Shown: one piece after another, positions 1-64,000 of the stretch
How positions within the stretch are numbered: position 1 is the stretch's first letter
How the letters are laid out: each line of letters opens with the position of its first letter
Assembly (NCBI GenBank): GCA_964388485.1
Contig: CAYMAS010000008.1
Location: forward strand, 24,423-88,422
Direction of reading: 5' to 3'
Length of the DNA stretch: 64,000 bases
Source of the DNA: an uncultured Tepidisphaerales bacterium
GTDB taxonomy: Bacteria; Planctomycetota; Phycisphaerae; Tepidisphaerales; Tepidisphaeraceae
Position numbers and translations under genes: made by a program
The notes under the pieces: model-generated
What the model saw: the letters and a program-made list of their open reading frames with translations, nothing else
Database searches by the model: none
Told to the model about the DNA's origin: nothing

Positions 1-663
1 CTCGCCGCCGATGCGACGCTCGAGGAAATGCTGGGCAACTTCGAGGCTGTGGTAGCCGTAGCTCTCGATCTGGCCGCCGTTGACCTGCGGGTAAGCGGCG
101 ACGATCTCGCGGAGGTCGGCACCGTCGAGCCGGTCGCGCAGGTTCGGCGTCGTTGGGCACAACGGCAAGCTGCTCGCCGCCAGCAGCGGCACGTCGCTCC
201 CCTCGCACGCCCGCACCATCCGCTGGGCGATCTCGAAGTCGTACGACAGATGCTTGTCGCAGAAGACGGGTGCGACCCCACCGACGCGGTCGAAGGCGGC
301 GAGGATGTCGTTCAGCAATCGCTCACGCGGGTAGAGCTTTTGGCCGAGGTCGTTGTACGGGTAGTCGCCGTGTTCGCCGACGAGCAGGACGCCGTCGATG
401 GCGAGCTTGTCGCCGTCGGTCAGGGCGGCATCGACCGTGTCGTGCAACGGCACACCCGCGTCGCCAAGTCGCTGACGACCGAGGTCGTTGTCGGGGAACT
501 GGTCGAGGTAGACCGATGCCAGCGTCGACTGCCGCCCGTTCGGCGGGGGCCAGCCGTAGCCGACGTCCTCGGGAATCTCCTCAAGCCATCGCGCGGCGAT
601 GACGTCGACGTGCGAGTTCTCCCTGTACTCCGTGCCGATGAGGGCGATGCGTTTGTCGCTCAT
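1..663 (-). CDS. Hypothetical protein, N-terminal 221 codons only (gene continues past the left edge)
   Basis: Reverse frame from ATG (663..661) to position 1 has no stop (checked triplet by triplet). Ordinary composition (MSDKRIALIGTEYRENSHVDVIAARW...) with G/C-rich third positions, unlike the Val/Ala/Arg-rich mirror ORF 28..720(+). ATGA overlap with the upstream stop at 660. Absent from the ORF track because it touches the edge. No family recognised. Confidence 0.6.
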   Translation of the reverse strand, partial: MSDKRIALIGTEYRENSHVDVIAARWLEEIPEDVGYGWPPPNGRQSTLASVYLDQFPDNDLGRQRLGDAGVPLHDTVDAALTDGDKLAIDGVLLVGEHGDYPYNDLGQKLYPRERLLNDILAAFDRVGGVAPVFCDKHLSYDFEIAQRMVRACEGSDVPLLAASSLPLCPTTPNLRDRLDGADLREIVAAYPQVNGGQIESYGYHSLEVAQHFLERRIGGE

Positions 664-1421
664 TCATCCGCTCCGGTAGGGGTGACGCCGTCCGGCCCGA
701 AGCGGTCGGCGGATCGGTAGCCGAGCGCCTTCATCGGCGTCATGTCATAGACCTGCTCGTCCGTGTCCGACAGCAGCGGGGCGACGGCGAATCCGTCGGT
801 CAGGTCCGCCGTCGCGGCTGTGATGATGCCGCGGGCGATGTCGCCAAAGGTGATGCCAAGCGTTCGCCAGCCGTCCTGCCTGATGTGCGTCTCGTTGTAG
901 TGCTCGACCGGATACGGCTGACCCAACCTGAGGCAGACAGCAGAAAACTCGCTCTTGCGGCTGTGGAGTTGGGCCAGGTGCTCGCCGTACAGCTTCGTGA
1001 CGGCGTAGTGGTTCAGCGGCTTGACGGGCGACTCCTCACCGACCGGTTCCATGAGGTCGCGGCCCATGTGCACCGTCAGCGACGACATAAAGACGACCCG
1101 CGACACCTTCGCCCCGGCCGCCGCGGCGAATACGTTGCGCGTGCCCCACACGTTGACGTCGATTTCCGCCCGGTCAAGCTCGTCGTCGTCCGTCATGCCG
1201 CTCGCTTGCAGGTTCGACCGATTGGCAATCGCCAGATGGCAGACGACATCGCACCCGGCGACAGCCTCACGCACGGCCGCGGCGTCGCAGATGTCCAAGG
1301 CCGTGACGTCGACGCCGGCAAATCGGCCGTCGCTTTGATCGGTCGCCTTGAGATCGAAGCGTGCGTCGAGCGTCGGCAGGATCTCGCGGCCGATGCGACC
1401 GGCGGCACCCGTCAGCAGCAT
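660..1421 (-). CDS. NAD-dependent epimerase/dehydratase (SDR superfamily)
   Basis: ORF 660..1493(-). Rossmann motif LLTGAAGRIGREI directly follows the internal Met at 1421, which is the preferred start (1493 is the alternative). Catalytic YxxxK present (HYAVTKLYGE). Confidence 0.8.
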   Translation of the reverse strand: MLLTGAAGRIGREILPTLDARFDLKATDQSDGRFAGVDVTALDICDAAAVREAVAGCDVVCHLAIANRSNLQASGMTDDDELDRAEIDVNVWGTRNVFAAAAGAKVSRVVFMSSLTVHMGRDLMEPVGEESPVKPLNHYAVTKLYGEHLAQLHSRKSEFSAVCLRLGQPYPVEHYNETHIRQDGWRTLGITFGDIARGIITAATADLTDGFAVAPLLSDTDEQVYDMTPMKALGYRSADRFGPDGVTPTGADE

Positions 1422-1632
1422 GCGAGGCTTCGCCGGATAGTCGGCTGGAGGACTCAAGACGACGAACCCTACCGGAATCATGCATTCCGTCAAGCGGCAT
1501 CCTTACCGTTAGGCGACTCAGACGAATTGCCGCATGGATCCGGGTCGAGTTCTCGGCTTCCGCTTGCGTTCCGCTACTGATGATAGTACCATTCCGTCAG
1601 ACCGAACGCTTGCACTTCATCCACCTGCCCAC

Positions 1633-2343
1633 ATGCTTCTCCAGGATCCCCCTTCCGCCCGCCGCCGCCACGACGCTGATTCCGAAGCTGGTGACAACTG
1701 GTCGCCCATCGAGCAGTGGGCCGACGTGACGACTGCGCTGGCTTGTGACGCGCTCGACCAGCTCGGCCGACGGCACCAGTGGGCCGGCCCCGGCTTCGCC
1801 TTCGCCAGCAGCGAGGGCATTCTCGTCGGCCGCTGCCGCACCACGCAGTGGGAAGGCGTCGACGATCACGACCCCTCGCCTTACGAGCTCGAACTGCAGG
1901 CCGTCGACGGCTGCCGGCCGGGTGACGTCTTCATTGCCGCTGCGTCGGGCACCGGAGATTCGGGCATCTGGGGCGAACTGCTCAGCACCGCCGCCCGCAA
2001 CAGCGGCTGCGTCGGTGCCGTCGTCGACGGGTTTGTCCGCGACACCCGGCAGATGAACAAGATGAACTTTCCCTGCGTCGCCCGCGGCATCAGCCCGCTC
2101 GACAGCCAGCACCGCCAGCGAGTCGCGGCCGTCGACGTTCCCGTCGAGATCGGCGGCGTAACGGTGCGGACGGGCGACATCGTTGTCGCCGATCCCGACG
2201 GCGTCGTCTTCGTGCCGAGTGACGTGGCCGACGAGGTGCTCCGCCTCGCGAAGGAGAAGATCGGCGACGAAAGCTTGGCCCGCAAAGCGATTCTCAACGG
2301 CATGTCGGCCGTCGACGCCTACGAGCGTTACGGCGTGCTGTGA
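1633..2343 (+). CDS. RraA family protein (HMG/CHA aldolase or RNase E inhibitor-like)
   Basis: ORF 1534..2343(+). Core GDVFIAAASG...GIWGELLSTAARNSGCVGAVVDGFVRD...GDIVVADPDGVVFVP is typical of the RraA/demethylmenaquinone-methyltransferase-like fold. ATG at 1633 is the likely start. Confidence 0.75.
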   Translation: MLLQDPPSARRRHDADSEAGDNWSPIEQWADVTTALACDALDQLGRRHQWAGPGFAFASSEGILVGRCRTTQWEGVDDHDPSPYELELQAVDGCRPGDVFIAAASGTGDSGIWGELLSTAARNSGCVGAVVDGFVRDTRQMNKMNFPCVARGISPLDSQHRQRVAAVDVPVEIGGVTVRTGDIVVADPDGVVFVPSDVADEVLRLAKEKIGDESLARKAILNGMSAVDAYERYGVL

Positions 2344-2632
2344 CGCGTCATCCCGTTCGCGGGTAGCGGCTACTTTTGTAGGTCACAGTCGATTACTTTC
2401 GAGGCTTTGGCTAGACGCTTGCGTAGCTCCGCTCCGGCAGGTGTGCCGCCGAAGCGGCGCGAACTCAGGTCGGGGAGAGGGCATATGTCATCACGCTCGA
2501 CGTCGCCGATGCCGACGCTTGTGACGCAGTCGCCTTAGGCGTTGCGCCGAAGGTTGCCTCAGCGGCAACGCGTGAGTGATCGATGACGGCTAGACAACGG
2601 CCTGATCCCGATTCGGTCGTGCTGTCAGCCGA

Positions 2633-3556
2633 TCAGTGGGCCATCATCGACAGCCCGCCGCCGCCGCAGGGGCCGCCGTCGGGGGAGGCATCGTACTCGA
2701 CGAGGCTGCCGTCGAGGTCGAGCAACGGGTTGTAGAACTTGGCGATTTGCCGGCACGATCGCGGGGCGTAGTGGAAGATGAGCGACCGGCGGAACCGGTC
2801 AGCCGAGCGGTTGCGGTAGCTGCCGTGGACGAGGCTGCCGTTGAAAAACAAGACATCGCCGGCCTTCATCCGGGCGACTTTCGGCTCGACGCCGTCGGGC
2901 AACGCAAGCGAGCTTTCGCCCCAGAACTCGTCGGCATTCTTCTTGGAAGTCTCGTTGCCGTTGCAGATGATGTCCCAACCGCCGCTGCCGGGCACGACGG
3001 CCATCGCGCCGTTCTCCTCGTCGCAATCGTCGATCGCCATCCACGCGGCCATGCAGGTGCCGGGGCGAATCGAGAGGAAGACGTTGTCCTGGTGCAACGC
3101 TTGGCCGCGGGCACCGGGGCCCTTGAAGTAGTACATGCTTTGTGCCGCGACCGGCGGCTCGCCGTAGAGGCCGGCGACGACATCGGTCACGCGGCGGTCG
3201 AGCATCCAACGCAGGGCGAGGCGGCCAAAGTCCTGCTCCGCGTGGCGGTGCGGGTGGAGCATCCGCGGGAATCGACGCAACATCTCGTCGCGGCCGGCAC
3301 CGTCCGTATCGAGCATATTCGCGTCGGCGAGCCCCTCAATCGGGCCCTTGTCGCCGGCGGCCTGGAAGACGTCGCGGATGTCGGCGACCTCGTCTGGTGA
3401 CAGCAGCGACCGGACGATGCCGACGCCGGTGGTCTCGAAGTCGGCCATCTCGTCGGGAGTCGGCGGCGCGGACAGCTCCGTGATCTCGAGGCCGGCGGCG
3501 ACCGTCAGATCGTTCACACCGTCATGGATGGCGTAGGGGTCAGTAGTGGTTGACAT
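2633..3556 (-). CDS. Phytanoyl-CoA dioxygenase (PhyH) family Fe(II)/2-oxoglutarate dioxygenase
   Basis: 307-aa ORF. HQDN (His-x-Asp), distal His in SLVHGSYRN, and RFRRSLIFHY tail match the PhyH family pattern. Confidence 0.8.
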   Translation of the reverse strand: MSTTTDPYAIHDGVNDLTVAAGLEITELSAPPTPDEMADFETTGVGIVRSLLSPDEVADIRDVFQAAGDKGPIEGLADANMLDTDGAGRDEMLRRFPRMLHPHRHAEQDFGRLALRWMLDRRVTDVVAGLYGEPPVAAQSMYYFKGPGARGQALHQDNVFLSIRPGTCMAAWMAIDDCDEENGAMAVVPGSGGWDIICNGNETSKKNADEFWGESSLALPDGVEPKVARMKAGDVLFFNGSLVHGSYRNRSADRFRRSLIFHYAPRSCRQIAKFYNPLLDLDGSLVEYDASPDGGPCGGGGLSMMAH

Positions 3557-3570
3557 GCCGCAAAACGTAC

Positions 3571-4458
3571 ATGGCGGGGGTCAACCTGCCAATGGATCGG
3601 GCGATCAAAGGCTTGTACAATTCGATGATGTCCGTCCGTCCGATTCGTGTCGACAGCGACACGCTCAACCGACCGCGGACGCCCGTCCGTGTTGCATCGC
3701 CGGGCTACTTCGAGTGCGGCCCTACCTACAGAGTTCGTCGCGGCGGGCAGGCGGATTTGCTGATAATCGTCACGCAGCAGGGGGCGGGACTTCTTCAATC
3801 CAAGGGGGTTTCGCTGACGCTTCAACCGGGTGAGGCGGCCGTGTGGCTTCCGCAATCGGACCAGGATTACGGCACGTGCCCGGAGGCGAGGCGTTGGAGC
3901 TTTCGATGGGCACACGCGATGCCGCGAGCCGAGTGGTGGGCGTCGCTCGACTGGCCGACGCCGCTGCCAGGTGTGGCGAAGGTGCGGCTGGTCGACCCGC
4001 AGGCGCGGCAGGGAGCGTCATCGGCACTGCGGCATGCGGTTGAATTGGCTTCCTCGTCGCTGCCGGGTGCCGAGCGACTCGTCGAAAACGCGGTCGAGGA
4101 GACGCTGCTTTGGTGTGCAACGCAGGCGACGGCTCAGGGGCGGCTCGACGCGCGTGTGCGGGCCGCGTCGGATGTCGTGCGGCGAAACCTGCATCGACGC
4201 ATCAGCGTCGAAGAAATGGCCGAGGCGGCGGGCGTGAGCGAGCCGCGTTTGACGACACTGTTTCGCCAGTCGCTGGGTACGTCGCCAGCCAAACACGCTG
4301 AAGACGTGCGGCTGCAACACGCTGCTCACCTGCTTCGGTCGGGAAACCTGTCGGCGAAGGAAGTCGCCCATGCCTGCGGCTTCCATGACCCGCCTCACTT
4401 CAGCCGACGCTACCGGCAGAAGTACGGTCGATCACCGACTGAGGCAGAGACGTCCTGA
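3571..4458 (+). CDS. AraC family transcriptional regulator
   Basis: C-terminal double HTH (VEEMAEAAGVSEPRLTTLFRQ...VAHACGFHDPPHFSRRYRQKYGRSP). Divergent from the PhyH gene. ATG 3571 preferred over TTG 3550, which would overlap the divergent start. Confidence 0.85.
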   Translation: MAGVNLPMDRAIKGLYNSMMSVRPIRVDSDTLNRPRTPVRVASPGYFECGPTYRVRRGGQADLLIIVTQQGAGLLQSKGVSLTLQPGEAAVWLPQSDQDYGTCPEARRWSFRWAHAMPRAEWWASLDWPTPLPGVAKVRLVDPQARQGASSALRHAVELASSSLPGAERLVENAVEETLLWCATQATAQGRLDARVRAASDVVRRNLHRRISVEEMAEAAGVSEPRLTTLFRQSLGTSPAKHAEDVRLQHAAHLLRSGNLSAKEVAHACGFHDPPHFSRRYRQKYGRSPTEAETS

Positions 4459-4555
4459 TTGAAGTTCGACACAGCGGAATCATTGCTCTACGCTGACGGA
4501 ACAACGTGCCGGGAGCTGTCGAGTTTGAGGCCCCGGCTTGTGGACGTCCCCCACT

Positions 4556-5494
4556 ATGAAATGGCCGCGCACCTTGCTCTGCATCGGCATCCTCGCGTTG
4601 TCGACGGCGGTCGTGCTCGTCAAGCTCAGCCAGATGCCACCTGGTCTAACCGCGGCGGCCCGGCTGCTAATCGGGGCCATTGTGCTGACGCCGCTGATGC
4701 TGATGGAGCGTCGACGCTCGGGCGCATCACGGAAGGCGGTGACCTACGGGTCGGTCGTAACCGTCGCGTTGCCCGCGACGTTCTTGGCGGGGCACTTCGT
4801 CACGCTGTTCGCGGGCGTGCGGCTGACGTCGGTATCCAATGCCACGCTCATCGCGAACATGATGCCCGTCGTCATGCCGTTCTGGCTCTACCTGTCGATG
4901 CGGGAGCGGGTCAATCGTGCCGAACTCGTCGGCAGCGGCTTGGCGTTGCTGGGGCTGATCGTGCTGGCCGGAGGCTCGGTGCAAGTCAGCTTGCTGAGCC
5001 TCAATGGCGACCTGCTGTGCGGCCTGAGCATGTTCCTTGCCGTCGGGTACCTTGTGTCGGCTCGACGCAGCAATCGACGCGACGCGATGTTCAGCTACAT
5101 CGTGCCGCTGTATCTAGTCGCATCGGCCTTGTGTTTCGGCTACAGCGTCGCCAGCGGTGAGCTTGCTCAGGCGGCGGTGATGGAGCTTGATCCTTACCGC
5201 GAGGGCTTGCTGCTCCTGCTGCTTGGCGTCATCCCCACCGCCATCGGGCACAGCGTACTCAACGTGGCGATGGTTTACCTTCGCGGCCAAACCGTCGCGG
5301 TTGCCGTCTTGGGTGAGGTGGTGCTGGCATCGATGCTGGCGGTGCCGGTGCTAGGGGAGTGGCCGCGTGTAGCGTTCTACCCGGCCGCGGGCTGCATCCT
5401 GCTAGGCGTCTTGGCCGTGATCTTCGGCCAGTCGAGTCGGTGGCGTCTCGTCGCGTTCCGCCCCTTCATCGTGCGGATGCCGCCACCCGCCTAG
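4556..5494 (+). CDS. EamA/DMT family transporter
   Basis: Roughly ten hydrophobic helices in two similar halves, typical of drug/metabolite transporters. ATG 4556 (MKWPRTLLCIGILAL...) or TTG 4538. Confidence 0.75.
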   Translation: MKWPRTLLCIGILALSTAVVLVKLSQMPPGLTAAARLLIGAIVLTPLMLMERRRSGASRKAVTYGSVVTVALPATFLAGHFVTLFAGVRLTSVSNATLIANMMPVVMPFWLYLSMRERVNRAELVGSGLALLGLIVLAGGSVQVSLLSLNGDLLCGLSMFLAVGYLVSARRSNRRDAMFSYIVPLYLVASALCFGYSVASGELAQAAVMELDPYREGLLLLLLGVIPTAIGHSVLNVAMVYLRGQTVAVAVLGEVVLASMLAVPVLGEWPRVAFYPAAGCILLGVLAVIFGQSSRWRLVAFRPFIVRMPPPA

Positions 5495-5610
5495 CCGTTT
5501 GAATCGAGATGACTGAGCAGGTAGCCTGCGGGGATCACGCAAGCTGCTTGGAACTGGAGGAGCCGGCTGCGAGAGACGGTTAAGGAAACGCGTCCAGCTC
5601 AACTGCGGCC

Positions 5611-6330
5611 TTAGTGTGTCATAAGCGACTTCCAGAGCAGTCGGAACAACTCCCGCCGCTCGGTGTCGCGCTCCCGAAGCGTCGCGGCAGCGTTCGCCTC
5701 GTGTCCCGGCAGCGTGGCCAGCGCATCGCCTGAGACTTCCGGGTGACAGCCACAGAGGACGACGGTGCCGTCGCCACTGGCCACTCGGGCGGCGGCAAGG
5801 CGTTCGCCGGTGTAGGTGGCCAGCGTCTCGACCTCCGCACCGTCGTCCGGCCGAAGCTCAAAGCCGCCCCAATAAAGCGTCGGCAGCCGCCGGCCGTCGG
5901 TTGTCGTCAGGTCGACCACGCTCGCAACGGCGGGATCGTCGCGGAACGGCGGGGAGAGATCCGGCAGCGGACCGGAGGCGGTACCAGGGTAGAAGCCCAG
6001 CGGCCGGTCCGCCTGTGTGTGGAGGTCCGGCGACTCGAAGACGATCCGCCTCGCCGCCAGATACCCGCCGGCGCAGGAGCCGAAGTACCGCCCGCCACGC
6101 TTGACGTATCGACGCATCGACGCGAAGCCGTCGTCGCCCAGCGCCCGGATCATCGGCCGATCCGCACCGCCCGGCATCACCAGTGCCGACGCCTGATACC
6201 AATCGTCACCCCGCAGCACGCCAGCAGCAACACGACGACACTCGACACCCAGATCCGTCAACGCCGCCTCAAAGCAGGAGGTGACGAACGGTCCGGCGCC
6301 CTCATCGTCGTAGATCAGAACCGGGGGCAT
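5611..6330 (-). CDS. BPL_N domain protein (biotin-protein-ligase N-terminal, class I glutamine amidotransferase-like fold)
   Basis: MPPVLIYDDEGAG...ALVMPGGADRPM...GGRYFGSCAGGYLA resembles the stand-alone BPL_N/GATase1-like family. No ligase domain attached. Confidence 0.6.
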   Translation of the reverse strand: MPPVLIYDDEGAGPFVTSCFEAALTDLGVECRRVAAGVLRGDDWYQASALVMPGGADRPMIRALGDDGFASMRRYVKRGGRYFGSCAGGYLAARRIVFESPDLHTQADRPLGFYPGTASGPLPDLSPPFRDDPAVASVVDLTTTDGRRLPTLYWGGFELRPDDGAEVETLATYTGERLAAARVASGDGTVVLCGCHPEVSGDALATLPGHEANAAATLRERDTERRELFRLLWKSLMTH

Positions 6331-6386
6331 CCAGCAAGCTACGCAGTCGCGGGATCATGAAGACAAGCGGGATGGTTCGGGTGTCG

Positions 6387-7532
6387 CTAAGCGTCCAGGC
6401 CTGCGCGTCGCCGGACGTCGGACATGAATCGCACGACCTGGGCCGCGACCTGTTCGAGCCGGTCCTCCGTCGCCGCGATCGCTTCGTCGAGCGACTGCGG
6501 CTCACGCGTCAACGAGAAGACGCCCGAAATTCCTTTGGACGACGCGTCTTCGGCGGTATCCGAGTCGACGCTGCCGGCCAGGACGACACACGGCACCTCC
6601 GCCTCTCGGCACAACTTGCCGACGCCTGCGGCGACCTTGCCGTCGAGGGAGCTGGCGTCGAATCGGCCTTCGCCGGTGAAACAGAGGTACGCTTCCTGAA
6701 GCTTTCGACGCAAGCCGACCGTCTCCGTCACCGCATCCACGCCCGCCTGCACGTCCGCCTTGCACGCCATGCCGAGGCCGTAGGCCAAGCCGCCGGCTGC
6801 GCCGAGGTGCTTCTCGTTGCCGCTGCGACCGCACACTTCAACGGCCCGCTCCAGACCACGCTCCAGCACCGCCACGCCATCATCGTCGGCACCCTTTTGC
6901 CTGGCGAACCGCTGTGCGGCACCGGCCTGACCCGTCAGGAAGCTGTCAACGTCCGCCAGGCACACCACGCGAGCCCCGAGCCCGACCGTCGGCACCTCGA
7001 CGTGCTCTAGCCGCAGCAAATCGGCACCGGTGAAGGGTCGGCTGATGTCGCCTTCGCCTTCGATGCGGAACGTCATGCCCAAAGCCTGCGCCGCTCCGAG
7101 GCCGGCGTCGCAGGTCGCGCTGCCGCCGAGGCCGACGAGGATGCGTCGACATCCCGCGTCGGCCGCGTGGCGGATCAACTCGCCGACGCCGAAGGTCGTC
7201 GTTTTCAAGGGATTGGCCTCTTGGCCTGATAGCAGCTTGAGGCCGGCCGCGTCGGCCATGTCGATGACCGCCGTGGTGCCGTCGTCGCTGATGCGGATCG
7301 TCGCCGCGACCTGCGTCTCGGGCAGGGGGCCGGTGACGGTACAGGATCGACTCGTCCCGATGCCCAGTCCCGCCGACAACGCTTCAGCCGTCCCTTCGCC
7401 CCCGTCGGCCATGGGTGCCAGATCGACCTCGGCCTCGGGCAGCACCTGGCGGATCCCACGACGAATCGCCTGACACGCCGCATCGGCAGTGACGGCGTGC
7501 TTGAACTTGTCGGCGGCAACGACCATCCTCAT
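6387..7532 (-). CDS. Glycerate kinase
   Basis: MRMVVAADKFKH...LAPMADGGEGTAEAL...ILVGLGGSATCDAG follow the glycerate kinase (GlxK/GarK) family pattern. Met at 7532 preferred over 7571. Confidence 0.85.
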   Translation of the reverse strand: MRMVVAADKFKHAVTADAACQAIRRGIRQVLPEAEVDLAPMADGGEGTAEALSAGLGIGTSRSCTVTGPLPETQVAATIRISDDGTTAVIDMADAAGLKLLSGQEANPLKTTTFGVGELIRHAADAGCRRILVGLGGSATCDAGLGAAQALGMTFRIEGEGDISRPFTGADLLRLEHVEVPTVGLGARVVCLADVDSFLTGQAGAAQRFARQKGADDDGVAVLERGLERAVEVCGRSGNEKHLGAAGGLAYGLGMACKADVQAGVDAVTETVGLRRKLQEAYLCFTGEGRFDASSLDGKVAAGVGKLCREAEVPCVVLAGSVDSDTAEDASSKGISGVFSLTREPQSLDEAIAATEDRLEQVAAQVVRFMSDVRRRAGLDA

Positions 7533-7569
7533 CCCCGCGCCTCGGCTGGTTGGCCCTGGAACGCCCTGC

Positions 7570-9090
7570 ATGAACGATACCCTTCAAGACTCGTGCCACA
7601 TGTCTCACGGCTCGTGCCACATGTCCCCGGCGTCCCGAGCCGCAAGTCGCCGCTGGGCCCTCGGCTACGTCGTCGGCTTCGCCATTCTCTCGGGTCTGAT
7701 GGCCATCCTGAGCATCGGCTTCCTCGAAGCTGACGGCATCACGCACTTCCTCTACGCCGAGGCCAGCCTCGCGTATCCGTGGATTCTGACCGACGTGTGG
7801 GGTCGGCCGATCGTCAAGCTCCTCCACGCACTGCCCGCCGCAGTGCCGTTGAAGCTGGGCGGCCTGCACGAGGGGTTGGTGATGGTGCGATGGACCAGTT
7901 TGGCCGTGGCACTGGTCGGAGCGTGGCTGTCGTATCTCGTCGCCCGCGATCTTCCGCTGCTTCAACGGCGACCCGATGTCGCGGCGGTCTGCGTCCTCGG
8001 GTCGCCGTTGGTGTTCCTGCACAGCTTCGCGGAGTTGACTGAATTGCCGTTCGGCTTGGTGTGCATCGCGGCGTTGCTGGCGTACGCGAGGCGCAGGTGG
8101 TGGTTGCTGGCGTTGCTGGGCGGGCTGCTGCCGGCAGCGAGGCCGGAGGGCATCGGATTCATCCTCATGATCGCAACAGGCCTGGTGCTGCATCGTCGCT
8201 GGCTGGCGTTGCCGTGGTTGCTGGTCGGGCCGCTGGGTTGGGCGACGGCGGGTTGGCTCATCAGCGGCCAGCCGGGTGTTTGGCCGATGGCGGCGGTGCG
8301 TTGGCTGCTGGCGGCGTGGCCTTATTCTGAAGAGAGCGCCTACGCGAGCGGGCCGTTGCTCAAGTTCGTCGGCATGCTGCCTGCGGCGGTGGGGCCCGGG
8401 TTGTTCCCGGCGGTGCTGGTCGGGTGGTGGCTGTCGCTGCGGGTCGCTTGGCCCTTGCCAACGAGGCGGAACGACCATGCCGGTCGCACGTGGCTGCTGG
8501 TGGGGCTGGTGACGGGCATCGTCCTCGTCGTCCACAGCCTGCTGCACTGGACGGGCCGGATGGCATCGAGCGGCGACGTCCGCTACCTCGTCGCGGTCTG
8601 GCCGTTTTGGGGCTTGCTGGCGGCGGGGGGCCTCATCTGGCTGTGCGAGCGGCTGGCCATCGAACGGATGACGCGCGCGGCGGTGCTTCTGGCGGCGGTG
8701 CCGATGATTCTGTTGCAGCTGGCCTACCCGGTCGTGCCGCTCGGCGACGACAACGGAGCCACCGCCGCCAAGGAAGTCGCCGCGTGGTACCAATCGCCGG
8801 AGTCGGCCGAGCTTCGCTACCGGTTTCCGCACACGCGGGTCGATCACCCGGTCTTCCGCCTCGTCGTCGACATCGGCCCCTTCTCCGGCGGATCGCGGCA
8901 GCTCGTCCAGGATCGGCCGCCGGGCGTGCTCTACCTGTGGCACGAGGTCTTCAGCAACTACAACGCCGATAGTCAATACACCGTCTCCGCCGACGTCCCA
9001 CCCGCCGCCGGATGGCTCGATGTGACGCCAAACGACTTCCCGCAAGGCTGGCGTGTCTTCGTGTCGGAGCCGGCCAATGACCCCGCATAG
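7570..9090 (+). CDS. Polytopic membrane protein, GT-C (ArnT/PMT_2-like) glycosyltransferase candidate
   Basis: Many TM helices. Early loop FLEADGITHFLYAE resembles the acidic first-loop motif of GT-C enzymes. About 130-aa soluble C-terminus. Start uncertain (7489/7570). A 553-aa antisense shadow ORF (7384..9045) is rejected. Confidence 0.5.
   Translation: MNDTLQDSCHMSHGSCHMSPASRAASRRWALGYVVGFAILSGLMAILSIGFLEADGITHFLYAEASLAYPWILTDVWGRPIVKLLHALPAAVPLKLGGLHEGLVMVRWTSLAVALVGAWLSYLVARDLPLLQRRPDVAAVCVLGSPLVFLHSFAELTELPFGLVCIAALLAYARRRWWLLALLGGLLPAARPEGIGFILMIATGLVLHRRWLALPWLLVGPLGWATAGWLISGQPGVWPMAAVRWLLAAWPYSEESAYASGPLLKFVGMLPAAVGPGLFPAVLVGWWLSLRVAWPLPTRRNDHAGRTWLLVGLVTGIVLVVHSLLHWTGRMASSGDVRYLVAVWPFWGLLAAGGLIWLCERLAIERMTRAAVLLAAVPMILLQLAYPVVPLGDDNGATAAKEVAAWYQSPESAELRYRFPHTRVDHPVFRLVVDIGPFSGGSRQLVQDRPPGVLYLWHEVFSNYNADSQYTVSADVPPAAGWLDVTPNDFPQGWRVFVSEPANDPA
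7590..7631 (+). repeat. 21-bp tandem duplication inside the 5' end of the membrane-protein gene
   Basis: ctcgtgccacatgtc occurs at 7590..7604 and again at 7611..7625 (period 21 bp, 7 codons). This gives SCHMSHG/SCHMSPA. Confidence 0.8.
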
Positions 9091-9098
9091 CGTTGCAC

Positions 9099-9485
9099 AT
9101 GAGCACCGATAAGAAGCCCGTCGTCACCCTCGTCGGCCACTGCGGCCCCGACAGCTCGTTCCTCCGCATGGCCATCAGCAGTGCCGCCCCTGGAGCCACC
9201 ATCACGATGGCCGACACTCATCGCGAGCTCGCCGACGCCGTCGACGCCAAGCCGGACCTGATGATGTTCAACCGCGTGCTTGAGAGCGGCTTCGACGACT
9301 CGGACGGCGTCTCGCTCATGAAGCAGACGCACGCCGAGCACGACGTGAAGGTCATGATGATCAGCAACTTCGAGAAGACGCAAGCCGACGCCGAAGCCGC
9401 CGGAGCCGTCCCCGGCTTCGGCAAAGGGGACATCGGCAGCGACAAGGCGAAGCAGCGGATTCGCGATGCGTTGGGATTGGCGTGA
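9099..9485 (+). CDS. Small cytoplasmic protein with CheY-like (pseudo-receiver) pattern
   Basis: VVTLVGHCGPD...PDLMMFNRVLESGFDDSDG...KVMMISNF...GFGKG mimics receiver beta1/beta3/beta4/beta5 spacing, but the phospho-acceptor Asp position is Asn. ATG 9099 (TTG 9093 alternative). Confidence 0.45.
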   Translation: MSTDKKPVVTLVGHCGPDSSFLRMAISSAAPGATITMADTHRELADAVDAKPDLMMFNRVLESGFDDSDGVSLMKQTHAEHDVKVMMISNFEKTQADAEAAGAVPGFGKGDIGSDKAKQRIRDALGLA

Positions 9486-9602
9486 CCTTGAGCATCAATT
9501 GGGCGTGACTTCGAGCGTTGACAGGTCGGTCGGTGCGACGGCATGGTTGTTGGCACAGGCAACGCCGTTTGTTGCCGTCAACGAGACCCGTTTTACCCGC
9601 TC

Positions 9603-10190
9603 ATGACTGTCAAAATCGCCACCGTCTACTGGTCCGGCTACGGCCACACGAAGAAGCTCGCCCAGGCCATCCACGAAGGCGTCGGGGCCCAGGAGGGGGT
9701 CGAGGCGCACCTGTTCGATGCCGAGGATCTGCAGGAAGCCGACGCCTTGGCTCCGCTGGACGATTGCGACGCGATCCTCTTCGGCACCCCGACGTACATG
9801 GGCGGACCGGCGGCGAAGTTCAAGGGCTTCATCGACGCCGCCAGCGGGCGGTGGCTCGAGCAGCGGTGGAAAGACAAGGTCGCCGGCGGGTTCACCAACA
9901 GCGGCTCGATGGCCGGCGACAAGCAGGGCTGCCTCCAAGCCCTCCACGTCAACGCGATGCAGCACGGCATGATCTGGGTCGGCCAAGGCGAGATGCCCGC
10001 CCAAAGCGGCGACGACGGAGCCCCGGACAAGGACCAGGTCAACCGCATCGGCAGCTTTATCGGCGTCATGGCCAAAAGCGCCAACGGCAGCCCCGAGGGA
10101 CCCAGCAAGGGCGACCTGGAAACCGGCCGCATCTACGGCGGCCGGGTCGCGACGGTCACAAAGCAGCTGAAACAGGGTCGCGATTTCTGA
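9603..10190 (+). CDS. Flavodoxin-like NAD(P)H:quinone oxidoreductase (WrbA-like)
   Basis: MTVKIATVYWSGYGHTKKLAQAI...AILFGTPTYMGG...GGFTNSGSMAGDKQ matches the WrbA/flavodoxin-like fold pattern. Confidence 0.75.
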   Translation: MTVKIATVYWSGYGHTKKLAQAIHEGVGAQEGVEAHLFDAEDLQEADALAPLDDCDAILFGTPTYMGGPAAKFKGFIDAASGRWLEQRWKDKVAGGFTNSGSMAGDKQGCLQALHVNAMQHGMIWVGQGEMPAQSGDDGAPDKDQVNRIGSFIGVMAKSANGSPEGPSKGDLETGRIYGGRVATVTKQLKQGRDF

Positions 10191-10255
10191 CAGGCTCCAC
10201 AGCTACCAGACGCGAGAGACATCGCTCTCTGCGGACGTCAGAGACTCCTTCAGCG

Positions 10256-10279
10256 TAAAAATGCCCGCTGAACGCGGGC
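10256..10279 (-). terminator. Intrinsic terminator downstream of the 10303..10572 gene
   Basis: Stem GCCCGC(10263..10268)/GCGGGC(10274..10279), 5-nt loop, followed on the minus strand by ATTTTTA. Confidence 0.55.
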
Positions 10280-10302
10280 GGCTGACTCCGCTAGAGGAGC
10301 GA

Positions 10303-10572
10303 TCAGCAGTACGTGTCGATCGCCAGCGGGTAAGGAATCAGGTCCGGTCGGACCAGGTGGAGCTTGCGGAGGCGGACCGTCGACTCGGCGACGTCTTGTG
10401 TCTCCTGAACTTCCTCGGCCTGACTTGGCACCACGACGTCGCAATCGTACATCCCATTCGTCGCCGGCAGATTTGTCGAGTCGGCCTCAGGCGAAACGGC
10501 ATGGGTGCCGATGAAACCAGCAGCGAGAGCGACGATGGTGAGGTGCATCTTCATAACAAGCGTCCGTGGCAA
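10303..10572 (-). CDS. Small secreted protein (signal peptide MKMHLTIVALAAGFIGTHA)
   Basis: 89-aa ORF with an N-terminal hydrophobic signal and two Cys, followed by a terminator-like hairpin. No family recognised. Confidence 0.5.
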   Translation of the reverse strand: MPRTLVMKMHLTIVALAAGFIGTHAVSPEADSTNLPATNGMYDCDVVVPSQAEEVQETQDVAESTVRLRKLHLVRPDLIPYPLAIDTYC

Positions 10573-10714
10573 AGATTCCGCGACGCTCTAGGGATAACCC
10601 AAAGGCGACCCCTCGGCAACCCGAAGGTTGGCCGACGACACGGAATTTCTTCGGAAGTCGTCCAAACGACCCTCCAGAGACCCTCTGATGAACCGCTGAA
10701 CGACGGTTTGCGGC

Positions 10715-11206
10715 TTAGGTGACGTCGTCTACTGGCGACGAATCGTCCGGTGTCTCCGCTTCGTGAACCGCCTTCGCCCCCGCGGCGGCTCCACCAGCGC
10801 TGGTGACCGCCGTCAGCAAAGATCGCACGATCATCGGCTTGAGCATTCGAAACCCGAACCCGAAGGCTCGCTTGCCGAATCCTCCACTGGAACCGCCCTT
10901 GACCGTCGCGGCCTTGGCTTCCAGACGAGCCGCACGCTCCAGGATCCGCAGCCGCTTGGCTGCCTGCTGCGTCGGGCTCGGCACCACAATCAACGCCGCC
11001 ACCAGGCCCAGTCCCGCCGCAATGCCGGTCGTAGCGAGCGGGTGCTGCTTGACGAGACGCCCGGGTTCCACCGCGTGCTTGAGGTGCGTCGCTAGGTCGC
11101 TGCCCGCGGCGGTCATCGCCAGACGCGCGTGCTTGGCCTCGTGACGCAGCACCCGGCCTTGGCCGGCATGGGGGGAAAGCTCGTTTGCTTGGTCGATCTC
11201 AGGCAT
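10715..11206 (-). CDS. Membrane protein, YqjK-like position in a YqjD/E/K-type trio
   Basis: 163 aa, one central TM (TTGIAAGLGLVAALIVV). Overlaps the upstream gene by 8 bp. Third gene of a DUF883 / DUF1469 / small-membrane-protein arrangement. Confidence 0.5.
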   Translation of the reverse strand: MPEIDQANELSPHAGQGRVLRHEAKHARLAMTAAGSDLATHLKHAVEPGRLVKQHPLATTGIAAGLGLVAALIVVPSPTQQAAKRLRILERAARLEAKAATVKGGSSGGFGKRAFGFGFRMLKPMIVRSLLTAVTSAGGAAAGAKAVHEAETPDDSSPVDDVT

Positions 11207-11720
11207 CGTTGGCCTCCTTCGTGACTTGAGCCTGCCGGGCCCGGACCTCGGCGTCAGTGCCGAACGATGCCCGCTGCCTCGCCAGCCGCTCCTCGTAGGC
11301 CTTGCGAGCCGAGGCCGCTCCCGAAGAGGCGATCATCTTGATGCCGATCCAGACGATCAGCGGGGCCCCGATCGCCCCGACGAGGCCGACCAGCACGTAG
11401 CCGAGCCAGCCCCAGCCGTCGGGCATGGGTGCCGCCAACGCCATCGCCAAGCCGACGACCAGCAACGCAGTTGCCGTAACGAGGGCCGTGATGCCGATGA
11501 GGGCCACGACGGCCAGCAGCACCAGCAGCAGCACCAGCCGCTTGATCGAATACGCGACCCCGCCCAGCTTGGCCGAGACGTACTGCGACGCGTACGCCAG
11601 CATCTCCCTGGCCGCCGAACCCGCGTCGCGGAGGTCGTCCACCGGCGTCCGGGGTGATGGCGGTGGGGGTGGCGGGGGTGGTGGGGGATTCGGGATGGGG
11701 TCAGCGGCAGGGTCTGCCAT
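11199..11720 (-). CDS. Holin-X/YqjE-like (DUF1469-type) membrane protein with poly-Pro N-terminus
   Basis: 173 aa. PNPPPPPPPPPPSP, then two long TM helices and a charged helical tail. This is the pattern of the 'phage holin family'/YqjE proteins found in stress operons. Confidence 0.55.
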   Translation of the reverse strand: MADPAADPIPNPPPPPPPPPPSPRTPVDDLRDAGSAAREMLAYASQYVSAKLGGVAYSIKRLVLLLVLLAVVALIGITALVTATALLVVGLAMALAAPMPDGWGWLGYVLVGLVGAIGAPLIVWIGIKMIASSGAASARKAYEERLARQRASFGTDAEVRARQAQVTKEANDA

Positions 11721-11751
11721 TGAGGTGGAGAGTCGCGAGGGTGAAGAAGGA

Positions 11752-11823
11752 CCGGCTATCGGTTGATTTTGATGCCCGGCTATCGGTTGATTTTGATGCC
11801 CGGCTATCGCTTGATTTTGATGC
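11752..11823 (-). repeat. 24-bp x3 perfect-phase tandem repeat that includes the stop codon of the DUF883-like gene
   Basis: Units 11752..11775, 11776..11799 and 11800..11823 (ccggctatcg[g/c]ttgattttgatgc). The minus strand reads GIKIKR* PGIKINR* PGIKINR*. Confidence 0.95.
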
Positions 11824-12058
11824 CCAGCAGCGAACCGACGCCCGCCGCCACGGCCAACGCGGTGAGGGGCCGATCACGAATGACGCGTTGGAGCCCACTG
11901 ATCAAAGCGGGCCCGGGATTCTGAGTCGCCCGCTCGCCGGCTTCGAGCGGATCGCCAGCTGCTGGGGCGGTGAGCGAATCGTCCGCAACAGGCACCGCCG
12001 GCTGGACGGGAGGCGACGGGATCTCGGATGTCGGCGGGATTTTGTACGAGGCCGGCAT
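11804..12058 (-). CDS. DUF883/ElaB/YqjD-like tail-anchored protein (candidate)
   Basis: C-terminus RDRPLTALAVAAGVGSLLGIKIKR resembles the conserved ElaB/YqjD membrane anchor. ATG at 12058 gives 84 aa. The remainder of ORF 11804..12859 looks like antisense junk. Confidence 0.45.
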   Translation of the reverse strand: MPASYKIPPTSEIPSPPVQPAVPVADDSLTAPAAGDPLEAGERATQNPGPALISGLQRVIRDRPLTALAVAAGVGSLLGIKIKR

Positions 12059-12229
12059 CGCAGCCAACCTAACGCCAGCCCGACCCAAGCGGCAACCCGT
12101 GACGTGTTGCGGCTCGACGTGTTGCCGCTGTGCGTCGGAAACCGGATGTTGCCGACCGCTCGCGAATCGGTACATTGCCGCGACGGCACGAGGAGGTGCC
12201 ACCAGCCCGTTCGGGCGATGTAAAGAGTT

Positions 12230-12673
12230 ATGGGCATCCGCGAACAGATCAACGAGAAACCCGCCGTCGCCACCGGCATCACGGCTGGCGTGCTGTTCCT
12301 GTCCCTGCTCTTCATGCTCTACCAGCTGGGCTTCTTCAGCAGCGGACCCAGCGTCGCGGAGGTCTGGTACTGGGAAGGCGGCGACGAGTACCGCGTCGGT
12401 GAGCTCACCGAAATGTACGAAGACGACTCCGCCTCCCTGATCCGGGCTCACCGGTACGTTTTCGAGGAAGGCGGCGAACCGTTCGTGCTCTACCTCAGCC
12501 GCGTCGCTCGCGACGGATCCAGCGAAGAATACGGGGGCTACGACTTCCTCGAAGTCCGCACCAGTGCCGATCCGACCTGGATTCCCATGGACAGCGAAGC
12601 CGGCTACCAGATCACGACGCCCCCCGTCGGGCCGAACGGCGGCCGGGCCATCGAGTTCACGCCCGACGATTGA
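12230..12673 (+). CDS. Membrane-anchored hypothetical protein
   Basis: 147 aa, N-terminal TM (TGITAGVLFLSLLFMLYQL), acidic soluble domain, good codon bias. No family recognised. Confidence 0.55.
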   Translation: MGIREQINEKPAVATGITAGVLFLSLLFMLYQLGFFSSGPSVAEVWYWEGGDEYRVGELTEMYEDDSASLIRAHRYVFEEGGEPFVLYLSRVARDGSSEEYGGYDFLEVRTSADPTWIPMDSEAGYQITTPPVGPNGGRAIEFTPDD

Positions 12674-12768
12674 TCCTCGCCGGACGATGAGCGACAGGTT
12701 GACGCGTTGCGCTTCGGCGGCCGCCGAGGGTGGCTCTCGGCGTTGCCGCGGCGGCAGGGTCGGAGGCC

Positions 12769-12787
12769 GGCGCTCCACGTGGAGCGC
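12769..12787. repeat. GC-rich palindrome GCGCTCCACGTGGAGCGC (copy 1)
   Basis: Perfect 18-bp palindrome at 12770..12787 with a CACGTG core, in a convergent intergenic region. Confidence 0.9.
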
Positions 12788-12830
12788 GCGAAACGTCGAT
12801 TGGCCACGCCGGCGGGGGTCGATCGGGTGG

Positions 12831-12854
12831 GCGGCGCTCCACGTGGAGCGCCGC
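12831..12854. repeat. GC-rich palindrome GCGGCGCTCCACGTGGAGCGCCGC (copy 2)
   Basis: Perfect 24-bp palindrome. Shares the 19-mer GGCGCTCCACGTGGAGCGC with copy 1, 64 bp away. Confidence 0.9.
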
Positions 12855-13009
12855 GACACGTCCGGCGGCGGTCATGGACGTACAGAAACCAGTCGCAAAA
12901 ACCCTCGCCAGATGCAGGTCGCGTGCAGATTCCGCCCGCCAAAGTTCAGGCGGCGGTCGGGTTTTGGATCGTCTCATGGGACGACAGGATGTCACAGCAC
13001 CCTGAACCC

Positions 13010-14020
13010 TCAACCCGGATCCCGACCCTCCAGCAACGCCGTCGCCCGTCGGATCGCCTCGGGCAACGCCTCCGCCACCTCCGCGTACCGCACGTCCATC
13101 GGCCGAATCGCCGACTCACCACCCGACCGCGTGCTGCCGAGGAGGAAGCCGCTGTCGATAAGCTGCTGCTCCACCGCCGCGGACGCGAGATAATCGACTA
13201 GCTGCTGCGCCCGCGGATCGACGGTCCCAGGCTGGCGAACAAGGGCGACCGTCGTCGGAATCGTCAGCGTGCCCAGGCCGCCCTCACCCTGATCCAGCAC
13301 GATCGCCCGCAACCCGGCATCGAGGTTGTCGTTGGCGGCGAAGACGTCGTCGTTGTCCGTCAGGCCCAGATCCGCGTCGCCGACCGCCACGGCTTCGGCG
13401 GCGTGAGAGTTGCCCGCGACGAGCCGAGCCCCATTAGCGTGCAGCCGCCGGAACAAGTCGTCTGCCGCCTCCGTGCCGACCGTCGCGTAAATCGCCGCCA
13501 CGTGGCTGCCGGTCGTTCCCGCAGTCGGCCTTGCGATGACGACCCGGTCCCGGAACCGCTCGTCCGCCAGATCCTCCATCGTCAGCTCCGCCGGCCCGTC
13601 TTCGTCCACCGCTACGACCCGCGCCCGCACGCCGTTGCCGTGCCACCTCGCATCAGGATCCGCGTACGTCGGCAACAAGGCCGCCACCCCCGCCACCCCC
13701 GCCACCCCCGCCGGCACGTACGGCACAAAGAGCCCCTCGTCCGCCAGCCGAATCGTGCGGAACGGCTCGTTGCCCCACCAAACGTCCGCCACCGGCCGGT
13801 CCCGCTCCGCCCGCAACCGCTCGGCCAGGCCGACGCTCTTGGTCGCCTCGGTATCGGTCACGAGCCGGACAGCGATGCCGGTGTCGCGGGTGAAGGCTTC
13901 GAGCACCGGCTCGCTGTACCGGCTGTCGACGCTCGTGTAGAGCACGACCGGGTCACTCGCCTCCTCACCACAGCCGAGAAGCCCGAAGGTCAGGAGCACC
14001 GACAGGAACAGACGCTTCAT
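13010..14020 (-). CDS. ABC transporter substrate-binding lipoprotein (family 1, Fe(3+)/FbpA-like)
   Basis: MKRLFLSVLLTFGLLGCGEE contains a lipobox. VVLYTSVDS...AFTRDTGIAVRLV...ADVWWGNEP is typical of iron(III)-type SBPs. ATG 14020 preferred over the 14158 extension. No permease or ATPase adjacent. Confidence 0.75.
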   Translation of the reverse strand: MKRLFLSVLLTFGLLGCGEEASDPVVLYTSVDSRYSEPVLEAFTRDTGIAVRLVTDTEATKSVGLAERLRAERDRPVADVWWGNEPFRTIRLADEGLFVPYVPAGVAGVAGVAALLPTYADPDARWHGNGVRARVVAVDEDGPAELTMEDLADERFRDRVVIARPTAGTTGSHVAAIYATVGTEAADDLFRRLHANGARLVAGNSHAAEAVAVGDADLGLTDNDDVFAANDNLDAGLRAIVLDQGEGGLGTLTIPTTVALVRQPGTVDPRAQQLVDYLASAAVEQQLIDSGFLLGSTRSGGESAIRPMDVRYAEVAEALPEAIRRATALLEGRDPG

Positions 14021-14084
14021 AGCCGATGATAACGTGCGATGGACCGACTCGGCCGTGCAACGTCGCGTGGAGCGTCGACGCTGT

Positions 14085-15645
14085 TCAGGCCGAGCGGCTG
14101 TTGTTGCCGAAGGTGCTGGCGACGCGGAGCACCGGCGGTTGGACCAAGGCCACCGCATCCAGCGGGGCGGCGTGGCGGATCGCGAAGTCGATCGTATCGC
14201 CCGGCAGCAGCGTGACCTGCTGATCGCTCACATCCGTACGCGAGTCAAGCCGATCCGCAAAGAGGCAGACGTCGCGTAGCAGAGACCCGGCGGCACGTCG
14301 AACTTGGCGAGCGACCGTGGCGCGACTGCGACGGCCTCGACGTGCTCATCGAGCGTCTTGCCCGCCAGATCGACCCGGCGCAGCCGGCAGTTTGCCGCTG
14401 ATCGGCAGGAACGGCGCGTGCGAGCGTGGGCCAGGCCGGTGGGCCGTGATAGCCGAACTCGGTGGCCATGCGTGGGTAGTGGCCCAGGTATCTGCGGTAC
14501 TGACCGTCGCCGCCCCAGACGCGGAGCATGTTCATGTTCGCATCGCAGGCGAGCGTCACGCGATGCCGATACCGCTGGCGGGTGATGCGGTGCGGGAAGC
14601 AGTCGTCGGGAATCCAATTGGCCCCTTTGCAGTAGATCGGCTTGTCGTTGACGAGGAGCGTCATCGTCGCGCCGCGCTCGTCGGGAACGGGATTGCCGAA
14701 TGCCTTGGGATCGGGCGACGTGTCGAGCCGGCTGGTGCGTAAGCCGATGCGACGGTGCCACGTTTGACTTGCGTCCGGGAGCGTGACGGTCAGGTCGTAC
14801 AGCGGCTGCTCGCCGTGGCCCAGCGGCCACCATAACGCCGGCGACGCAGCCCTGAAGGTCAACGGCGACTCGCCTTCGATCGTCTCGTCGAACCCGTGGC
14901 CGCTGAGCCGGGCGACGACTGGCCGCGTCTGCCCTTCGAGATCGACGTGCACCTCGACTTGTGCGAAATCCGCCGATGGAAGCGTCACCCGAGGCCGAAC
15001 GCTTGCCAGTCGCGTCGCGTCCCACGCCTCGATGCGGATCGGCCGCCAGATGCCGCTCGTCGGTACTTCCGGGCCCCAGTCCCAGCCGAAGTTGCAGGCC
15101 ATCTTGCGGACGTGGTTGTACGGATGCCGCCGTCCTGGAACGCCGCCTCGGTGAGGCAGTGACCCTTGTTCGGCTTCCTGCCGCCTCGCGAAGGGCACCG
15201 GCGCCGCAAACTTGATCGCCAGTCGGTTGTCGCCTTCGGCGAGCATCGGCCTGATGTTGAACCGGTGAACGACGTACATGTTGTCCGCCTTGCCGATCAA
15301 TTCGCCGTTGAGCGTGAGCGTCGCGAACGTGTCGAGGCCGTCGCAGACGAGCTCCACGTGCTCCGCCTTCAGCAGGGAGGCGTCGAGAAAGAAGGTCGTC
15401 TCGTACCGCCACGTCGTATGGCCGATCCAGTGCTGCTTGAGCTCGTTGCCGGCGACGTACGGGTCATCGATCAGGCCAGCGGCCAGAAGGTCGGTGTGGA
15501 TGCAACCCGGCACGGTGGCCCCCATGCTCGTGTTCTTCTGAAACACCTGCTTCAAGGGCTCCGGCACGTTGTCGGGCCCGTCGACGAGGTGCAGCGTCCA
15601 CGAATCAGAAAGGGTCACGGTCTTCCTGAGGAGCAACGTAGGCAA
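14085..15645 (-). pseudogene. Decayed GH2 beta-mannosidase (internal deletions plus at least 2 frameshifts)
   Basis: The N-terminal ~380 aa are beta-mannosidase-like up to NMNMLRVWGG. The sequence then jumps to the nucleophile block (ATEFGYHGPPAWPTL). Homology continues in a second frame (RRVDLAGKTLDEHVEAVAVAPRSLAKFDVPPG) and a third (DVCLFADRLDSRTDVSDQQVTLLPGDTIDFAI...stop 14085). Total is about 520 codons versus about 840 expected. Confidence 0.65.
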
Positions 15646-15655
15646 AACGTTGCGA
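15642..15655. promoter_or_regulatory. LacI-type operator-like site GCAAAACGTTGCGA
   Basis: AACGTT-centred imperfect palindrome overlapping the start of the beta-mannosidase remnant. Member of the recurring motif family. Confidence 0.45.
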
Positions 15656-15696
15656 CGGCCATGCCGGCTAGCCTCTTGGACCTATGTCTGAACGCA

Positions 15697-18600
15697 TCAG
15701 ACGTCCAACGCATTGCCTTCGTCATCGAACAGACTCCTGATGGGCGAGGTGACGCCCAGAGCGCGTCCGGTATGCTCGACTCGCTTGTCTTCGAAGGCAT
15801 TGCCGGTTGACGCATCGGACGAACTCGAGGGCAGCCGGGTGACGCGTGTGAAGGTCGAGACCGGCTCCGCCGCGTCGGCGTCGGACAGCCGCATCCTGAT
15901 GGTCACGCGGTCGTTGACCTGGACGTTGCCGAAGCCGGTGACGTATTGACCGTTGAGCGTCAACGAGTGGCCATCGGGGACGCGGTAGGTGACGTCGCGG
16001 GAGCCGGCGATCCAGTTGTCGACGATTTGGTGTCGCCGGATCGCCTGCGGGTCGAGGTTGTAATCGACGTTGGCCGCATCCCATTGGTCACGAATGGAGC
16101 GGCCGTTGGAGTCGTTGCTGTCGAAGAGGTCGGTGCGGACGGTGATCGTTCGCTGGCCTCCGTTGACGGAGAGGACGCGACCGGACCGCCAGATGGAATC
16201 GGCTTCGTAGTAAGCCGCCCGTTCCTCGTCGCCGGTTGTGAAGTCGACGACGCGGATCCGCTCGGTCGGCACCACGCCGTTGCCGCCGGAGAGGTCGTCG
16301 AGCACGAGGACGAGTTCCTCCATGACGTTTCCGTCGCCGATGAAGCTGCCGTCGATGGTGATCCCGTTGCCGAGGTTTCGGGAGAAGGTTTCGGACAGCT
16401 GGTCGCCGCTTCGAGTGGTGATCTCGGGCCAGACGAAGTTGTGGTTCGGCGCGAGTCTGCTGAGGCGTGTGAAGGCGGCGACTTTTTCGCCGACGACGAC
16501 GTCTGCCAACGAGCCGGCGTCTCTGTCGTCCTCGTAAACGGTGTGGGCGAGCTTGTCGAGGCGGAGCGATCGGCCTTGCCAATCGACCAGCACGTCGTCG
16601 CCGTCGATCGAGGTGACGGTCGCGTTGGCGAGCATCACGATCGGGTCGTCGGCCGAATCGGTCCGCCGTTGCTCGAGCGTCGACATCGTCGTATCGCCGG
16701 TCCCGCCTTGATCGAGCAGCTCGATCAGTTGGAACTCGGTGTCGTTGAAGTTGTTGACCGCTTGGAACGCACCGCCGCTGACGTCTTGGACGATGTTGTT
16801 CTCGTCGACGAGGTAGAAGATGTTCTGTCCGCCCCCGGCGAAGAGTCGGTCCTTGTAGAGCTGCTCGTTCGTATCGATGTAGACGTCGATGTCGTCGATC
16901 TGCGGGTGCTGCACGAGCACCTGCGAGAGACGGCGAGCGCGTTCCTCTTCGTCCCACGAGTGATGCTGCTCGTCGGGCCCCTCGGTCTTCGTGTAGTCGT
17001 TGTAGTCTCTGGCAGCGTAGTAGAAGTCGTGAATGGTGGTGGCGGTGAACTTCCAGTCGATGGCGTCGCCGAAGTTGTCCAGCGCCAGCGGGATCATGCC
17101 GATGCCGCGGGCGAACGGGATGTCGGTGCCCGCATTGGAGAAGAGGATCAGCGGCTTTCCATCGCGTAACTCCTGCACCGAGACGATCCCGGGTTCCGAC
17201 GTCGGCCCCTCGAACTGCGACTTGACGGTCGCGACCGGCTTGCCCGACGCGTTGTTCGAAACGTCGAAAGCACGCATCGGCCAGAGGTACTCGAGCACGC
17301 CTTGCTCGGTCAGAGGCCGACGAAAGCCGACATCCGGCGTCCCGACCTCGTTGAACGTGCTCGACTGACGCACATCGTCGAACTCCCGCACGTGAAAGTC
17401 CGGCAGCGACTCGCCGATGAAGCGTTCTTCGGTCCCACTCACGCGGTCGAAGGCGAAGCCGACGACATTGTCTCGCAGATCGAGCGGGTGCAGTCCGAGG
17501 TGGGCCGGCAGGAAGCTCTCGCCGCCCGATTTAGTGTTCTTGGCGATGCGGTAGTCGCTGATGTTCTGGACGTCCTCGCTCGTGAGCAGGCCGCTGACGT
17601 AGCCGTTGCGAAGGCTGGCGAGGCCGCGTGATTCGTCGACCTTCTCCGAAAGCATCAGGTCGCGATCTGCTTCGGCCTGGTCGAGCTCGGCGTCGGTCAG
17701 ATTCAGTTCATCGGCGAGGTAATGATCGTGGCCGCCTCGCTCGACGTCGCGGCCGATGGCGTACCAGACGCCGACGACGACGCTGCGAAAGGGCTCTTCG
17801 GCGGCGGTGAAGGGTTGGCCGTTGATGAACTTGTCGAGCAACTGCCGTCCGCCGCCGGTATCGATCCACGTCTCCAACGCGGCGGCGGCTTGCGGATAGC
17901 GGCTGTCGGCGGCGGTGGTGTCGGCCGTGTCACGCGTCACATAAACACCCGCCGCCAACTGCAAGTCCGCCAGCAGGCCCGTCGGCTCCGGCTGCTGTTC
18001 GATCTGATCCACCCAGAACTGCGGCGTCTGCCCGTTGCCCGTCGGTGGCGGATCGCCACCGCCGCCGCCCGTCTTGCTGCTCTCGGGCACGTTGCCGCTG
18101 GGCGTATAGCTCGACGACGAGTGCAGGACGATCTGGTCGAAGTCGAAGCCGTTCTCCCGCATCCAGACGTTGATCGTGTGAACGCCGATGCTCGGCACGT
18201 TGACCGTGGCGACCGAGCCGTCCATCGTGTTCTGGTTCCAGTTGAAGTTCACGCCGTACCCGTTCATCTGGTCGGCGGTCGAGACGGCCGAGCCGTTGAT
18301 GCCGACATGAAGGCTGTCGCTTTCGCCAGGATCGCTACCGCCGGCTCGGCCGTGGACCCAAACGTAGTGGGTGCCCGTGCGGTTGAACTCGACTTCGAAG
18401 TCGAGCCGCGGACTCTGCGACGACTCGTTGGCCTCGAACCGCTTCTGCGTGTCGTCCGGTCCGGCTTCCATGTGATTGCCGCCGTTGCCGCCGGACTTGC
18501 TGGTCCAGCTGTATGGATTGCGGGTCACGCTGTTGGCGAAGCTCTCGGCCTGCATCGAGACGAGGCCGCTGCTGTTCTGTTGGAATGCACCACTGCCGCC

Positions 18601-21600
18601 GGGGGTTCCGCCGCCCGTTCCGGCGAGCAGTTCGAGTTCGGCCAGTTGCACCAGGCCGGTGCCGCCCAGGCCGTTCTCGGTGCTGCCGTTGTTGTCGAGG
18701 ATCTGAAGGCGGTACCGCTCGTAGGCCGTCGTGTTCGAGACGTCGAACGTCCGCGTCTGGAATCGGCTCGAGAAGGTCTCGTCGGTGAACGTCTGGCCGA
18801 CGTTCGACCACGAGCCGCCGTTGGAGCCTTGGAGCACGAAGTCGCGTGGATCGCGTTCGGGCCGGTCGTTGGCGCTGGTGATCTTGAAACTCGTCACGAC
18901 GTGCTTCGTGCTGCCGGCAAAGTCGTAGCTGAGCCAGGCGCCGCTGCTGGTCGTGTTGCCGAGCCACTTGGTCGACGTGTTGCCGTCGAATGCCTTGGCG
19001 GCCGACTCGTTGGCGACGGGTTCACTCGACGCCGCGGCCGATCCGCCGACCGCGACGTTGCCGACGCTGCCGCCGGACGAGCCGCTGGGCGTGACTTCGA
19101 TCCACTGGATCTTGGCGTTGCTGCCGCCGGTGCCTTGGCTGATCGTCAGCCGGCCGTCGGTGACGCTTACCGACCCGACCAGCGTGTCGCGATTGTCCTG
19201 CCCGTCGGGATCGGCGAACAACGTGCCTTCGACGTTCAGCGAGTTGATCTGGTTGCTGTAGCTCGGATCGCCGGCACCGATGACGACGTCGTAGGTGCCG
19301 TTGGCCAGAGCCAGCTCCCAGGTGCGCGAGCTGCCGAGGGCGAAGTGGTTGAGCGTGTCCCACTTCTGATCGGCGTCGGCGTTGCGGTCACGGGTGTTGT
19401 TGTTCGACCCGCCGAGCCAGCCGTAGGTCTCGCCGTTGCGACTGCCATAGCTGCCGCCGGTGTCGGCGAGGTAGCCGCCAGGCGTCGAGACGCCGCCGGG
19501 TTGGAAGTTGATGCGGATCGGGTCGCCCGAACCGCCGCCGGTGGAGCCTTGCTTCTCGAAGGTGATGGCGTCGAGGTCGAAGCTGCCGCCGATGATTTCG
19601 AGACGAAGCACCTGCTCGCCGGCCGAAAGCGTCTTGTTCGACAAAGTCGTCGTCGTGAAGGTGTTCCAGCCGCCTGTGTTGGTGAGGTTGGTGAACGTGC
19701 CGAGCGTGCTGCCGTCGAGCTTGACGCGCACGTCGCCGGGGTTGCTCGATCCGCTGGCGTAATTCAGGACCAGGTCGTAGGTGCCGGCGTCCTGGACGTC
19801 GACGGTGTACTCGAGCCACTCGCCGCTTTCGTTGTACCCGACGGCGAGGTTGTTCGTAGCGCCGCTCTTGTTGCTGATGTCGACGCCTTCGCCGGAGCGA
19901 TAGCTGCTGTTGCCGCGATTATTGCCGTCGTCGTCGTTGTACGCGACGCCCTGGCCGCCGTTGTCGAAGTTTTCGAGTTGTAGAAGTGCGTTGTCATCGA
20001 CGTCGAAGGCCGAGCCGCCGAATGGCGATTGCCCGGCCGGCGGCGGCGGGGCGTCGGAGTCGCCGTAGACGAAGCTGTTGCCGGCGAAGCCGACGTAGAC
20101 GCGGCCGAAGACGTTCATGTCGCCGTTGAAGGCACGGACCTCATCGAGAATGCCGCCGGGGGCGTTGTCGATCTTGTCCCAGGTCTGGCCGTTGTCGATC
20201 GAGCGGTGGATCTCGGCTTTGCCGTCGACGAAGCCGTAGCCGAAGACGGTGGCGAAGTTGCTGCCGGGTGCGGCCTTGCCGAAGCCGACGTTGAGGGCCT
20301 GATCGAAGGGCCCGACCCGGTCCCACGTAACGCCGCCGTCGTTGCTGCGGTGCAGGCCGCCGTTGGTGCGGTTGTTGATCTGGTCGACGTCGGCGATCCA
20401 GAGGTGGCCCTGTTTGTCGGGCATGGCCTTCATTCGGCCGTGGACGAAGTTGGACTGGAAGCCACCGGGCGGGTTGTCGTTAATCTTGGACCACGTTTCG
20501 CCGAAGTCGGTGCTTCGGTAGATGTCACCATTACCAGAGGTTCGCCAGGCGTAGAAGGTCGAGCCATCGACCGGGTCGGCGACAAGGAGCTTGGCGTGGT
20601 GGAAGTAGGAGCCAATGAGTCCGCCGGGCAAACCTGAAACCTTGTTCCACGAGTCGCCACGATTGTCGGTGTAGTAGGCCTCGGCACCGGTGCCGGGAAT
20701 CCAGACCATGCGATCCACATTCGTGGAGCTGACAGCGATGTTGCCGTAGCGAAGGGCGTTCGGGTGATTCTCACTGGCATCGCCCGAAATCTTGGGCACG
20801 CCGATGGAGTCGAAGACGTTCCAGGTTCGCCCGCCGTCGTCGCTCCAGCCGCTGTAGTGCGTCGGCGGGCGAGGAACATTAGGCTTGTCCTGACTGATCA
20901 TTACGACGAAGTTGGGGTTCTGGTGGCTGTAATCCAGATCCCAACCGTTCGAGAAGTCGTTGCCCTTGAACGTTCCCAGCCCGTTGGCTTCGGCATTATC
21001 GCGGATCAGGTGCTGGTCCGGGTAGACCTCCGGATCCTCGTGCACGAAGCCGCTGCGGTCCCAGACGCTGGTCACGATGTCGCCGCCGGGCGGGGCGATG
21101 ACATCGGTGGCGACCATCTCCTCGATGCCCGCCGAGATGCCGTTCCAGCCGATCCTGTTGTCGCTGAGATCGGTCGAACGCCACACGCCGATGCCCTGGG
21201 CGAACCACATCCGGCCGTCGACGTGCGGGTCGAAGGCGATGTCGGCGGCGGACAGGTAGTTCTCGTTCGTCCACATGTGCCACGGCACGTCGGCCGAATT
21301 GCGCTCGAGGCCGGCCCTGTCCCAGGTGTCGGCACCGTCGGTGCTCCGGAACATCGTGTTGCCGCCGTTGACGACGTAGACGTCGTTCGTGTCGAACGGG
21401 TTGACGGCGATGTCGAGGTACGAGTCGCCGGCGTTGCGCGGCGTGACGTCGCGCCAGGTGCCGACGTTGGCATCGAACTCCCACACGCTGCCGGCATTAA
21501 TGTAGGTCGTTTCGCCGCTGTCTCCAAAGTCGCCGTCGTTATTGAGGTCTACTTGAATCCTCCAGTCAGGGTGGTTGCTTCGGCTGTCACTCGAAACGTA

Positions 21601-22473
21601 CAGCTTGCGGTCGGCGGTGAACTCGGCATCACGCCAGTCGCGGCCGGTCTCGGGCTCGCCCGAGCCGCCGGAGATCTTGGCGAAGCTGAAGCCGGCGTTC
21701 TCGGATCGCCAGATGTCGCCTTCCCGCTCGATCGCGTAGACGTAGCGGGCGACGTCGCCGTTGCCGCCTTGGTTGGTCCTGTCGGCGTCGATGATGACTT
21801 CGCGGATGTCTGCATTGCCGGGAATGCCGGCGTTGCCGCCGACGCCGTTGGTCCGCTTGGACCAGGTGTCGCCGCCGTCGGTGCTTTGCCAGAGGCCGTC
21901 GAAGTTGCTGCCGTAGAAGAGGTTGTTGCTGTTCTGCGGGTCGACGGCGATGCGTTCGCCGTCGAGTCGACCGGTGCCGTTGGGCTCGATGTCGACGCGT
22001 AAGTCGCCGGCCGTCCAGGTGTCGCCGCGGTTGGTGCTCCTCCAGACGGTTGCCAATCCGTCGGGAGCACTGAAGGTCGTGTAGACGGTATCGACGTCCT
22101 GCGGGTCGACGGCGATCGCGCCGGTGCCGTGACCGACCTCGCCGGCGAAGGAGCTGGGCAACGACTCCTGCGTCATGAGCGGCGTCCAGCGGGCGTCGCT
22201 CTCGCTCCATCGGTAGGCGTTGCCGACATCGGTGCGGACGTAGGCCAGGTCTTGCTCGAGCGGGTGAATGACGACGCCGGTGACGAACCCGCCTCCACCG
22301 ATGTCGATGTCGGACCAGGTGTAGCTGCCGCTGATGTCAGCGAGCAGGCGGCGGTGTTCGAGGGTTTCGACAGCCGCTCGGTGAAGCCGCAACGTGGCAG
22401 GTTCAGGAGCAGGTTCAAGAGCGGCGGCTTGTCGGGACGTACGGCCAGCCATGAAGGCACAGGGGTTCAACAT
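15697..22473 (-). CDS. Giant multidomain protein: GH74-like double propeller + CBM6 + malectin-like + F5/8-type-C + CBM-like + unassigned 730-aa module
   Basis: ORF 15697..22614(-). Start placed at the ATG at 22473, preceded by GGAGGA. GH74 hallmarks: IGGGGFVTGVVIHP, YVRTDVGNAYRW, GERIAVDPQN...GLWQSTDGGDTWSK, repeated SxDxGxTW Asp-boxes. Confidence 0.85.
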   Translation of the reverse strand: MLNPCAFMAGRTSRQAAALEPAPEPATLRLHRAAVETLEHRRLLADISGSYTWSDIDIGGGGFVTGVVIHPLEQDLAYVRTDVGNAYRWSESDARWTPLMTQESLPSSFAGEVGHGTGAIAVDPQDVDTVYTTFSAPDGLATVWRSTNRGDTWTAGDLRVDIEPNGTGRLDGERIAVDPQNSNNLFYGSNFDGLWQSTDGGDTWSKRTNGVGGNAGIPGNADIREVIIDADRTNQGGNGDVARYVYAIEREGDIWRSENAGFSFAKISGGSGEPETGRDWRDAEFTADRKLYVSSDSRSNHPDWRIQVDLNNDGDFGDSGETTYINAGSVWEFDANVGTWRDVTPRNAGDSYLDIAVNPFDTNDVYVVNGGNTMFRSTDGADTWDRAGLERNSADVPWHMWTNENYLSAADIAFDPHVDGRMWFAQGIGVWRSTDLSDNRIGWNGISAGIEEMVATDVIAPPGGDIVTSVWDRSGFVHEDPEVYPDQHLIRDNAEANGLGTFKGNDFSNGWDLDYSHQNPNFVVMISQDKPNVPRPPTHYSGWSDDGGRTWNVFDSIGVPKISGDASENHPNALRYGNIAVSSTNVDRMVWIPGTGAEAYYTDNRGDSWNKVSGLPGGLIGSYFHHAKLLVADPVDGSTFYAWRTSGNGDIYRSTDFGETWSKINDNPPGGFQSNFVHGRMKAMPDKQGHLWIADVDQINNRTNGGLHRSNDGGVTWDRVGPFDQALNVGFGKAAPGSNFATVFGYGFVDGKAEIHRSIDNGQTWDKIDNAPGGILDEVRAFNGDMNVFGRVYVGFAGNSFVYGDSDAPPPPAGQSPFGGSAFDVDDNALLQLENFDNGGQGVAYNDDDGNNRGNSSYRSGEGVDISNKSGATNNLAVGYNESGEWLEYTVDVQDAGTYDLVLNYASGSSNPGDVRVKLDGSTLGTFTNLTNTGGWNTFTTTTLSNKTLSAGEQVLRLEIIGGSFDLDAITFEKQGSTGGGSGDPIRINFQPGGVSTPGGYLADTGGSYGSRNGETYGWLGGSNNNTRDRNADADQKWDTLNHFALGSSRTWELALANGTYDVVIGAGDPSYSNQINSLNVEGTLFADPDGQDNRDTLVGSVSVTDGRLTISQGTGGSNAKIQWIEVTPSGSSGGSVGNVAVGGSAAASSEPVANESAAKAFDGNTSTKWLGNTTSSGAWLSYDFAGSTKHVVTSFKITSANDRPERDPRDFVLQGSNGGSWSNVGQTFTDETFSSRFQTRTFDVSNTTAYERYRLQILDNNGSTENGLGGTGLVQLAELELLAGTGGGTPGGSGAFQQNSSGLVSMQAESFANSVTRNPYSWTSKSGGNGGNHMEAGPDDTQKRFEANESSQSPRLDFEVEFNRTGTHYVWVHGRAGGSDPGESDSLHVGINGSAVSTADQMNGYGVNFNWNQNTMDGSVATVNVPSIGVHTINVWMRENGFDFDQIVLHSSSSYTPSGNVPESSKTGGGGGDPPPTGNGQTPQFWVDQIEQQPEPTGLLADLQLAAGVYVTRDTADTTAADSRYPQAAAALETWIDTGGGRQLLDKFINGQPFTAAEEPFRSVVVGVWYAIGRDVERGGHDHYLADELNLTDAELDQAEADRDLMLSEKVDESRGLASLRNGYVSGLLTSEDVQNISDYRIAKNTKSGGESFLPAHLGLHPLDLRDNVVGFAFDRVSGTEERFIGESLPDFHVREFDDVRQSSTFNEVGTPDVGFRRPLTEQGVLEYLWPMRAFDVSNNASGKPVATVKSQFEGPTSEPGIVSVQELRDGKPLILFSNAGTDIPFARGIGMIPLALDNFGDAIDWKFTATTIHDFYYAARDYNDYTKTEGPDEQHHSWDEEERARRLSQVLVQHPQIDDIDVYIDTNEQLYKDRLFAGGGQNIFYLVDENNIVQDVSGGAFQAVNNFNDTEFQLIELLDQGGTGDTTMSTLEQRRTDSADDPIVMLANATVTSIDGDDVLVDWQGRSLRLDKLAHTVYEDDRDAGSLADVVVGEKVAAFTRLSRLAPNHNFVWPEITTRSGDQLSETFSRNLGNGITIDGSFIGDGNVMEELVLVLDDLSGGNGVVPTERIRVVDFTTGDEERAAYYEADSIWRSGRVLSVNGGQRTITVRTDLFDSNDSNGRSIRDQWDAANVDYNLDPQAIRRHQIVDNWIAGSRDVTYRVPDGHSLTLNGQYVTGFGNVQVNDRVTIRMRLSDADAAEPVSTFTRVTRLPSSSSDASTGNAFEDKRVEHTGRALGVTSPIRSLFDDEGNALDV
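15830..18030 (-). other. Unassigned C-terminal module ('module X'), paralogous to the 39597..41882 product (approximate bounds)
   Basis: Runs from QTPQFWVDQIEQQ to TFTRVTRLP. Shares many ordered blocks with the stand-alone protein (see findings). Confidence 0.8.
18120..18585 (-). other. Further CBM-like beta-sandwich (approximate bounds)
   Basis: VSMQAESF...LDFEVEF..TGTHYVWVHGRA...DSLHVGINGS...INVWMRENGFDFDQIVL. This pattern recurs in secreted glycan enzymes; exact family not recognised. Confidence 0.4.
18625..19050 (-). other. F5/8 type C (discoidin, CBM32-like) module (approximate bounds)
   Basis: AKAFDGNTSTKWL...AWLSYDF...VTSFKITSANDRPERDPRDFVLQGSNGG..W pattern. Confidence 0.7.
19095..19525 (-). 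other. Malectin-like beta-sandwich module (approximate bounds)
   Basis: IRINFQPGG...GGYLADTGGSYG...YGW...NGTYDVVIGAGDP...VTDGRLTI pattern. Confidence 0.45.
19550..19990 (-). other. CBM6/CBM35-like module (approximate bounds)
   Basis: LQLENFDNGGQGVAY...GEWLEYTVDVQDAGTYDLVLNYAS...TGGWNTFTT...LDAITFE is the classic CBM6 pattern. Confidence 0.7.
20060..22335 (-). other. GH74-like tandem 7-bladed beta-propeller region of the giant protein (approximate bounds)
   Basis: Runs from SYTWSDIDIGGGGF to GNSFVYGDS. Both GH74 catalytic-Asp contexts appear retained (RTDVGNAYRW; VWDRSGFVHED). Confidence 0.7.
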
Positions 22474-22723
22474 CGGATCCTCCAGACGATTAGGACGTCG
22501 CCGGCCCCACATTGAGGCCGGCAGGCTCTCCCACCTGATGATCGCCACAACCTCCTCCAACGCCGCCGAACCGGCGAAAAGATCGCAACGATGCGAACCT
22601 ATCGAAATGGGCAAGCCGTTGCAATCCCACCAGCCTCATCAGACAGATTTTTTCGCACATTCGGCGCTGGTGTCGGTTCTGGATCGCCGGCTCAAGCCAT
22701 AACGCACCCTTCGTCACTCTCGC

Positions 22724-22735
22724 TGCAACGTTGCA
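22724..22735. promoter_or_regulatory. Perfect palindrome TGCAACGTTGCA (LacI-type operator candidate)
   Basis: Lies in the divergent intergenic region, about 83 bp upstream of ATG 22813 and about 256 bp upstream of ATG 22473. A weaker relative, TCGCAACGATGCGA, is at 22583..22596. Confidence 0.65.
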
Positions 22736-22812
22736 ATGCGACTGCTCGTTGGGTAAGGTGATGGCGATATGAGTCGGCCTCTGCCCGCCGGCTCGATCTG
22801 CAGGAGGAATCT

Positions 22813-24636
22813 ATGATCACAGCCCATCACCGCCGCCAGGCCGCACGCCTGCTGCTCACCACCGTTTGCCCGCTCTTCGCCGCTGGAAGCGTCTCGGCTC
22901 AGCTTGGCGATTTATCGTCCGAAGTCTTCGAATTTCAGGAATGGACCCTCACCACCGGCTCAGCCCCGGCCAACCCCTACGAGGTCGATGCCACCGCCAC
23001 CTTCACGCCCGTCGACGGCGGGGCGGCACTGGAGACGGGCGTGTTCTATGACGGCATCGACGGCAGCGGACAGCACGTTTACAAGTTCCGGTTCACCGGC
23101 ATCGAAGCTGGCCAAACTTACAACGTTGCCACCTCCGGCGACCTAGGCGTGCAGACGGGCAGCTTCACCGTCGCGCCCAATGCCAATGGCAACGCTACCG
23201 GCTTCCTCACGAACGTCGGTAACAAGTTCGCCCGCCAGGTCGGCAACGACGGCCAGGTCCGCGGCGAGTTGTTCAACGTCTACATGAATCTCACGGCGTA
23301 CAACACCGAGCAGCTGACCACGCTGGCCGACGAGTCGACACGTCAAGCTTATTTCGACGAAGTCAAGGCCAACGGCTCCAATGCCGCCTTTGTCGCGCTC
23401 AACAACGAGTGGTTCGAGCTGGGCACTCAGAAGCGGATTGAACTCACCGGCACCGGCCCGTTCAACCCGGACCTCGACACGTTTGCGATCCTCGAGGAGA
23501 CGATTCAGCATGCGCGACGCGAAGGCGTGCACCTTCACATGTGGGCGTGGGGCGACGACTCCAGTCGTCGGCGATGGACCCCGCCCGGCGACGACAAGTC
23601 GCTCGACGTTAACGGCACCAACGACCGGCGCCTGCAGGAGTACATCGCCGATCGGCTCGCGCCGCTGCCGGGATGGTCGATGGGCTACGGCTTCGACCTC
23701 AACGAGTGGACCGACGACTCGGAGATCAACGACTGGGCCGGCTTCGTGCAGAGTGAATCGACCCGTGACCACCTGCTCTTCGCCCGCCACTACGCCGCAA
23801 GCGATGGCCCCGACGTCAACAATGGCGGCGGCGGCAACTCGCGTCGGGCCGACAACCTCAGCGGCCACTCGTACGCCACCGAAACTGACTTCGACGGCAG
23901 CGGCAACCCGCGTCCAGAGGGGCCCGGGCTGGAGACGACGCCGCTCGGACCGACCGGATACGCCGAGATCGTGAGCGACCTGCGAGCCGGACCTGACAAG
24001 CCGCACCTTTACGAGGAACGCTTCACCTTCAACCGCTCCAACGGCTACTGGAACCAGGACCGCACGCGGCAATTCCACTGGCTCGGGGCGATCGCCGGCG
24101 GCGTGGGCAACTGGTGGGGCTTCTTCCCGAAGTCGCCGGGAGAGCCTGATGCACCCGTCGATGGCGGCTATCCCGAGCCGCTGCGGACGCAGCTGCAAAC
24201 GTTCCGCACCTTCTGGACCGACAACAACCGGCTCAAGCTCGACATGGAGCCGGCTAATGAAATTACCGGTAACACCGTGCTCGACGGCGGCAGCGACACG
24301 CTGCAGTACGTCCTGCTGAGTGAGGCCGAAGATTTGGCCGTCGTCTATGCCGAGGAGACGGACACCATTACGCTGAATCTAAGCCAGATCGATGACCCGG
24401 ACTTTGCGGCGGGCGTGAAACTGACGCTCGTCGACGTGTTGGCGTCGTACGACGAGATCGACCTCGGCGGCTTCGCACTGGAGGACATCGTCCTCGACCT
24501 GAACAACTACGACCTCCCCGGCGACGCGACGAGCGACTGGGCCTTGGTCATCACGCCCATTCCCGAGCCATCGACGGCCGCGGTAGGCCTCGTGACCGGC
24601 CTCGTGCTGACCGCCCGGCGCCGTCGCTGCAACTGA
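22813..24636 (+). CDS. DUF5060 + DUF4038/GH140-like TIM-barrel protein with PEP-CTERM anchor
   Basis: GGAGGA 5 nt before the ATG. Signal peptide present. ANPYEVDATATFTP...GVFYDG...YKFRFTG is DUF5060-like. C-terminus IPEPSTAAVGLVTGLVLTARRRR is a PEP-CTERM tail. Confidence 0.7.
   Translation: MITAHHRRQAARLLLTTVCPLFAAGSVSAQLGDLSSEVFEFQEWTLTTGSAPANPYEVDATATFTPVDGGAALETGVFYDGIDGSGQHVYKFRFTGIEAGQTYNVATSGDLGVQTGSFTVAPNANGNATGFLTNVGNKFARQVGNDGQVRGELFNVYMNLTAYNTEQLTTLADESTRQAYFDEVKANGSNAAFVALNNEWFELGTQKRIELTGTGPFNPDLDTFAILEETIQHARREGVHLHMWAWGDDSSRRRWTPPGDDKSLDVNGTNDRRLQEYIADRLAPLPGWSMGYGFDLNEWTDDSEINDWAGFVQSESTRDHLLFARHYAASDGPDVNNGGGGNSRRADNLSGHSYATETDFDGSGNPRPEGPGLETTPLGPTGYAEIVSDLRAGPDKPHLYEERFTFNRSNGYWNQDRTRQFHWLGAIAGGVGNWWGFFPKSPGEPDAPVDGGYPEPLRTQLQTFRTFWTDNNRLKLDMEPANEITGNTVLDGGSDTLQYVLLSEAEDLAVVYAEETDTITLNLSQIDDPDFAAGVKLTLVDVLASYDEIDLGGFALEDIVLDLNNYDLPGDATSDWALVITPIPEPSTAAVGLVTGLVLTARRRRCN
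23118..23131. promoter_or_regulatory. Intragenic operator-like site TTACAACGTTGCCA
   Basis: Contains the CAACGTTG core. Centre is 395 bp from the centre of the 22724..22735 palindrome. Confidence 0.35.
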
Positions 24637-24652
24637 ACCTTTGGAGGACCCT

Positions 24653-26230
24653 ATGCCTGAAACGAACCATTCCATCCGCAGCATTGCCGCTGCCGCCACC
24701 GTTACGCTCGCCGCCGCCTTTGCCACCAATGCCGAAGCGCAGGTCTCAACGCCCGACGGCTATCGCTACATCAGCACGTACTTCGACGGCAATCGCGCCC
24801 CGGGCCAGAGCGGCCTCTCCATCGCCGGCAGCGACGACGGCTTTCACTGGAACCGCATCAACATTCCTAACTTCCGCCCCCAGGTCGGGCCTTGGCAAAA
24901 CTTCGCCGACCCGAGCTTCGACCGTGGACCCGATGGCACTTACCACATGGTCTGGACCACCGGCAACGACGGCTTCGGCTACGCCACCTCCCAGGACCTC
25001 GTCAACTGGGGCAACGAGCGGTTCATCGAGATTCCGCGAATTGGTCCCTTCCAGGGTGAGAGCATGCTCTTCACCTGGGCCCCGGAAATCACCTACATCC
25101 CCGACGAAGAACGGTTCGACATCATCTTCTCACAGGCGAACGAATCGTTCGACCCCAACAAACGCACGGTCGCCGACTTCAACGGCTATCGCGTCAGCAC
25201 AACCGACTTCCAGACCCTCACCACGCCCGTCCGCCTCTTCGGCGACAACCCTCCGATCCGCGACATCGATGCCGTCGTCCACCCGACCGACGACGGCTAC
25301 GTGATGTTCACCAAGCGGGAGAACGTCATCCCCGACGTGAGCCCGAAGCAGAAGGACGGCATCTACGTCTACCAATCGCCCAACCGCGACGGACCGTGGA
25401 CGAAGGTCAGCGGCCGGTTGCCGGGCAACATCGCCAACAGCGAAGGGCCCTCGCCCGTGGACATCCGCGGCAAGACGATCGTCTACTACGACCAAACCAG
25501 CGGCAGCAACAACGGCAGCAAGCTCAAGGCCGTACGAACCGATGACTTCGAGAACTTCCAGGACATCAGCGAGCTGATGTACGGGCCCAACAACTTCCGC
25601 CACGGCACGATGCGGCAGGTCGACTTTTCGATGCCCGGCCAAGGCTCGATCACCCGCACCTACTGGACCGATCTGCCGGGCGCCGACGTCGATGACCTCG
25701 CAGACTCCGGCCGACTCGACACGCCGACCGGGCAGGATAAATTGCAGTTGCTCGAGAGCGTCGACTGGGAAGATGACTCCGAATGGCGAGGGCTTGATGA
25801 CGATTACGCCCAGCGCATCGAGGGCTACTTCACAGCACCCGAAACGGGCGAGTACACCTTCTTCGTCAGCGGCGACGACAGCGTGCGGCTGTCGCTCAAC
25901 CTTGACGGCGAGGCGGTCGACGGTGCGACGATCATCGCCGAATTGACCAGTGCGACCGACTTCCGCGAGTGGGACAAGTTCGCGTCGCAGCGTTCGCAGT
26001 CGCTCACGCTGGAAGCGGGCGAAAGGTATTACCTCGAATTGCTCCACAAGGAGTCCGGCGGCGACGACCACTTCAGCGTCGGCTGGCTTCGACCGGGACA
26101 ATCCGGCAACGCCCCGACCGGGCTTGTGCCGGGCTACGTCCTGACACCCATTCCTGAGCCTGCTGCGGCAGCTGCACTGGCTCCGCTTGCCGGCATCCTG
26201 CTTCGCCGGTCTCGAACCGTCCGTCGTTAG
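24653..26230 (+). CDS. GH43-like five-bladed propeller + PA14 domain protein with PEP-CTERM anchor
   Basis: GGAGGA before ATG 24653. Signal peptide present. ADPSF...YHMVWT, SQDLVNWG and WAPEITY are clan GH-F-like. YFTAPETGEYTFFVSGDDSVRLSL...YYLELLHKE is PA14-like. Tail TPIPEPAAAAALAPLAGILLRR. Confidence 0.65.
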   Translation: MPETNHSIRSIAAAATVTLAAAFATNAEAQVSTPDGYRYISTYFDGNRAPGQSGLSIAGSDDGFHWNRINIPNFRPQVGPWQNFADPSFDRGPDGTYHMVWTTGNDGFGYATSQDLVNWGNERFIEIPRIGPFQGESMLFTWAPEITYIPDEERFDIIFSQANESFDPNKRTVADFNGYRVSTTDFQTLTTPVRLFGDNPPIRDIDAVVHPTDDGYVMFTKRENVIPDVSPKQKDGIYVYQSPNRDGPWTKVSGRLPGNIANSEGPSPVDIRGKTIVYYDQTSGSNNGSKLKAVRTDDFENFQDISELMYGPNNFRHGTMRQVDFSMPGQGSITRTYWTDLPGADVDDLADSGRLDTPTGQDKLQLLESVDWEDDSEWRGLDDDYAQRIEGYFTAPETGEYTFFVSGDDSVRLSLNLDGEAVDGATIIAELTSATDFREWDKFASQRSQSLTLEAGERYYLELLHKESGGDDHFSVGWLRPGQSGNAPTGLVPGYVLTPIPEPAAAAALAPLAGILLRRSRTVRR

Positions 26231-26283
26231 GCTGCGTCGTGGGCAGCGAACAAGAACTCGGTTAGACGTCGAGCAAGGTCGAG

Positions 26284-26320
26284 CCGCACCGCCCAAGTAA
26301 GGCGGTGCGGTCGTTCGTTG
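26284..26320 (+). terminator. Hairpin terminator candidate for the 24653..26230 unit
   Basis: 10-bp stem CCGCACCGCC/GGCGGTGCGG (26284..26293 / 26301..26310), 7-nt loop, followed by TCGTTCGTTG. Confidence 0.5.
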
Positions 26321-26358
26321 GGGATTCGGTCCCGTCCTGACCCTCCCAACGTGGCCGT

Positions 26359-26393
26359 ACCAACAAAACGTCCACGGCTTCAGGCCGTGGACG
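26359..26393 (-). terminator. Intrinsic terminator for the 29058-to-26429 unit
   Basis: 10-bp stem 26369..26378 / 26384..26393, loop TTCAG. The minus strand continues TTTTGTTGG. Confidence 0.65.
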
Positions 26394-26428
26394 CGGGACA
26401 AGCTCCAAGCTTCAGCTCGTTACCAGGT

Positions 26429-28090
26429 TCAACCGATGGGGCGAAATTGGGCCGACAGATTCTGCCGCTTACGTCGCAGTCCGACGAGTCCGAGCAGCAA
26501 CCCACCGGTCGCGGCACCCGGCTCAGGCACGACGGTTACGGAACGATTAGCCAGCAGCGACGTGCGGTCGGCAGCAACAGCGTCAAGGTCGAGCAAGCTC
26601 TCCATCAGCAGGCCGATGCCGTCGACGGCTTCGTAGTAGTCCTTGCCGGCGTGGCCGCGGAAGATGCTGGTGCCGTCGACCCACAGCTTGTTGATCGCCT
26701 CGTCAGCCATCGCCCGACCCGTGAGCAGATACTCCTCCTCGCCCGTGACGGCGTAGAGGTAGGCGAAGAACGAGATGGTTCGGCCGTACGTCTCCGCGTG
26801 CGCGCCCAGCGGTGCCCAGTCGTCGGAGTAACCGTCGTACCACGTATCCTGCAGCGTCTCGTCAGCGGGCAGTTCGGACTTGATCCAGACGGCGAACCGT
26901 TCGGCGGCTTCCAGAAGGTTCGCATCGCCGGTCAGGTCGTAACCCAGGACGAAGCTGTTGGCCGTCGACAGCGGGTGCTCGTAGCCGAGCGTGTACGGCT
27001 GCCACAGATCCAGATGGCCGCGTGGTTCCGTGGCGGCGTAGGAGTCGTTGTCGAGCCGCGGGCCGGCGACCGGTGTGCCGTCGGTGCGAAGCGAGCCCCA
27101 GAACTTGCCCGTCGCATCGTCATAACCATATTCCGCGTACGCCGAGAGGTAGCCGGTGGCGATATCACGCAGCTCGGCGGCATCATCACCGACGAGGTCA
27201 TAAGCATCGAGCAGGGCGGCCGCGTGAGGTCCGGTCAGACCGGTCATGAACCGATTGCCGTCGAACCTGTTGCCACCGAGATTGGCAGCGTCGTCGACCG
27301 TGAGGTTCGTCGTCGTGTTGCGACGGCTCCAGTGATAGTTGCCCACGAGAAGCGAGCGATCGAGCCACTTCTGATCGCCGGTGGCGTCATAGGCGTGGGC
27401 GAACTGCCGAACGAACTCGCCGCTGGTCATCGCGAACGAGTGGCCCCGGTTGGGCGTGTCGTGGCGGTTGATTTCGCCGGTCGTCTTGTTGACGACGTGG
27501 AACTGCCATGCCGAATCCGCCTGCTGCTGGGCCACGGCCGGAGCAGCCCGCCACAGGTCATCCCACTCGACGGGCAGGATTGCATGCAATTCGTGGTGGT
27601 TGCCGTTGGCACTCTTGCGCGACTCGTCGGACACATCGATCCAGCGGTGCCAGCCCCACCAGATGAATCCTTTGTCTGTACGGCCGGCGTCGGTGAAGTT
27701 GCTCGTGTACGTGGTCGTGTAGGTGTCGGCGAAGTCGGAATAACGGTTGTCGCCGGTCAGGCTCGAGAGGTGGCGGAAAGCTTCGAGCGTCCGCTGGTCG
27801 GTGGCCAAGTTGGCACCGCCGGGATTGCGTCGGCCGCGGCGGTCAACCCGCCAATCTTCGTCGTACGCCAACGGGCTGCTCGGCATCGAGAGCGTGTTGA
27901 CGTCAAGGATGCTGACGAGGATCGGCTGACTCGTCGTTCCATAACGATCGGTACCGAATTGGAGCAACGTGTCGGCCGTGCGTTGGGCATAGGTGCCGTA
28001 GGTACCGACTTGTGCCGAGGAGACAGGCGTGGCCGCGAAGAGACTGGCCACGACGGCCGCCGAAGCGGCGGCAGAGAGTCGCGAGAACAT
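26429..28090 (-). CDS. Secreted alpha/alpha-toroid-like protein (polysaccharide lyase/hydrolase candidate) with PEP-CTERM anchor
   Basis: Signal peptide MFSRLSAAASAAVVASLFAATPVSSAQ (ATG 28090). Repeated helix-pair motifs (YDLTGDANLLEAAERF; YAVTGEEEYLLTGRAMA). Tail VVPEPGAATGGLLLGLVGLRRKR. Family not resolved. Confidence 0.5.
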   Translation of the reverse strand: MFSRLSAAASAAVVASLFAATPVSSAQVGTYGTYAQRTADTLLQFGTDRYGTTSQPILVSILDVNTLSMPSSPLAYDEDWRVDRRGRRNPGGANLATDQRTLEAFRHLSSLTGDNRYSDFADTYTTTYTSNFTDAGRTDKGFIWWGWHRWIDVSDESRKSANGNHHELHAILPVEWDDLWRAAPAVAQQQADSAWQFHVVNKTTGEINRHDTPNRGHSFAMTSGEFVRQFAHAYDATGDQKWLDRSLLVGNYHWSRRNTTTNLTVDDAANLGGNRFDGNRFMTGLTGPHAAALLDAYDLVGDDAAELRDIATGYLSAYAEYGYDDATGKFWGSLRTDGTPVAGPRLDNDSYAATEPRGHLDLWQPYTLGYEHPLSTANSFVLGYDLTGDANLLEAAERFAVWIKSELPADETLQDTWYDGYSDDWAPLGAHAETYGRTISFFAYLYAVTGEEEYLLTGRAMADEAINKLWVDGTSIFRGHAGKDYYEAVDGIGLLMESLLDLDAVAADRTSLLANRSVTVVPEPGAATGGLLLGLVGLRRKRQNLSAQFRPIG

Positions 28091-28245
28091 GGACGTCCGT
28101 TTCGTAGGAGAAGGTTTGGCCAGAGGCTGGCCCAAAGCGTCACCGGCGAGGTTAACACCGGCAACGCGTCTGAGGAGGAAGCGATGAGGCCTCCGAGCGA
28201 TAGACGGCCTCGACAGGATTACGATTGTCAGAGGACGTCACAGAA

Positions 28246-29058
28246 TCAGCGACGCCGACGGCAGGCCAGAAGGCCCACCAGGCCGATCGCGGCCAACGAA
28301 CTCGGCTCCGGAATCGCCGTCAGCGAGAGGTTGGCGTAGTCGACCGTGAACGTCGGGTCGTTCCGCTGGACGCTGTTTCGGATGCCGAAGTTGTCGCCAG
28401 CGAGCGGCATGTCGAGGGCGACCGTGCTGATCATGTCGGAACTGGTGCCTTCGGTAAGGTTGAACACCTGCAGCGACAGGGTGAGGTCGTCGTTGCTGTC
28501 ATAGGCACCGGTGAGCACGAGCTCGTAGGTGTCGGCGGCATCGAAGCTGAAGGTCGAGCTCGACGTGACGAGCTGGCTGCCGTTGCTGCCTTCCTCGGCA
28601 ATGCGGAACTCGCCGACGTTGCCGCCCCTGACGATGTAGTCGGCGAGGTAGTAGTCGCCACCGAAGCCGGCGGTGTCGCCGAGCACGCCGAGGCCGACGC
28701 GGCTGGTCGAGCCGCTGCCACCCGACAACGCGGTGACGTCGAACTCCGTCGAGAAGACGAAGCCGGCAGCAGGCCGATCCGCGGCGTCCACTGCGAAGGT
28801 CGAGCCAGGGCTGCGGTTGGAGTTGTTTCCCGTCGCCGTGTAGCTGAAGCGGTAGACGTTGTCGCCGCCACCGGCGTCGGTGACGGAGAAGTCACCAGCC
28901 GGGTTCTCGGTGTAAGTCAGCGATTCGTTGTCGACCGGGGCTGCCGACCCCAGGACCTGGCTGTCGAAGTCTTCGAAGTACGGAACGACGGCGGCCTGGG
29001 CCGACGAGGCGACGAAAACGGCCGCTGCGGCCGGGGCAAGAATTTTTAGGGTCTTCAC
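28246..29058 (-). CDS. Small LamG/ConA-like PEP-CTERM protein
   Basis: GTG start preceded by GGAGGA. Signal peptide MKTLKILAPAAAAVFVASSAQA, beta-rich Gly/Ser/Thr body, tail AIPEPSSLAAIGLVGLLACRRRR. Confidence 0.7.
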   Translation of the reverse strand: MKTLKILAPAAAAVFVASSAQAAVVPYFEDFDSQVLGSAAPVDNESLTYTENPAGDFSVTDAGGGDNVYRFSYTATGNNSNRSPGSTFAVDAADRPAAGFVFSTEFDVTALSGGSGSTSRVGLGVLGDTAGFGGDYYLADYIVRGGNVGEFRIAEEGSNGSQLVTSSSTFSFDAADTYELVLTGAYDSNDDLTLSLQVFNLTEGTSSDMISTVALDMPLAGDNFGIRNSVQRNDPTFTVDYANLSLTAIPEPSSLAAIGLVGLLACRRRR

Positions 29059-29288
29059 TGAGTCCTCCTAGGGGTGAGATGCCGCTCGCTCCGGTGCCAG
29101 GCGGCACCCCTCGAGACCGAGCAGCTACGGGAACGGGTCGCGTGCAGTCAGTAGATGAACAGAGGCTCGACCCACTTCCTTCGAAATGCTTCGCCCCCAG
29201 GGCGGCACATTTGTCGCCGGGACAGGACCGCTAAGCCGGTCGCTATCTGGGCCGGGTTGCACGTCACCCTCTGCCATCCTCCACGCAT

Positions 29289-29302
29289 GCACAACGTTGT
29301 AC
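29289..29302. promoter_or_regulatory. Operator-like site GCACAACGTTGTAC
   Basis: Perfect 10-bp palindrome ACAACGTTGT at 29291..29300, about 235 bp upstream of the 29058 start. Confidence 0.5.
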
Positions 29303-29407
29303 CTCAAGGTAACAGGCGTGTCAAGAAAAGGGATATGACGTGGCGAATTGACCGGTTGTGCGGCGGGCGACGTCGCCTACGCGTCACGCAGCCGCGTCAG
29401 AGCGAGG

Positions 29408-29444
29408 CAACGACAAAGCAGCCGCAGACAGGGTCTGCGGCTGC
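29408..29444 (-). terminator. Intrinsic terminator after the pseudopilin gene
   Basis: Perfect 12-bp stem GCAGCCGCAGAC/GTCTGCGGCTGC (29418..29429 / 29433..29444). The minus strand continues TTTGTCGTTG. Confidence 0.6.
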
Positions 29445-29471
29445 TCCCCGACGATTCGCGGCGGATGGGGC

Positions 29472-30380
29472 CTACCGCTGGTAGAACTCTTTTGGGGCGA
29501 ACAGCGTCCGACTGCCCTGCAGCTTGTCCGGTCGGTTGTCGGAAAATGCCTCTTCCGTCAGAGCCCGGTTCTTGATTTCTAAAGCGACAATCGTTTCGGC
29601 GTGTCCATCCAGGTAGCCGAAGTTAGCGGCAGTCGTTGACTGCACTTCGTGTCGAAGAAAATCAACCGAGCGACGATCCGGATTGGTCGAATTCTGGCTC
29701 CGCGCTTGGTAGAAGGTCTCCAGATCACCAATACGTTCCAAACCGTCGGCCGTTGCCAGCCACTGCGTTGCGGGACCAATGAGGCTGCTCATGCGTCCGG
29801 GCATGCGTTGCTGAGCACCGAAGTCGCCTTGGCTGAGGCCAAAGCGAATGCTGAGCGACTTGAGGTCACCCGGCGGAATGTTTCGGTTCATCCCGTAGCC
29901 GCGGAGGATGCCGCGCGAGTAGCGATTCGGGTTCGAACTTCTGTTATACAGAAAATCGTCGGATACGCCCGGGCAGGTCAGTACCGAGTTTTTCATTGGC
30001 AGAAAGTCGCGGATCATGTCACGACCCGGATTGAAGGATTCGTAAGGCTGAACCTCTTCGGGGAACCCTAGGTACTTCGCGATGTAGAAGGGCCAATTGC
30101 CGGTGTTGCTCCAAGCAGCCTGCTCGAGAAGTACTTGTCCGTTCCGCTCAAGCCGGCCACTGGTCAGCGGCGGAAGCCACTGCTCGTTCTCGTTGGCGTA
30201 TGAGAGGAGGCCGACGAGTTGCTGACGCACGTTTGACTTGCAAGCGACGTTCTTCGATGAAGCGAAGGCGCTGCTCAACGTCGGCAGCAATATGGACACC
30301 AGCAACGCGATGATGCCGATGACCACAAGCAACTCCACGAGCGTGAAACCGCTGCGCCTGATACTCTTGACCTGATTCAT
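29472..30380 (-). CDS. Prepilin-type N-terminal cleavage/methylation protein (DUF1559-like pseudopilin)
   Basis: GGAGGAACAC before ATG 30380. RRSGFTLVELLVVIGIIALLVSILLP is the class III signal. C-terminal NFGYLDGHAE resembles the H-x9-DG motif. Confidence 0.85.
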   Translation of the reverse strand: MNQVKSIRRSGFTLVELLVVIGIIALLVSILLPTLSSAFASSKNVACKSNVRQQLVGLLSYANENEQWLPPLTSGRLERNGQVLLEQAAWSNTGNWPFYIAKYLGFPEEVQPYESFNPGRDMIRDFLPMKNSVLTCPGVSDDFLYNRSSNPNRYSRGILRGYGMNRNIPPGDLKSLSIRFGLSQGDFGAQQRMPGRMSSLIGPATQWLATADGLERIGDLETFYQARSQNSTNPDRRSVDFLRHEVQSTTAANFGYLDGHAETIVALEIKNRALTEEAFSDNRPDKLQGSRTLFAPKEFYQR

Positions 30381-30419
30381 GTGTTCCTCCTGAAAAACGT
30401 CTCGGCTAGAGGCCGTCAC

Positions 30420-30433
30420 TCACAACGTTACGA
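30420..30433. promoter_or_regulatory. Operator-like site TCACAACGTTACGA
   Basis: AACGTT core, about 40 bp upstream of the pseudopilin ATG. Flanks are weaker than in the other copies. Confidence 0.4.
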
Positions 30434-30471
30434 TATTTTTCCGCCGCCGTCAATCCTTCGTGCATCGACTT

Positions 30472-30501
30472 GATCCGCCTCAAGTCGATCCGCCTCAAGT
30501 C
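30472..30501. repeat. Perfect 15-bp tandem duplication (gatccgcctcaagtc x2)
   Basis: Copies at 30472..30486 and 30487..30501. Intergenic, upstream of the pseudopilin gene. Confidence 0.9.
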
Positions 30502-30639
30502 TCGTTCTCCAGATCGGCTACGACCCGTTGAGCTCAAGACTAAGGCGACGTCATTGACGTGGAAACGCCGACACCGGATCCAGGTCCGGTGCCGGCGTCG
30601 AGGAGGCCGGATATCGCTCAGCGAGTCCCGAACAGACGA

Positions 30640-31470
30640 TCAGCGGCGGCGGCGCAGGCCGAGCAGGCCCATCAGGCCGAACGCCGCGATGCTCGTCGGC
30701 TCGGGAATGACCTCAGCCCGGGCTGCTTCGAGCGCGTTCAAGTCAAGTGCTTCGTTGTAGACCTGAATGTTGTCGAGGAAGCCGTCAAACGGCCGGCGTG
30801 TGTCGTCACGGTTGCCGACGTTGAAATTCTCGTTGCTGCCGAGTTGCTCGTTCAGCGTGATCGTCGAGGTGCCGAGGCTGACGACCGGCGTATCGATGCC
30901 GCCCGCGAACAGCTCGACCGTTCCTGCGTCGACTAGAGCGTCGAGGCCGTCTTCGCTGAAGGTGGCGGCAAAGAACACCCAGGTATCAACGTCATCGGTT
31001 AGGTCGTTGCCCACCTGAAAGTTCTGCCCGTTTCCAGTGGCAAACCGGAGGTCGCCGCTTCGGCCAAGGAGCTGGAACGGGTTGCCATCACCGTAACTGA
31101 CGAGACGCGTGTCACCTCCAATTGAAGCGCCCGAGGTTTTGTACCAACCGGCGACAGTAAAGTCGTCGCCCGCACTCAAAACGTTGACATTGCTCGCAGT
31201 GGCGATGGGGCCGTTGCCCGCGCCTTCGTCGCCGCCATTGCCCATGCCGATAGCGTCGGTCAAATCAAGGGCCTGGTCACCCGCCGCGCCTGTGACGCCA
31301 GTTCCTGCAGCACCCAAGACTGCGCCGTTGGCGAGGGTGAGGTCAACCGCGGTGCCCGAACTCGTGGTGGTACCGTTGAACTCGTATTCGAGAACAAGGG
31401 CTGCGTCGGCGACGACGGCCGAGGCGGCGACGGTGGCGGCTGCGAGGCCGAGGGTGGTGGGTAGGTTCAT
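30640..31470 (-). CDS. LamG (Laminin_G_3-like) PEP-CTERM protein
   Basis: GAGGAGAAAC before the ATG. Signal peptide present. FTVAGWYK...WVFFAATF...FNVGNRDDTRRPFDGFLDNIQVYNEAL is LamG_3-like. Tail VIPEPTSIAAFGLMGLLGLRRRR. Confidence 0.8.
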   Translation of the reverse strand: MNLPTTLGLAAATVAASAVVADAALVLEYEFNGTTTSSGTAVDLTLANGAVLGAAGTGVTGAAGDQALDLTDAIGMGNGGDEGAGNGPIATASNVNVLSAGDDFTVAGWYKTSGASIGGDTRLVSYGDGNPFQLLGRSGDLRFATGNGQNFQVGNDLTDDVDTWVFFAATFSEDGLDALVDAGTVELFAGGIDTPVVSLGTSTITLNEQLGSNENFNVGNRDDTRRPFDGFLDNIQVYNEALDLNALEAARAEVIPEPTSIAAFGLMGLLGLRRRR

Positions 31471-31512
31471 GTTTCTCCTCTACGGACTAGACTCATGCTG
31501 CAGCGACAGCCG

Positions 31513-31526
31513 CTGCAACGTTGTAG
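31513..31526. promoter_or_regulatory. Operator-like site CTGCAACGTTGTAG
   Basis: Shares CGCTGCAACGTTG with the 22724 site. Lies in the divergent region between the 31470(-) and 31588(+) genes. Confidence 0.6.
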
Positions 31527-31587
31527 ACCACTCTACCTCATCGACCAGGATGCCGCAATAGAAGCGTCTCTATGACGCAAATCCGTC

Positions 31588-33249
31588 ATGCTCATACAGC
31601 GTGTGCGTCATGCAGTCGTGGCGCAACCTTCCAGCCTCTCATCTGAACTCATGGTCACCACGACTCACGAGGACACCATGCTGCCTGTAGAGCTCGATAC
31701 CGCTCACAGCGATCTTCAGACGGCGGTGCGACGTGAGATGAAGGCCGGTCAGCCCCTAGCTCGTCTGGTGACGGCGTTGCGGGACCCGTCGATCGCAACG
31801 ATCAGGATGCCGGACGGGAAGTATCGGCTGAATTCGGCTGACTCACCGGTGCGGCACTTCCACGTCACGAACAACGACGACGGCCCGCGGCCGGTCGCGA
31901 TGCATGCGGAGCATCTTCGCGACCTCACAATCGACGCGACAGGCGTGCGGTTCTCCATGAGCGGGTACATGAACGCTCTCTCGCTCGTCGATTGTCGCAA
32001 CGTGACGCTGCGTGGCTTGACGATCGACTGGCAAGAGCCGCTCGTGGCCGAGGCGCGGGTCGTGCGGGCGAGTCCCGGCGAGTTGCGGCTAACGATGCCG
32101 AAAGACGCCTCGTTTGAGGTACGCGGCGAGGATCTGTGGCTGGCCGGGGACGGGTGGGAGAAAGACGTGCGGCACCTGCTGGCGGTCGATCCGGCGACGC
32201 GTGGACCGGCCCGCGGGACGGGCGACAATCTCGGATCGCCGTGGGGCACGCCGTTCAAGTTCGCGCAGGACGGAGCGGAGGTCCTGCTTCGTGGCAATTT
32301 CGACGTTCTGCCGGAGGTGGGGCAGATCGTTGTGCTCAACCCGCACCATCGGCCGGCGGTCGCGATTCACGTCCTTGGCGGGGAGAACGTCACGCTCGAG
32401 GACGTCACGATCCACGCCAGCCCCGGCATGGCGATCGTGGCCGAGCAGGTCGAGAATCTGACGATGCGTCGCTGCCGCGTCTTGCCGGCAGACGGGCGGC
32501 TGGTCTCAGCCAATGCAGATGCGACCCACTGTGCCAACTGCCGCGGGACCGTCGTGCTGGAGGACGGCCACTTCGAGGGACAGCTCGATGACCCGGGCAA
32601 CTTTCACGGCATGTATGTCCGGCTCGTGCAACGTGAAGGCGATGACGGGTTCGTGCTGCGTCGCGTGCACCGTCAGCAGCAGGGGGCCGAGTTCGCGCGG
32701 CCTGGCGACGAGGTGCGTTGGCTCGAGCCGGCGACGCTGCGGCCGATCGGGCGGGGCATCGTGGCGGAGGTCGAGGAGATAGATGCAGAACGACTGCGAC
32801 TTCGGTTCAAGCTGGCGATCGGCGAGTTGCCGGACGATCTGGCTTTCGAGAATGTCACGGCGTCGCCGAACGTGATCGTGCGGGGCAACCGCGCGGGCAA
32901 CAACCGCGCCCGCGGCTTCCTCGTCTCGACCGGCGGGCGGAACGTGGTCGAGAACAACGTCATCTACAGCGGCGGAGCTGGGGTGCAGGTGCACGCGGGG
33001 CTCGGCCTTTGGCACGAGTCCGGGGCGGTGAGAGACTTGACGATCCGCAACAACACCTTCCGCGGCTGCACGGAGGGCGGCTGGAGCAAGGCGGTGATCG
33101 ACATCAACGCCCAGCCCGAGAACAAGCTGTCGAATTATCCGGTTCACAGCGGCATTCGCATCTCGGACAACACGGTCGAAGGCACGGCATCTCCGTTGGT
33201 CCAGGCCGAGCGAAGCGAGCCTATTGAGCAGGATCAGGGAAAGGATTGA
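31588..33249 (+). CDS. Right-handed parallel beta-helix (PbH1) protein, GH110-like architecture, no signal peptide
   Basis: NNRARGFLVSTGGRNVVENNVIYSGGAGVQVH...IRNNTFRGC repeats. N-terminal FHVTNNDDGPRPVAMH...LTIDATG...CRNVTLRGLTIDW resembles GH110. Start uncertain (31588/31651/31678). Confidence 0.5.
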   Translation: MLIQRVRHAVVAQPSSLSSELMVTTTHEDTMLPVELDTAHSDLQTAVRREMKAGQPLARLVTALRDPSIATIRMPDGKYRLNSADSPVRHFHVTNNDDGPRPVAMHAEHLRDLTIDATGVRFSMSGYMNALSLVDCRNVTLRGLTIDWQEPLVAEARVVRASPGELRLTMPKDASFEVRGEDLWLAGDGWEKDVRHLLAVDPATRGPARGTGDNLGSPWGTPFKFAQDGAEVLLRGNFDVLPEVGQIVVLNPHHRPAVAIHVLGGENVTLEDVTIHASPGMAIVAEQVENLTMRRCRVLPADGRLVSANADATHCANCRGTVVLEDGHFEGQLDDPGNFHGMYVRLVQREGDDGFVLRRVHRQQQGAEFARPGDEVRWLEPATLRPIGRGIVAEVEEIDAERLRLRFKLAIGELPDDLAFENVTASPNVIVRGNRAGNNRARGFLVSTGGRNVVENNVIYSGGAGVQVHAGLGLWHESGAVRDLTIRNNTFRGCTEGGWSKAVIDINAQPENKLSNYPVHSGIRISDNTVEGTASPLVQAERSEPIEQDQGKD

Positions 33250-33280
33250 GTAGTGGCAAGCGTCTCAGGTAGGTTTGGAC

Positions 33281-33294
33281 TCGCAACGTTGTGT
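33281..33294. promoter_or_regulatory. Operator-like site TCGCAACGTTGTGT
   Basis: CAACGTTG core about 40 bp upstream of the sulfatase start. Confidence 0.55.
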
Positions 33295-33331
33295 TCTTGG
33301 GTGAAGGCTGTATGGTGAAGCCGTTATCGTG

Positions 33332-34639
33332 ATGAACCAGCCCAACGTCATCCTCTTCATCTCTCACGACACCGGGCGATATGTCTCGCCGCACGGGATT
33401 AAGACGGTTCGTACGCCGACCTCCGAACGGTTAGCGCGAGAGGGCGTTATGTTCGAGCAGGCGTTCTGCACGTCGCCGCTCTGCTCGCCGGCAAGGGCCT
33501 CGTGCGTTACGGGGCTCTACCCGCACCGGCACGGTGTCAACGGCCTCACCGGCGATCCGCTGGGCCACTTCCAGTTTCACGACGGCGTCAAGCACGTCGC
33601 CCAGCATTTCAAGGACGGCGGCTACGAGTCGATTCTCTGCGGCTTCGAGCACGAGGCAAGGCACTGGGAAGAACTCGGCTTCGACCGGACGATCAGCGGC
33701 CCTGGCGGCTGGTACAACGGCGGCGGCGACCTGCGGGAGCATCCGGACGAGCTCGACGCGTTTCTCAAAGGGCGTCACGACGACAAGCCGTTCTACATGC
33801 AGGTCGGCTGTCACGAGACGCACCGTGGGTGGCTGCGAGATGGTGTGGAGCCGGACGACGAGTTGGGCGTGACGGTGCCGCCTTACTTGAACGACATTCC
33901 TGAAGTTCGCCAGGAGCTGGCAGAGTTTCAGGGAGCGATTGGGCGGCTGGAGCAGGAGGTCGGGCGAATGCTCGACGTGTTGGACCGGCACGATTTGGCG
34001 AAGGACACGATCTTCATCTACACGACCGACCACGGCATCGACATGCCGCGGGCCAAGGGCACGCTGTTTGATTCAGGGCTCGAGACGTTCCTCTTTGCCC
34101 GCTGGCCTGGACGTTGGCCGGCAGGTCGGCGGGTGCAAACACAGATCAGCCAGATCGACCTTGTGCCGACGCTGCTGGCCTCGTGCGGTCTCGATGTGCC
34201 GGAGGATCTGGACGGACTCGACATCCGCTCGCTGCTGACGGGTGAGGGTTCGCCTCTTCGGCGAGAGGCCATCTTCGGAGAAAAGACCTACCACGACACG
34301 TACGACCCGATGCGGTGCATCCGCACGGAGAAGTACAAATACATCCGCTACTTCGAGGTTTGCATCTTCGAAGACCTGCGGCTGGCGACGGCAGAGCGGT
34401 GGCACTTCATGGCTGACGGGTTCCGGCGCCGGGCCATCGAGGAGCTGTACGACCTGGAGGCCGATCCGAACGAGCGGTTCAACCTGTTGAAGGAACCCGG
34501 TCACGACGAGGCCGCCGCCGAGATGCGTCAGCGGCTGGCGACGTGGATGCGTCAGACGAACGACCCGTTGTTGGAGGGGCCGATGTCCAGCCCGTTCTTC
34601 GACGAACAGCTCGAGGCTTTCTCGAAGCTCGCAAGCTGA
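33332..34639 (+). CDS. Sulfatase (formylglycine-dependent type), apparently cytoplasmic
   Basis: NVILFISHDTG...C-S-P-A-R at 33482..33496 followed by ASCVTGLYPHRHG (CxPxR signature). No signal peptide. ATG 33332 (GTG 33329 alternative). Confidence 0.85.
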   Translation: MNQPNVILFISHDTGRYVSPHGIKTVRTPTSERLAREGVMFEQAFCTSPLCSPARASCVTGLYPHRHGVNGLTGDPLGHFQFHDGVKHVAQHFKDGGYESILCGFEHEARHWEELGFDRTISGPGGWYNGGGDLREHPDELDAFLKGRHDDKPFYMQVGCHETHRGWLRDGVEPDDELGVTVPPYLNDIPEVRQELAEFQGAIGRLEQEVGRMLDVLDRHDLAKDTIFIYTTDHGIDMPRAKGTLFDSGLETFLFARWPGRWPAGRRVQTQISQIDLVPTLLASCGLDVPEDLDGLDIRSLLTGEGSPLRREAIFGEKTYHDTYDPMRCIRTEKYKYIRYFEVCIFEDLRLATAERWHFMADGFRRRAIEELYDLEADPNERFNLLKEPGHDEAAAEMRQRLATWMRQTNDPLLEGPMSSPFFDEQLEAFSKLAS

Positions 34640-34651
34640 GGATTTCAAGCG

Positions 34652-36802
34652 ATGAACAAGTCGAAGACCTCGAGATGGCGACTGCCACGTTCGAGCCTCC
34701 TGGCGATGCTGATCACGCTGATGCTGGCAGGTCCGCATGCTGCCAAGGCGCAGGATCGTGACCGGCTCGATCTGAGCCATGACTACGAGTGGAAGCCCCT
34801 GCTGATGGGTGCCGGAGGCTTCGTCACCGGGGTGGTCCTGCATCCAGAGGAGCCAGGCCTGATCTATGGCCGAACCGATGTCGGCAACGCTTACCGGTGG
34901 AGCGAGGACGACGAGGTTTGGACACCGCTCATCACGGACGCGTCGATGCCCGCTGGCATGCCGCCGCGGTCCCATGGTGTGGCGTCGATCGCGGTTGACC
35001 CGACAGACCCTGATGTCGTCTATATGGCCTTTGCCGCTCCGGACGAAGAAGGTACCATCTACCGCTCCGCCGACCGCGGAGCGTCCTGGACGCCTGGCGA
35101 CCTGCGGGTCAAGATCGCACCCAATGGCCTAGGCCGACTCGATGGGGAGCGGCTGGCGGTGGATTTCAAACGCCCAAACACGCTTTTCTACGGCTCGAAC
35201 AACAATGGCCTGTGGCAGAGTCAAGACGCCGGGGCGACTTGGAAGCAGATCACGAACGGCATTGCGAAGGATCTCGACGTCCGCGAAGTGCTCGTTGATC
35301 CGCAGGCGGCGATCGTCTACTGCATCGCCCGCGAAGATGCCGTTTACCGCTCGACCGATGGCGGCTCGACATTCGCCGCCATCACCGGCGGCCCGGATCA
35401 ACCTCCGACCGGCAACGACTGGCGGGATGCTGATCTCGGACCAGACAGCACGCTGTACGTCCTGAGCGATCGAACCAGCGGCATCTCCGGCAACGCGTCG
35501 GCGAGCGTGTGGCGATTCGACGCTAAATCATCGAAGTGGAGCGAGATCTCTCCCGCCGGCAACCAGGCCTCCTACATCGACTTGGCCGTCAACCCGTTTG
35601 ACGCCAACCACCTCCACGTCGCGCTCGGCAATGGCCAGAGCTTCCGCAGTCTCGACGGCGGCACAACGTGGAGCAAGCGTCTAGCCGTCTCGCGTGGTGA
35701 AGTCGACGTGCCATGGCATGCATGGACCAACGAAAACTGGTTCTCGACCGCCGACATCGCCTTCGATCCGCACGTCAGAAATCGCCTGTGGACCGCCCAA
35801 GGCATTGGCGTCTGGCGGACGAGCGATATCTTCGACCACGAAGTCACCTGGGCTGGCGTCTCGGCGGGCATAGAGGAGCTGGTCTGCAACGCCGTTATCG
35901 CTCCGCCGGGCGGGGACCCGATCACGATGGTCTGGGACCGCACCGGTTACCGGCACGAGAACCTCGACGCGTTCCCGGTCGATCACCTGCCGGGCGATGG
36001 TGTCGAGGGCGGCAACGACTTCTCCAGCGGCTGGGATGTTACCTATTCAGCTCAAAATTCGGACTTCGTGGCGATCATCAGCGAAGACTACCGCGACCGC
36101 AAGCCGCACTTCAGCGGCTGGAGCGACGACGGTGGCAAGACGTGGAACGTCTTCGAATCCATCGGCGACCCGCAGCTTCGCGGCAAGGACGACCCGAACG
36201 AGACACACCCGCCGCGGCTGTCGTTCGGCAACATCGCCGTCAGTGCGACCGACGTCGACCGCATGGTCTGGTTGCCGGGCACCGGCGACGTGCCGTACGT
36301 GACGGCCAATCGCGGCAAGACGTGGCAGCCCAGCAAGGGGACACCGGGCAACCTCATTGGCGCCCATTACCGCAACGTCAAAGCTCTGGCGGCCGACCCG
36401 ATCCAGGGCAACGTCTTTTGGCTGTGGAACCACCACTTCGATGGCGGCATCCTTCGCAGTGACGACTTCGGCAAAACGTTCAGCCCAATCGTCAGCAAAG
36501 GCCTGCCCGAGGGCGGACTCGACAACTTCGTCCACGGAAAATTCGCCGTCACGCCTGGACAAAGCGGGCACCTGTGGATCTGCGACATCGATCAGATCAA
36601 GAACCCGACCGACGGTGGCTTGTACCACAGCACGGACGGCGGCAAGTCCTTCCAGCGCGTCGGGCCGTTCCAAAAGCCGATCCAAATCGGCTTCGGCAAG
36701 GCGGCACCGGGCAGCGACTCGGCGACCGTGTTTGTCTACGGCGTCGTTGGCCAGGACTACGGCCTCTATCGCTCGATCAACGACGGTCGAAGTTGGGCCT
36801 AA
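34652..36802 (+). CDS. GH74-like double-propeller protein, secreted; truncated by a 1-nt frameshift (homology continues to 36974 in the +1 frame)
   Basis: GAGGA before the ATG. Signal peptide present. MGAGGFVTGVVLHPEEPGLIYGRTDVGNAYRW and the rest are collinear with the giant protein's N-terminal region. It ends GRSWA*, whereas the paralog reads GQTWDKIDNAPGGILD. Confidence 0.8.
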   Translation: MNKSKTSRWRLPRSSLLAMLITLMLAGPHAAKAQDRDRLDLSHDYEWKPLLMGAGGFVTGVVLHPEEPGLIYGRTDVGNAYRWSEDDEVWTPLITDASMPAGMPPRSHGVASIAVDPTDPDVVYMAFAAPDEEGTIYRSADRGASWTPGDLRVKIAPNGLGRLDGERLAVDFKRPNTLFYGSNNNGLWQSQDAGATWKQITNGIAKDLDVREVLVDPQAAIVYCIAREDAVYRSTDGGSTFAAITGGPDQPPTGNDWRDADLGPDSTLYVLSDRTSGISGNASASVWRFDAKSSKWSEISPAGNQASYIDLAVNPFDANHLHVALGNGQSFRSLDGGTTWSKRLAVSRGEVDVPWHAWTNENWFSTADIAFDPHVRNRLWTAQGIGVWRTSDIFDHEVTWAGVSAGIEELVCNAVIAPPGGDPITMVWDRTGYRHENLDAFPVDHLPGDGVEGGNDFSSGWDVTYSAQNSDFVAIISEDYRDRKPHFSGWSDDGGKTWNVFESIGDPQLRGKDDPNETHPPRLSFGNIAVSATDVDRMVWLPGTGDVPYVTANRGKTWQPSKGTPGNLIGAHYRNVKALAADPIQGNVFWLWNHHFDGGILRSDDFGKTFSPIVSKGLPEGGLDNFVHGKFAVTPGQSGHLWICDIDQIKNPTDGGLYHSTDGGKSFQRVGPFQKPIQIGFGKAAPGSDSATVFVYGVVGQDYGLYRSINDGRSWA

Positions 36803-36961
36803 GATCGATGACGCACCCGGCGGGATTCTCGACAAGATCACCTGCCTGAGCGGCGACATGGACGTGTTCGGTCGTGTCTACCTTGGCACGAGTGGCAACA
36901 GCTTCGTCTATGGAACGCCTCGGTCGTCCTTTGCCGCTGCTCCTTCCCTCAAACACGAATC

Positions 36962-38137
36962 ATGGCATCCTTGAACATCGGCGTCATCGGCGCGGGCATG
37001 ATCGCCCGCGGGGCGGTCAAGAGCATCAACCAGCACGACGACGTCAAGATCGTCGCCGCCTTCGATCCCGACGCCGAGCGACTGGCCTCGCTCCAAGAGC
37101 TTGGCGAGATCACGCGGACGCACAATTCGCGGCAGAAGCTGCTCGAGGATGACGAGTTAGACGCGGTTTATGTCGCCGTCCCGAACAAGTTCCACGCCGA
37201 GACCGCCCGCGCGGTTCTGCAGAGCGGCCGACACTGCCTGCTCGAAAAGCCGTTCGCCCTCAGTTATGCCGAGGCCAAGAGCGTCGTCGACGCGGCAGAC
37301 GAAAGCGGCAAAACCTTCATGCTGGGCATGAACCAGCGATTCGGCGCGGGTCGTCAGCGTGTTCGCAGACTCGTTCGCGACGGCGTGCTCGGCGAGATCT
37401 ATCACGCCAAGGGCTTCTGGATGCGACGCGGCGGTATCCCGAAGCTCAACACCTGGTTCGGCCACAAGAGTGCATCCGGCGGCGGGTGCATGCTCGACAT
37501 CGGCGTGCACATGCTCGACCTGACGATGTGGCTCGCCGACAACTTCCGGCCCACGAGCGTGCTGTCCAAAACCTACACGAAGTTCGGCCCGCGCGGCATC
37601 GGTGAGGGCGGCTGGGGGCTCAGCGATGCCGACCCGTCGCTCAGCTTCGACGTCGACGACTTCGCTAGCGCGCTCGTCACCTTCGAGAACGGCATGACGC
37701 TCGCGGTCGACGTCTCCTGGGCTGCGATGATGGAGGTCGATAGCCGTGAGGGCAGTCAGCTGTTCGGCACCGAGGCCGGCGCGAGTGTCGACCCGGCCAA
37801 GCTGCACCGCCTGGCCGAAGGCGTCGCCGCCCCGCAGGCCGAGGCCGACGGTTCAGATCCCAACGCGGCTGACGTGTCGAAGAGCGTTTACGAGACGCTG
37901 ACCATCGGCGACGAGGGAGCGGGCGAAGGCTCGCAGCAGGGCAGCATCGGCGTGCCGCTCGAGTACGAGCATTGCAACCGTTTCCACAACTTCATCAACG
38001 CCGTCCTCGGCCGCGAGGCCAAGTGCTGCCTCGACCACGAAGTGCTGACCGTGCAGAAGGTGCTCGACGCGATCTACGAGAGCAGCCGCACCGGCCGGCA
38101 GGTCGATGTCACGCCCGAAGAGCCCAAGGCGTCGTGA
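36962..38137 (+). CDS. Gfo/Idh/MocA family oxidoreductase
   Basis: LNIGVIGAGMIARGAV...VAAFDPD...AVYVAVPNKFHAE...HCLLEKPFA is the canonical family pattern. Confidence 0.85.
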   Translation: MASLNIGVIGAGMIARGAVKSINQHDDVKIVAAFDPDAERLASLQELGEITRTHNSRQKLLEDDELDAVYVAVPNKFHAETARAVLQSGRHCLLEKPFALSYAEAKSVVDAADESGKTFMLGMNQRFGAGRQRVRRLVRDGVLGEIYHAKGFWMRRGGIPKLNTWFGHKSASGGGCMLDIGVHMLDLTMWLADNFRPTSVLSKTYTKFGPRGIGEGGWGLSDADPSLSFDVDDFASALVTFENGMTLAVDVSWAAMMEVDSREGSQLFGTEAGASVDPAKLHRLAEGVAAPQAEADGSDPNAADVSKSVYETLTIGDEGAGEGSQQGSIGVPLEYEHCNRFHNFINAVLGREAKCCLDHEVLTVQKVLDAIYESSRTGRQVDVTPEEPKAS

Positions 38138-39516
38138 GCGACGACTTCCTGAAGCCGGCGTGGAGCGTCGACCTCGGCCAGCCGATCGGCCAGTGTCGGG
38201 CCGTGCCGGTGCGACTCGGCAGCGGCGGCGGGCACGACGGCATCGACGCGATTCTCGTCGTCGTCGGTGGCGATTTCGACGTCGACCCATTCAGCGAGAT
38301 GTTCTTCCTGCCGAGGGACACGCTGAAGCTCGTTCTGCTCGACGCCGTCGACGGCAGCGTGATCTGGCGGCAGGATTTGGGCCGCGGCGTCATTCCGGGC
38401 ATGTGGTTCTGCCCCGTGCTGCCGTTCGACCTGGACGGCGACGGCGTCGACGAGATCTGGCTCGTCACGGGCGAGCCGGACCATCCGATGACGGCCTACG
38501 ACGCAAAGCTCGAGCGTCGCGACGCGGCCACGGGTGAGATCACGGGCCGGTGGAAGTGGCCGATCAAGTTCGGGCACGAGGCGATGTCGAGCGTCTATCG
38601 CCGGTTTTTGATGCCGGCCTTCGTCCACGGCGAGGCGGTCCTCGTTGCCGGGCAAGGCACGTACGAAAACATGCTGCTGACGGCCTTCGACGCCCAGATG
38701 AACCAGCGATGGCAGACGGAGATGACAGCGGATGCGCCCGGTGCCCGTGGCAGCCACATGTGCGCGATCGTCGACCTCGACGGCGACGGAATCGACGAGG
38801 TGCTCTGGGGCGAACGCGTCATAAGGCTCAGCGACGGTCGCGAGCTGTTCTGCTGCGACCGCGACGTCTACCGCGGCCACAGCGACGTCGTCCAGCCGAT
38901 CCGGCTCGACGACGGCTCGTGGCGGATCTTCACCTGTCGTGAGGACGACTACGAGGCGAGCCCGCGGGTCGTGATGTTTGACGGCGAAGGCCGCCGGCTG
39001 TGGGGCCACGTCGACCGCGGGCACATCGATATGGGCTGGACCGCACGCATCGGCCCCGGCGGACGGCTCGTCACGACGGCGATCAAGATCGGCAAGAAGA
39101 CCTGCGGCCCCGACGGCCGATTTCATCAGGCGATCGAGGAGTTCGCCTTCGACACGATCACCGGCGAGCCGATCGAGCTGGGCTTCTCGCACTACCGCAC
39201 GCTGCCGGTCGACCTCGACGGCGACGGCCGACACGAACTGGTTCGCGGCCAGGCCAGCGGCGGCGGTGAGGTGTTAGACAGCGACGGCAACTTGCTTTTC
39301 GACCTCGGCGGGCCGGTCGCGATGCTCAGCCGCTTCCTCGACCTGCCCGGCGAGCAACTGCTGAGCTACCACGCCGACGGCGGACTGACAGCGTGGCACT
39401 GCCCGGGAGCCGTCGACACGCCCGCCGCGACGGTTCGGTATGCCGACGCGACCTACCGGACGAACCAGCGGCTGACGAGCAGCGGCTACAACCTGATCAA
39501 CCTCGGCGGGCTCTGA
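38134..39516 (+). CDS. FG-GAP/PL11-like calcium beta-propeller protein (rhamnogalacturonan-lyase-like), no signal peptide
   Basis: GTG start in a GTGA overlap with the upstream stop. Repeated DLDGDG(V/I)DE motifs, with tail YRTNQRLTSSGYNLINLGG. The upstream part of ORF 37972.. overlaps the oxidoreductase and is discarded. Confidence 0.45.
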   Translation: MSDDFLKPAWSVDLGQPIGQCRAVPVRLGSGGGHDGIDAILVVVGGDFDVDPFSEMFFLPRDTLKLVLLDAVDGSVIWRQDLGRGVIPGMWFCPVLPFDLDGDGVDEIWLVTGEPDHPMTAYDAKLERRDAATGEITGRWKWPIKFGHEAMSSVYRRFLMPAFVHGEAVLVAGQGTYENMLLTAFDAQMNQRWQTEMTADAPGARGSHMCAIVDLDGDGIDEVLWGERVIRLSDGRELFCCDRDVYRGHSDVVQPIRLDDGSWRIFTCREDDYEASPRVVMFDGEGRRLWGHVDRGHIDMGWTARIGPGGRLVTTAIKIGKKTCGPDGRFHQAIEEFAFDTITGEPIELGFSHYRTLPVDLDGDGRHELVRGQASGGGEVLDSDGNLLFDLGGPVAMLSRFLDLPGEQLLSYHADGGLTAWHCPGAVDTPAATVRYADATYRTNQRLTSSGYNLINLGGL

Positions 39517-39550
39517 CTTCTTGACGAGGCGCCGAGCGTCGGGTACCTTG

Positions 39551-39564
39551 GTGCAACGTTGCAC
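39551..39564. promoter_or_regulatory. Perfect 14-bp palindrome GTGCAACGTTGCAC (operator candidate)
   Basis: Ends about 33 bp upstream of ATG 39597. It is the best copy of the recurring motif. Confidence 0.65.
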
Positions 39565-39596
39565 CGCCTGCCGGCTGTGACACCCTGGAGGAACCT

Positions 39597-41882
39597 ATGA
39601 CCCGCCCGACGAAGCGTCTCACTTCATGCGTTCGTCTCGCCCTCGCCGCTTGTCTGCTCGGCGGGGTTGCCGTCGCCTCGGCCGAGGAAGCCAAGCCCGT
39701 CGATCACTGGATCGAGCAGCGACGCGAGCAGCAGGCCCAGCAGAACGACGAGCGGCTGGCCGAGCTGCAGCTGGCGGCGGGCGTCTATCTCAGCAACAAG
39801 GGTGCCCGCGAGACGGCCGAGAAGACCGGCTTCCCCGAAGCCGCCGCGGCGCTCGAGCAGTACATGGCCGGCGAGGGCAAGGCTCTGCTCGCCAAGGTGC
39901 GGGCGGGCGAAGCGCTGACCGACGAGGAGCAGAAGTACCGCAACGTTGTCCTGGCCGTCTGGTACCGCGTCGGCCACAGCGCCGGGTCCGACATCAAGAA
40001 GGACCGCGAGCTGGAGCACGAGTACTACCTCGCAGACGAGCTCGATTTGTCTGCTGACGACATGCGGCAGGCGTATGCCGACCTCGGCAAGGCGAGGGAG
40101 CACGGCATCGAAGTGCTCCGCCAGGCTTACCTCGACGGCGGCATGCTCACGGCCGAGGATCTGCAGGCGATCGAAGACCTGCGCATCGCGTACAGCGGCC
40201 AGTCGATCAGCGAGATGTACCTGCCGGCGCAGCTCGGGTTCCACCCGCTCGCCCCGCGCAGCAAGCCCGACGGCGACTTCTCCTGGGGCCACGAGATCCG
40301 CCGCCAGTTGCCGGGCACGAAAGCACCGGACGTCCGGCGGGCGACGCTCGAAGCCGTCCGCGAACGTGACAGCTACACCGAAATCCCCGACTTCGCCCGT
40401 GGCTTCCGCTCTCTCGTCCGGCCGGACGGCGTGCTGGAGTATCTCGTTCCGATGAGCGGGTACGAGATGAGCGAAGTCGACGGCACGCCAATCGCGAAGC
40501 TGCCCGATAACCTCGCGGGTCCGGGCGGCGAAGGCACCGTCTCGGTGCAGGAGATCGTCGACGGCAAGCCGGTGCTCTTCTTCCACAACGACCCGGTCGA
40601 CCTGCCCTTCACGCGGGCGATCGACATGGTGCCGGTCGTGATGAAGGCGTACGAGGACGTCTTCGACTTCCACTTCGCCACCGTTGGCATCCACGACCGC
40701 AACTACGCCTCCAACCGCTTCTACGAGTTCGCCAATCCCAGCGGCAGTCTTCGGGTCGGGCACCACCACACGTGGGACGAAGAAGAGCGTGCCCGCCGAT
40801 TGAGCGTCATGCTCGTCCAGTGGCCGCAAAGTGACGTCTTCCCGGCGAGCGTCGACAACATGTTCGACCACACGAAGGACCGTTTTGCCGGCAACGGCGG
40901 GCAAAACCGGTACTACCTCGTCGGCCACGACGGCGTGATCAGCCACGAGAACGCCGGACCCTTCGAGGCGACGAACGAGTTCAATGTGGCCGAAGGCGCG
41001 ATGATCCGACTGCTCGAGAACGGCGGCACCGGCGTCGTCGAAGAGGCGGACAAGCTGCCCTACTTCGCCCCGAGCGACCCCGACCTGCTGATCACCTCGG
41101 CCGACGTGACGAAGGTCGATTCGGACGGCATCGAGCTGAGCTGGAACGGCAACACGTTCCGCGTCGAGCCGACCGAGCACGCCCGCGTCACGCTGAACCA
41201 CGAACCGGCCGAGCTGAACGACCTGCAGGTCGGCGACAAGGCGATCGTCTTCTCGCGGCTGAGCCGGGTGATGCCTGGCGTGAGCTTCGCATGGCCGGAC
41301 GTCGGGCACGAGCGCCTCAGCGAGCCGATGACGCTCGAACAGGACGGCCGGACCTTTGTCGGCCGCCGCTTGGGGCACATGAATTCGATGGACCAGCACG
41401 TCCTGCTGCTCGATGACCTCGACGGCATCGACGTCCTGCCAGGTACGCAGATCATGGGCCTGCGTGACCAGAAGCGGCACAATCGCCAGGAAACCTATGC
41501 CAACACGAGGATCATCTGGCGGGGCGGCCGCGTGACGGCGGTCGATCCCCAGACGCGGGAAGTCACCGTCGCCTGGCACGACTACGACACCGACGGTGTC
41601 AACGGCCGCTCCATCCTGAAGGAATGGGACGACGAGGGCATCGAGTACAAGCTCGACCGCGACACAAAACGTCGCCACGAAATCGTCGAGACCTGGATCG
41701 AAGCCGGCTCAGGAGAGTCGAAGCTCCACGTGCCCGATCACTGCGCGATCACGCTCAACGGCCGATACCAGAACGACATCGTTGCCGAGCCGGGGGATTT
41801 CGTCACCGCACGCTTCCCGCTGAACGTGATGGATCAAGGGACGCCGCCGACGAACTTCCTGCGGATCACCCGCCTGCCCTGA
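39597..41882 (+). CDS. Secreted protein consisting of the unassigned 'module X' (paralog of the giant protein's C-terminus)
   Basis: GGAGGAACCT before the ATG. Signal peptide ...LALAACLLGGVAVASAEE. 761 aa. Ordered shared blocks with 15830..18030(-), including HHTWDEEERARRLS (40761..40799). Confidence 0.85.
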   Translation: MTRPTKRLTSCVRLALAACLLGGVAVASAEEAKPVDHWIEQRREQQAQQNDERLAELQLAAGVYLSNKGARETAEKTGFPEAAAALEQYMAGEGKALLAKVRAGEALTDEEQKYRNVVLAVWYRVGHSAGSDIKKDRELEHEYYLADELDLSADDMRQAYADLGKAREHGIEVLRQAYLDGGMLTAEDLQAIEDLRIAYSGQSISEMYLPAQLGFHPLAPRSKPDGDFSWGHEIRRQLPGTKAPDVRRATLEAVRERDSYTEIPDFARGFRSLVRPDGVLEYLVPMSGYEMSEVDGTPIAKLPDNLAGPGGEGTVSVQEIVDGKPVLFFHNDPVDLPFTRAIDMVPVVMKAYEDVFDFHFATVGIHDRNYASNRFYEFANPSGSLRVGHHHTWDEEERARRLSVMLVQWPQSDVFPASVDNMFDHTKDRFAGNGGQNRYYLVGHDGVISHENAGPFEATNEFNVAEGAMIRLLENGGTGVVEEADKLPYFAPSDPDLLITSADVTKVDSDGIELSWNGNTFRVEPTEHARVTLNHEPAELNDLQVGDKAIVFSRLSRVMPGVSFAWPDVGHERLSEPMTLEQDGRTFVGRRLGHMNSMDQHVLLLDDLDGIDVLPGTQIMGLRDQKRHNRQETYANTRIIWRGGRVTAVDPQTREVTVAWHDYDTDGVNGRSILKEWDDEGIEYKLDRDTKRRHEIVETWIEAGSGESKLHVPDHCAITLNGRYQNDIVAEPGDFVTARFPLNVMDQGTPPTNFLRITRLP
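39938..39951. promoter_or_regulatory. Intragenic operator-like site CCGCAACGTTGTCC
   Basis: CAACGTTG core. Centre is 387 bp from the centre of the 39551..39564 palindrome. Confidence 0.35.
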
Positions 41883-41905
41883 AGCCGATTCGAAACACCT
41901 TTGTT

Positions 41906-44587
41906 ATGAAGACGATCACCACCACCGCGATTCTGTCGCTGGCCGTCGCCGCCGTTGCGACTGCCGAGCCGGCCGAGGAAAATCTCAACGACCGCCTGCC
42001 CGAACGCAGCGGCAACGACTACGGCTTTCGCGACTGGAAGGTCAGCGACGCCGACTTCAAGATCGTCAAGGATCGCCTCGTCCGCGACGGCGTCAGTCCG
42101 GAGCTCGTCGATCAATATCGGCCGTTCCTCAACAGTGCCGACCGTCGCGACGCCAATGAGGGCAGCTGGCAGAAGCGATACTTCAAGCCGGGGTACCCCG
42201 ATGGCCTCGGCAACGTCGAACTGGCGAAGCTCGGTTATCTTGATGTCACCGCTGCGCCCTTCAACGTCAAACCAGACGACGGCCGCGACGACACGCTGGT
42301 CCTGCAGGATGCGATCGACTTCGCTCGCGACCACCAGCTCGTCACCTACCTCCCGGCCGGCGAGTACAACGTCAGCGACACGCTGCACCTGGCCCAGGGC
42401 ACGACCCGCATGGCCGACGGCAAGATTAGCACGACCGACATGTACGGCGTCTACGTCGTCGGCGAAAAGACCAACGACGGCAAGCGGGCCCGCATCGTCC
42501 TGGCCGACGGCAGCTTTCCCAACGCCGACTCCACCCGCCCGCTCATCTACGTCCAGCGGGTCGGCGAGCCCAAGACGGGTCGCAAAATCAGTCGAAACTC
42601 TAACACCGTCAACTACGGCAACCTCGTCCACGGCCTCGAGCTCGTCCTAGGCGACAACCCCGGAGCGTGGGGCATCAGCTTCCAGGCGGCCGAGGGCTCG
42701 ACGATGCAGGATTTGGTCATCGACGCCCGCGGAGCCAACGGCGGCATCAACGGCTTTCCCGGCTCCGGCGGCGGAACCTTCGACATCACCGTCATCGGCG
42801 GCAAGGTCGGCGTGCAGAGCGACGAGTTCCCAGGGTCGGACGGCGTCGACTTCGAAGGTGCCACGCATACCCAGCCCGGCCCGACCATCGCGGGCATGAC
42901 GCTGATCGACCAGGAGCTCTACGCCATCGCCCACGAGAACCGCGGCAACCTCGTCGCCGTCGGCATCACGATCGAGACCGAAAAGAACGGCCCAGTCATC
43001 CGTACCCGCGAGCATTGGTGGGGCGATCCCTACGGCAGCAGCCTGGCCCTCATCGACGCGACCATCGAGTACAAGTCGGCCTCACCCGACAACACCGTCC
43101 TCGACGCCGGCCGCAGCGTCTGGCTCGAAGACGTCTACGTGAAGAACGCCGCCCACATCGGCGAGTCACGCTTTCCAGCCGCCTCGGGTCAGCCTTGGAC
43201 GCACGTGAAGGCGCTCGGCATCGCCAAGGAGCTCTGGACCGAGCCGCGGACGGCGAAGGTCAAGCAAGAGGACGGCAGCACGAAGGAAGTGACGGTCGAT
43301 GTCGACGAACGCGTCTACGTCGACGGCCAGCCGATCGGTGACTACCTGTACGAGTCGACCGGCGTCAGCCAGCCGCCGGCCGACGTGGCGACGCGGCACC
43401 AGATGGGCGATGTCCTGCCGGTGATGGACGATGCCCAGAACATCAAGGATCACGGCGCGATTGGCGACGGCACCGCCGACGACACCGCCGCGATCCGTAA
43501 GGCGATTCGGGCCGCCGGACCGGGCGGCACGGTCTTCGTGCCCAAGGGCGTCTTCGTCACGACGGACACGCTCGACCTGCTGCCGAACCAGACGCTCATC
43601 GGCGTGCATCACAAGCTGTCGAACATCGTCGGGGCCGAAGACGACAAGCGCGGCCGCTTCGGCAAGGACGACGATCCGACCACGGGCGAACCCGTCATCC
43701 GCACCGTCGATGCCGCCGACGACGAAACCGTCATCGGCATGATCGGCATTCGGCACGCACGGTCGATGGGCTCCCACGACCCGCGACCCATCGGCATCTA
43801 CGCCCTCGAGTGGCGAAGCGGCCAGGGCAAGGTCTTCGGCGTCGAGGCCAAGGCGGAGCTCAACACGAACTGGTGGGAACGCCAAGTCCTTCGCCTCCAC
43901 CTGAACGCCGACGACGCGAAGCTCGACGAGTACTACCAGTCCGACGAGCTCGGCAAGCTCGACCCCCGCGTCGGCTGGGAGATTCCGCACCCCGAAGGCA
44001 AGGGCGGCTACGGCAGCGGCCCGGGTCCCGACGGCTCATACCCAATTAGCCCAATCAGCCACCCGCTCGTCCAGGTCCGCGGCAACGGCGGCGGGCAGTG
44101 GTTCCAGTTCTGGAACCACGGCTACGACCCGGTCACCAGCGACTACCGCATCCTGCTCGTCGAGGACACGACCAATCGCTTCGAGGTCTATCACCTCCAC
44201 GGCCAGCACAAACGCTCCGACGCCCAGTTTGAAGTCCGCCGTGCCAAGAACGTCCACTTCTACGGCTCCAAGCAGGAAGTGCACGACACGTTCCTGCGAA
44301 TCGTCGACAGCGACGGCATCTACGTCTACGGCTACGCCGGCATCGGTGGGCCGTTCAAGAAGGGCGACGCGATCTACGAGATCGAGAACTCAACGAACGT
44401 GCTCATCACGACGCCCGGCGACGAACCGATCCTCAACAGTGCCGGCTACGGCCTGAGCAGCCCGCGCAGCCGGCTGTGGCGTCCGTTCGTCGGCGACTTC
44501 CACCTGGCGACCGACGACGCCACCGGCTCGACGCCGCCCGCCGCCCGCCCAGTCGCCTACATGCTCGGCGAGCCACTAGAGCAGTAG
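41906..44587 (+). CDS. Tandem pectate_lyase_3 / GH55-like double beta-helix protein, secreted
   Basis: Signal peptide MKTITTTAILSLAVAAVATAEP. Two copies of the N-cap motif (FNVKPDDGRDDTLVLQDAIDFA...YLPAGEY; IKDHGAIGDGTADDTAAIRKAI...VFVPKGVF). The upstream ORF extension to 41624 overlaps the previous gene and is discarded. Confidence 0.6.
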   Translation: MKTITTTAILSLAVAAVATAEPAEENLNDRLPERSGNDYGFRDWKVSDADFKIVKDRLVRDGVSPELVDQYRPFLNSADRRDANEGSWQKRYFKPGYPDGLGNVELAKLGYLDVTAAPFNVKPDDGRDDTLVLQDAIDFARDHQLVTYLPAGEYNVSDTLHLAQGTTRMADGKISTTDMYGVYVVGEKTNDGKRARIVLADGSFPNADSTRPLIYVQRVGEPKTGRKISRNSNTVNYGNLVHGLELVLGDNPGAWGISFQAAEGSTMQDLVIDARGANGGINGFPGSGGGTFDITVIGGKVGVQSDEFPGSDGVDFEGATHTQPGPTIAGMTLIDQELYAIAHENRGNLVAVGITIETEKNGPVIRTREHWWGDPYGSSLALIDATIEYKSASPDNTVLDAGRSVWLEDVYVKNAAHIGESRFPAASGQPWTHVKALGIAKELWTEPRTAKVKQEDGSTKEVTVDVDERVYVDGQPIGDYLYESTGVSQPPADVATRHQMGDVLPVMDDAQNIKDHGAIGDGTADDTAAIRKAIRAAGPGGTVFVPKGVFVTTDTLDLLPNQTLIGVHHKLSNIVGAEDDKRGRFGKDDDPTTGEPVIRTVDAADDETVIGMIGIRHARSMGSHDPRPIGIYALEWRSGQGKVFGVEAKAELNTNWWERQVLRLHLNADDAKLDEYYQSDELGKLDPRVGWEIPHPEGKGGYGSGPGPDGSYPISPISHPLVQVRGNGGGQWFQFWNHGYDPVTSDYRILLVEDTTNRFEVYHLHGQHKRSDAQFEVRRAKNVHFYGSKQEVHDTFLRIVDSDGIYVYGYAGIGGPFKKGDAIYEIENSTNVLITTPGDEPILNSAGYGLSSPRSRLWRPFVGDFHLATDDATGSTPPAARPVAYMLGEPLEQ

Positions 44588-44599
44588 GCGAACCTTCCG

Positions 44600-45811
44600 T
44601 CACGACGCCTCTGCCAGACGCTCGCGCCGCCACCGGCCGGGCGTCATGCCGCAGACCTGCACGAAGGCGTTCGTGAAGCTCGACTGGCTCGCATAACCGA
44701 CCGCCTGGGCGACGTCTGCCAGAACGATGTCCTGCCGCCGAAGCAGCGTCCGGGCCGCCTCGATCCGGATGCGACGGATCTCCTCAGCCGGCGTGCGGCC
44801 CAGTGATCGGACCATCTTCCGCTCGAGCGAGCGACGACTCACCGCGATCGACTTGCAGAGCTGGCCCACTGTCATCCCCCGGCACGCGTGGCGCCGCATA
44901 TGCGTCAACGCCTCGCGAACAGCCTCGTCTTGCACGGCCAGCATCTGCGTGCTCTGCCGGCCGACGACCTCCTTGGGCGGCACGGTCCAGACGTTGCCAC
45001 GACCGCCCGCGACCGTGTCGACGTCCCGGCCGTTCATGAGGGCATCGAGCAGCTTTGCCGCGACGCGGCCGACCTGTTCCACGTCGAGATCGACACTCGA
45101 CAAGGGCGTGCGAGCGAACTCCGCCAGCAGCTCGTCGTTGTTCACGCCGACGACGGCAACATCGTCCGGCACGCGCAGCCCGATCGACGCGGCAGCACTA
45201 AGCGTCACGATCGCCGCCCGATCGTCGACCACGAACATGCCGACGGGTGACGGGACCCGGTGAAGAACGCTCACCGCGTGCTCCTGTGTGACAAGCTCCG
45301 GCAAAACTCCCTCTGCAGATGGAAATCTGGCGTCACCCAGCGTGACGCAATCGGCATCGGCCTGCTCGATCTCGGCGACGAATCCGACTTGCCGTAGTCG
45401 CCCGACCCGCCAGCGTGTGCTCAGGCAGCCGAACCGCTTGTACCCGCGGTCGAGTAAGTGCCTCGCTGCTGCCCGACCCACCGCTTCTTCATCCGGCAGC
45501 ACCGACGGCAGCACCGCCTCGCCCGAAGACTCTGGATCGGCCGACGCTTCTGCAAAGACCGTGTGGTACAACGTGTTGACGATCGGCAGGTCCAGCTTCG
45601 CGACGACGGCGACCTCGGCTTCAGTCCGCGGGAGCACGACCAGGCCGTCGATAGGCATCACGCGGAGGCGGTCGACGGCTGCGGGCTCAAGAGCAGAAGG
45701 CACGATCTCGACGTTCCAGCCGTCTCTCTGGCGGCCGACGCTGCTCATGCCGCGGGCGAGGGCGATGAGGAGCGGAAGGTTGAACTGGCTGAGAATCGCA
45801 ACGTGCCGCAT
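44600..45811 (-). CDS. XylR-type regulator (periplasmic-binding-protein-like sensor + AraC HTH)
   Basis: N-terminal PBP type I-like domain. C-terminal AraC HTH (VGQLCKSIAVSRRSLERKM...VGYASQSSFTNAFVQVCGMTPGRWR). Confidence 0.8.
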   Translation of the reverse strand: MRHVAILSQFNLPLLIALARGMSSVGRQRDGWNVEIVPSALEPAAVDRLRVMPIDGLVVLPRTEAEVAVVAKLDLPIVNTLYHTVFAEASADPESSGEAVLPSVLPDEEAVGRAAARHLLDRGYKRFGCLSTRWRVGRLRQVGFVAEIEQADADCVTLGDARFPSAEGVLPELVTQEHAVSVLHRVPSPVGMFVVDDRAAIVTLSAAASIGLRVPDDVAVVGVNNDELLAEFARTPLSSVDLDVEQVGRVAAKLLDALMNGRDVDTVAGGRGNVWTVPPKEVVGRQSTQMLAVQDEAVREALTHMRRHACRGMTVGQLCKSIAVSRRSLERKMVRSLGRTPAEEIRRIRIEAARTLLRRQDIVLADVAQAVGYASQSSFTNAFVQVCGMTPGRWRRERLAEAS

Positions 45812-46164
45812 GTAACACCTGACAGATCACCTTCGGAATCAAGGTCACTTTAAGATAGACGTGAGCGGCCAACCTGGTTCGTCCATCCGATGCGGCCGCG
45901 TTGAGCTCTGCCGCTTCGCCAAGACCTGCCGCCGTCGCTGGTCGGTTCAGGCCGCTGCCGTACCGTTCGCGCAGACTGGCATCCCATACGAAGGTGCGAC
46001 TGGCGTCCGCAGAGTTGCCACCGGCATCATCTGAGCCAACTCGGAGGGCGACCTCAGCGCGAACGGCATCGCATCGGCCGGCAATGTCATCACGTGTGAC
46101 CGAATGGTACAACGTGCCACGGATTTGCGATCTGCGTCGAGAGTCTGCACTTTAAGTGCGAACT

Positions 46165-47310
46165 ATGCCCACCCTCATCGATATTGCCAAGGCAGCCAAC
46201 GTTTCACCATCGACGGCGAGCCTAGTGCTGAACAAGCGGCCTGGTCGCAAGGCAGCCAGCGTCAAAGCCACTGCCGCAGTCATGGAGGCGGCCCGCAAGC
46301 TGGGCTACGTGCCCAACTACCACGCCCGCAGCATGAAGACGGGGCGGGCTCAGGCCATTGCCCTGGCACTGCATACGGAACCGGCAGCCGTCGTCAGCGA
46401 TACCCGGCTCGGCAACCAGTACTTCGGCTCGCTCGTCGGCGGCGTCGAGATCGTGCTGGCGCAGGCCGGTTACTCCATGATCGTCGTGCCGAGCGAGGGG
46501 TCGCTGCTAGCGCCCGACCGAGCCGTGGCGATGCTGCGGCAGCGGCAAGTCGACGGCGTGGTGGCGATCGGCGTGACGCTCGACGGCATCGACAAGCCGC
46601 TCTTCGAGCAGCATCCGCCACTCGAAACCGAAGCCGTCGTTGTCCTCCACCAGCCGCCGCGGGGTCTGAGCCGGCAGATCGGCAGCGTCGCCTGGGACGA
46701 AGCCCACGGCGTCCGCCTCGCCGTCGAGCATCTCGTCCAACTCGGCCACGACAAGATCCTCTGGCTCGCCCCCGCCGGCGGCCGTTTGCAGAGCCCGATC
46801 ATCCGCGAGCAGCTCGTCATGCAAATGGGCTGGGACTGCGGCGTCCGGGGCGGCGGACGCGTCTACTTCGAAGATTGCAACTTCGACGACGCCACCATCA
46901 AGAGCTCTGCCGACAGCGGTCACGCCGTCACCGAGAGGAACGCCGCCGCCGCGGAAGCTGCGTTGCGTCAGCACCTCCGGGCGAACAAGACGCGGGACTA
47001 CACGGCAATCCTCTGTTACAGCGATCTCGCCGCCGCCGGCGCGCTGCGGGCGTTACGACGGGCGAACCTGCGGGTGCCCGAGGATGTGAGCGTGGTCTCC
47101 TTCGACGATCTGCAGGCGTCTTATCTCGATCCGCCGGTGACGAGCGTGAACCAGATGCTCGTCCAGATGGGCCGGCGGGCGGGGCGGATGTTGCTCGACG
47201 CGCTGGAAGCCGAAGATTCCGCTGCGGCAGTCCGCGAACTCAACAAGCGGCAGGATGTCATTAAACCCGAGATCGTCGTCCGTCAAAGTACAGGTCCAGC
47301 AGAGCGTTAG
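46165..47310 (+). CDS. LacI family transcriptional regulator
   Basis: MPTLIDIAKAANVSPSTASLVLN...AARKLGYVPNYHARSM is the LacI HTH, followed by a sugar-binding domain. ATG 46165 (GTG 46156 alternative). Confidence 0.9.
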   Translation: MPTLIDIAKAANVSPSTASLVLNKRPGRKAASVKATAAVMEAARKLGYVPNYHARSMKTGRAQAIALALHTEPAAVVSDTRLGNQYFGSLVGGVEIVLAQAGYSMIVVPSEGSLLAPDRAVAMLRQRQVDGVVAIGVTLDGIDKPLFEQHPPLETEAVVVLHQPPRGLSRQIGSVAWDEAHGVRLAVEHLVQLGHDKILWLAPAGGRLQSPIIREQLVMQMGWDCGVRGGGRVYFEDCNFDDATIKSSADSGHAVTERNAAAAEAALRQHLRANKTRDYTAILCYSDLAAAGALRALRRANLRVPEDVSVVSFDDLQASYLDPPVTSVNQMLVQMGRRAGRMLLDALEAEDSAAAVRELNKRQDVIKPEIVVRQSTGPAER

Positions 47311-47569
47311 GCTATTCGCCCGGAGATCACAGGTCGCCGACCGCTGTTCCTGAGACCGAAGTCGCCGTTCATACTAACGCTGACGCCGTAGGTGGCTGCA
47401 CCAGTGTCGACACCCATGCAAACGGCGTAGTCGACGCTCCCCGTTGAACGACCTGCCTTAGTCGAAGTCGCAGCGTCGGTCGGCTTCGCGAGTGCGTCGA
47501 GCTTTACACGTAAGCGCACCGTCGCCGCCGGCACCATGCCGGCCCGGTGGCTAAACAACGAAGTGTGAC

Positions 47570-48565
47570 TCAGTCGGTCCAGTCGAAGACACTCGTCGCC
47601 CGCTTACCTCTTGTCTCGAATGCCGCTGCGTAGGCCGAATCGGCTTCGGCGGGGCAGAAGGGCGTTCCGTAGAGGTCGTCGAGCCGCAGACGCCCCTCAC
47701 TCATCAGCCGCAGCACTCGCTTTCGAGCAGCCGGCCCCTCGTCGCGTGGCAAGAGGAACGTCGTCTCGACCATGAACGCCAAGTTGTACGGGATGCTGAA
47801 GTCGCCGGGATAGCTCCCTTGGATCAGGTAGCGCGGCGGCAAGGTGCGGGTGCCCCAGTCGCGGCTCTTGAGCAGCGAGATGGCGTGCGGCAGGACCCGC
47901 TCGACACCCGTTGCATCACAGATGATGTCGAAGTAGCCGAAACGCTCGACGGCGTCTTCACCTAGCGGTTTGTCGAGGCCGGGCTCGATGACTATTGCAT
48001 TTAAACCGGCGTCGACGGCCTTGCGACAACGGGACGGGCTGACATCGGCAGCGACTGTTTCGCACTCGATGTGAAACAGCCGCGACGCGATCTGCCCGAT
48101 CAGGCCGAGACCCAAGACGAGGACACGTTCCCCCGGCTGCGGCGTCGCGCGATCCACGCCGTGCGAAGCGATTGCGGCCATTTTGGAAAGACTCGCCTCA
48201 ACCAGCTCCACGCCATCGGGAATCTGCCGGACGTCTGAGGCGACACACAAGGATGCAGAGGCGTGGCCGCCCCAGAGCCGCTGCAATTCGTCGGGCAAAT
48301 CGCCACCACCCAGCACGACGCGATCACCTTCCGCGAACTGATCCGATCGCGTCTTGATCACCACGCCCGCCGAGCTGTAGCCGGGAACGAGGGGAAATCG
48401 GCTGCCGGGCTGGTCGCCCGAAAGCACCCGTCGCTCGGTACCCGGGCTGACGGCGGAGTAGTCGGTTCGCACCAACACCTCACCGCTGCCGGGATCAGGC
48501 AGATACACGTCTCGCAACGCGATGGACTCGGCAGCTTCGAAGACGATGCACGTAGCAGCATTCAT
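47570..48565 (-). CDS. MDR-family (zinc-type alcohol/polyol dehydrogenase-like) oxidoreductase
   Basis: GEVLVRTDYSAVSPGTE...VPGYSSAGVV...VLVLGLGLIGQIA (GxGxxG) pattern. Confidence 0.75.
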   Translation of the reverse strand: MNAATCIVFEAAESIALRDVYLPDPGSGEVLVRTDYSAVSPGTERRVLSGDQPGSRFPLVPGYSSAGVVIKTRSDQFAEGDRVVLGGGDLPDELQRLWGGHASASLCVASDVRQIPDGVELVEASLSKMAAIASHGVDRATPQPGERVLVLGLGLIGQIASRLFHIECETVAADVSPSRCRKAVDAGLNAIVIEPGLDKPLGEDAVERFGYFDIICDATGVERVLPHAISLLKSRDWGTRTLPPRYLIQGSYPGDFSIPYNLAFMVETTFLLPRDEGPAARKRVLRLMSEGRLRLDDLYGTPFCPAEADSAYAAAFETRGKRATSVFDWTD

Positions 48566-48582
48566 TGGAGGTCTCGGCAGCT

Positions 48583-48596
48583 TCCAAACGTTGCGT
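48583..48596. promoter_or_regulatory. Operator-like site TCCAAACGTTGCGT
   Basis: AACGTT core about 19 bp upstream of the dehydrogenase ATG (48565, minus strand). Confidence 0.45.
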
Positions 48597-48624
48597 TCCC
48601 CACTCTAACGCTTGAGCGGGAGGT

Positions 48625-48638
48625 TTACAACGTTGCAC
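48625..48638. promoter_or_regulatory. Operator-like site TTACAACGTTGCAC
   Basis: CAACGTTGCAC half identical to the 39551 site. About 99 bp upstream of ATG 48736. Confidence 0.55.
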
Positions 48639-48735
48639 AGCCTCGTGCCGCGGCTTTACCATCAGTGCGACGCCGCTTGAAGCCTGTCCGACTGCTTGAA
48701 TCGGATGACCACGAACTGATCCCATTACCCGAATC

Positions 48736-49863
48736 ATGTCGCTCGACCAGTGCTCTGTTCTTCAACGAAGAGTCGAGCCCGACTCTGGCCTCGTCAGCCA
48801 CGTTCTGACCGAGCGGGTCGCTCCGTTGCAGCAAACGTTCTACTTCACGAACAACGGCCTGTCGCCGGACGGCCGGTGGCTCTGGTTCTACTGCGCCGCA
48901 CCGCCGGCGGCGGGGCGGTGGCTCGGGGTCCTGAACCTCGAAACAGGTGCTGTTTACGGATACCCCGAAACCGGCTTCAGCGACGCTTCACCGATGGTGA
49001 TGCTCGATGGCTCGTGCCTGTGGATGACCGAATCAGCTCTTTGGCAACGGGGGCCGAGGCCCGACGACGAGGTCACATGTCTTAACGAGCTGCCCGGCGA
49101 CCTCATCGGCATGACGCAACGGGACATGCGGCCAAGCCGATGCATGGTCCGCTCAGCAACGCATCTGACGCTGACCGCCGATGGGCGGGCTGTTCTTATC
49201 GATGCCTACGTCGGTCGCGAGTGCATTGTCGGCCTGCTACCACTGGACGGTGGTCCTTTCGAGCTGTGGCACCGCGGCGAGCGCTGTTTCAACCACGGCC
49301 AGATGAGCCCGACGGATCCGGACTTGGCGTTGCTCGCTTGGGACTTCGTCGACGACCCGGTCACCGGCGAGACGACGCCCTTCGACAACCGCCTCTGGCT
49401 GCTCCGTCGCGGCGAGGCGATTAAGCCAGTCTTCGACACGCCGGTCCACGTCACGCACGAATGGTGGGATACCGACGGTCAGCACATCTGGTTCGTCGGC
49501 AAGCCTAAGCCTCTCGACGACCGCGGTGGCACTTGGCGGCTGCGGCTAAGGGACCTCGAGCTCAAGTGGATGACAGACGAGTACTGGCACGCCCACACGT
49601 CGCCTGACGGCCGATGGCTCGCCGGAGATCGCGCCGAAGGAGCATGGGGTCGCGGATGTGCTTCAAGTGTCCACCTGCACGACCGCCTGTCTGGCACGAC
49701 CAGGCCCATCATCAGCCAGAATCCTGAACACCTCAGCAGCGGTCGCCAGTACCACATCGATCCGCACCCGAGCTTCGCGGCCGACAGCCGGATCATGACG
49801 TATACCACCACGGTGCGGGACCAAGTCGATGTCGCCATCGTCGACCTAGCCCAGCACGATTGA
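48736..49863 (+). CDS. Oligogalacturonide lyase (PL22)-like beta-propeller protein
   Basis: FYFTNNGLSPDGRWLWF...HGQMSPTDP...HAHTSPDGRWLAGD...YHIDPHPSFAADSRIMTYTT resemble the Ogl/PL22 family. No signal peptide. Confidence 0.6.
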   Translation: MSLDQCSVLQRRVEPDSGLVSHVLTERVAPLQQTFYFTNNGLSPDGRWLWFYCAAPPAAGRWLGVLNLETGAVYGYPETGFSDASPMVMLDGSCLWMTESALWQRGPRPDDEVTCLNELPGDLIGMTQRDMRPSRCMVRSATHLTLTADGRAVLIDAYVGRECIVGLLPLDGGPFELWHRGERCFNHGQMSPTDPDLALLAWDFVDDPVTGETTPFDNRLWLLRRGEAIKPVFDTPVHVTHEWWDTDGQHIWFVGKPKPLDDRGGTWRLRLRDLELKWMTDEYWHAHTSPDGRWLAGDRAEGAWGRGCASSVHLHDRLSGTTRPIISQNPEHLSSGRQYHIDPHPSFAADSRIMTYTTTVRDQVDVAIVDLAQHD

Positions 49864-49958
49864 GGTGAGGGCAGAATCAGGCCTTGGTGTTCCAGGTCGA
49901 CTCATGATGATCAGTGTCTGATGATCGGTTGGCGAAGGAGCAGGCATCGCGAGTTCGG

Positions 49959-52124
49959 CTAATTCGCCAGCCGCGTCGCTTGTTCGGCCAGGCGGCGGCG
50001 GTTGAGGTCGTCGAGGGGTGGGTCCCAGGTCAGGACGTCTTCGATCACCCGGCGTGCCTCGTCGGGTCGGCCTGCTTCGATCAGCGCGTTGACGCTGCGA
50101 CGCACCATCGCTCCGACATCCGATGCCATGCTCGGGCGACGCTCGACGATCATGGTGGCCAGCCGGCGGGCGTCGGCGGTGCTGCCGGCAAGGAGATAGC
50201 CGCTCATCGCGCCGCCGGCACGCGTCAAGGCGGAGGCCGTCACCGACAGGCCACGCGTGTCCTGGCCATCGGCGGCGGCGTCCTGACGATCAAGCTCCAG
50301 ACGCAACGCCTCCTCGTACGCCGCGGCAGATTCGGCGGGACGGTCCAGCACGCGATCGCTCAACAGCTCCGCCCGCTCCTGCAGCCGAAACCCGAGTCGC
50401 ACGATGTCGCCCGCCGCCCGCGCCCGTTCAGCCAGTTCCGTCACGACCGCCAGCCGCAACGCCGCGTCCTGCAGCCGGTCGGGCCAACTCGCCAACGCCG
50501 CCACGTCCGCCGCGGGAAGGGCATCGAGAAACGCCTCCCGCGCCGCATCGCCGGCGGCGTCGCGTGGCTGACCCGGCGGCGGGTCGAACAACGGCTCGAG
50601 CCGGGCCATGCGGGCGAACCCGCCCGTCGCCGCCAACGCCCGCACCGCCGCGACGCGAACGCTCAGTTCCGGATGCCGCAGATAACTCACCGGCACGTCG
50701 GCCACCCGCGCATCGCCCGACGCCGCCAAACCACTCAACGCAATCTCGATGCGGATTGAATTCGCCGCGTCGTCCTGACCCAATGCCGCGAGACGATCGA
50801 CCCACAAGCGCGTCAGCGAGGCGTCGGGCAACTTCGCCAATGCCCGCAGGTAAGCCAGTTCGGTGGCGACGTCCGGAGCATCGTCAGCCGTTGCGAGCAG
50901 GGCCTCCTTGGTTCGCCGGAGCAGGCCCAGATCGTCCGATGCCGCGGCGACGCGTGCGGCGAGATCGGCAGCGCGCAGGCGGACGAGCGACGAGCCGTCC
51001 TGTCGCATGACTTGCAGCAAGGTTCCCGAGTCCTGCGCATCTGCCGTCGGGGCGACGAGGTCGAGCAGGTCGAGCCGCACGTCCGCCAGCGGTTCGAGGA
51101 AGAGCCGGCTCAGGAGCAAGTCGTCGGCCGACTCTTCGCCGCGGTCGCGGACGATGCGGGCAAAGAGCACGCGTGCCGCCGGTTCGGGATCGGTCAGGTT
51201 GATGCGTACGGCACGCATCGCCGTCTCGCTCGGCAGGTCGCCGAAGCTGAGGTTGTCCAGGACGATCCGACCCGCCGCCAGTCGCACCGGAGCGGCCGGA
51301 TCGCAGAGCCAGGCTTCGAGCAACGCGGGCCGTTCCTCGGCGGGCGTGGCGGTGTAGCGATCACGGGCAAAGGCTTCGAGCCGGCTTGCAAGGTCCTCTC
51401 GACCCGTGGCGGCTTGTCGAAGGCGAAGTTGCGAGGCCCGACGCAGCACGTCGGCGAGTCGGGCACGGTCGTCCTGCGTCTGAGCCCATTGCTGCCAGGC
51501 GCTGATGTCGAGATCAAGCGGCCCGTCGAGTCCGGCGAGCATCGTCCGCAACCCGCGGGCGGCGTCGCGTCGAATCTCGGACAGATAGGCGTCGCCGAGC
51601 ATCGGCACGAGGGCATCGACGGCGTCGACGGTGCCGACGAGGGTCAGGCCGTGGATAGCCGCGCGTTGCGTGGCGGCGGTGTTGCCCGCGGCGGTGGCAT
51701 CGGCGAGCGCCGCGACATCACCGGTGGCGGCGAGGGCTTCTGCGGCGGCCTGTTTGGAGTCGGCGCCGACGGCCGTGACGTCGAGCAGAAACGGCAGCAC
51801 CACGTCGGCGGCGGCGGGCGCCAGGTCGTCGCGTTCGGCCAGCAGCTTGAGCCAACGCGTCCGCTCGCTCGGCGTGGCTTCGTCACGAACGGTCGTCGCG
51901 GCGTCGGCGAGTTCGTCCACCGGTACGCTGGCGAGGTAACGAAGCCATCCGATGCGGGCCATCGGATCGGGCGACTGAGCATCTTGTGTGGCGGGTTGGA
52001 CGAGCGTCGTCGGCTGCGCACGCACAGGTCCCACCGCCGCAGCGGCGACGGCCGCGACGAAGATCTGGAGCCGACGTTTCAAGATGCACCTACAAAGCTC
52101 TTCCGGAACGACCCGGATTCTCAC
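49959..52124 (-). CDS. Secreted alpha-helical (HEAT/ARM-like) repeat protein
   Basis: 721-aa Ala/Leu/Arg/Asp-rich helical repeats. Signal-like KRRLQIFVAAVAAAAVGPVRAQ. Start is GTG 52124 or TTG 52082. Confidence 0.6.
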   Translation of the reverse strand: MRIRVVPEELCRCILKRRLQIFVAAVAAAAVGPVRAQPTTLVQPATQDAQSPDPMARIGWLRYLASVPVDELADAATTVRDEATPSERTRWLKLLAERDDLAPAAADVVLPFLLDVTAVGADSKQAAAEALAATGDVAALADATAAGNTAATQRAAIHGLTLVGTVDAVDALVPMLGDAYLSEIRRDAARGLRTMLAGLDGPLDLDISAWQQWAQTQDDRARLADVLRRASQLRLRQAATGREDLASRLEAFARDRYTATPAEERPALLEAWLCDPAAPVRLAAGRIVLDNLSFGDLPSETAMRAVRINLTDPEPAARVLFARIVRDRGEESADDLLLSRLFLEPLADVRLDLLDLVAPTADAQDSGTLLQVMRQDGSSLVRLRAADLAARVAAASDDLGLLRRTKEALLATADDAPDVATELAYLRALAKLPDASLTRLWVDRLAALGQDDAANSIRIEIALSGLAASGDARVADVPVSYLRHPELSVRVAAVRALAATGGFARMARLEPLFDPPPGQPRDAAGDAAREAFLDALPAADVAALASWPDRLQDAALRLAVVTELAERARAAGDIVRLGFRLQERAELLSDRVLDRPAESAAAYEEALRLELDRQDAAADGQDTRGLSVTASALTRAGGAMSGYLLAGSTADARRLATMIVERRPSMASDVGAMVRRSVNALIEAGRPDEARRVIEDVLTWDPPLDDLNRRRLAEQATRLAN

Positions 52125-52182
52125 AGCGTAGCCGCGACGCGGGCACCGTGCTTGTCAGCCGGCATCTGCTTCAGCATCAGTC

Positions 52183-52275
52183 CCCGGAGCGGCGGCACTT
52201 GTGCCGCGGTGGATCGGAGCACGCGCCACGATTCGCTGCACGGGCTCAACGCGGCACAAGTGCCGCCGCTCCGGG
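52183..52275. repeat. 26-bp perfect inverted repeat with 41-bp spacer
   Basis: CCCGGAGCGGCGGCACTTGTGCCGCG at 52183..52208, with its exact reverse complement at 52250..52275. Intergenic. Confidence 0.95.
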
Positions 52276-52289
52276 TTGAGGTGCACTGC

Positions 52290-53456
52290 TCAGCTAGATT
52301 GCGTCAGCCGCCTAAAAACCTCGATCTCCGCTGGGTCGTAGGGCGTGTGGTCCGGGCGGAACAGGTCGTGGAACCACAGCGGCGGGTCGGGCCACGGATC
52401 GCCATCCCGGTGGACGTGACCGGCGTTGCGGAGGTCCTGGAGCGTGACAACCTGGCCATCGTCGTCGAGTCGCTGGCGGCTCCACCAGGGCACGTGCGTC
52501 TGACTCTTGCCCAGGACGAACCCCCAGTGCACTGCCGCGACACGCTCCCGCTTGAGCAGCGGCAGAATGGTCTCGACGAGGTTGCCCTGGTGCCGATTGA
52601 GCCATTCGGTCGCGAAGATCGGGCGGCCGTCGTTCTGGTAGTCACGAATCTCTCGGAGCGTCGCGGGCGGCGGGTTGTAGAGGTGGATTGAGTGGAAGTC
52701 GCTGTTGACCCGGCCGATGTGCAGGTTGCCCTCGCCGACGCAGCCGAGGGTGGTTGACGTGATCGGCTGGGACGGGTCGACCTCGCGAGCCCACGTCCAT
52801 GCGTCGTGGAGGAGCGTGTTCGACGCGTCGCCGACCTGGCCGACCGGCTGGTTCGTCGTCTCGACGATGACGCCGCCGACTTCGCCCCGGCCCGGTTCGT
52901 TGTAGAGCTCCCAGGCGAGGATGCGATCATCGTCCTTGAAGTGGCGGATCGTCTCGACCACGTACCGACGTAGCGTCTCATCCTTGTCGCCCGCGGCGTA
53001 ACGGAGCAGGACGTCCTTGCGGGGCGAACTGACCCAGCCGTTGTTGTGCCAACCCGACACGGCCGGCGGCTGGTTGCCGAGGGCGGCGTCGGGGTAGTGG
53101 CAGTCGTCGAAGAAGACGATCATCGGCCGGATGCCGCGTCGTGTGCAGGCGTCGAGGAACCGGTCCATTCGCTCGTACAGACCGGCTTCGTCGTCGGCGT
53201 GGACGAGGTCGTGGAGGTAGACCCGCAGCGTGTTCATACTGATCGAAGCGGCGAGGTCGAGCTCCTTCTCGATCGTCGGCAGGTCGAAGGTGGAGGCCTG
53301 CCACATGTCGATCTGGTTGATCGCGGTCGCCGGGTAGTAGTTGCAGCCGACGAGCCACGGCAGGGCGTCGTACCACCGGTTGATGCGGCCCGTCTCCCAG
53401 CGGCCGGGGACGGGCTCGTAAGTCTCGATGGGCAGTTGTCCTTGCATGGCAGGCAA
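52290..53456 (-). CDS. GH5-like (cellulase-superfamily TIM barrel) glycoside hydrolase
   Basis: WLVGCNYYPATAINQIDMWQ...TLRVYLH...ILAWELYNEPG (acid/base NEP) ...FATEWL. No signal peptide seen. Confidence 0.65.
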   Translation of the reverse strand: MPAMQGQLPIETYEPVPGRWETGRINRWYDALPWLVGCNYYPATAINQIDMWQASTFDLPTIEKELDLAASISMNTLRVYLHDLVHADDEAGLYERMDRFLDACTRRGIRPMIVFFDDCHYPDAALGNQPPAVSGWHNNGWVSSPRKDVLLRYAAGDKDETLRRYVVETIRHFKDDDRILAWELYNEPGRGEVGGVIVETTNQPVGQVGDASNTLLHDAWTWAREVDPSQPITSTTLGCVGEGNLHIGRVNSDFHSIHLYNPPPATLREIRDYQNDGRPIFATEWLNRHQGNLVETILPLLKRERVAAVHWGFVLGKSQTHVPWWSRQRLDDDGQVVTLQDLRNAGHVHRDGDPWPDPPLWFHDLFRPDHTPYDPAEIEVFRRLTQSS

Positions 53457-53478
53457 CTTAGCAGACTGAAAGGCGGCG

Positions 53479-54261
53479 GTGCGGCGTCGCGTACGGTGGG
53501 CGGTGCCGAAGGCGGAAGCGATCTGGGATCAAAAGCGGCTGGCCAACCCGCACGCCGAGGCGGACAAGCAGAAGCGGGTGCGTGACATGTTCGCCGCGAT
53601 CGCGCCGAGCTACGACCTGAACAACCGCTTGTGGTCGCTGGGCATCGACCAGTCGTGGCGACGCAAGGCGGTGAAGCTGTCGCGGCTCGGGGCGAACGAT
53701 CAGGTCGTCGACGTCGCCTGCGGGACGGGCGACCTGACGATCCTCTATGCCGATGCCTTGGCCAAGCTCGGCGGCGGGCCGGCGGCGATTGGGGTCGACT
53801 ACACGCACGAGATGCTCCCGCCGGCGGTGCGGAAGACCAAGACGGGCGCGGTTTACGTCAACGGCGACGCCCAGCGGCTGCCGCTGCCGGACGCGTCGGC
53901 AGACGTCGTCTCCATCGCCTTCGGCATCCGCAACGTCGCCGACTCGACCGTCGCCTACCGCGACTTTCACCGCGTCCTGCGGCCCGGCGGGCGGGTCGTC
54001 GTCCTCGAGTTCTCCAAGCCGACGAACGGCGTTATCCGCTTCGGGTACGACCTCTATTTCAACCACGTCCTGACCCGCCTGGCGTCGCTCGTGGCCCGGG
54101 ACAAGACCGGGGCCTATCGCTACCTGGCCAGCAGCGTCGAGACGTTCAAGCCGCGAGGCGTCATGCAACAAGAGCTCGAAGCCGCCGGATTCGAGAAGGT
54201 GACGCAGACGCCACTGACATTTGGGATCGCTGTCATCTATGTCGGCACGAAGCCCGTTTGA
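53479..54261 (+). CDS. ubiE: Demethylmenaquinone/ubiquinone C-methyltransferase UbiE/MenG
   Basis: VRDMFAAIAPSYDLNNRLWSLGIDQSWRR...VVDVACGTGDL...RVLRPGGRVVVLEFS is the canonical UbiE pattern. The GTG start is uncertain. Confidence 0.85.
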   Translation: MRRRVRWAVPKAEAIWDQKRLANPHAEADKQKRVRDMFAAIAPSYDLNNRLWSLGIDQSWRRKAVKLSRLGANDQVVDVACGTGDLTILYADALAKLGGGPAAIGVDYTHEMLPPAVRKTKTGAVYVNGDAQRLPLPDASADVVSIAFGIRNVADSTVAYRDFHRVLRPGGRVVVLEFSKPTNGVIRFGYDLYFNHVLTRLASLVARDKTGAYRYLASSVETFKPRGVMQQELEAAGFEKVTQTPLTFGIAVIYVGTKPV

Positions 54262-54274
54262 TACGCTCGGCGGC

Positions 54275-54886
54275 ATGAGCCCGCAGACCTCGCAACTCGC
54301 CCGTGCCACCGCCCACGACCAATTCATGGTCCGGGCCAAAGTTCTCTCCTTCATCGGCCAGAAGTTCCACGTTTACGACCCGCAGGACAACGTCATCCTC
54401 TTCTGCAAGCTCAAGGGCTTTCGGCTCAAGGAGGACATCGAAGTTTTCGCCGGCGAGGAGCAGTCGATGCCGATGCTGCGGATCAGGGCGCGGAGCGTCA
54501 TCGACTTCAGCGCCAGCTACGACGTCCTCGACGCCACGGCCGGCGACGTGAAGATCGGCGTGCTGCGTCGCAAGGGCATGAAGAGCCTGCTGCGTGACGC
54601 ATGGGAGATGCTCGATGCGAACGAGCAGCTCATCGCGACGATCCAGGAGGACTCGGCAGTGAAGGCCATCGTCCGGCGGTTCGTGGAAGCGGCCTCAGCG
54701 TTCATGCCGCAGGCGTTCCACGGCGAAATCGACGGCCGGACGTTGTTCGTGATGAAGCAGAACTTCAACCCGTTCGTGAGGAAGCTCAACTGCGACTTCT
54801 CCGCCGACACCGGCGGCAAGATCGACCGCCGCCTCGGTCTCGCAGCGGCGTTGCTGCTGATGGCGATCGAGGGCAAGCAGAGCTGA
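54275..54886 (+). CDS. LURP-one/scramblase-like (DUF567, tubby C-terminal-like) protein
   Basis: QFMVRAKVLSFIGQKFHVYDPQDNVILFCKLKGFRLKEDIEVF... matches the pattern of the LOR/DUF567 family. Starts 14 bp after ubiE. Confidence 0.5.
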   Translation: MSPQTSQLARATAHDQFMVRAKVLSFIGQKFHVYDPQDNVILFCKLKGFRLKEDIEVFAGEEQSMPMLRIRARSVIDFSASYDVLDATAGDVKIGVLRRKGMKSLLRDAWEMLDANEQLIATIQEDSAVKAIVRRFVEAASAFMPQAFHGEIDGRTLFVMKQNFNPFVRKLNCDFSADTGGKIDRRLGLAAALLLMAIEGKQS

Positions 54887-55016
54887 ATCCACAGGATCGG
54901 CTCCACCAGTTTTGACCCGCACGCCGCCCCGCGGGTCGTAGGGTGTGGCACCACCACTTCCACCACCATCAAGGGTGACGGCCGACCGCCGGCCGGCGCC
55001 GGACGGGATGTAACGC

Positions 55017-58000
55017 ATGAAGCCGACGACGAAGCCGACGCTGCCAAATTATCACCGCACCCTCGACGGCCTGCCCGTCGCCGAAGGCCTGTACGATCCG
55101 CGGTTCGAGCACGACAATTGCGGCTTCGGCTTCGTCGCTCACGTCAAGGGCAAACCGTCCCACCAACTCGTCCAGCGGTCGCAGGAGATGCTCACCAACA
55201 TGGAGCACCGAGGCGGCTGTGGGTGCGATCCGGGCAGCGGTGACGGCGCGGGCGTATTGCTCGGCATGCCGGACGCCTTCCTGCGGCGGGCGGCGCAGGA
55301 GGTCAAGATCGACCTGCCGCCACAGGGCGAGTATGCGGTAGGGATGATGTTCCTGCCACGCGAGACCGTGCACCGCCGCAAGTGCGAGCGGCTGTTCGAA
55401 CGGGTTCTGGCGGATTACGACATGCACGTTATCGGCTGGCGTGATGTGCCGGTCGATCCAAGCGTCCTCGGCGGGGATGCAGCGGAGACAGAGCCGGAGG
55501 TGCGGCAAGCGTTCGTCGGCATGAAGCGGTCCTTCTTCGACCGCAGCGACTTCAACCGCCGGCTCTACCTCGTCCGCCAACGCGTCGAGAACCACGTCGA
55601 GCACGGGGACGGCCGCGATTGGCCGCAGACCGTCAAGGAGCAGTTCTACCTCTGCACGCTCAGCACCAACCGCCTCGTCTACAAGGGCATGCTCACCGCC
55701 CCGCAGCTGGGCACGTACTACAAGGACCTCCAGCAGCCCGACTTCGCCAGCCACTTTGCGGTCGTCCACAGCCGCTTCTCGACGAACACGTTCCCGTCGT
55801 GGCGACTGGCTCATCCGTACCGCTACCTGGCCCACAACGGCGAAATCAACACCATCCGCGGCAACCGCAACTGGATGCGGGCCCGCTACGGCTCGCTCAA
55901 ATCCGACCGCTTCGGCGCAGAGCTCGACAAGCTCTTTCCGATCCTCTCCAGCAGCACCAGCGACTCGGCGACGCTCGACAACGCGTTGCAGTTCCTCACC
56001 GTCAACGGCCGGAACATCGCCCACTCGATGCTGATGCTCATTCCCGAGGCATGGCAGAACGACCCGCACATGGACCCGGATCTGCGGGCCTTCTTTGAGT
56101 ATCACGCGTTACTCATGGAGCCGTGGGACGGTCCGGCGGGTGTGGCGTTCACGAACGGCCGACAACTCGGGGCACTGCTCGACCGCAACGGTCTGCGTCC
56201 GGCTCGGTACTACCTGACGGACGACGACCTGCTGGTCATGGGCTCCGAGGCCGGCTCGATCGAGTTGCCGCCGGAGTCGATCGTCAAGAAGTGGCGGCTC
56301 CAGCCGGGCAAGATGCTGCTCGCCGACTTCGAGGAAGGCCGCATCGTCAGCGACGACGAGGTCAAGCAGGATCTGGTCGATATGCGGCCCTGGTCGCGTT
56401 GGGTGCGTGACGGCCTGATCGACGTCGAAGCCCGCATGGCCGAGGAGCAAAAGGGCGGCACGCTGCAGAAGCCGCGGCGGCTCTTCGAGCCGGCGGTGAC
56501 GGCCAACGTCGTCGCCGATTTCGACGGCATGTCGACCGACTCCATGCCGCGGAAGTCTCACGTGCCGGGTCAGACGACGGCGACGGATCCCGATGCGGAT
56601 CTGCTCAAGATCCAACGGGCCTTCGGGTACACGAACGAGGACCTGCGGATGCTCCTCTACCCGATGGCGGCGTCGGGTGCCGAAGCGGTCGGGTCGATGG
56701 GTGCTGACACGCCGTTGGCGTGCTTGAGCGACAAGCCCCAGCCGCTGTTCAACTACTTCAAGCAGCTCTTCGCCCAGGTCACGAACCCGCCGCTGGATGC
56801 GATTCGCGAGGAGATGGTCACGAGCCTGATCACCTACCTCGGCCACGAGCGGAACCTGCTCGACGAATCGCCCGAGCACGCCAGGCTCCTCAAGCTGCGC
56901 GGGCCGGTCATCAACAACGAAGAACTGGCCTGGATTCGCAAGTTCGGCGAGAGTGCCGAAGGCCGCGAAGAGTTCAAGACCGCGACGATCTCCTGCCTGT
57001 TCGACGTGACCGGCGGCGAGGATGGCGAGACGGAGCCGGCCGTCGCGTTGGAGTTGGCGGTCGACGAGCTGTGCCACGAAGTCAGCGAAGCCGTGCATGA
57101 CGGCGTGAGCATCATCATTCTCAGCGACAAGGGCGTTAGTGAGACGATGGCCCCGATTCCGTCACTGTTGGCGACGAGTGCCGTGCATCACCACCTCATT
57201 CGCGACGGCACGCGAAACCAGTGCGGCATCGTCATCGAAACAGGCGAAGCACGCGAAGGCCACCACTTCTGCTGCCTGCTCGGATACGGGGCGGGGGCGA
57301 TCAACCCGTACCTGGCGCTCGACACGATCGACGACCTCGACGCCGACGGCCTCTTGCCCCCTGAGACGTCGGCCGAGGAGGCGAAGTACAACTTCGTCAA
57401 GGCGAGCCACAAGGCGATCCTGAAGGTCGCCAGCAAGATGGGCATCAGCACCGTGCAGAGCTATCGGGCGGCTCAGGTGTTCGAGGCCTTAGGCATCGGC
57501 CGGCCGGTGATCGATCAGTATTTTGTCGACACGCCCAGCCGCATCGGCGGGATCGGGATGCCGGAGATTGCCCAGGAAGCGCTCATGAAGCACCGACGCG
57601 CCTTCCCGCGTGTCGAGGCGGAGAAGAGCCGCGTCCTCGACGCCGGCGGCTACTACCAGTGGCGACGCGACGGCGAATATCACCAGTGGAATCCCGACAC
57701 CGTCGCGAAGCTGCAGCACGCGGTCCGCGTCGACAGCGAGAAGGCCTACCGCAGCTACGCCAAGCTCGTCGACGACGACGCCAAGGCCAAGAGCACGTTG
57801 CGTGGTTTGATGGAGTTCGACCACGTCAACGAGCCGGTGCCGTTGGCGGAAGTCGAAGAGGCCAAGGAGATCGTCAAGCGGTTCGCGACCGGTGCGATGA
57901 GCTTCGGCTCAATCAGCAAGGAAGCGCACGAGACGCTGGCGTTGGCGATGAACCAGATCGGCGGCAAGAGCAACTCGGGCGAGGGCGGCGAAGATCCGGA

Positions 58001-59807
58001 GCGGTACGTGCAACTCGGCACGAACGGCTCGGCGAAACGGAACCCGCGACGGTCGGCGATCAAGCAGGTCGCGTCGGGCCGATTCGGCGTGCACGGCAAC
58101 TACCTGCGGAACAGCGACCAGATCCAGATCAAGGTCGCCCAGGGTGCCAAGCCCGGCGAAGGCGGGGCACTGGGCGGTCAGAAGGTCGACGAGTACATCG
58201 CCAAGGTGCGTCACAGCACGCCGGGCGTCGGCCTGATCTCGCCGCCGCCGCACCACGACATCTACTCGATCGAGGACCTGGCGCAGCTCATCCACGACTG
58301 CAAGAACGTCAACCCGGCGGCTGACGTGAGCGTCAAGCTCGTCAGTGAGGTTGGCGTCGGCACGGTGGCGGCGGGCGTCGCCAAGGCCAAGGCCGATCAC
58401 ATCGTCATCGCCGGCTTCGATGGTGGCACGGGCAACGCGGCGTTGAGTTCGATCAAGCACTGCGGCCTGCCGTGGGAACTCGGACTCGCCGAAACGCAGC
58501 AGACGCTCCTGAAGAACGGCCTGCGTGGTCGCGTTCGTCTTCAAGCCGACGGCGGCATGAAGACCGGTCGCGACGTCGTCATCGCCGCGTTGCTCGGTGC
58601 CGAAGAAGTCGGCTTCAGCACGGCCCCGCTCATCGCGCTGGGCTGCATCATGATGCGTGTCTGCCACCTCAACACCTGCCCGGTCGGCATCGCGACGCAG
58701 GATCCGGAGCTACGCAAGAAGTTCATCGGCACGCCGGAGAACGTGATCAACTTCATGTTCTTCATTGCCGAGGAGGTCCGCGAGACGATGGCGAGTCTCG
58801 GGTTCCGCACGTTCGATGAGATGGTGGGACGCAGCGATTGCCTGAAGTTCACGGACTTGTCGGATCATCCGAAGCAGAAGCACCTGGACTTGTCGGTGAT
58901 TTTGCACGACGTCGAGCCGCGCAGCTTCGACGCCAAGCGGAAGATCAAGGACCAGGACCACGAGATCGACCGGGCGTTGGACAACCGGCTGATCGAGCTG
59001 GCGATGCCGGCGATCGAGCGGGGCGAGACGGTCCACGCCGAGGTGCCGGTGCGAAACGTGAACCGCACCTGCGGCACGATGCTCAGCGGCAAGATCGCCG
59101 AGGTGCACGGGCTGGCGGGGCTGCCGGACGACACGATTCGATTCAAGCTCGGCGGCACGGCGGGGCAGAGCTTTGGGGCATTTCTGGCTCGGGGCGTGAC
59201 GCTCGAACTCGAAGGCGACGCTAACGACTACGTCGGCAAGGGCCTGAGCGGCGGGCGCATCGTGGTCTATCCGCCGAAGGTCAGCGTGTTCGAGGCAGAG
59301 GAGAACATCATCGCCGGCAACGTGATCGGCTACGGCGCGATCAGCGGCGAAATGTACCTGCGTGGCTTCGTCGGCGAGCGGTTCTGCGTGCGGAACAGCG
59401 GAGCTGACGCGGTGGCGGAGGGTTGCGGCGACCACGGCTGCGAGTACATGACCGGCGGCCGGGTCTTAGTCCTGGGCAAGACCGGCCGGAACTTCGCCGC
59501 CGGCATGTCGGGCGGGATTGCCTACGTCTACGACCCGGACGACGACTTTGCGAGCCACTGCAACATGGAGATGGTCGAGCTGGGCCCGGTCGACGAAGAG
59601 GAAGACCTCGCCACCGTCCGGCGGCTGATGCAGGGTCACGCGGACCTGACCGACAGCCCGGTAGCCCGCGGCATGCTCGACCACTTCGAGGCGGCGATCA
59701 CGTTCTTCAAGCGGGTCATGCCGACGGACTACCGCCTCGTGATGGAAAAGCAGCGGGCGAGTTCGAGCGTCTTGCTTGGTCCGACTTCTGCCGCATCATC
59801 GGGATAG
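55017..59807 (+). CDS. gltB: Glutamate synthase large subunit
   Basis: 1,596 aa. Ntn amidotransferase start CGFGFVAHVKG, followed by FMN/central/GXGXG domains collinear with GltB. Confidence 0.95.
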   Translation: MKPTTKPTLPNYHRTLDGLPVAEGLYDPRFEHDNCGFGFVAHVKGKPSHQLVQRSQEMLTNMEHRGGCGCDPGSGDGAGVLLGMPDAFLRRAAQEVKIDLPPQGEYAVGMMFLPRETVHRRKCERLFERVLADYDMHVIGWRDVPVDPSVLGGDAAETEPEVRQAFVGMKRSFFDRSDFNRRLYLVRQRVENHVEHGDGRDWPQTVKEQFYLCTLSTNRLVYKGMLTAPQLGTYYKDLQQPDFASHFAVVHSRFSTNTFPSWRLAHPYRYLAHNGEINTIRGNRNWMRARYGSLKSDRFGAELDKLFPILSSSTSDSATLDNALQFLTVNGRNIAHSMLMLIPEAWQNDPHMDPDLRAFFEYHALLMEPWDGPAGVAFTNGRQLGALLDRNGLRPARYYLTDDDLLVMGSEAGSIELPPESIVKKWRLQPGKMLLADFEEGRIVSDDEVKQDLVDMRPWSRWVRDGLIDVEARMAEEQKGGTLQKPRRLFEPAVTANVVADFDGMSTDSMPRKSHVPGQTTATDPDADLLKIQRAFGYTNEDLRMLLYPMAASGAEAVGSMGADTPLACLSDKPQPLFNYFKQLFAQVTNPPLDAIREEMVTSLITYLGHERNLLDESPEHARLLKLRGPVINNEELAWIRKFGESAEGREEFKTATISCLFDVTGGEDGETEPAVALELAVDELCHEVSEAVHDGVSIIILSDKGVSETMAPIPSLLATSAVHHHLIRDGTRNQCGIVIETGEAREGHHFCCLLGYGAGAINPYLALDTIDDLDADGLLPPETSAEEAKYNFVKASHKAILKVASKMGISTVQSYRAAQVFEALGIGRPVIDQYFVDTPSRIGGIGMPEIAQEALMKHRRAFPRVEAEKSRVLDAGGYYQWRRDGEYHQWNPDTVAKLQHAVRVDSEKAYRSYAKLVDDDAKAKSTLRGLMEFDHVNEPVPLAEVEEAKEIVKRFATGAMSFGSISKEAHETLALAMNQIGGKSNSGEGGEDPERYVQLGTNGSAKRNPRRSAIKQVASGRFGVHGNYLRNSDQIQIKVAQGAKPGEGGALGGQKVDEYIAKVRHSTPGVGLISPPPHHDIYSIEDLAQLIHDCKNVNPAADVSVKLVSEVGVGTVAAGVAKAKADHIVIAGFDGGTGNAALSSIKHCGLPWELGLAETQQTLLKNGLRGRVRLQADGGMKTGRDVVIAALLGAEEVGFSTAPLIALGCIMMRVCHLNTCPVGIATQDPELRKKFIGTPENVINFMFFIAEEVRETMASLGFRTFDEMVGRSDCLKFTDLSDHPKQKHLDLSVILHDVEPRSFDAKRKIKDQDHEIDRALDNRLIELAMPAIERGETVHAEVPVRNVNRTCGTMLSGKIAEVHGLAGLPDDTIRFKLGGTAGQSFGAFLARGVTLELEGDANDYVGKGLSGGRIVVYPPKVSVFEAEENIIAGNVIGYGAISGEMYLRGFVGERFCVRNSGADAVAEGCGDHGCEYMTGGRVLVLGKTGRNFAAGMSGGIAYVYDPDDDFASHCNMEMVELGPVDEEEDLATVRRLMQGHADLTDSPVARGMLDHFEAAITFFKRVMPTDYRLVMEKQRASSSVLLGPTSAASSG

Positions 59808-59927
59808 GCGTTAGATTCAGATTCCCGAGAGCAACGACTCATGTCAAGCCGCTTTGATCCTGTTCGCGATGCTGCTGTGGCGATCTATGCTGTGGGGTGA
59901 AGGACGTCAGACTCGACTCGCCAGCGG

Positions 59928-60089
59928 ATGTCGGAGAACGACGACGAGCTGGCGTGGCTCATGGACGACCTGCTGGATGCCATGTTGGATCTCAAATGGG
60001 CTACCATGGCCGATGATGAGGATCTGATGGAGGCGTACCACGAGGACGTCCGCTACCTGATTGACGAGGTGACCGACTATGACCTTTGA
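59928..60089 (+). CDS. 53-aa highly acidic protein (below the ORF-track cutoff)
   Basis: ATG 59928 to TGA 60087..60089: MSENDDELAWLMDDLLDAMLDLKWATMADDEDLMEAYHEDVRYLIDEVTDYDL (19 Asp/Glu). Overlaps the next ATG by 11 nt. Confidence 0.4.
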   Translation: MSENDDELAWLMDDLLDAMLDLKWATMADDEDLMEAYHEDVRYLIDEVTDYDL

Positions 60090-60468
60090 AGAAGCTCGCA
60101 ACGGCCTGCGGTTCGAACGACGTGCTCGCACCACGGCGAAGGTCGTCCGATACGTCATTGAGCAGCGGCACGTGGATCCGGCCAATCTGGCGGAGCAGGT
60201 GGGCGTCGAACTGGACACGATTGAAGCCGCAAGGGCGGGCACGCATCCGCTCGAGCCGCGGCAACTGTCAAAAGTCGCCAAAGCCGCGAACATGCTGCCG
60301 GGCGACCTGCTCCTGGCTGCCCGCCCGCCGCAGTTGGACCACAGCGAGGCGTGGGTCCGTGAGCACGAGCAGCTTCGGATCGAAGCCCTCCGCAAGTGTG
60401 ATGACTTCACGCTCCGACTTCGCGAGCGGCGTCAGCGGGAGCGGGGCGGCGACAGTTCCGCCGCGTAG
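60079..60468 (+). CDS. XRE-type helix-turn-helix protein
   Basis: DPANLAEQVGVELDTIEAARAGTHPLEPRQLSKVAKAANMLPGDLL fits an HTH_3 pattern, with a charged coiled tail. The antisense ORF 59907..60410 looks spurious (Ser/Arg/Cys-rich). Confidence 0.55.
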   Translation: MTFEEARNGLRFERRARTTAKVVRYVIEQRHVDPANLAEQVGVELDTIEAARAGTHPLEPRQLSKVAKAANMLPGDLLLAARPPQLDHSEAWVREHEQLRIEALRKCDDFTLRLRERRQRERGGDSSAA

Positions 60469-60469
60469 C

Positions 60470-61414
60470 TCACCGCCGCCGGTGCGGATAAAGCCAGTCC
60501 CATAAGTCTGCCGGCAGATCTCGCTCAAAATACAGCGGCCGACCCGTCCGCGGGTGATCGAAGCCCAGGATCTTGGCATGCAACGCCTGCCGCGGCGGCG
60601 GGTCGGGTTCACCGCGCTCGCCGTACAGCTTATCGCCGCATACCGGATGGCCCAACTCGCTTAAGTGGATGCGAATCTGGTGCGTTCGGCCTGTCTCGAG
60701 CTTGCATTCGACAACGCCGCGATCACCGACCTTGCCCGCGGGTCGGACGTGCGTGATTGCCTTCTTGGCTGACTTGTCCTCGCCACCGGCGGGCAAAGAT
60801 CCACGGTTGCCGTCGCCGCGGTCGCGGACGAGCATCGTTTCCACCTTTCGCCTCGGCGGCTGACCGTTGAGGACGATCGCGACGTAGACCCGGTCCAGAG
60901 CATGGGCCTGGAACTGCCGCACCAGGTCCTTTTCCGCCTCCGGGTTCCGGGCAAAGACCATCAGCCCGCTCGTGTCACGATCAAGGCGGTGCACCGGAAA
61001 GACGACCTTGCCTCGATCGTGCGGCCGGCGAATCCGCTTGGCGACGAGCTCGTCCAACGTCGGCTGCCGCTCGCGACGCCTGCCGCTCATCTGCCCTTCC
61101 CGCGGCTCCCGGGCACTGACCACACCCGCCGGCTTGTTGACGATGACGAGGTCACGATCTTCGAAGACGACGTCCAGATCCCTCGCCTCCGCCGGCTTGG
61201 CCGCGGGTCGGTCGAGGAGGTTAATGACGTCGCCCGCCTTGAGCCGTCGTGCCGGATCGAGGCACAGATTACCGTGAACCGCGACGCGTCGGTCCATGAC
61301 CCGCATCTCCGCCTCTGCCCAAGAAACCTTCAGCCGCCGCTTGACGACGCTGCCAAGCGTCTTGCCGGCGTCGTCGGGTTTGACATGCAGAACCTGCCCA
61401 TCCGCCTTGGCCAC
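60470..61414 (-). CDS. RluA-family pseudouridine synthase with S4 domain (RluD/RluC-like)
   Basis: S4-like N-terminus, then DLVIVNKPAGVVS and HRLDRDTSGLMVFARN catalytic motifs. Confidence 0.9.
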   Translation of the reverse strand: MAKADGQVLHVKPDDAGKTLGSVVKRRLKVSWAEAEMRVMDRRVAVHGNLCLDPARRLKAGDVINLLDRPAAKPAEARDLDVVFEDRDLVIVNKPAGVVSAREPREGQMSGRRRERQPTLDELVAKRIRRPHDRGKVVFPVHRLDRDTSGLMVFARNPEAEKDLVRQFQAHALDRVYVAIVLNGQPPRRKVETMLVRDRGDGNRGSLPAGGEDKSAKKAITHVRPAGKVGDRGVVECKLETGRTHQIRIHLSELGHPVCGDKLYGERGEPDPPPRQALHAKILGFDHPRTGRPLYFERDLPADLWDWLYPHRRR

Positions 61415-61460
61415 TCGTTAGGCTACGCGGCGTGAAGAACTTCAAAAGGGGTGACTTATA

Positions 61461-64000
61461 ATGCGGATGCTCTGGATGTCATGCCTGTTGCTAGCGGTTG
61501 CCAAGGCGACTGCGGCGGAGGTGCGGGTCGCAGTGCTTCCGGTCGGCGAAGAGGTACAACACATTGCCGAGATCACGGAGCAACGTCTGTCGCACGTGCC
61601 GGATGTCGCGTTGCTTGATCGACTTGCTCTGGAGACCGTCTTCGCCGAGCAGGCACTCGCCGCCGCGGCCGGGAATGCGTCCGATGCGGCAGGTCGGCTG
61701 CAGCTCGGACAACTGCTTCGAGCCGACGTGCTCATTCTTCTCGAGCAGCAGCCGCCGGCGACCCGGGTCACGGCCATCGACGTCGCTACAGGTCTGCGGC
61801 TCAGCCGCGACGCGGTCAAGCCTCGCCAAATCATGCCGACGATCATCCGCTCGATTCAACAGCATCGCCGCGGCATTCGTGAAGTTGCCGCCGTGATGCC
61901 GTTCAGCTCGCCCGACCTGACGCGGACGCGGGACCACCTCAAGGACGCTCTCGCCGCGGCCCTAGCCCGTCGACTGGCGAAAGAGCCGGGCGTGCTCGTG
62001 GTCGAGGTCGAAGAGGCGCGGGCCGCCTTGGCGGAGTTCGCGGTCAGCGCCGGCCCACTGGCCGCCCGTCGACCGCCAGCCACCTTCGTCGACGGCACGT
62101 TCGACGCGATCGATGACGACCGCTTGCGGCTTCAGATCATTTACCGCCGCGGAAAACGAGTCGAGACCGTCGAGCACGACGTGGACGGACGGGCGGCTAC
62201 GCGATGGCTGTCACGATCCGAGGCGGTGCCGGACGACTGGTTCGAGGGCGATATCGATCCGGCCGCCGCCGCTGAAGCCGAAGCGGTCTCCTTGTTCAGC
62301 CGGGCCGAGCGCTTCGCAACCTTGGGTGACTGGCAGCAGGCGTTGGGATTGGCTGAGGCGGCGATGGTGCTCCACGACACGCCCCAGCGTCGCCGGCTGG
62401 CCGCCATCAGCGCCTACAAGTCGGCCCAGACGATGCGGGAGACGACCAGGTATCTCGCTCCCGACGCTCGAGCAGCCGGCCAGGTCGAAATCGAAGCCAT
62501 GGACCTGCGCGGCTGGCGGCACTTCGTCAGCTGGTCCCGCCGCGCCGCCGTTGCGGCAACAGAGGAGCATCGACAACTTCACCGCAACTATCTCGAGCAC
62601 CTTGGCAGCCGCCTGGAGCCAGAGATCGTCGAACTTGTGCGGGCCGATGTGATCAGCATCTTCGCTTCGACGGACGCGCGGCAAGACCGCGATATCTGGA
62701 TCCGGGGTATTGAACATCTACCCAATCGACTCTTTAGTAAGCACTACGGTCCGCACCCGCAGCAGGGACAGGACCGACACCTGCGGTGGCACATCGCACC
62801 GGAGCGGATGGCGTTCGCTGGCCGCATTGCCGCGGAGCTGGCCAGGATGCCGTCGGCGACAAAGGACGACTTCATCAAAGTGATTTGCGGCTCCTGGGCT
62901 TGGGTGGGCGAGAACAAGCACGTCCGCAGAACCCTCCACCACATGGCCGCGCTCGATCACCCGGCCGCCCAAGCGGCTGCGGCCGAGATCCTCGGCTGGC
63001 TGGACAGCCCTTGGCCGCGAATGCGAGGTCGCGATCCGGCAACCACTGGAATCGTTCGTTCAGAACCGCGTGAGCTACCCGCCGTCTCAGGCGTCGCCTG
63101 GAAGCACGTCCACCAGGCACCATTTACTGGAGAACTCTGCGGTTGGCTTCGTCTTGACGGTACTCGGCACACCGACGCCTTCTGGAGCACCACTAACGAT
63201 CGCCCCGGCCGGCTCTATCTCGTCGACCCCGAAGGCGAACCGCATGATGTCGGCGACGAGGTGTATGGCGAATTTCAAGCCGTCGCCTACGACGGTCGAT
63301 GGCTCTGGTACCTTGCTGCCGGTGATCCCGGCACGCGGCTCATCGCCCTCGACCCGCAGTCAGGCCAACGCCATGTTCTCGGCGGCGACCTGGGTCTGCC
63401 GCCCGATCCGGCCATTGGAGCCGGTCTCGTCGGGCTCGAAGAAGGTTCCGTCGCCCTGTCCGTAGCCATCGGCTCGGACAGTCAACGCCGGAACTACGTC
63501 ATGATCGCGACACTCGATCCGAAGCCGACGTTGCAGACGCTGCTCGAAGTCCGCGAAGCCGAGGAGGCCTTCGTGCCAGGCAGCAGCAGTCTCGGCCATC
63601 CCTTCACGCCCGCCCTCTGGTTGGTTCGTGAGGACGAAGCAGCCACGCTCCTCGTCGTTCGCGGCAGCGATCGACGCCCGCTGATGATCGATCCCACACC
63701 AGGAGGCGCAGGCGTTCTCGGGGAGCTGGCCATTCCCTTCACGCAAATCGGCGACTTCTTCGAGCGCGACGGCATCAGCTACGCCGTCGCCGGTCGAAAT
63801 TTGAAATTCGGCGGCATTTATCGTCTGACGCCGGACGCGCTCACGGTCGAGGAAGTCTCGCCCGTCGCTCCGCCGCTGCTCGAACAGGTCGTGCTCTACC
63901 AAGATCGACTGCTCGCCAGAAGCCGCTACAGCGACCTTCTCATCGCCCCGACACCTGATCAGCCGTTCGAGGAGATCCGAATGCAGTTCCCTGCCGACAA
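61461..64000 (+). CDS. Large secreted hypothetical protein, first 846 codons (runs off the right edge)
   Basis: ATG 61461; I walked the frame codon by codon to 64000 without a stop. Signal peptide MRMLWMSCLLLAVAKATAAE. N-terminal VRVAVLPVG...LLDRLALETVFAEQAL...LGQLLRADVLILL resembles LpoB/CsgG-type modules. Missing from the ORF track because it hits the edge. Confidence 0.7.
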   Translation, partial: MRMLWMSCLLLAVAKATAAEVRVAVLPVGEEVQHIAEITEQRLSHVPDVALLDRLALETVFAEQALAAAAGNASDAAGRLQLGQLLRADVLILLEQQPPATRVTAIDVATGLRLSRDAVKPRQIMPTIIRSIQQHRRGIREVAAVMPFSSPDLTRTRDHLKDALAAALARRLAKEPGVLVVEVEEARAALAEFAVSAGPLAARRPPATFVDGTFDAIDDDRLRLQIIYRRGKRVETVEHDVDGRAATRWLSRSEAVPDDWFEGDIDPAAAAEAEAVSLFSRAERFATLGDWQQALGLAEAAMVLHDTPQRRRLAAISAYKSAQTMRETTRYLAPDARAAGQVEIEAMDLRGWRHFVSWSRRAAVAATEEHRQLHRNYLEHLGSRLEPEIVELVRADVISIFASTDARQDRDIWIRGIEHLPNRLFSKHYGPHPQQGQDRHLRWHIAPERMAFAGRIAAELARMPSATKDDFIKVICGSWAWVGENKHVRRTLHHMAALDHPAAQAAAAEILGWLDSPWPRMRGRDPATTGIVRSEPRELPAVSGVAWKHVHQAPFTGELCGWLRLDGTRHTDAFWSTTNDRPGRLYLVDPEGEPHDVGDEVYGEFQAVAYDGRWLWYLAAGDPGTRLIALDPQSGQRHVLGGDLGLPPDPAIGAGLVGLEEGSVALSVAIGSDSQRRNYVMIATLDPKPTLQTLLEVREAEEAFVPGSSSLGHPFTPALWLVREDEAATLLVVRGSDRRPLMIDPTPGGAGVLGELAIPFTQIGDFFERDGISYAVAGRNLKFGGIYRLTPDALTVEEVSPVAPPLLEQVVLYQDRLLARSRYSDLLIAPTPDQPFEEIRMQFPAD

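Follow-up and report, generated by a model that had tools for sequence, protein, structure and literature searches.

Palindromic candidate operators of a LacI-family regulator in a polysaccharide-degradation island of an uncultured planctomycete

Ten palindromes of the form nYRCAAC-GTTGYRn (the hyphen marks the two-fold centre) lie upstream of genes in a 33-kb polysaccharide-degradation gene cluster (15.6-48.7 kb, here termed the island) within a 64-kb stretch of an uncultured planctomycete genome (the window), to which all motif searches of the host were applied. We interpret these palindromes as operators of a LacI/GalR-family repressor, the likeliest binder being the protein encoded at 46165-47310 in the same island, and put the probability of this reading at about 0.7. 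The motif is enriched, is confined across the window to promoters of the island, is conserved in a second species and is accompanied by an intact regulator gene.

Form and distribution of the palindrome

All ten sites share two-fold symmetry, an identical register, constant spacing and an invariant central CG (Table 1). Their conserved core is CAAC-GTTG, to which each half-site adds an outer Y-R pair. The nine AACGTT-centred palindromes listed in the initial annotation are all present, some perfect and others imperfect, and a tenth, site 2, falls in the leader of the gene for the giant BNR/CBM6/F5-8C/GH115_C protein (the giant) when its start codon is corrected to ATG 22473. The starts of the GH2 remnant (GTG 15618) and the pseudopilin gene (ATG 30380) were corrected as well. 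Within site 3 the perfect 12-mer TGCAACGTTGCA (22724-22735) is as first described, whereas the perfect 14-mer assigned to 39551 extends to a perfect 16-mer. Recurrence of the palindrome also stands, but the full 12-mer is a poor descriptor of what recurs: searched with up to two mismatches it gave 7 matches against 2.2 expected, with 3 of 100 shuffles scoring as high.

The exact octamer CAACGTTG occurs eight times in the window (22726, 23121, 29292, 31516, 33284, 39554, 39941 and 48628), as counted earlier by eye. The accompanying guess of one or fewer by chance agrees with the 0.85 +/- 0.96 copies per window obtained in dinucleotide shuffles, none of 100 of which reached eight, and unrelated bacterial DNA (about 443 kb, 60-70% GC) contains 0.72 copies per 64 kb. 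Six of the eight copies are intergenic, in a window of which intergenic DNA makes up about 6.5% (binomial P = 1.8e-6), against 0.078 predicted by a first-order Markov model with the composition of the intergenic DNA itself (GC 61%). Intergenic AACGTT is likewise over-represented, with 9 occurrences against 0.80 under the same model. Of the 13 intergenic gaps of the island 8 contain the motif; of the other five, two are convergent, two are short and lie within operons, and one is the divergent gap of the regulators themselves. The motif is present in none of the 16 intergenic gaps of the housekeeping flanks (31 kb). The sites had been placed 19-256 bp upstream of start codons; the upstream position holds, and with the corrected starts nine of the ten lie at 24-117 bp and one at 237 bp (centre-to-start distances of 24.5-116.5 and 237.5 bp), the motif standing mostly 30-140 bp upstream. 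Pfam searches confirm the glycan-degrading content of the island in outline, and the labels "GH74" and "PL22" given to two of its products found no Pfam confirmation.

Table 1. Candidate operators, intragenic matches and genes of the island (window coordinates)
Feature	Position	Strand	Sequence	Context
Putative regulated transcription units	14245..44587			Pfam; one site upstream of each unit: GH2 remnant; giant BNR/CBM6/F5-8C/GH115_C protein; DUF5060-like with GH43-like/PA14; PEP-CTERM with PL2-like; pseudopilin-like gene; LamG-PEP-CTERM; beta-helix gene; sulfatase operon; 761-aa gene with Pect-lyase_RHGA-like
XylR-like hybrid regulator (sugar-binding domain and AraC HTH)	44600..45811	-		Pfam; divergent from LacI gene
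LacI-family regulator gene, 381 aa, candidate binder	46165..47310	+		Pfam LacI HTH, Peripla_BP_1, Peripla_BP_3
Zn-dehydrogenase (-) / PD40-like (+), divergent	47570..49863			Pfam; around sites 9 and 10
Site 1	15642..15655		GCAAAACGTTGCGA	Between stop of giant and GH2 remnant, ~30 bp upstream of GTG 15618
Site 2 (new; one core mismatch)	22583..22596		TCGCAACGATGCGA	116 bp upstream of giant's ATG (22473); directly downstream of conserved promoter-like TTGCAR-N17-TARGYT
Site 3	22723..22736		CTGCAACGTTGCAA	Divergent region, giant (-) / DUF5060/apiosidase-like gene (+); right half is -35-like TTGCAA, TAAGGT 17 bp downstream
Site 4	29289..29302		GCACAACGTTGTAC	237 bp upstream of PEP-CTERM/pectate-lyase-2-like operon
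Site 5	30420..30433		TCACAACGTTACGA	~46 bp upstream of ATG 30380, prepilin-type N-methyl (pseudopilin-like) gene
Site 6	31513..31526		CTGCAACGTTGTAG	Divergent: LamG/PEP-CTERM (-, 49 bp), beta-helix GLAA-B-like (+, 68 bp); TAGAGT 2 bp upstream, minus strand
Site 7	33281..33294		TCGCAACGTTGTGT	41 bp upstream of sulfatase-BNR-GFO/IDH/MocA-RGL11-like operon
Site 8 (perfect 16-nt palindrome, best site)	39550..39565		GGTGCAACGTTGCACC	39 bp upstream of 761-aa no-Pfam gene; directly after TTGACG-N17-TACCTT
Site 9	48583..48596		TCCAAACGTTGCGT	24 bp upstream of Zn-dehydrogenase gene, 4 bp after TAGAGT
Site 10	48625..48638		TTACAACGTTGCAC	42 bp from site 9; 104 bp upstream of PD40-like gene (+); minus-strand half-site TTGTAA, -35-like, 17 bp upstream of TAGAGT of site 9
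Intragenic match	23118..23131		TTACAACGTTGCCA	395 bp downstream of site 3
Intragenic match	39938..39951		CCGCAACGTTGTCC	387 bp downstream of site 8

The LacI-family protein and its relatives

The LacI gene recognized in the initial annotation is intact and lies inside the island. Its product combines a LacI-type helix-turn-helix (PF00356 at residues 6-54, scoring above the gathering threshold with E = 1.5e-11) with a type I periplasmic-binding-protein-like effector domain (PF13377 and PF00532), and solved LacI-family structures match it over its full length. The recognition region reads VSPSTASLVLN and the hinge YHARSMK (Ala54, Met57, Lys58), which is invariant in the subfamily alignment (A1) and has Met in place of Leu. 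Hinges of this family typically contain a conserved Ala (AA-51) and a hydrophobic AA-54, Leu in 82% of members, which inserts at the central CG (PMC2978694). The C-terminus follows directly on the core domain, with no tetramerisation segment. The protein scores far below the cut-off of every NCBIfam equivalog of the characterised members (RbsR, PurR, CytR, GalR, CcpA and others), the best being RbsR with 133 bits against a cut-off of 382, and its nearest database relatives are 33-41% identical, one 75%-identical ortholog aside. The adjacent XylR-like protein probably regulates the island too, as a second and separate factor, and the pairing of the two genes recurs in the relative that carries this ortholog (L001/L105).

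In the relative, the recognition helix and hinge of the LacI protein are identical to those of its counterpart in the window (alignment A1), and comparison of the orthologous loci, proposed at the outset as a check, showed that sites are kept at three orthologous places while their flanks diverge: the promoter region between the divergent giant and DUF5060 genes, the spacer between giant and GH2, and the promoter of PEP-CTERM/PL2. The CG centre is present in all sites found in L001/L105. Site 1 has its counterpart at the same place (L001 16756, L105 7378), site 2 and its flanks are 100% conserved in L105 within a region that is 72% identical overall, and the ortholog of site 3 (CGCAACGTTGCAC, L105 2049) retains an unchanged -35/-10 geometry. 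The promoters of a paralogous glycan locus that has a XylR-like gene but lacks a LacI gene are free of sites. In the loci of distant subfamily members (33-41% identity) AACGTT-centred sites are patchy, and some of the apparent repeats there represent one organism sampled twice, or coding sequence. Members of the LacI subfamily with the hinge PNYHARSMK adjoin pairs of PEP-CTERM and N-methyl genes in unrelated contigs.

Operators of the LacI family are even inverted repeats of constant spacing, 16-22 nt long in 1251 of 1303 members, with a consensus central CG pair in 1173 of 1303 (PMC4052901). The sites in the window are even repeats with constant spacing and a central CG, stand upstream of genes, are confined to the island and are linked to and co-conserved with a LacI gene, whose product has the HTH, hinge and effector domain of the family; these features support the LacI/GalR-operator reading put forward in the initial annotation. 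Against it stands the 12-nt core, shorter than the usual length, and even the best site, a perfect 16-mer, falls at the short end of the range. The promoter of the LacI gene itself contains no strong site, the only match being the degenerate TGGTACAACGTGCCACGG (46105-46122), which speaks against the local protein as binder; autoregulation is recorded for 72% of LacI-family factors and for over three-quarters of local ones (PMC4052901). The relative has a good site that overlaps the start codon of a co-oriented PEP-CTERM gene located upstream of the LacI gene.

Among known systems, the Escherichia coli CytR operators have the same half-site, with consensus forms TGCAA-N2-3-TTGCA and AYGTGCAAC-Nx-GTTRCATT (PMC3454398): TGCAA-CG-TTGCA is the perfect 12-mer of the window, GTGCAAC its best half-site, and CytR is among the full-length NCBIfam matches of the protein. 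However, CytR works with CRP as an anti-activator and tolerates half-site spacings that vary from 0 to about 3 helical turns (PMC3454398), whereas the ten sites in the window have fixed spacing and always a CG centre, with no CRP-like partner site evident. The protein is also far below the CytR equivalog cut-off (103 versus 436 bits) and differs from CytR in its recognition residues, Pro-Ser / TASL. Operators of the PurR/RbsR/Cra type, such as ACGCAAACGTTTGCGT, are likewise even palindromes with a central CG flanked by A/T and then GC. In these systems the hinge helices of the dimer enter the CG step, operators overlap promoters and the effector is a sugar or other small molecule (PMC4052901, PMC2978694). 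The half-site in the window, however, is one base shorter from centre to GC (CAAC-GTTG versus CAAAC-GTTTG), the hinge has Met in place of the Leu of 82% of the family, AA-20 is Leu instead of the Arg whose partner is G at position 6, and the protein is not an ortholog.

The island also recalls O1/O2/O3 of the E. coli lac operon in that one promoter region can contain several operators: sites 2 and 3 are 140 bp apart, and sites 9 and 10 form a closer pair. The lac O2 operator lies inside lacZ at +401, and the two intragenic matches in the window stand at a similar distance from their primary sites, with 414 bp in the relative. Intragenic LacI sites are on record (PMC4052901). The match at 39938 is possibly an auxiliary site; the same role is doubtful for that at 23118, since the orthologous codons of L105 read TACGACGTCGCG and do not preserve it. 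Paired and intragenic operators at spacings of 140 bp and about 390-415 bp might permit cooperative or looped repression without a lac-type tetramerisation segment. Unlike the lac repressor, however, the protein lacks that segment, and its ortholog's locus does not keep the intragenic site at 23124, so that looping is unsupported.

Promoter geometry and alternative readings

As is usual for repressor operators, the sites adjoin or overlap hexamers of the sigma-70-like -10 or -35 type. Site 4, for instance, overlaps the -10 of a promoter, TTGACA-N17-TAYAAC, conserved between the window and L001 (alignment A2), and the geometry is kept in L105 at the giant, DUF5060 and PEP-CTERM promoters. By admittedly relaxed and partly post hoc criteria, a TANNNT hexamer ends 0-6 nt upstream of the site in 6 of 14 site/orientation pairs, against some 0.8 expected by our rough estimate, and in four pairs a half-site itself supplies the -35-like TTGNNN of hexamers spaced 16-18 nt apart; a stringent sigma-70 scan returned no promoters at the sites.

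We infer that a dimer would bind each palindrome, one helix-turn-helix contacting each YRCAAC half-site and the hinge helices (Ala54, Met57, Lys58) entering the minor groove where the invariant CpG marks the centre. With operators that cover or adjoin the start site or a -35 or -10 hexamer, the bound protein would block RNA polymerase at about ten transcription units, acting in repression rather than activation. Products of the units so repressed would be glycoside hydrolases, lyases, a sulfatase, sugar dehydrogenases, PEP-CTERM proteins and the pseudopilin-like protein. A sugar freed from the target polysaccharide is the predicted effector, which would bind the periplasmic-binding-protein-like core, lower its affinity for DNA and derepress the island.

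The palindromes could be genuine LacI-type operators bound by a family member encoded elsewhere, such as a broader carbohydrate regulator, while the local protein recognises another sequence. Planctomycete genomes commonly encode many LacI paralogs, our view of this genome spans 64 kb, and the local LacI promoter has no good site. Yet both the 31 kb of flanking DNA and the paralogous glycan locus without a LacI gene are free of the motif, and in the relative it co-occurs with an orthologous LacI whose DNA-reading residues are identical, so that we consider an outside binder unlikely. The XylR-like protein is a far weaker candidate still: its gene adjoins the LacI gene in the islands of both species, but the tandem HTH domains of AraC-type proteins typically recognise longer sites, asymmetric ones or direct repeats rather than CG-centred palindromes of 12-16 nt, and locus L101 has a XylR-like gene and no motif.

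It is also improbable that the motif is a promoter element, such as a shared -35/-10 module or a sequence recognised by an alternative or ECF sigma factor. The GTTGCA and GTTGTA half-sites do resemble a -35 and TACAAC and TATAAC a -10, and in several promoters a half-site is exactly at the hexamer position. An element read by polymerase, however, would be asymmetric and fixed in position, whereas the motif has strict two-fold symmetry about an invariant CG and lies over the -35 in some promoters, over the -10 in one and just downstream of the -10 in others, and a single promoter can be flanked by two sites (48583 and 48625). A chance or compositional artefact, or an AACGTT restriction-modification or methylation target with no role in transcription, might draw on the slightly AT-richer intergenic DNA (61% versus 65% GC), a composition in which AACGTT is favoured. 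It is contradicted by six intergenic octamers against a composition-matched expectation of 0.08, by conservation at orthologous positions in a diverged relative and by confinement of the pattern to one island, and AACGTT is neither clearly depleted nor clearly enriched in the flanks (1 in 31 kb; about 5 per 64 kb of control DNA). Counts, controls and conservation effectively refute this reading.

Implications for planctomycete glycan use

The operator set of the island is most likely a well-founded but unremarkable case of a familiar type of sugar-responsive switch, and as a standard LacI-type switch it changes no general principle. To our knowledge, transcriptional control in Planctomycetota is almost unexplored, and a literature search found no described LacI operator for this phylum. 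The 16-bp perfect palindrome and the 381-aa protein form a testable candidate pair, which delimits a putative regulon of about ten transcription units in an island for utilisation of a sulfated or pectin-like glycan, and offers a handle on the inducing sugar and hence on the substrate. A functional link of PEP-CTERM and pseudopilin-like genes to polysaccharide use also follows from the predicted shared operator. We suggest, tentatively, that in Phycisphaerae-type planctomycetes CAZymes, PEP-CTERM proteins and a DUF1559-like pseudopilin are under joint control of one sugar-sensing LacI-type repressor. If so, these functionally obscure but abundant surface families would belong, as substrate-inducible components, to the apparatus with which planctomycetes capture glycans.

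Frequency, placement and neighborhood of the palindrome

Across the 64 kb of the window there are eight copies of the octamer CAACGTTG, six of them intergenic, exactly as the initial annotation had counted by eye, against 0.85 +/- 0.96 copies in dinucleotide-preserving shuffles (0 of 100 reach eight), in agreement with its estimate of about one or fewer by chance. As a control, 443 kb of bacterial DNA of similar GC, from unrelated loci around LacI genes of at most 35% identity, has 0.72 copies per 64 kb. A gene map drawn from Pfam hits and ORFs with GC3 support leaves 6.5% of the window as intergenic DNA, which nevertheless contains 6/8 octamers (binomial P = 1.8e-6) and 9/17 AACGTT hexamers (P = 3e-7), where its own first-order Markov model predicts 0.078 and 0.80, respectively; the possibility that the motif is equally frequent in coding DNA is thus not borne out. 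An AACGTT-centred site is present at all nine intergenic coordinates originally listed; the 12-mer reported at 22724 is indeed perfect, and the palindrome at 39551, described as a perfect 14-mer, is genuine but extends to a perfect 16-mer, which is the best site. The informative positions are CAAC|GTTG plus Y-R at both outer positions of each half-site, with those beyond being uninformative, which explains why enrichment of the full 12-mer, at two mismatches, is only weak. A repeat search of the window did not place the motif within any longer repeat or mobile element, an Rfam search of the whole window matched no family, and the string CAACGTTG is absent from the RegPrecise-paper supplements searched.

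The sites lie in a glycan-utilisation island flanked by housekeeping functions, in a window whose glutamate synthase has its best named relatives in Tepidisphaeraceae and Fontivita (61-64% identity); this assigns the window to an uncultured planctomycete of the Phycisphaerae type. GltB of a further set of genomes (P0125-P0131) is 76-88% identical. The island encodes the giant BNR/Sortilin-CBM6-F5/8C-GH115_C protein, a GH2 remnant, DUF5060/apiosidase-like, GH43-like (with a PA14 domain), pectate-lyase-2/GH127-like, beta-helix GLAA-B-like, RGL11-like and Pect-lyase_RHGA-like genes, a sulfatase, a BNR protein, a GFO/IDH/MocA oxidoreductase, a Zn-dehydrogenase, two PEP-CTERM proteins, a prepilin-type N-methyl protein and a divergent regulator pair, namely an XylR-like hybrid (sugar-binding domain and AraC HTH) and the LacI-family protein. 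Within the island a site is present in 8/13 intergenic gaps measuring 40 bp or more, the remaining five being two convergent gaps, two short intra-operon gaps and the regulators' own, and outside it, in the same window, in 0/16 gaps. The promoter of the LacI gene itself contains a degenerate match only.

Several further features of the window were observed. A third regulator, of the classical AraC family (AraC_binding and HTH_18), lies outside the island adjoining PhyH-like dioxygenase and EamA transporter genes, with no motif site nearby. The GH2 gene at the left edge of the island appears decayed: its catalytic domain is absent, and of the 769-aa GH2 of a relative, residues 15-295 align without a break, but 409-473, 612-655 and 694-763 give short, partly overlapping pieces that are out of order, which points to a pseudogene or else to a fault in the assembly. 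The N-terminal BNR/Sortilin region of the giant and the stand-alone BNR protein of the sulfatase operon are paralogous, a relationship visible as inverted DNA repeats (70-82% complementary) over some 1 kb.

Positions of the discussed features (L001 and L105, loci of the relative with the orthologous LacI gene; L084 and L089, distant LacI-subfamily loci)
Feature	Window	Other loci	Remark
AraC-family regulator	3550-4458		outside island
GH2 gene	14106-15618		start most likely GTG 15618
Glycan-utilisation island	14.2-49.9 kb
Domain-shuffled regions	15697-22473; 41624-44587	L105 2285-7279
BNR/Sortilin region of giant	20000-22300
Giant gene start	22473		ATG, after GGAGGA
Conserved leader of giant, ~110 nt	22474-22580	L105 2190-2284	invariant blocks include TGGAGGAGGTTGTGGC and inverted repeat GCCGGYC...GGYCGGC
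Tenth site	22583-22596		TCGCAACGATGCGA
A/T-ending codon stretch	23096-23131		octamer at 23121
GGTGCC-N4-GGCACC	29093-29108	L001 about 3900-3915	loop GCCT (window), GCTC (relative)
Pseudopilin gene start	30380		ATG, most likely
Stand-alone BNR protein	34652-36802
Best site	39550-39565		GGTGCAACGTTGCACC
Divergent regulator pair	44.6-47.3 kb
Half-site-like sequence, rejected as site	45794-45811	L105 15209	encodes conserved N-terminus MRHVAI of XylR-like protein
Degenerate match, LacI promoter	46105-46122
GCAC-TTTAA-GTGC	46147-46159	L001 about 9982-9995	GCACCTTAAAGTGC in relative
LacI gene	46165-47310
LacI/PEP-CTERM adjacency		L084 8989-12964; L089 974-4341; L001 9079-11146	unrelated metagenome contigs

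Conservation in relatives and a tenth site

The window LacI has one close homolog, P0002 (75% identity), followed by a small subfamily at 33-41% identity; the hinge PNYHARSMK is common to P0002 and all these subfamily members, and P0002 does not differ from the window protein in recognition helix or hinge. Exact look-ups of the window LacI and of P0001 matched no entry. Site conservation at orthologous loci, a comparison proposed with the initial annotation, is seen in this relative, whose P0002 locus (L001, L002 and L105) is rearranged with respect to the window, at three orthologous places: 1) the divergent DUF5060-like/giant region, with CGCAAC|GTTGCAC and the second element described below; 2) the spacer from the stop of the giant to GH2; 3) the PEP-CTERM/PL2 promoter, where TTGACA-N17-TA(C/T)AAC|GTTG stands amid diverged flanks. 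The relative has further sites ahead of GH92 and ahead of a second PEP-CTERM gene upstream of the LacI gene. No site was found in the promoters of L101, a paralogous glycan locus of the same metagenome with an XylR-like gene and no LacI gene. Support for the motif from the distant subfamily loci is patchy and partly redundant: AACGTT-centred sites lie next to the LacI gene in L086, L089 and L084, many other loci are without one, and L086/L096 and L090/L092 are the same organisms (100% identity) and not independent replicates. The match in L090 falls inside coding sequence.

Alignment of the region upstream of the giant gene with its orthologous counterpart in the relative places the start at an ATG and rejects TTG 22614, the mechanical ORF start. 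A high-scoring PWM match thereby falls in the giant's leader and is counted as the tenth site, at a distance of 140 bp from that centred at 22729. The relative has this site and the adjoining bases unchanged (100%), in a region whose overall identity is 72%, and a conserved promoter-like pair, TTGCAR-N17-TARGYT, directly precedes it. Measured from the corrected starts, nine sites are 24-117 bp upstream of their start codon and one, ahead of a long leader with a conserved putative hairpin, is 237 bp upstream, so that the upstream position initially claimed stands and the distances of 19-256 bp are replaced.

Downstream of this second operator, the leader of the giant is conserved in the relative, and its upstream regulatory region is likewise conserved despite domain shuffling behind the promoter: residues 951-1619 of the relative's "giant" match the window giant (64%), and its N-terminal 900 residues match the separate Pect-lyase_RHGA-like protein of the window (46%) rather than the BNR/Sortilin module. 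The PEP-CTERM/PL2 operon has, in its long leader, an inverted repeat about 45 bp before the start codon whose stem is identical in the relative; this may form an RNA hairpin or serve as a second site for a protein, and has outer arms similar to those of the best operator (GGTGC...GCACC). Members of the LacI subfamily with the hinge PNYHARSMK (Met for the usual Leu) repeatedly adjoin PEP-CTERM and N-methyl/DUF1559-like genes, and are also found beside GH78, GH2, sulfatase and Zn-dehydrogenase genes.

Operator reading and alternative explanations

LacI-family operators are even palindromes of constant spacing, with a central CG for 1173 of 1303 regulators (PMC4052901), a published definition with which the initial identification of the CG-centred palindrome as a LacI operator form agrees. 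It is the hinge helix that reads the central CG, via a conserved Ala and a hydrophobic residue (Leu in 82%), while AA-15 pairs with operator position 5, AA-16 with position 4, and Arg AA-20 with G at position 6 (PMC2978694). The product of the predicted LacI gene is indeed a family member, with a LacI HTH and PBP core; it has Ala, Met and Lys in the hinge, Pro-Ser at AA-15/16 and Leu at AA-20, and by sequence would fit canonical binding to a CG-centred operator, its outer specificity being non-standard. It is an ortholog of none of the named LacI-family members compared. The element GCAC-TTTAA-GTGC, 6 bp before the LacI ATG, which has no Shine-Dalgarno sequence ahead of it, is conserved in the relative and may act as a -10 for leaderless transcription, or else control this gene as a separate site. 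We consider the computationally defined, putative LacI-type regulon well supported, and infer binding by LacI, an effector and the regulatory sign. As the portion of the genome covered is 64 kb, sites may also occur elsewhere, leaving some room for a second LacI paralog encoded outside this portion as the protein that binds the palindromes, which we regard as unlikely.

In 6 of the 14 site/orientation pairs the upstream side of the operator has a TANNNT hexamer that ends 0-6 nt away (about 0.8 expected by our estimate), the half-site GTTGYR provides TTGNNN 16-18 nt upstream of TANNNT in four pairs, and the half-site TAYAAC doubles as the -10 of the PEP-CTERM promoter; these calls, three of whose geometries are conserved in the relative, used relaxed criteria and were partly post hoc after sequence inspection, and stringent sigma-70 and terminator scans returned nothing at the sites. 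Such proximity might be expected were the motif a polymerase element rather than a repressor operator. The candidate operators would, however, abut or overlap sigma-70-like hexamers in variable, always promoter-occluding positions, as repressor operators do, which argues against a polymerase element and makes it a very improbable explanation.

Weaker PWM matches located in coding DNA are concentrated no farther than 500 bp from a primary site (6/9, P about 1e-4, by an earlier gene map and including 22589, later placed in the giant's leader), and exact octamers follow two primary sites of the window, 387-395 bp downstream, and one of the relative, 414 bp downstream. One might speculate that these are auxiliary intragenic operators involved in looping; this is disfavoured because the site centred at 23124 is not conserved at the orthologous codons of the relative and the LacI protein lacks a tetramerisation tail. 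The codons around octamer 23121 are rare A/T-ending ones (GAA GCT .. CAA ACT TAC AAC GTT) in a gene with GC3 of about 0.83, and the orthologous codons of the relative are G/C-ending.

The closest known operator by sequence is that of E. coli CytR, with the forms TGCAA-N2-3-TTGCA and AYGTGCAAC-Nx-GTTRCATT (PMC3454398); however, CytR sites are flexibly spaced and CRP-dependent, whereas spacing in the window is fixed. In mechanism the putative LacI operator system would resemble dimeric repressors of the PurR/RbsR type, with a half-site one base shorter. Our literature searches recovered no description of such LacI-type regulation in Planctomycetota, to which the system adds a computationally defined case. 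Its main, if moderate, point of interest is that it places PEP-CTERM and pseudopilin-like genes under putative sugar-responsive control.

Follow-up and report, generated by a model that had tools for sequence, protein, structure and literature searches.

A rare secreted protein family with a predicted cysteine-free thioredoxin-like core, a candidate component of glycan breakdown

Introduction

Exported proteins of the TlpA/ResA/Redoxin type (Redoxin, PF08534; AhpC-TSA, PF00578) have the same core fold as the exported protein module studied here, in which a Redoxin-type pattern can be recognized: GKKPVLL(x)6 precedes the active-site position and P.LLDD...GG....LID.DG.I follows it. In the module, however, an aspartate stands in place of the first cysteine, the second cysteine is missing and Gly-Gly replaces the cis-proline. 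Its core forms part of a 730-residue architecture that also has a helical N-terminal domain and C-terminal barrels, it does not score above the Pfam thresholds of Redoxin or AhpC-TSA, and it is found in CAZyme loci rather than in the cytochrome-maturation context of TlpA/ResA. The iodothyronine deiodinases are the top structural matches of the module and share with it a peroxiredoxin-like fold carrying an insertion. Deiodinases carry a His/acid motif, IxEAH, after strand β2, and the module has a conserved motif of this kind, IHD. It nevertheless lacks the selenocysteine or cysteine nucleophile, does not match the Pfam family T4_deiodinase (PF00837) and is 14-15% identical to these enzymes. With an aspartate at the nucleophile position, reductive dehalogenation is not chemically possible.

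Other described systems resemble the module in part. The C-terminal region of DipZ from Mycobacterium tuberculosis (PDB 2hyx, 5cyy; Foldseek E=5e-4, with a low overall TM-score of 0.3) also joins an extracytoplasmic thioredoxin-like domain to a β-sandwich or barrel, which in DipZ is carbohydrate-binding-module-like, but DipZ keeps its CxxC and is part of a membrane electron-transfer protein. Small β-barrels of the DUF5666 (PF18914) and CusF (PF11604) types are similar to the C-terminal barrels of the module, with weak profile matches. In UGGT of the calnexin cycle, a carbohydrate-related multidomain protein, thioredoxin-like domains devoid of catalytic cysteines form a recognition scaffold (PMC7687155). 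UGGT is eukaryotic, resident in the ER and attached to a GT24 domain; the comparison implies no relationship of sequence or architecture.

Results

The window, i.e. the whole 64,000-nucleotide stretch of DNA that was analysed, encodes the module twice. The free-standing gene (39597..41882, plus strand) is an open reading frame specifying 761 aa, and a second copy constitutes residues 1534-2262 of a giant protein encoded on the minus strand (15829..18015). BLASTP aligned residues 38-761 of the free copy with this tail in a single collinear alignment, with 276 of 742 positions identical (37%), 54% positives and E=1e-135. The free-standing protein and the giant tail are true paralogues. The end-to-end similarity reported in a preliminary description, which had placed the fused copy at about 15830..18030, thus proved significant when computed, and all the motif blocks listed there are present in the alignment, including LA(D/E)LQLAAGVY, YLADEL(N/D)L, GVLEYL.PM, VSVQE..DGKP, HH(S/T)WDEEERARRLS and the TRLP end. 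The N-terminus of the free-standing protein, MTRPTKRLTSCVRLALAACLLGGVAVASA followed by EE, resembles a type I signal peptide (residues 1-29) on direct reading of the sequence rather than by a predictor, in line with the secretion proposed earlier.

The giant open reading frame spans 15697..22614 (minus strand, 2305 codons), but the likely start is M48, judging from a Shine-Dalgarno sequence and from the 2258-aa version at NCBI, which gives a gene at 15697..22473. Its product starts with a planctomycete LEHRRLLA motif, and Pfam places along it a GH74 double propeller, CBM6/35, F5/8 type C and a GH115_C-like domain, followed by the module. The GH74 head has a free-standing paralogue (50% identity) encoded at 34652..36974 (plus strand), three genes upstream of the free module; this 716-aa protein matches GH74 xyloglucanases of the PDB (6p2m, E=2.6e-71), and its gene carries an apparent +1 frameshift near 36797. 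GH74 and the module thus occur both fused and as separate paralogues in the window, as the Rosetta-stone pair described earlier. Directly upstream of the module gene lies a gene for an RGL11-like FG-GAP β-propeller (37972..39516, plus strand), and 24 nt downstream begins an RHGA-like β-helix gene (41906..44587, plus strand; 893 aa, signal peptide, PF12708). The module and the RHGA-like gene are also side by side in the closest relative and so probably form one operon. Elsewhere in the window, a plus-strand open reading frame at 26318..28339 was discarded as a gene, being probably the shadow of a Pectate_lyase_2-like gene on the minus strand.

The closest orthologue of the free module, in another Tepidisphaerales MAG (locus L001), is 94% identical to it, compared with 57-87% for the products of neighbouring genes. 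The dN/dS ratio of 0.16 between the two orthologues shows that the module is under purifying selection. Stronger selection was rejected as the cause of the high identity, since neighbouring genes have the same ratio. The dS of the module is 4-5 times lower than that of the neighbouring genes, suggesting recent recombination or transfer.

No match to the 761-aa protein was found in Pfam (E≤0.1), NCBIfam or PDB sequences. In particular, it has no similarity to GH74 in Pfam or PDB sequences and no Pfam CBM match, the CBM6/35 and F5/8C matches of the giant all lying before residue 1310, outside the module. An exhaustive HMMER search among 1.84 billion proteins detected about 99 representative clusters (50% identity) at E≤1e-3; the family was recovered in this way and not by word-indexed homologue searches, in which the single protein, a 3-sequence profile and a 57-sequence profile all retrieved the 94%-identical orthologue alone. 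Scanning genome contigs yielded 2 loci only, and scanning metagenome contigs none. All database copies bear the name 'hypothetical protein' and our literature search found no description of the family, which is rare and previously unannotated. Among 57 members, Pfam matches were few and weak: Redoxin in 2/57 and AhpC-TSA in 1/57 (best E for these two families 1.4e-4), CusF_Ec in two and DUF5666 in one.

An AlphaFold2 model built with 57 homologues reached a pLDDT of 90.4 and a pTM of 0.90, while a model based on 3 sequences (pLDDT 33) was not used. After the signal peptide, the predicted structure comprises a helical N-terminal domain (residues about 35-200), a linker (201-285), a thioredoxin/peroxiredoxin-fold core (residues about 286-480; 40452..41036, plus strand) and small C-terminal β-barrels (residues about 495-761; 41079..41879, plus strand). 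These barrels were delineated from the secondary structure of the model and from the weak Pfam matches of members, which suggest a DUF5666/CusF-like type. They include a variable inserted β-domain at about residues 560-635, where alignment occupancy is low. P0081, a protein with four DUF5666 stretches, matches only the C-terminal region of the family profile (residues 496-542), and the PDB CusF structure matches the profile weakly (E=0.27); the window protein itself falls below significance for DUF5666 and CusF. A Foldseek search with the model, proposed in the preliminary description, returned thioredoxin-type folds: the best 50 PDB matches are all of thioredoxin/peroxiredoxin fold, with probabilities of 0.85-1.00, and of at least 0.97 except for four NHLRC2 chains. 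Deiodinases, DipZ, peroxiredoxins and ResA rank best, with Dio2 (9h48) at E=1e-4 and TM 0.64, Dio3 (4tr3) at E=1e-3 and TM 0.61, and ResA at TM 0.70-0.71 with an rmsd of 2.3-2.4 Å over about 147 columns. On the basis of this model, the core belongs at fold level to the thioredoxin-like superfamily. The earlier statement that the protein fits no known family stands for Pfam, NCBIfam and PDB sequences, but the core has a cysteine-less version of a known fold and the C-terminus resembles known barrels.

PDB sequences were searched with the single protein, with the full profile and with a core-only profile. None of the three produced a significant match (E≥0.08), and these alignments were used solely to see which residue aligns with cysteine. 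In such a weak alignment (E about 0.1), D335 (codon 40599-40601) coincides with the first cysteine of WCGPC, at the N-terminus of helix α1, and G434-G435-Q436 coincides with the cis-proline loop. D335 is an aspartate in 57/57 aligned sequences, never a cysteine or selenocysteine; the two glycines are kept in 48/57 and 51/57, respectively. Further conserved positions are E466 (54/57), D367 and D420 (53/57 each), R400 (49/57) and H391 (46/57), and R398, A399 and P410 are also nearly invariant in the core. The spatial clustering of these residues would follow from the topology of the thioredoxin fold. The mature 761-aa protein contains a single cysteine, C716, located outside the core, and the giant copy contains none while keeping the conserved site residues, with D1831 equivalent to D335. 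These data show that the redox cysteine has been replaced by an invariant aspartate in the core, and therefore that thiol-disulfide, peroxidase or deiodinase chemistry does not take place there.

A palindrome, TGCAACGTTGCA, lies at 39552..39563, 34 nt upstream of the ATG of the module gene, and is a candidate operator. A second exact copy is found at 22724..22735, in the intergenic region that separates the giant gene from the divergent gene starting at 22813. Two copies with one mismatch occupy the intergenic regions between 30640..31470 (minus strand) and 31588 (plus strand), at 31514..31525, and between 47570..48565 (minus strand) and 48736 (plus strand), at 48626..48637. All four sites are thus intergenic, against 0.11 expected by chance, and the palindrome is conserved 45 nt upstream of the module orthologue in L001. 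The module gene shares this conserved operator-like element with other promoters of the cluster. Both module copies had been described as lying behind the same operator; this holds for the free copy but is less clear for the giant, since the palindrome at 22724..22735 is about 250 nt from its likely start and 78 nt from the opposite gene. A search of the window for a LacI-type regulator as a possible binder of the palindrome found regulators of AraC type only (3550..4458 and 44600..45811), and a scan for sigma-70 promoters and terminators around both exact palindromes gave nothing useful.

The genomic contexts of relatives tie the family to glycan-degrading enzymes beyond the window. In L001, the module gene directly follows a sulfatase gene and precedes the RHGA gene; no GH74 is found within 10 kb of it, the divergent giant has an RHGA-like head and lacks the module, and the GH74-GFO-RGL11 block of the window looks like an insertion by comparison. 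Neighbours elsewhere include GH9 in L006 and L007, an RGL11_C protein in L007, GH88 in L011, a heparinase-like lyase (Hepar_II_III) in L012 and GH129 in L010, while L014, L016 and L004 show no classical CAZyme except a fused esterase. Members are fused to GDSL/SGNH esterases in P0038, P0045 and P0029 and to a T9SS sorting tail in P0068, in addition to the GH74 and CBMs of the window giant. Two or three paralogues are present in 5 of 10 loci, and NAD(P) oxidoreductases recur nearby (SDR in 3 loci, GFO in 2). The proposed link with glycan degradation is thus borne out by these neighbours and fusions, but its restriction to planctomycetes is not, as the family includes a member from a Verrucomicrobiota MAG and the one with the T9SS tail. 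GH74 as a standing partner was not confirmed either: it is absent from L004, L006, L007, L010, L011, L012, L014 and L016 as well as from the vicinity of the closest relative, and its pairing with the module, fused or separate, did not recur in the other genomes' loci that were fetched.

Discussion

We lean, by a little, towards the view that the module is secreted and serves polysaccharide breakdown as a non-redox accessory unit. The former CxxC pocket would now function as a carboxylate/His site, for catalysis or for binding a metal or ligand, and the module would act outside the cytoplasm on a glycan or its substituents, beside enzymes that cleave the backbone. Its partners would be GH74 and the co-transcribed RHGA-like β-helix enzyme in the genome of the window, and GH9, GH88, lyases, sulfatases and SGNH esterases elsewhere. 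We infer that the pocket is functional and that the substrate is a glycan. Several observations weigh against this view. An aspartate at a helix N-terminus can be conserved as a structural N-cap alone. Fusion to different catalytic heads and a place behind three CBMs, as in the giant, are seen more typically with binding or anchoring modules than with second catalytic domains. CAZymes and sulfatases are frequent in PVC genomes, so that chance alone should bring some of them within 10 kb, and three of the loci are without a classical CAZyme apart from the fused esterase.

How far the site itself would be catalytic bears on two other readings. The module may be non-catalytic, its degenerate thioredoxin fold and its β-barrels forming a scaffold for polysaccharide binding, comparable to a CBM or surface glycan-binding protein, or for docking or anchoring partner enzymes at the cell surface. 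D335 would then cap the helix or contribute to a structural Ca2+ site. We regard this reading as possible, though less probable than an accessory unit with a functional pocket. It would suit the position of the module behind the CBM6/35, F5/8C and GH115_C-like domains of the giant, the unrelated catalytic heads to which members are fused, the OB-like character of the small C-terminal barrels, and the precedent of UGGT, where redox-dead thioredoxin-like domains serve recognition; several paralogues per locus would fit hetero-oligomers. Family-wide conservation, however, falls on Asp, Glu, His, Arg and Gly at the canonical thioredoxin active site and not on the aromatic platforms typical of CBMs, no Pfam CBM matches the module, and binding modules are seldom as large as these roughly 730 residues, which are under purifying selection. 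Conversely, the thioredoxin-fold core could be a new catalytic scaffold, a carboxylate- or metal-dependent hydrolase, lyase or esterase acting through D335, D367, D420, E466 and H391. This more tentative and rather doubtful proposal would explain why members are fused to or clustered with GH74, GH9, lyases, sulfatases or SGNH esterases, and why two or three paralogues occur per locus; such a core would found a new CAZy family.

That the module works only with the GH74 double propeller, as the obligate second component of a system acting on xyloglucan-like substrates, seems improbable. The fusion in the giant, the GH74 paralogue upstream of the free copy and the presence in L006 and L007 of GH9, another β-1,4-glucanase family, are in its favour, whereas the loci of relatives that lack GH74, the RHGA-headed giant of the 94%-identical orthologue, the apparent insertion of the GH74-GFO-RGL11 block and the frameshift in the free-standing GH74 gene all argue against it. 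Least likely of all, and by our estimate very unlikely, is a conventional periplasmic thiol oxidoreductase, peroxiredoxin or deiodinase-like reductase, or a Sco/CusF-like copper handler, located in a CAZyme cluster by coincidence. The best structural matches, the scattered Redoxin, AhpC-TSA (2-3/57 members in all) and CusF_Ec matches and the SDR and GFO oxidoreductases nearby would agree with such a protein. Against it stand the Cys-free core of the free copy and the Cys-free giant copy, the lack of any Redoxin, T4_deiodinase or CusF match to the window protein at E≤0.1 and the marginal similarity to PDB sequences; thiol chemistry in particular is essentially refuted by the aspartate found at the nucleophile position of all members aligned.

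Bacteria of the PVC group (Planctomycetota, Verrucomicrobiota) break down recalcitrant polysaccharides of plants and algae by means of many proteins to which no function is assigned, and the family offers a concrete target among them: it is rare and exported, has a confident predicted model and ties by fusion and neighbourhood to glycan-degrading enzymes, and provides D335 for mutation. We consider it a good candidate for a new glycan-breakdown component. If catalytic, it would bring into use a fold not so far employed by carbohydrate-active enzymes, and a new, cysteine-free repurposing of the thioredoxin active site. If non-catalytic, it would represent a new kind of accessory, binding or docking module, serving large secreted enzymes of bacteria without SusC/D systems.

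Results

The 761-residue secreted protein encoded at 39597..41882 (+), hereafter the free module, gave no Pfam or NCBIfam match at E<=0.1 and no match by sequence in the PDB, in keeping with the preliminary description, which could place it in no known family. Its N-terminus, MTRPTKRLTSCVRLALAACLLGGVAVASA followed by EE, looks by eye like a type I signal peptide, with n-, h- and AxA-regions, and its homologues have equivalent N-termini. The resemblance previously noted by eye to the C-terminal third of a giant GH74-headed protein is borne out: BLASTP returned a single collinear alignment of residues 38-761 with giant residues 1534-2262 (276/742 identical, 37%; E=1e-135; 15829..18015, -), and all the motif blocks first picked out fall within it. 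The 716-residue neighbouring protein is a true GH74 homologue (PDB 6p2m, E=2.6e-71) and shares 50% identity with the giant head. The giant thus unites in one protein paralogues of two genes, each of which is also encoded on its own.

Of the 2305 codons listed for the giant ORF (15697..22614, -), the start is probably M48 at 22473, which is preceded by a GGAGGA Shine-Dalgarno and agrees with the 2258 residues of the NCBI version. Residues 48-100 (22230-22473, -) show no classical signal peptide, and the N-terminus bears the planctomycete 'LEHRRLLA' extracellular motif (PF07595, weak, E=0.06). Residues about 1022-1192 (about 19039-19551, -), between CBM6/35 and F5/8C, have no Pfam assignment, and a GH115_C-like domain (residues 1348-1506) is present without the GH115 catalytic domain. 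The free-standing GH74 gene (34652..36802) continues to 36974 through an apparent +1 frameshift (GCC T AAG) at 36780-36810: the 716-aa ORF ends '...NDGRSWA*', and the conserved C-terminal ~55 residues resume in another frame, as a stretch KIDDAPGGILD...GRVYLGTSGNSFVYG that matches the giant. Either the assembly is wrong here or the gene has recently become a pseudogene.

A word-indexed search of 5.8 billion proteins recovered a single protein, the 94%-identical orthologue of an uncultured Tepidisphaerales MAG, while exhaustive HMMER searching of 1.84 billion representatives gave 99 clusters at E<=1e-3 (54 at <=1e-10, 16 at <=1e-30). Members are mostly free-standing proteins of 550-800 residues from Tepidisphaerales, Pirellulales and one Verrucomicrobiota MAG, and every database copy is named 'hypothetical protein'. 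One carries a T9SS sorting tail, and GDSL/SGNH esterase domains are fused to the module in three representatives. A few members show weak Pfam matches to Redoxin, AhpC-TSA, CusF_Ec or DUF5666; for a protein with four DUF5666 stretches, the similarity is confined to the first C-terminal barrel.

AlphaFold2 with a 57-sequence family alignment gave a model of pLDDT 90.4 and pTM 0.90; three sequences gave pLDDT 33. In the model a signal helix precedes a helical domain (residues about 35-200), which an ordered linker joins to an alpha/beta core (about 286-480). Beyond the core, one small beta-barrel spans about 495-560 and a final one, which contains a helical insert, about 638-761; between them lies a beta insertion (about 575-625) that varies and has low occupancy in the alignment. 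Against the PDB, Foldseek found no whole-protein equivalent (query-normalised TM <=0.18). Every top match covers the core and has a thioredoxin/peroxiredoxin fold: mouse deiodinase 2 (9h48; E=1e-4, TM 0.64), the DipZ C-terminal domain (2hyx; E about 5e-4), deiodinase 3 (4tr3; TM 0.61), ResA (TM 0.70-0.71, rmsd 2.3-2.4 A) and archaeal peroxiredoxins. The family is new and unannotated and its architecture unprecedented, but the underlying fold is well known, as is the kind of gene cluster in which it occurs.

The core sequence resembles a TlpA/ResA-type redoxin ('...vrLSdfrGkKPVLLvf..p.D.f...'), and yet the column of the nucleophilic Cys, D335 in the free module, is Asp in 57/57 sequences. A core-only profile pairs 'kKPvlLilndavDaa' with thioredoxin 'dKPVLVDFWAAWCGP', so that this Asp falls opposite WCGPC's first Cys, and 'GGq..ivLiDkdGki' with the cis-Pro strand of YkuV; with E about 0.1, these alignments serve for register only. 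Nearly or fully invariant positions are A399 (57/57), E466 and P410 (54/57 each), and D367 and D420 (53/57 each), followed by G435 (51/57), R400 (49/57), H391 (46/57) and R398 (43/57). D335 and the other (nearly) invariant residues are all retained in both window copies. The giant's copy has no cysteine, and the mature free module has one, outside the core. Asp at the Cys column and the lack of a core cysteine exclude thiol-based redox, peroxidase and deiodinase chemistry. Active sites of thioredoxin-fold proteins form where helix alpha-1 begins, strand beta-2 ends and the loop leading into beta-3 comes close; from this convergence we infer that the former pocket would have the conserved acidic, His and Arg side chains along its walls.

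Genes for an RGL11-like FG-GAP propeller (37972..39516) and an RHGA-like beta-helix protein (41906..44587) flank the free module, the second starting 24 nt downstream of it. Other members of the cluster are apiosidase-like, GH43-like, Pectate_lyase_2-like, beta-helix, sulfatase, GH74, GFO/IDH/MocA and GH2-like genes and AraC-type regulators. A probable shadow ORF of 673 aa at 26318-28339 (+) has no Pfam match; in the JGI version of the window (metagenome 3300040801, contig Ga0450804_1180397) the gene called there lies on the opposite strand (-; 553 aa, about 26429..28090, region 26429-28135) and matches Pectate_lyase_2.

A 12-nt palindrome occurs at four sites, all in intergenic (promoter) regions, against 0.11 expected from shuffles. 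Exact copies (TGCAACGTTGCA) lie at 39552, 34 nt before the module ATG, and at 22724 in a divergent region; at 31514 and 48626 the sequence has one mismatch. The earlier proposal that both module copies sit behind this palindrome thus stands for the free module, while the site at 22724 is about 250 nt from the likely giant start and nearer (78 nt) to the gene at 22813. The palindrome is conserved 45 nt upstream of the MAG orthologue despite a different upstream gene, which suggests that the module-RHGA pair forms a separately controlled unit of one regulon. This candidate regulon would extend past the CAZyme cluster to 47570..48565 (-) and 48736 (+). The window encodes no LacI-type regulator, only AraC-type ones.

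In the MAG the gene order is sulfatase, module, RHGA: the module directly follows the sulfatase gene, with no GH74, GFO or RGL11 block at this position. The window block 34652-39516 (GH74, GFO/IDH/MocA, RGL11-like) is thus a three-gene insertion or deletion polymorphism. The divergently transcribed MAG giant (L001, the orthologue's contig, 1-1770, -) shares the CBM6, F5/8C, GH115_C stalk of the window giant (15697-22473, -) but has an RHGA-like beta-helix as its head and no C-terminal module, a head swap between otherwise syntenic giants. Measured against the MAG, the module is a coding gene under constraint, its dN/dS of 0.16 being close to the values of its neighbours (0.16-0.26). For window 39597-44587 against L001 10001-15009, dS is 0.19 in the module and 0.52 in RHGA, compared with 0.74-1.07 for flanking genes and 0.74-1.57 for other shared cluster genes. 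Low dS at a dN/dS like that of the neighbours rules out exceptional constraint as the cause of the 94% identity, which reflects recent recombination or transfer of the tract between lineages.

Elsewhere, family members lie near GH9, sulfatase, trehalase-like GH and AraC regulator genes (locus L006); GH9, RGL11_C, PQQ propeller and FGE-sulfatase/BNR genes (L007); an adjacent GH88 (L011); a Hepar_II_III lyase directly upstream (L012); or GH129+CBM4_9, SSF symporter, GFO and FGGY genes (L010). In the window, L004, L007, L014 and L016, the family HMM detects two or three paralogues at each locus. An all-against-all comparison showed two further recurrent neighbours and no more: sulfatases and an SDR of ~230 residues, at three loci each. 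The homologous SDRs lie on three unrelated contigs (L004 788-1486; L014 11271-11969, with an FGE-sulfatase domain fragment also nearby; L016 12974-13660), always with two family paralogues, and the SDR is a possible functional partner.

Discussion

Neighbouring GH9, GH88, Hepar_II_III lyase and sulfatase genes, together with the esterase fusions, support beyond the window the link to extracellular glycan processing that the preliminary description had drawn. Its more specific proposal, a dedicated partner of GH74, fits the window but finds no support outside it: the MAG module locus is without GH74, and this comparative context makes such a partnership improbable. Less probable still is a conventional redox or copper protein, which the fold would recall but which the absent cysteine contradicts.

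We slightly favour a secreted accessory protein of polysaccharide breakdown with no redox role, whose former CxxC pocket would have become a carboxylate/His site for binding or transforming the glycan or the groups it carries. A scaffold that only binds or docks, with no catalysis, is a weaker but serious contender, since the module follows CBMs in the giant and is fused to differing heads. That the module represents a new catalytic fold for carbohydrate-active enzymes is a rather speculative idea, to be held with somewhat less confidence than the scaffold. The module family offers specialists in glycan degradation a clear, testable lead.
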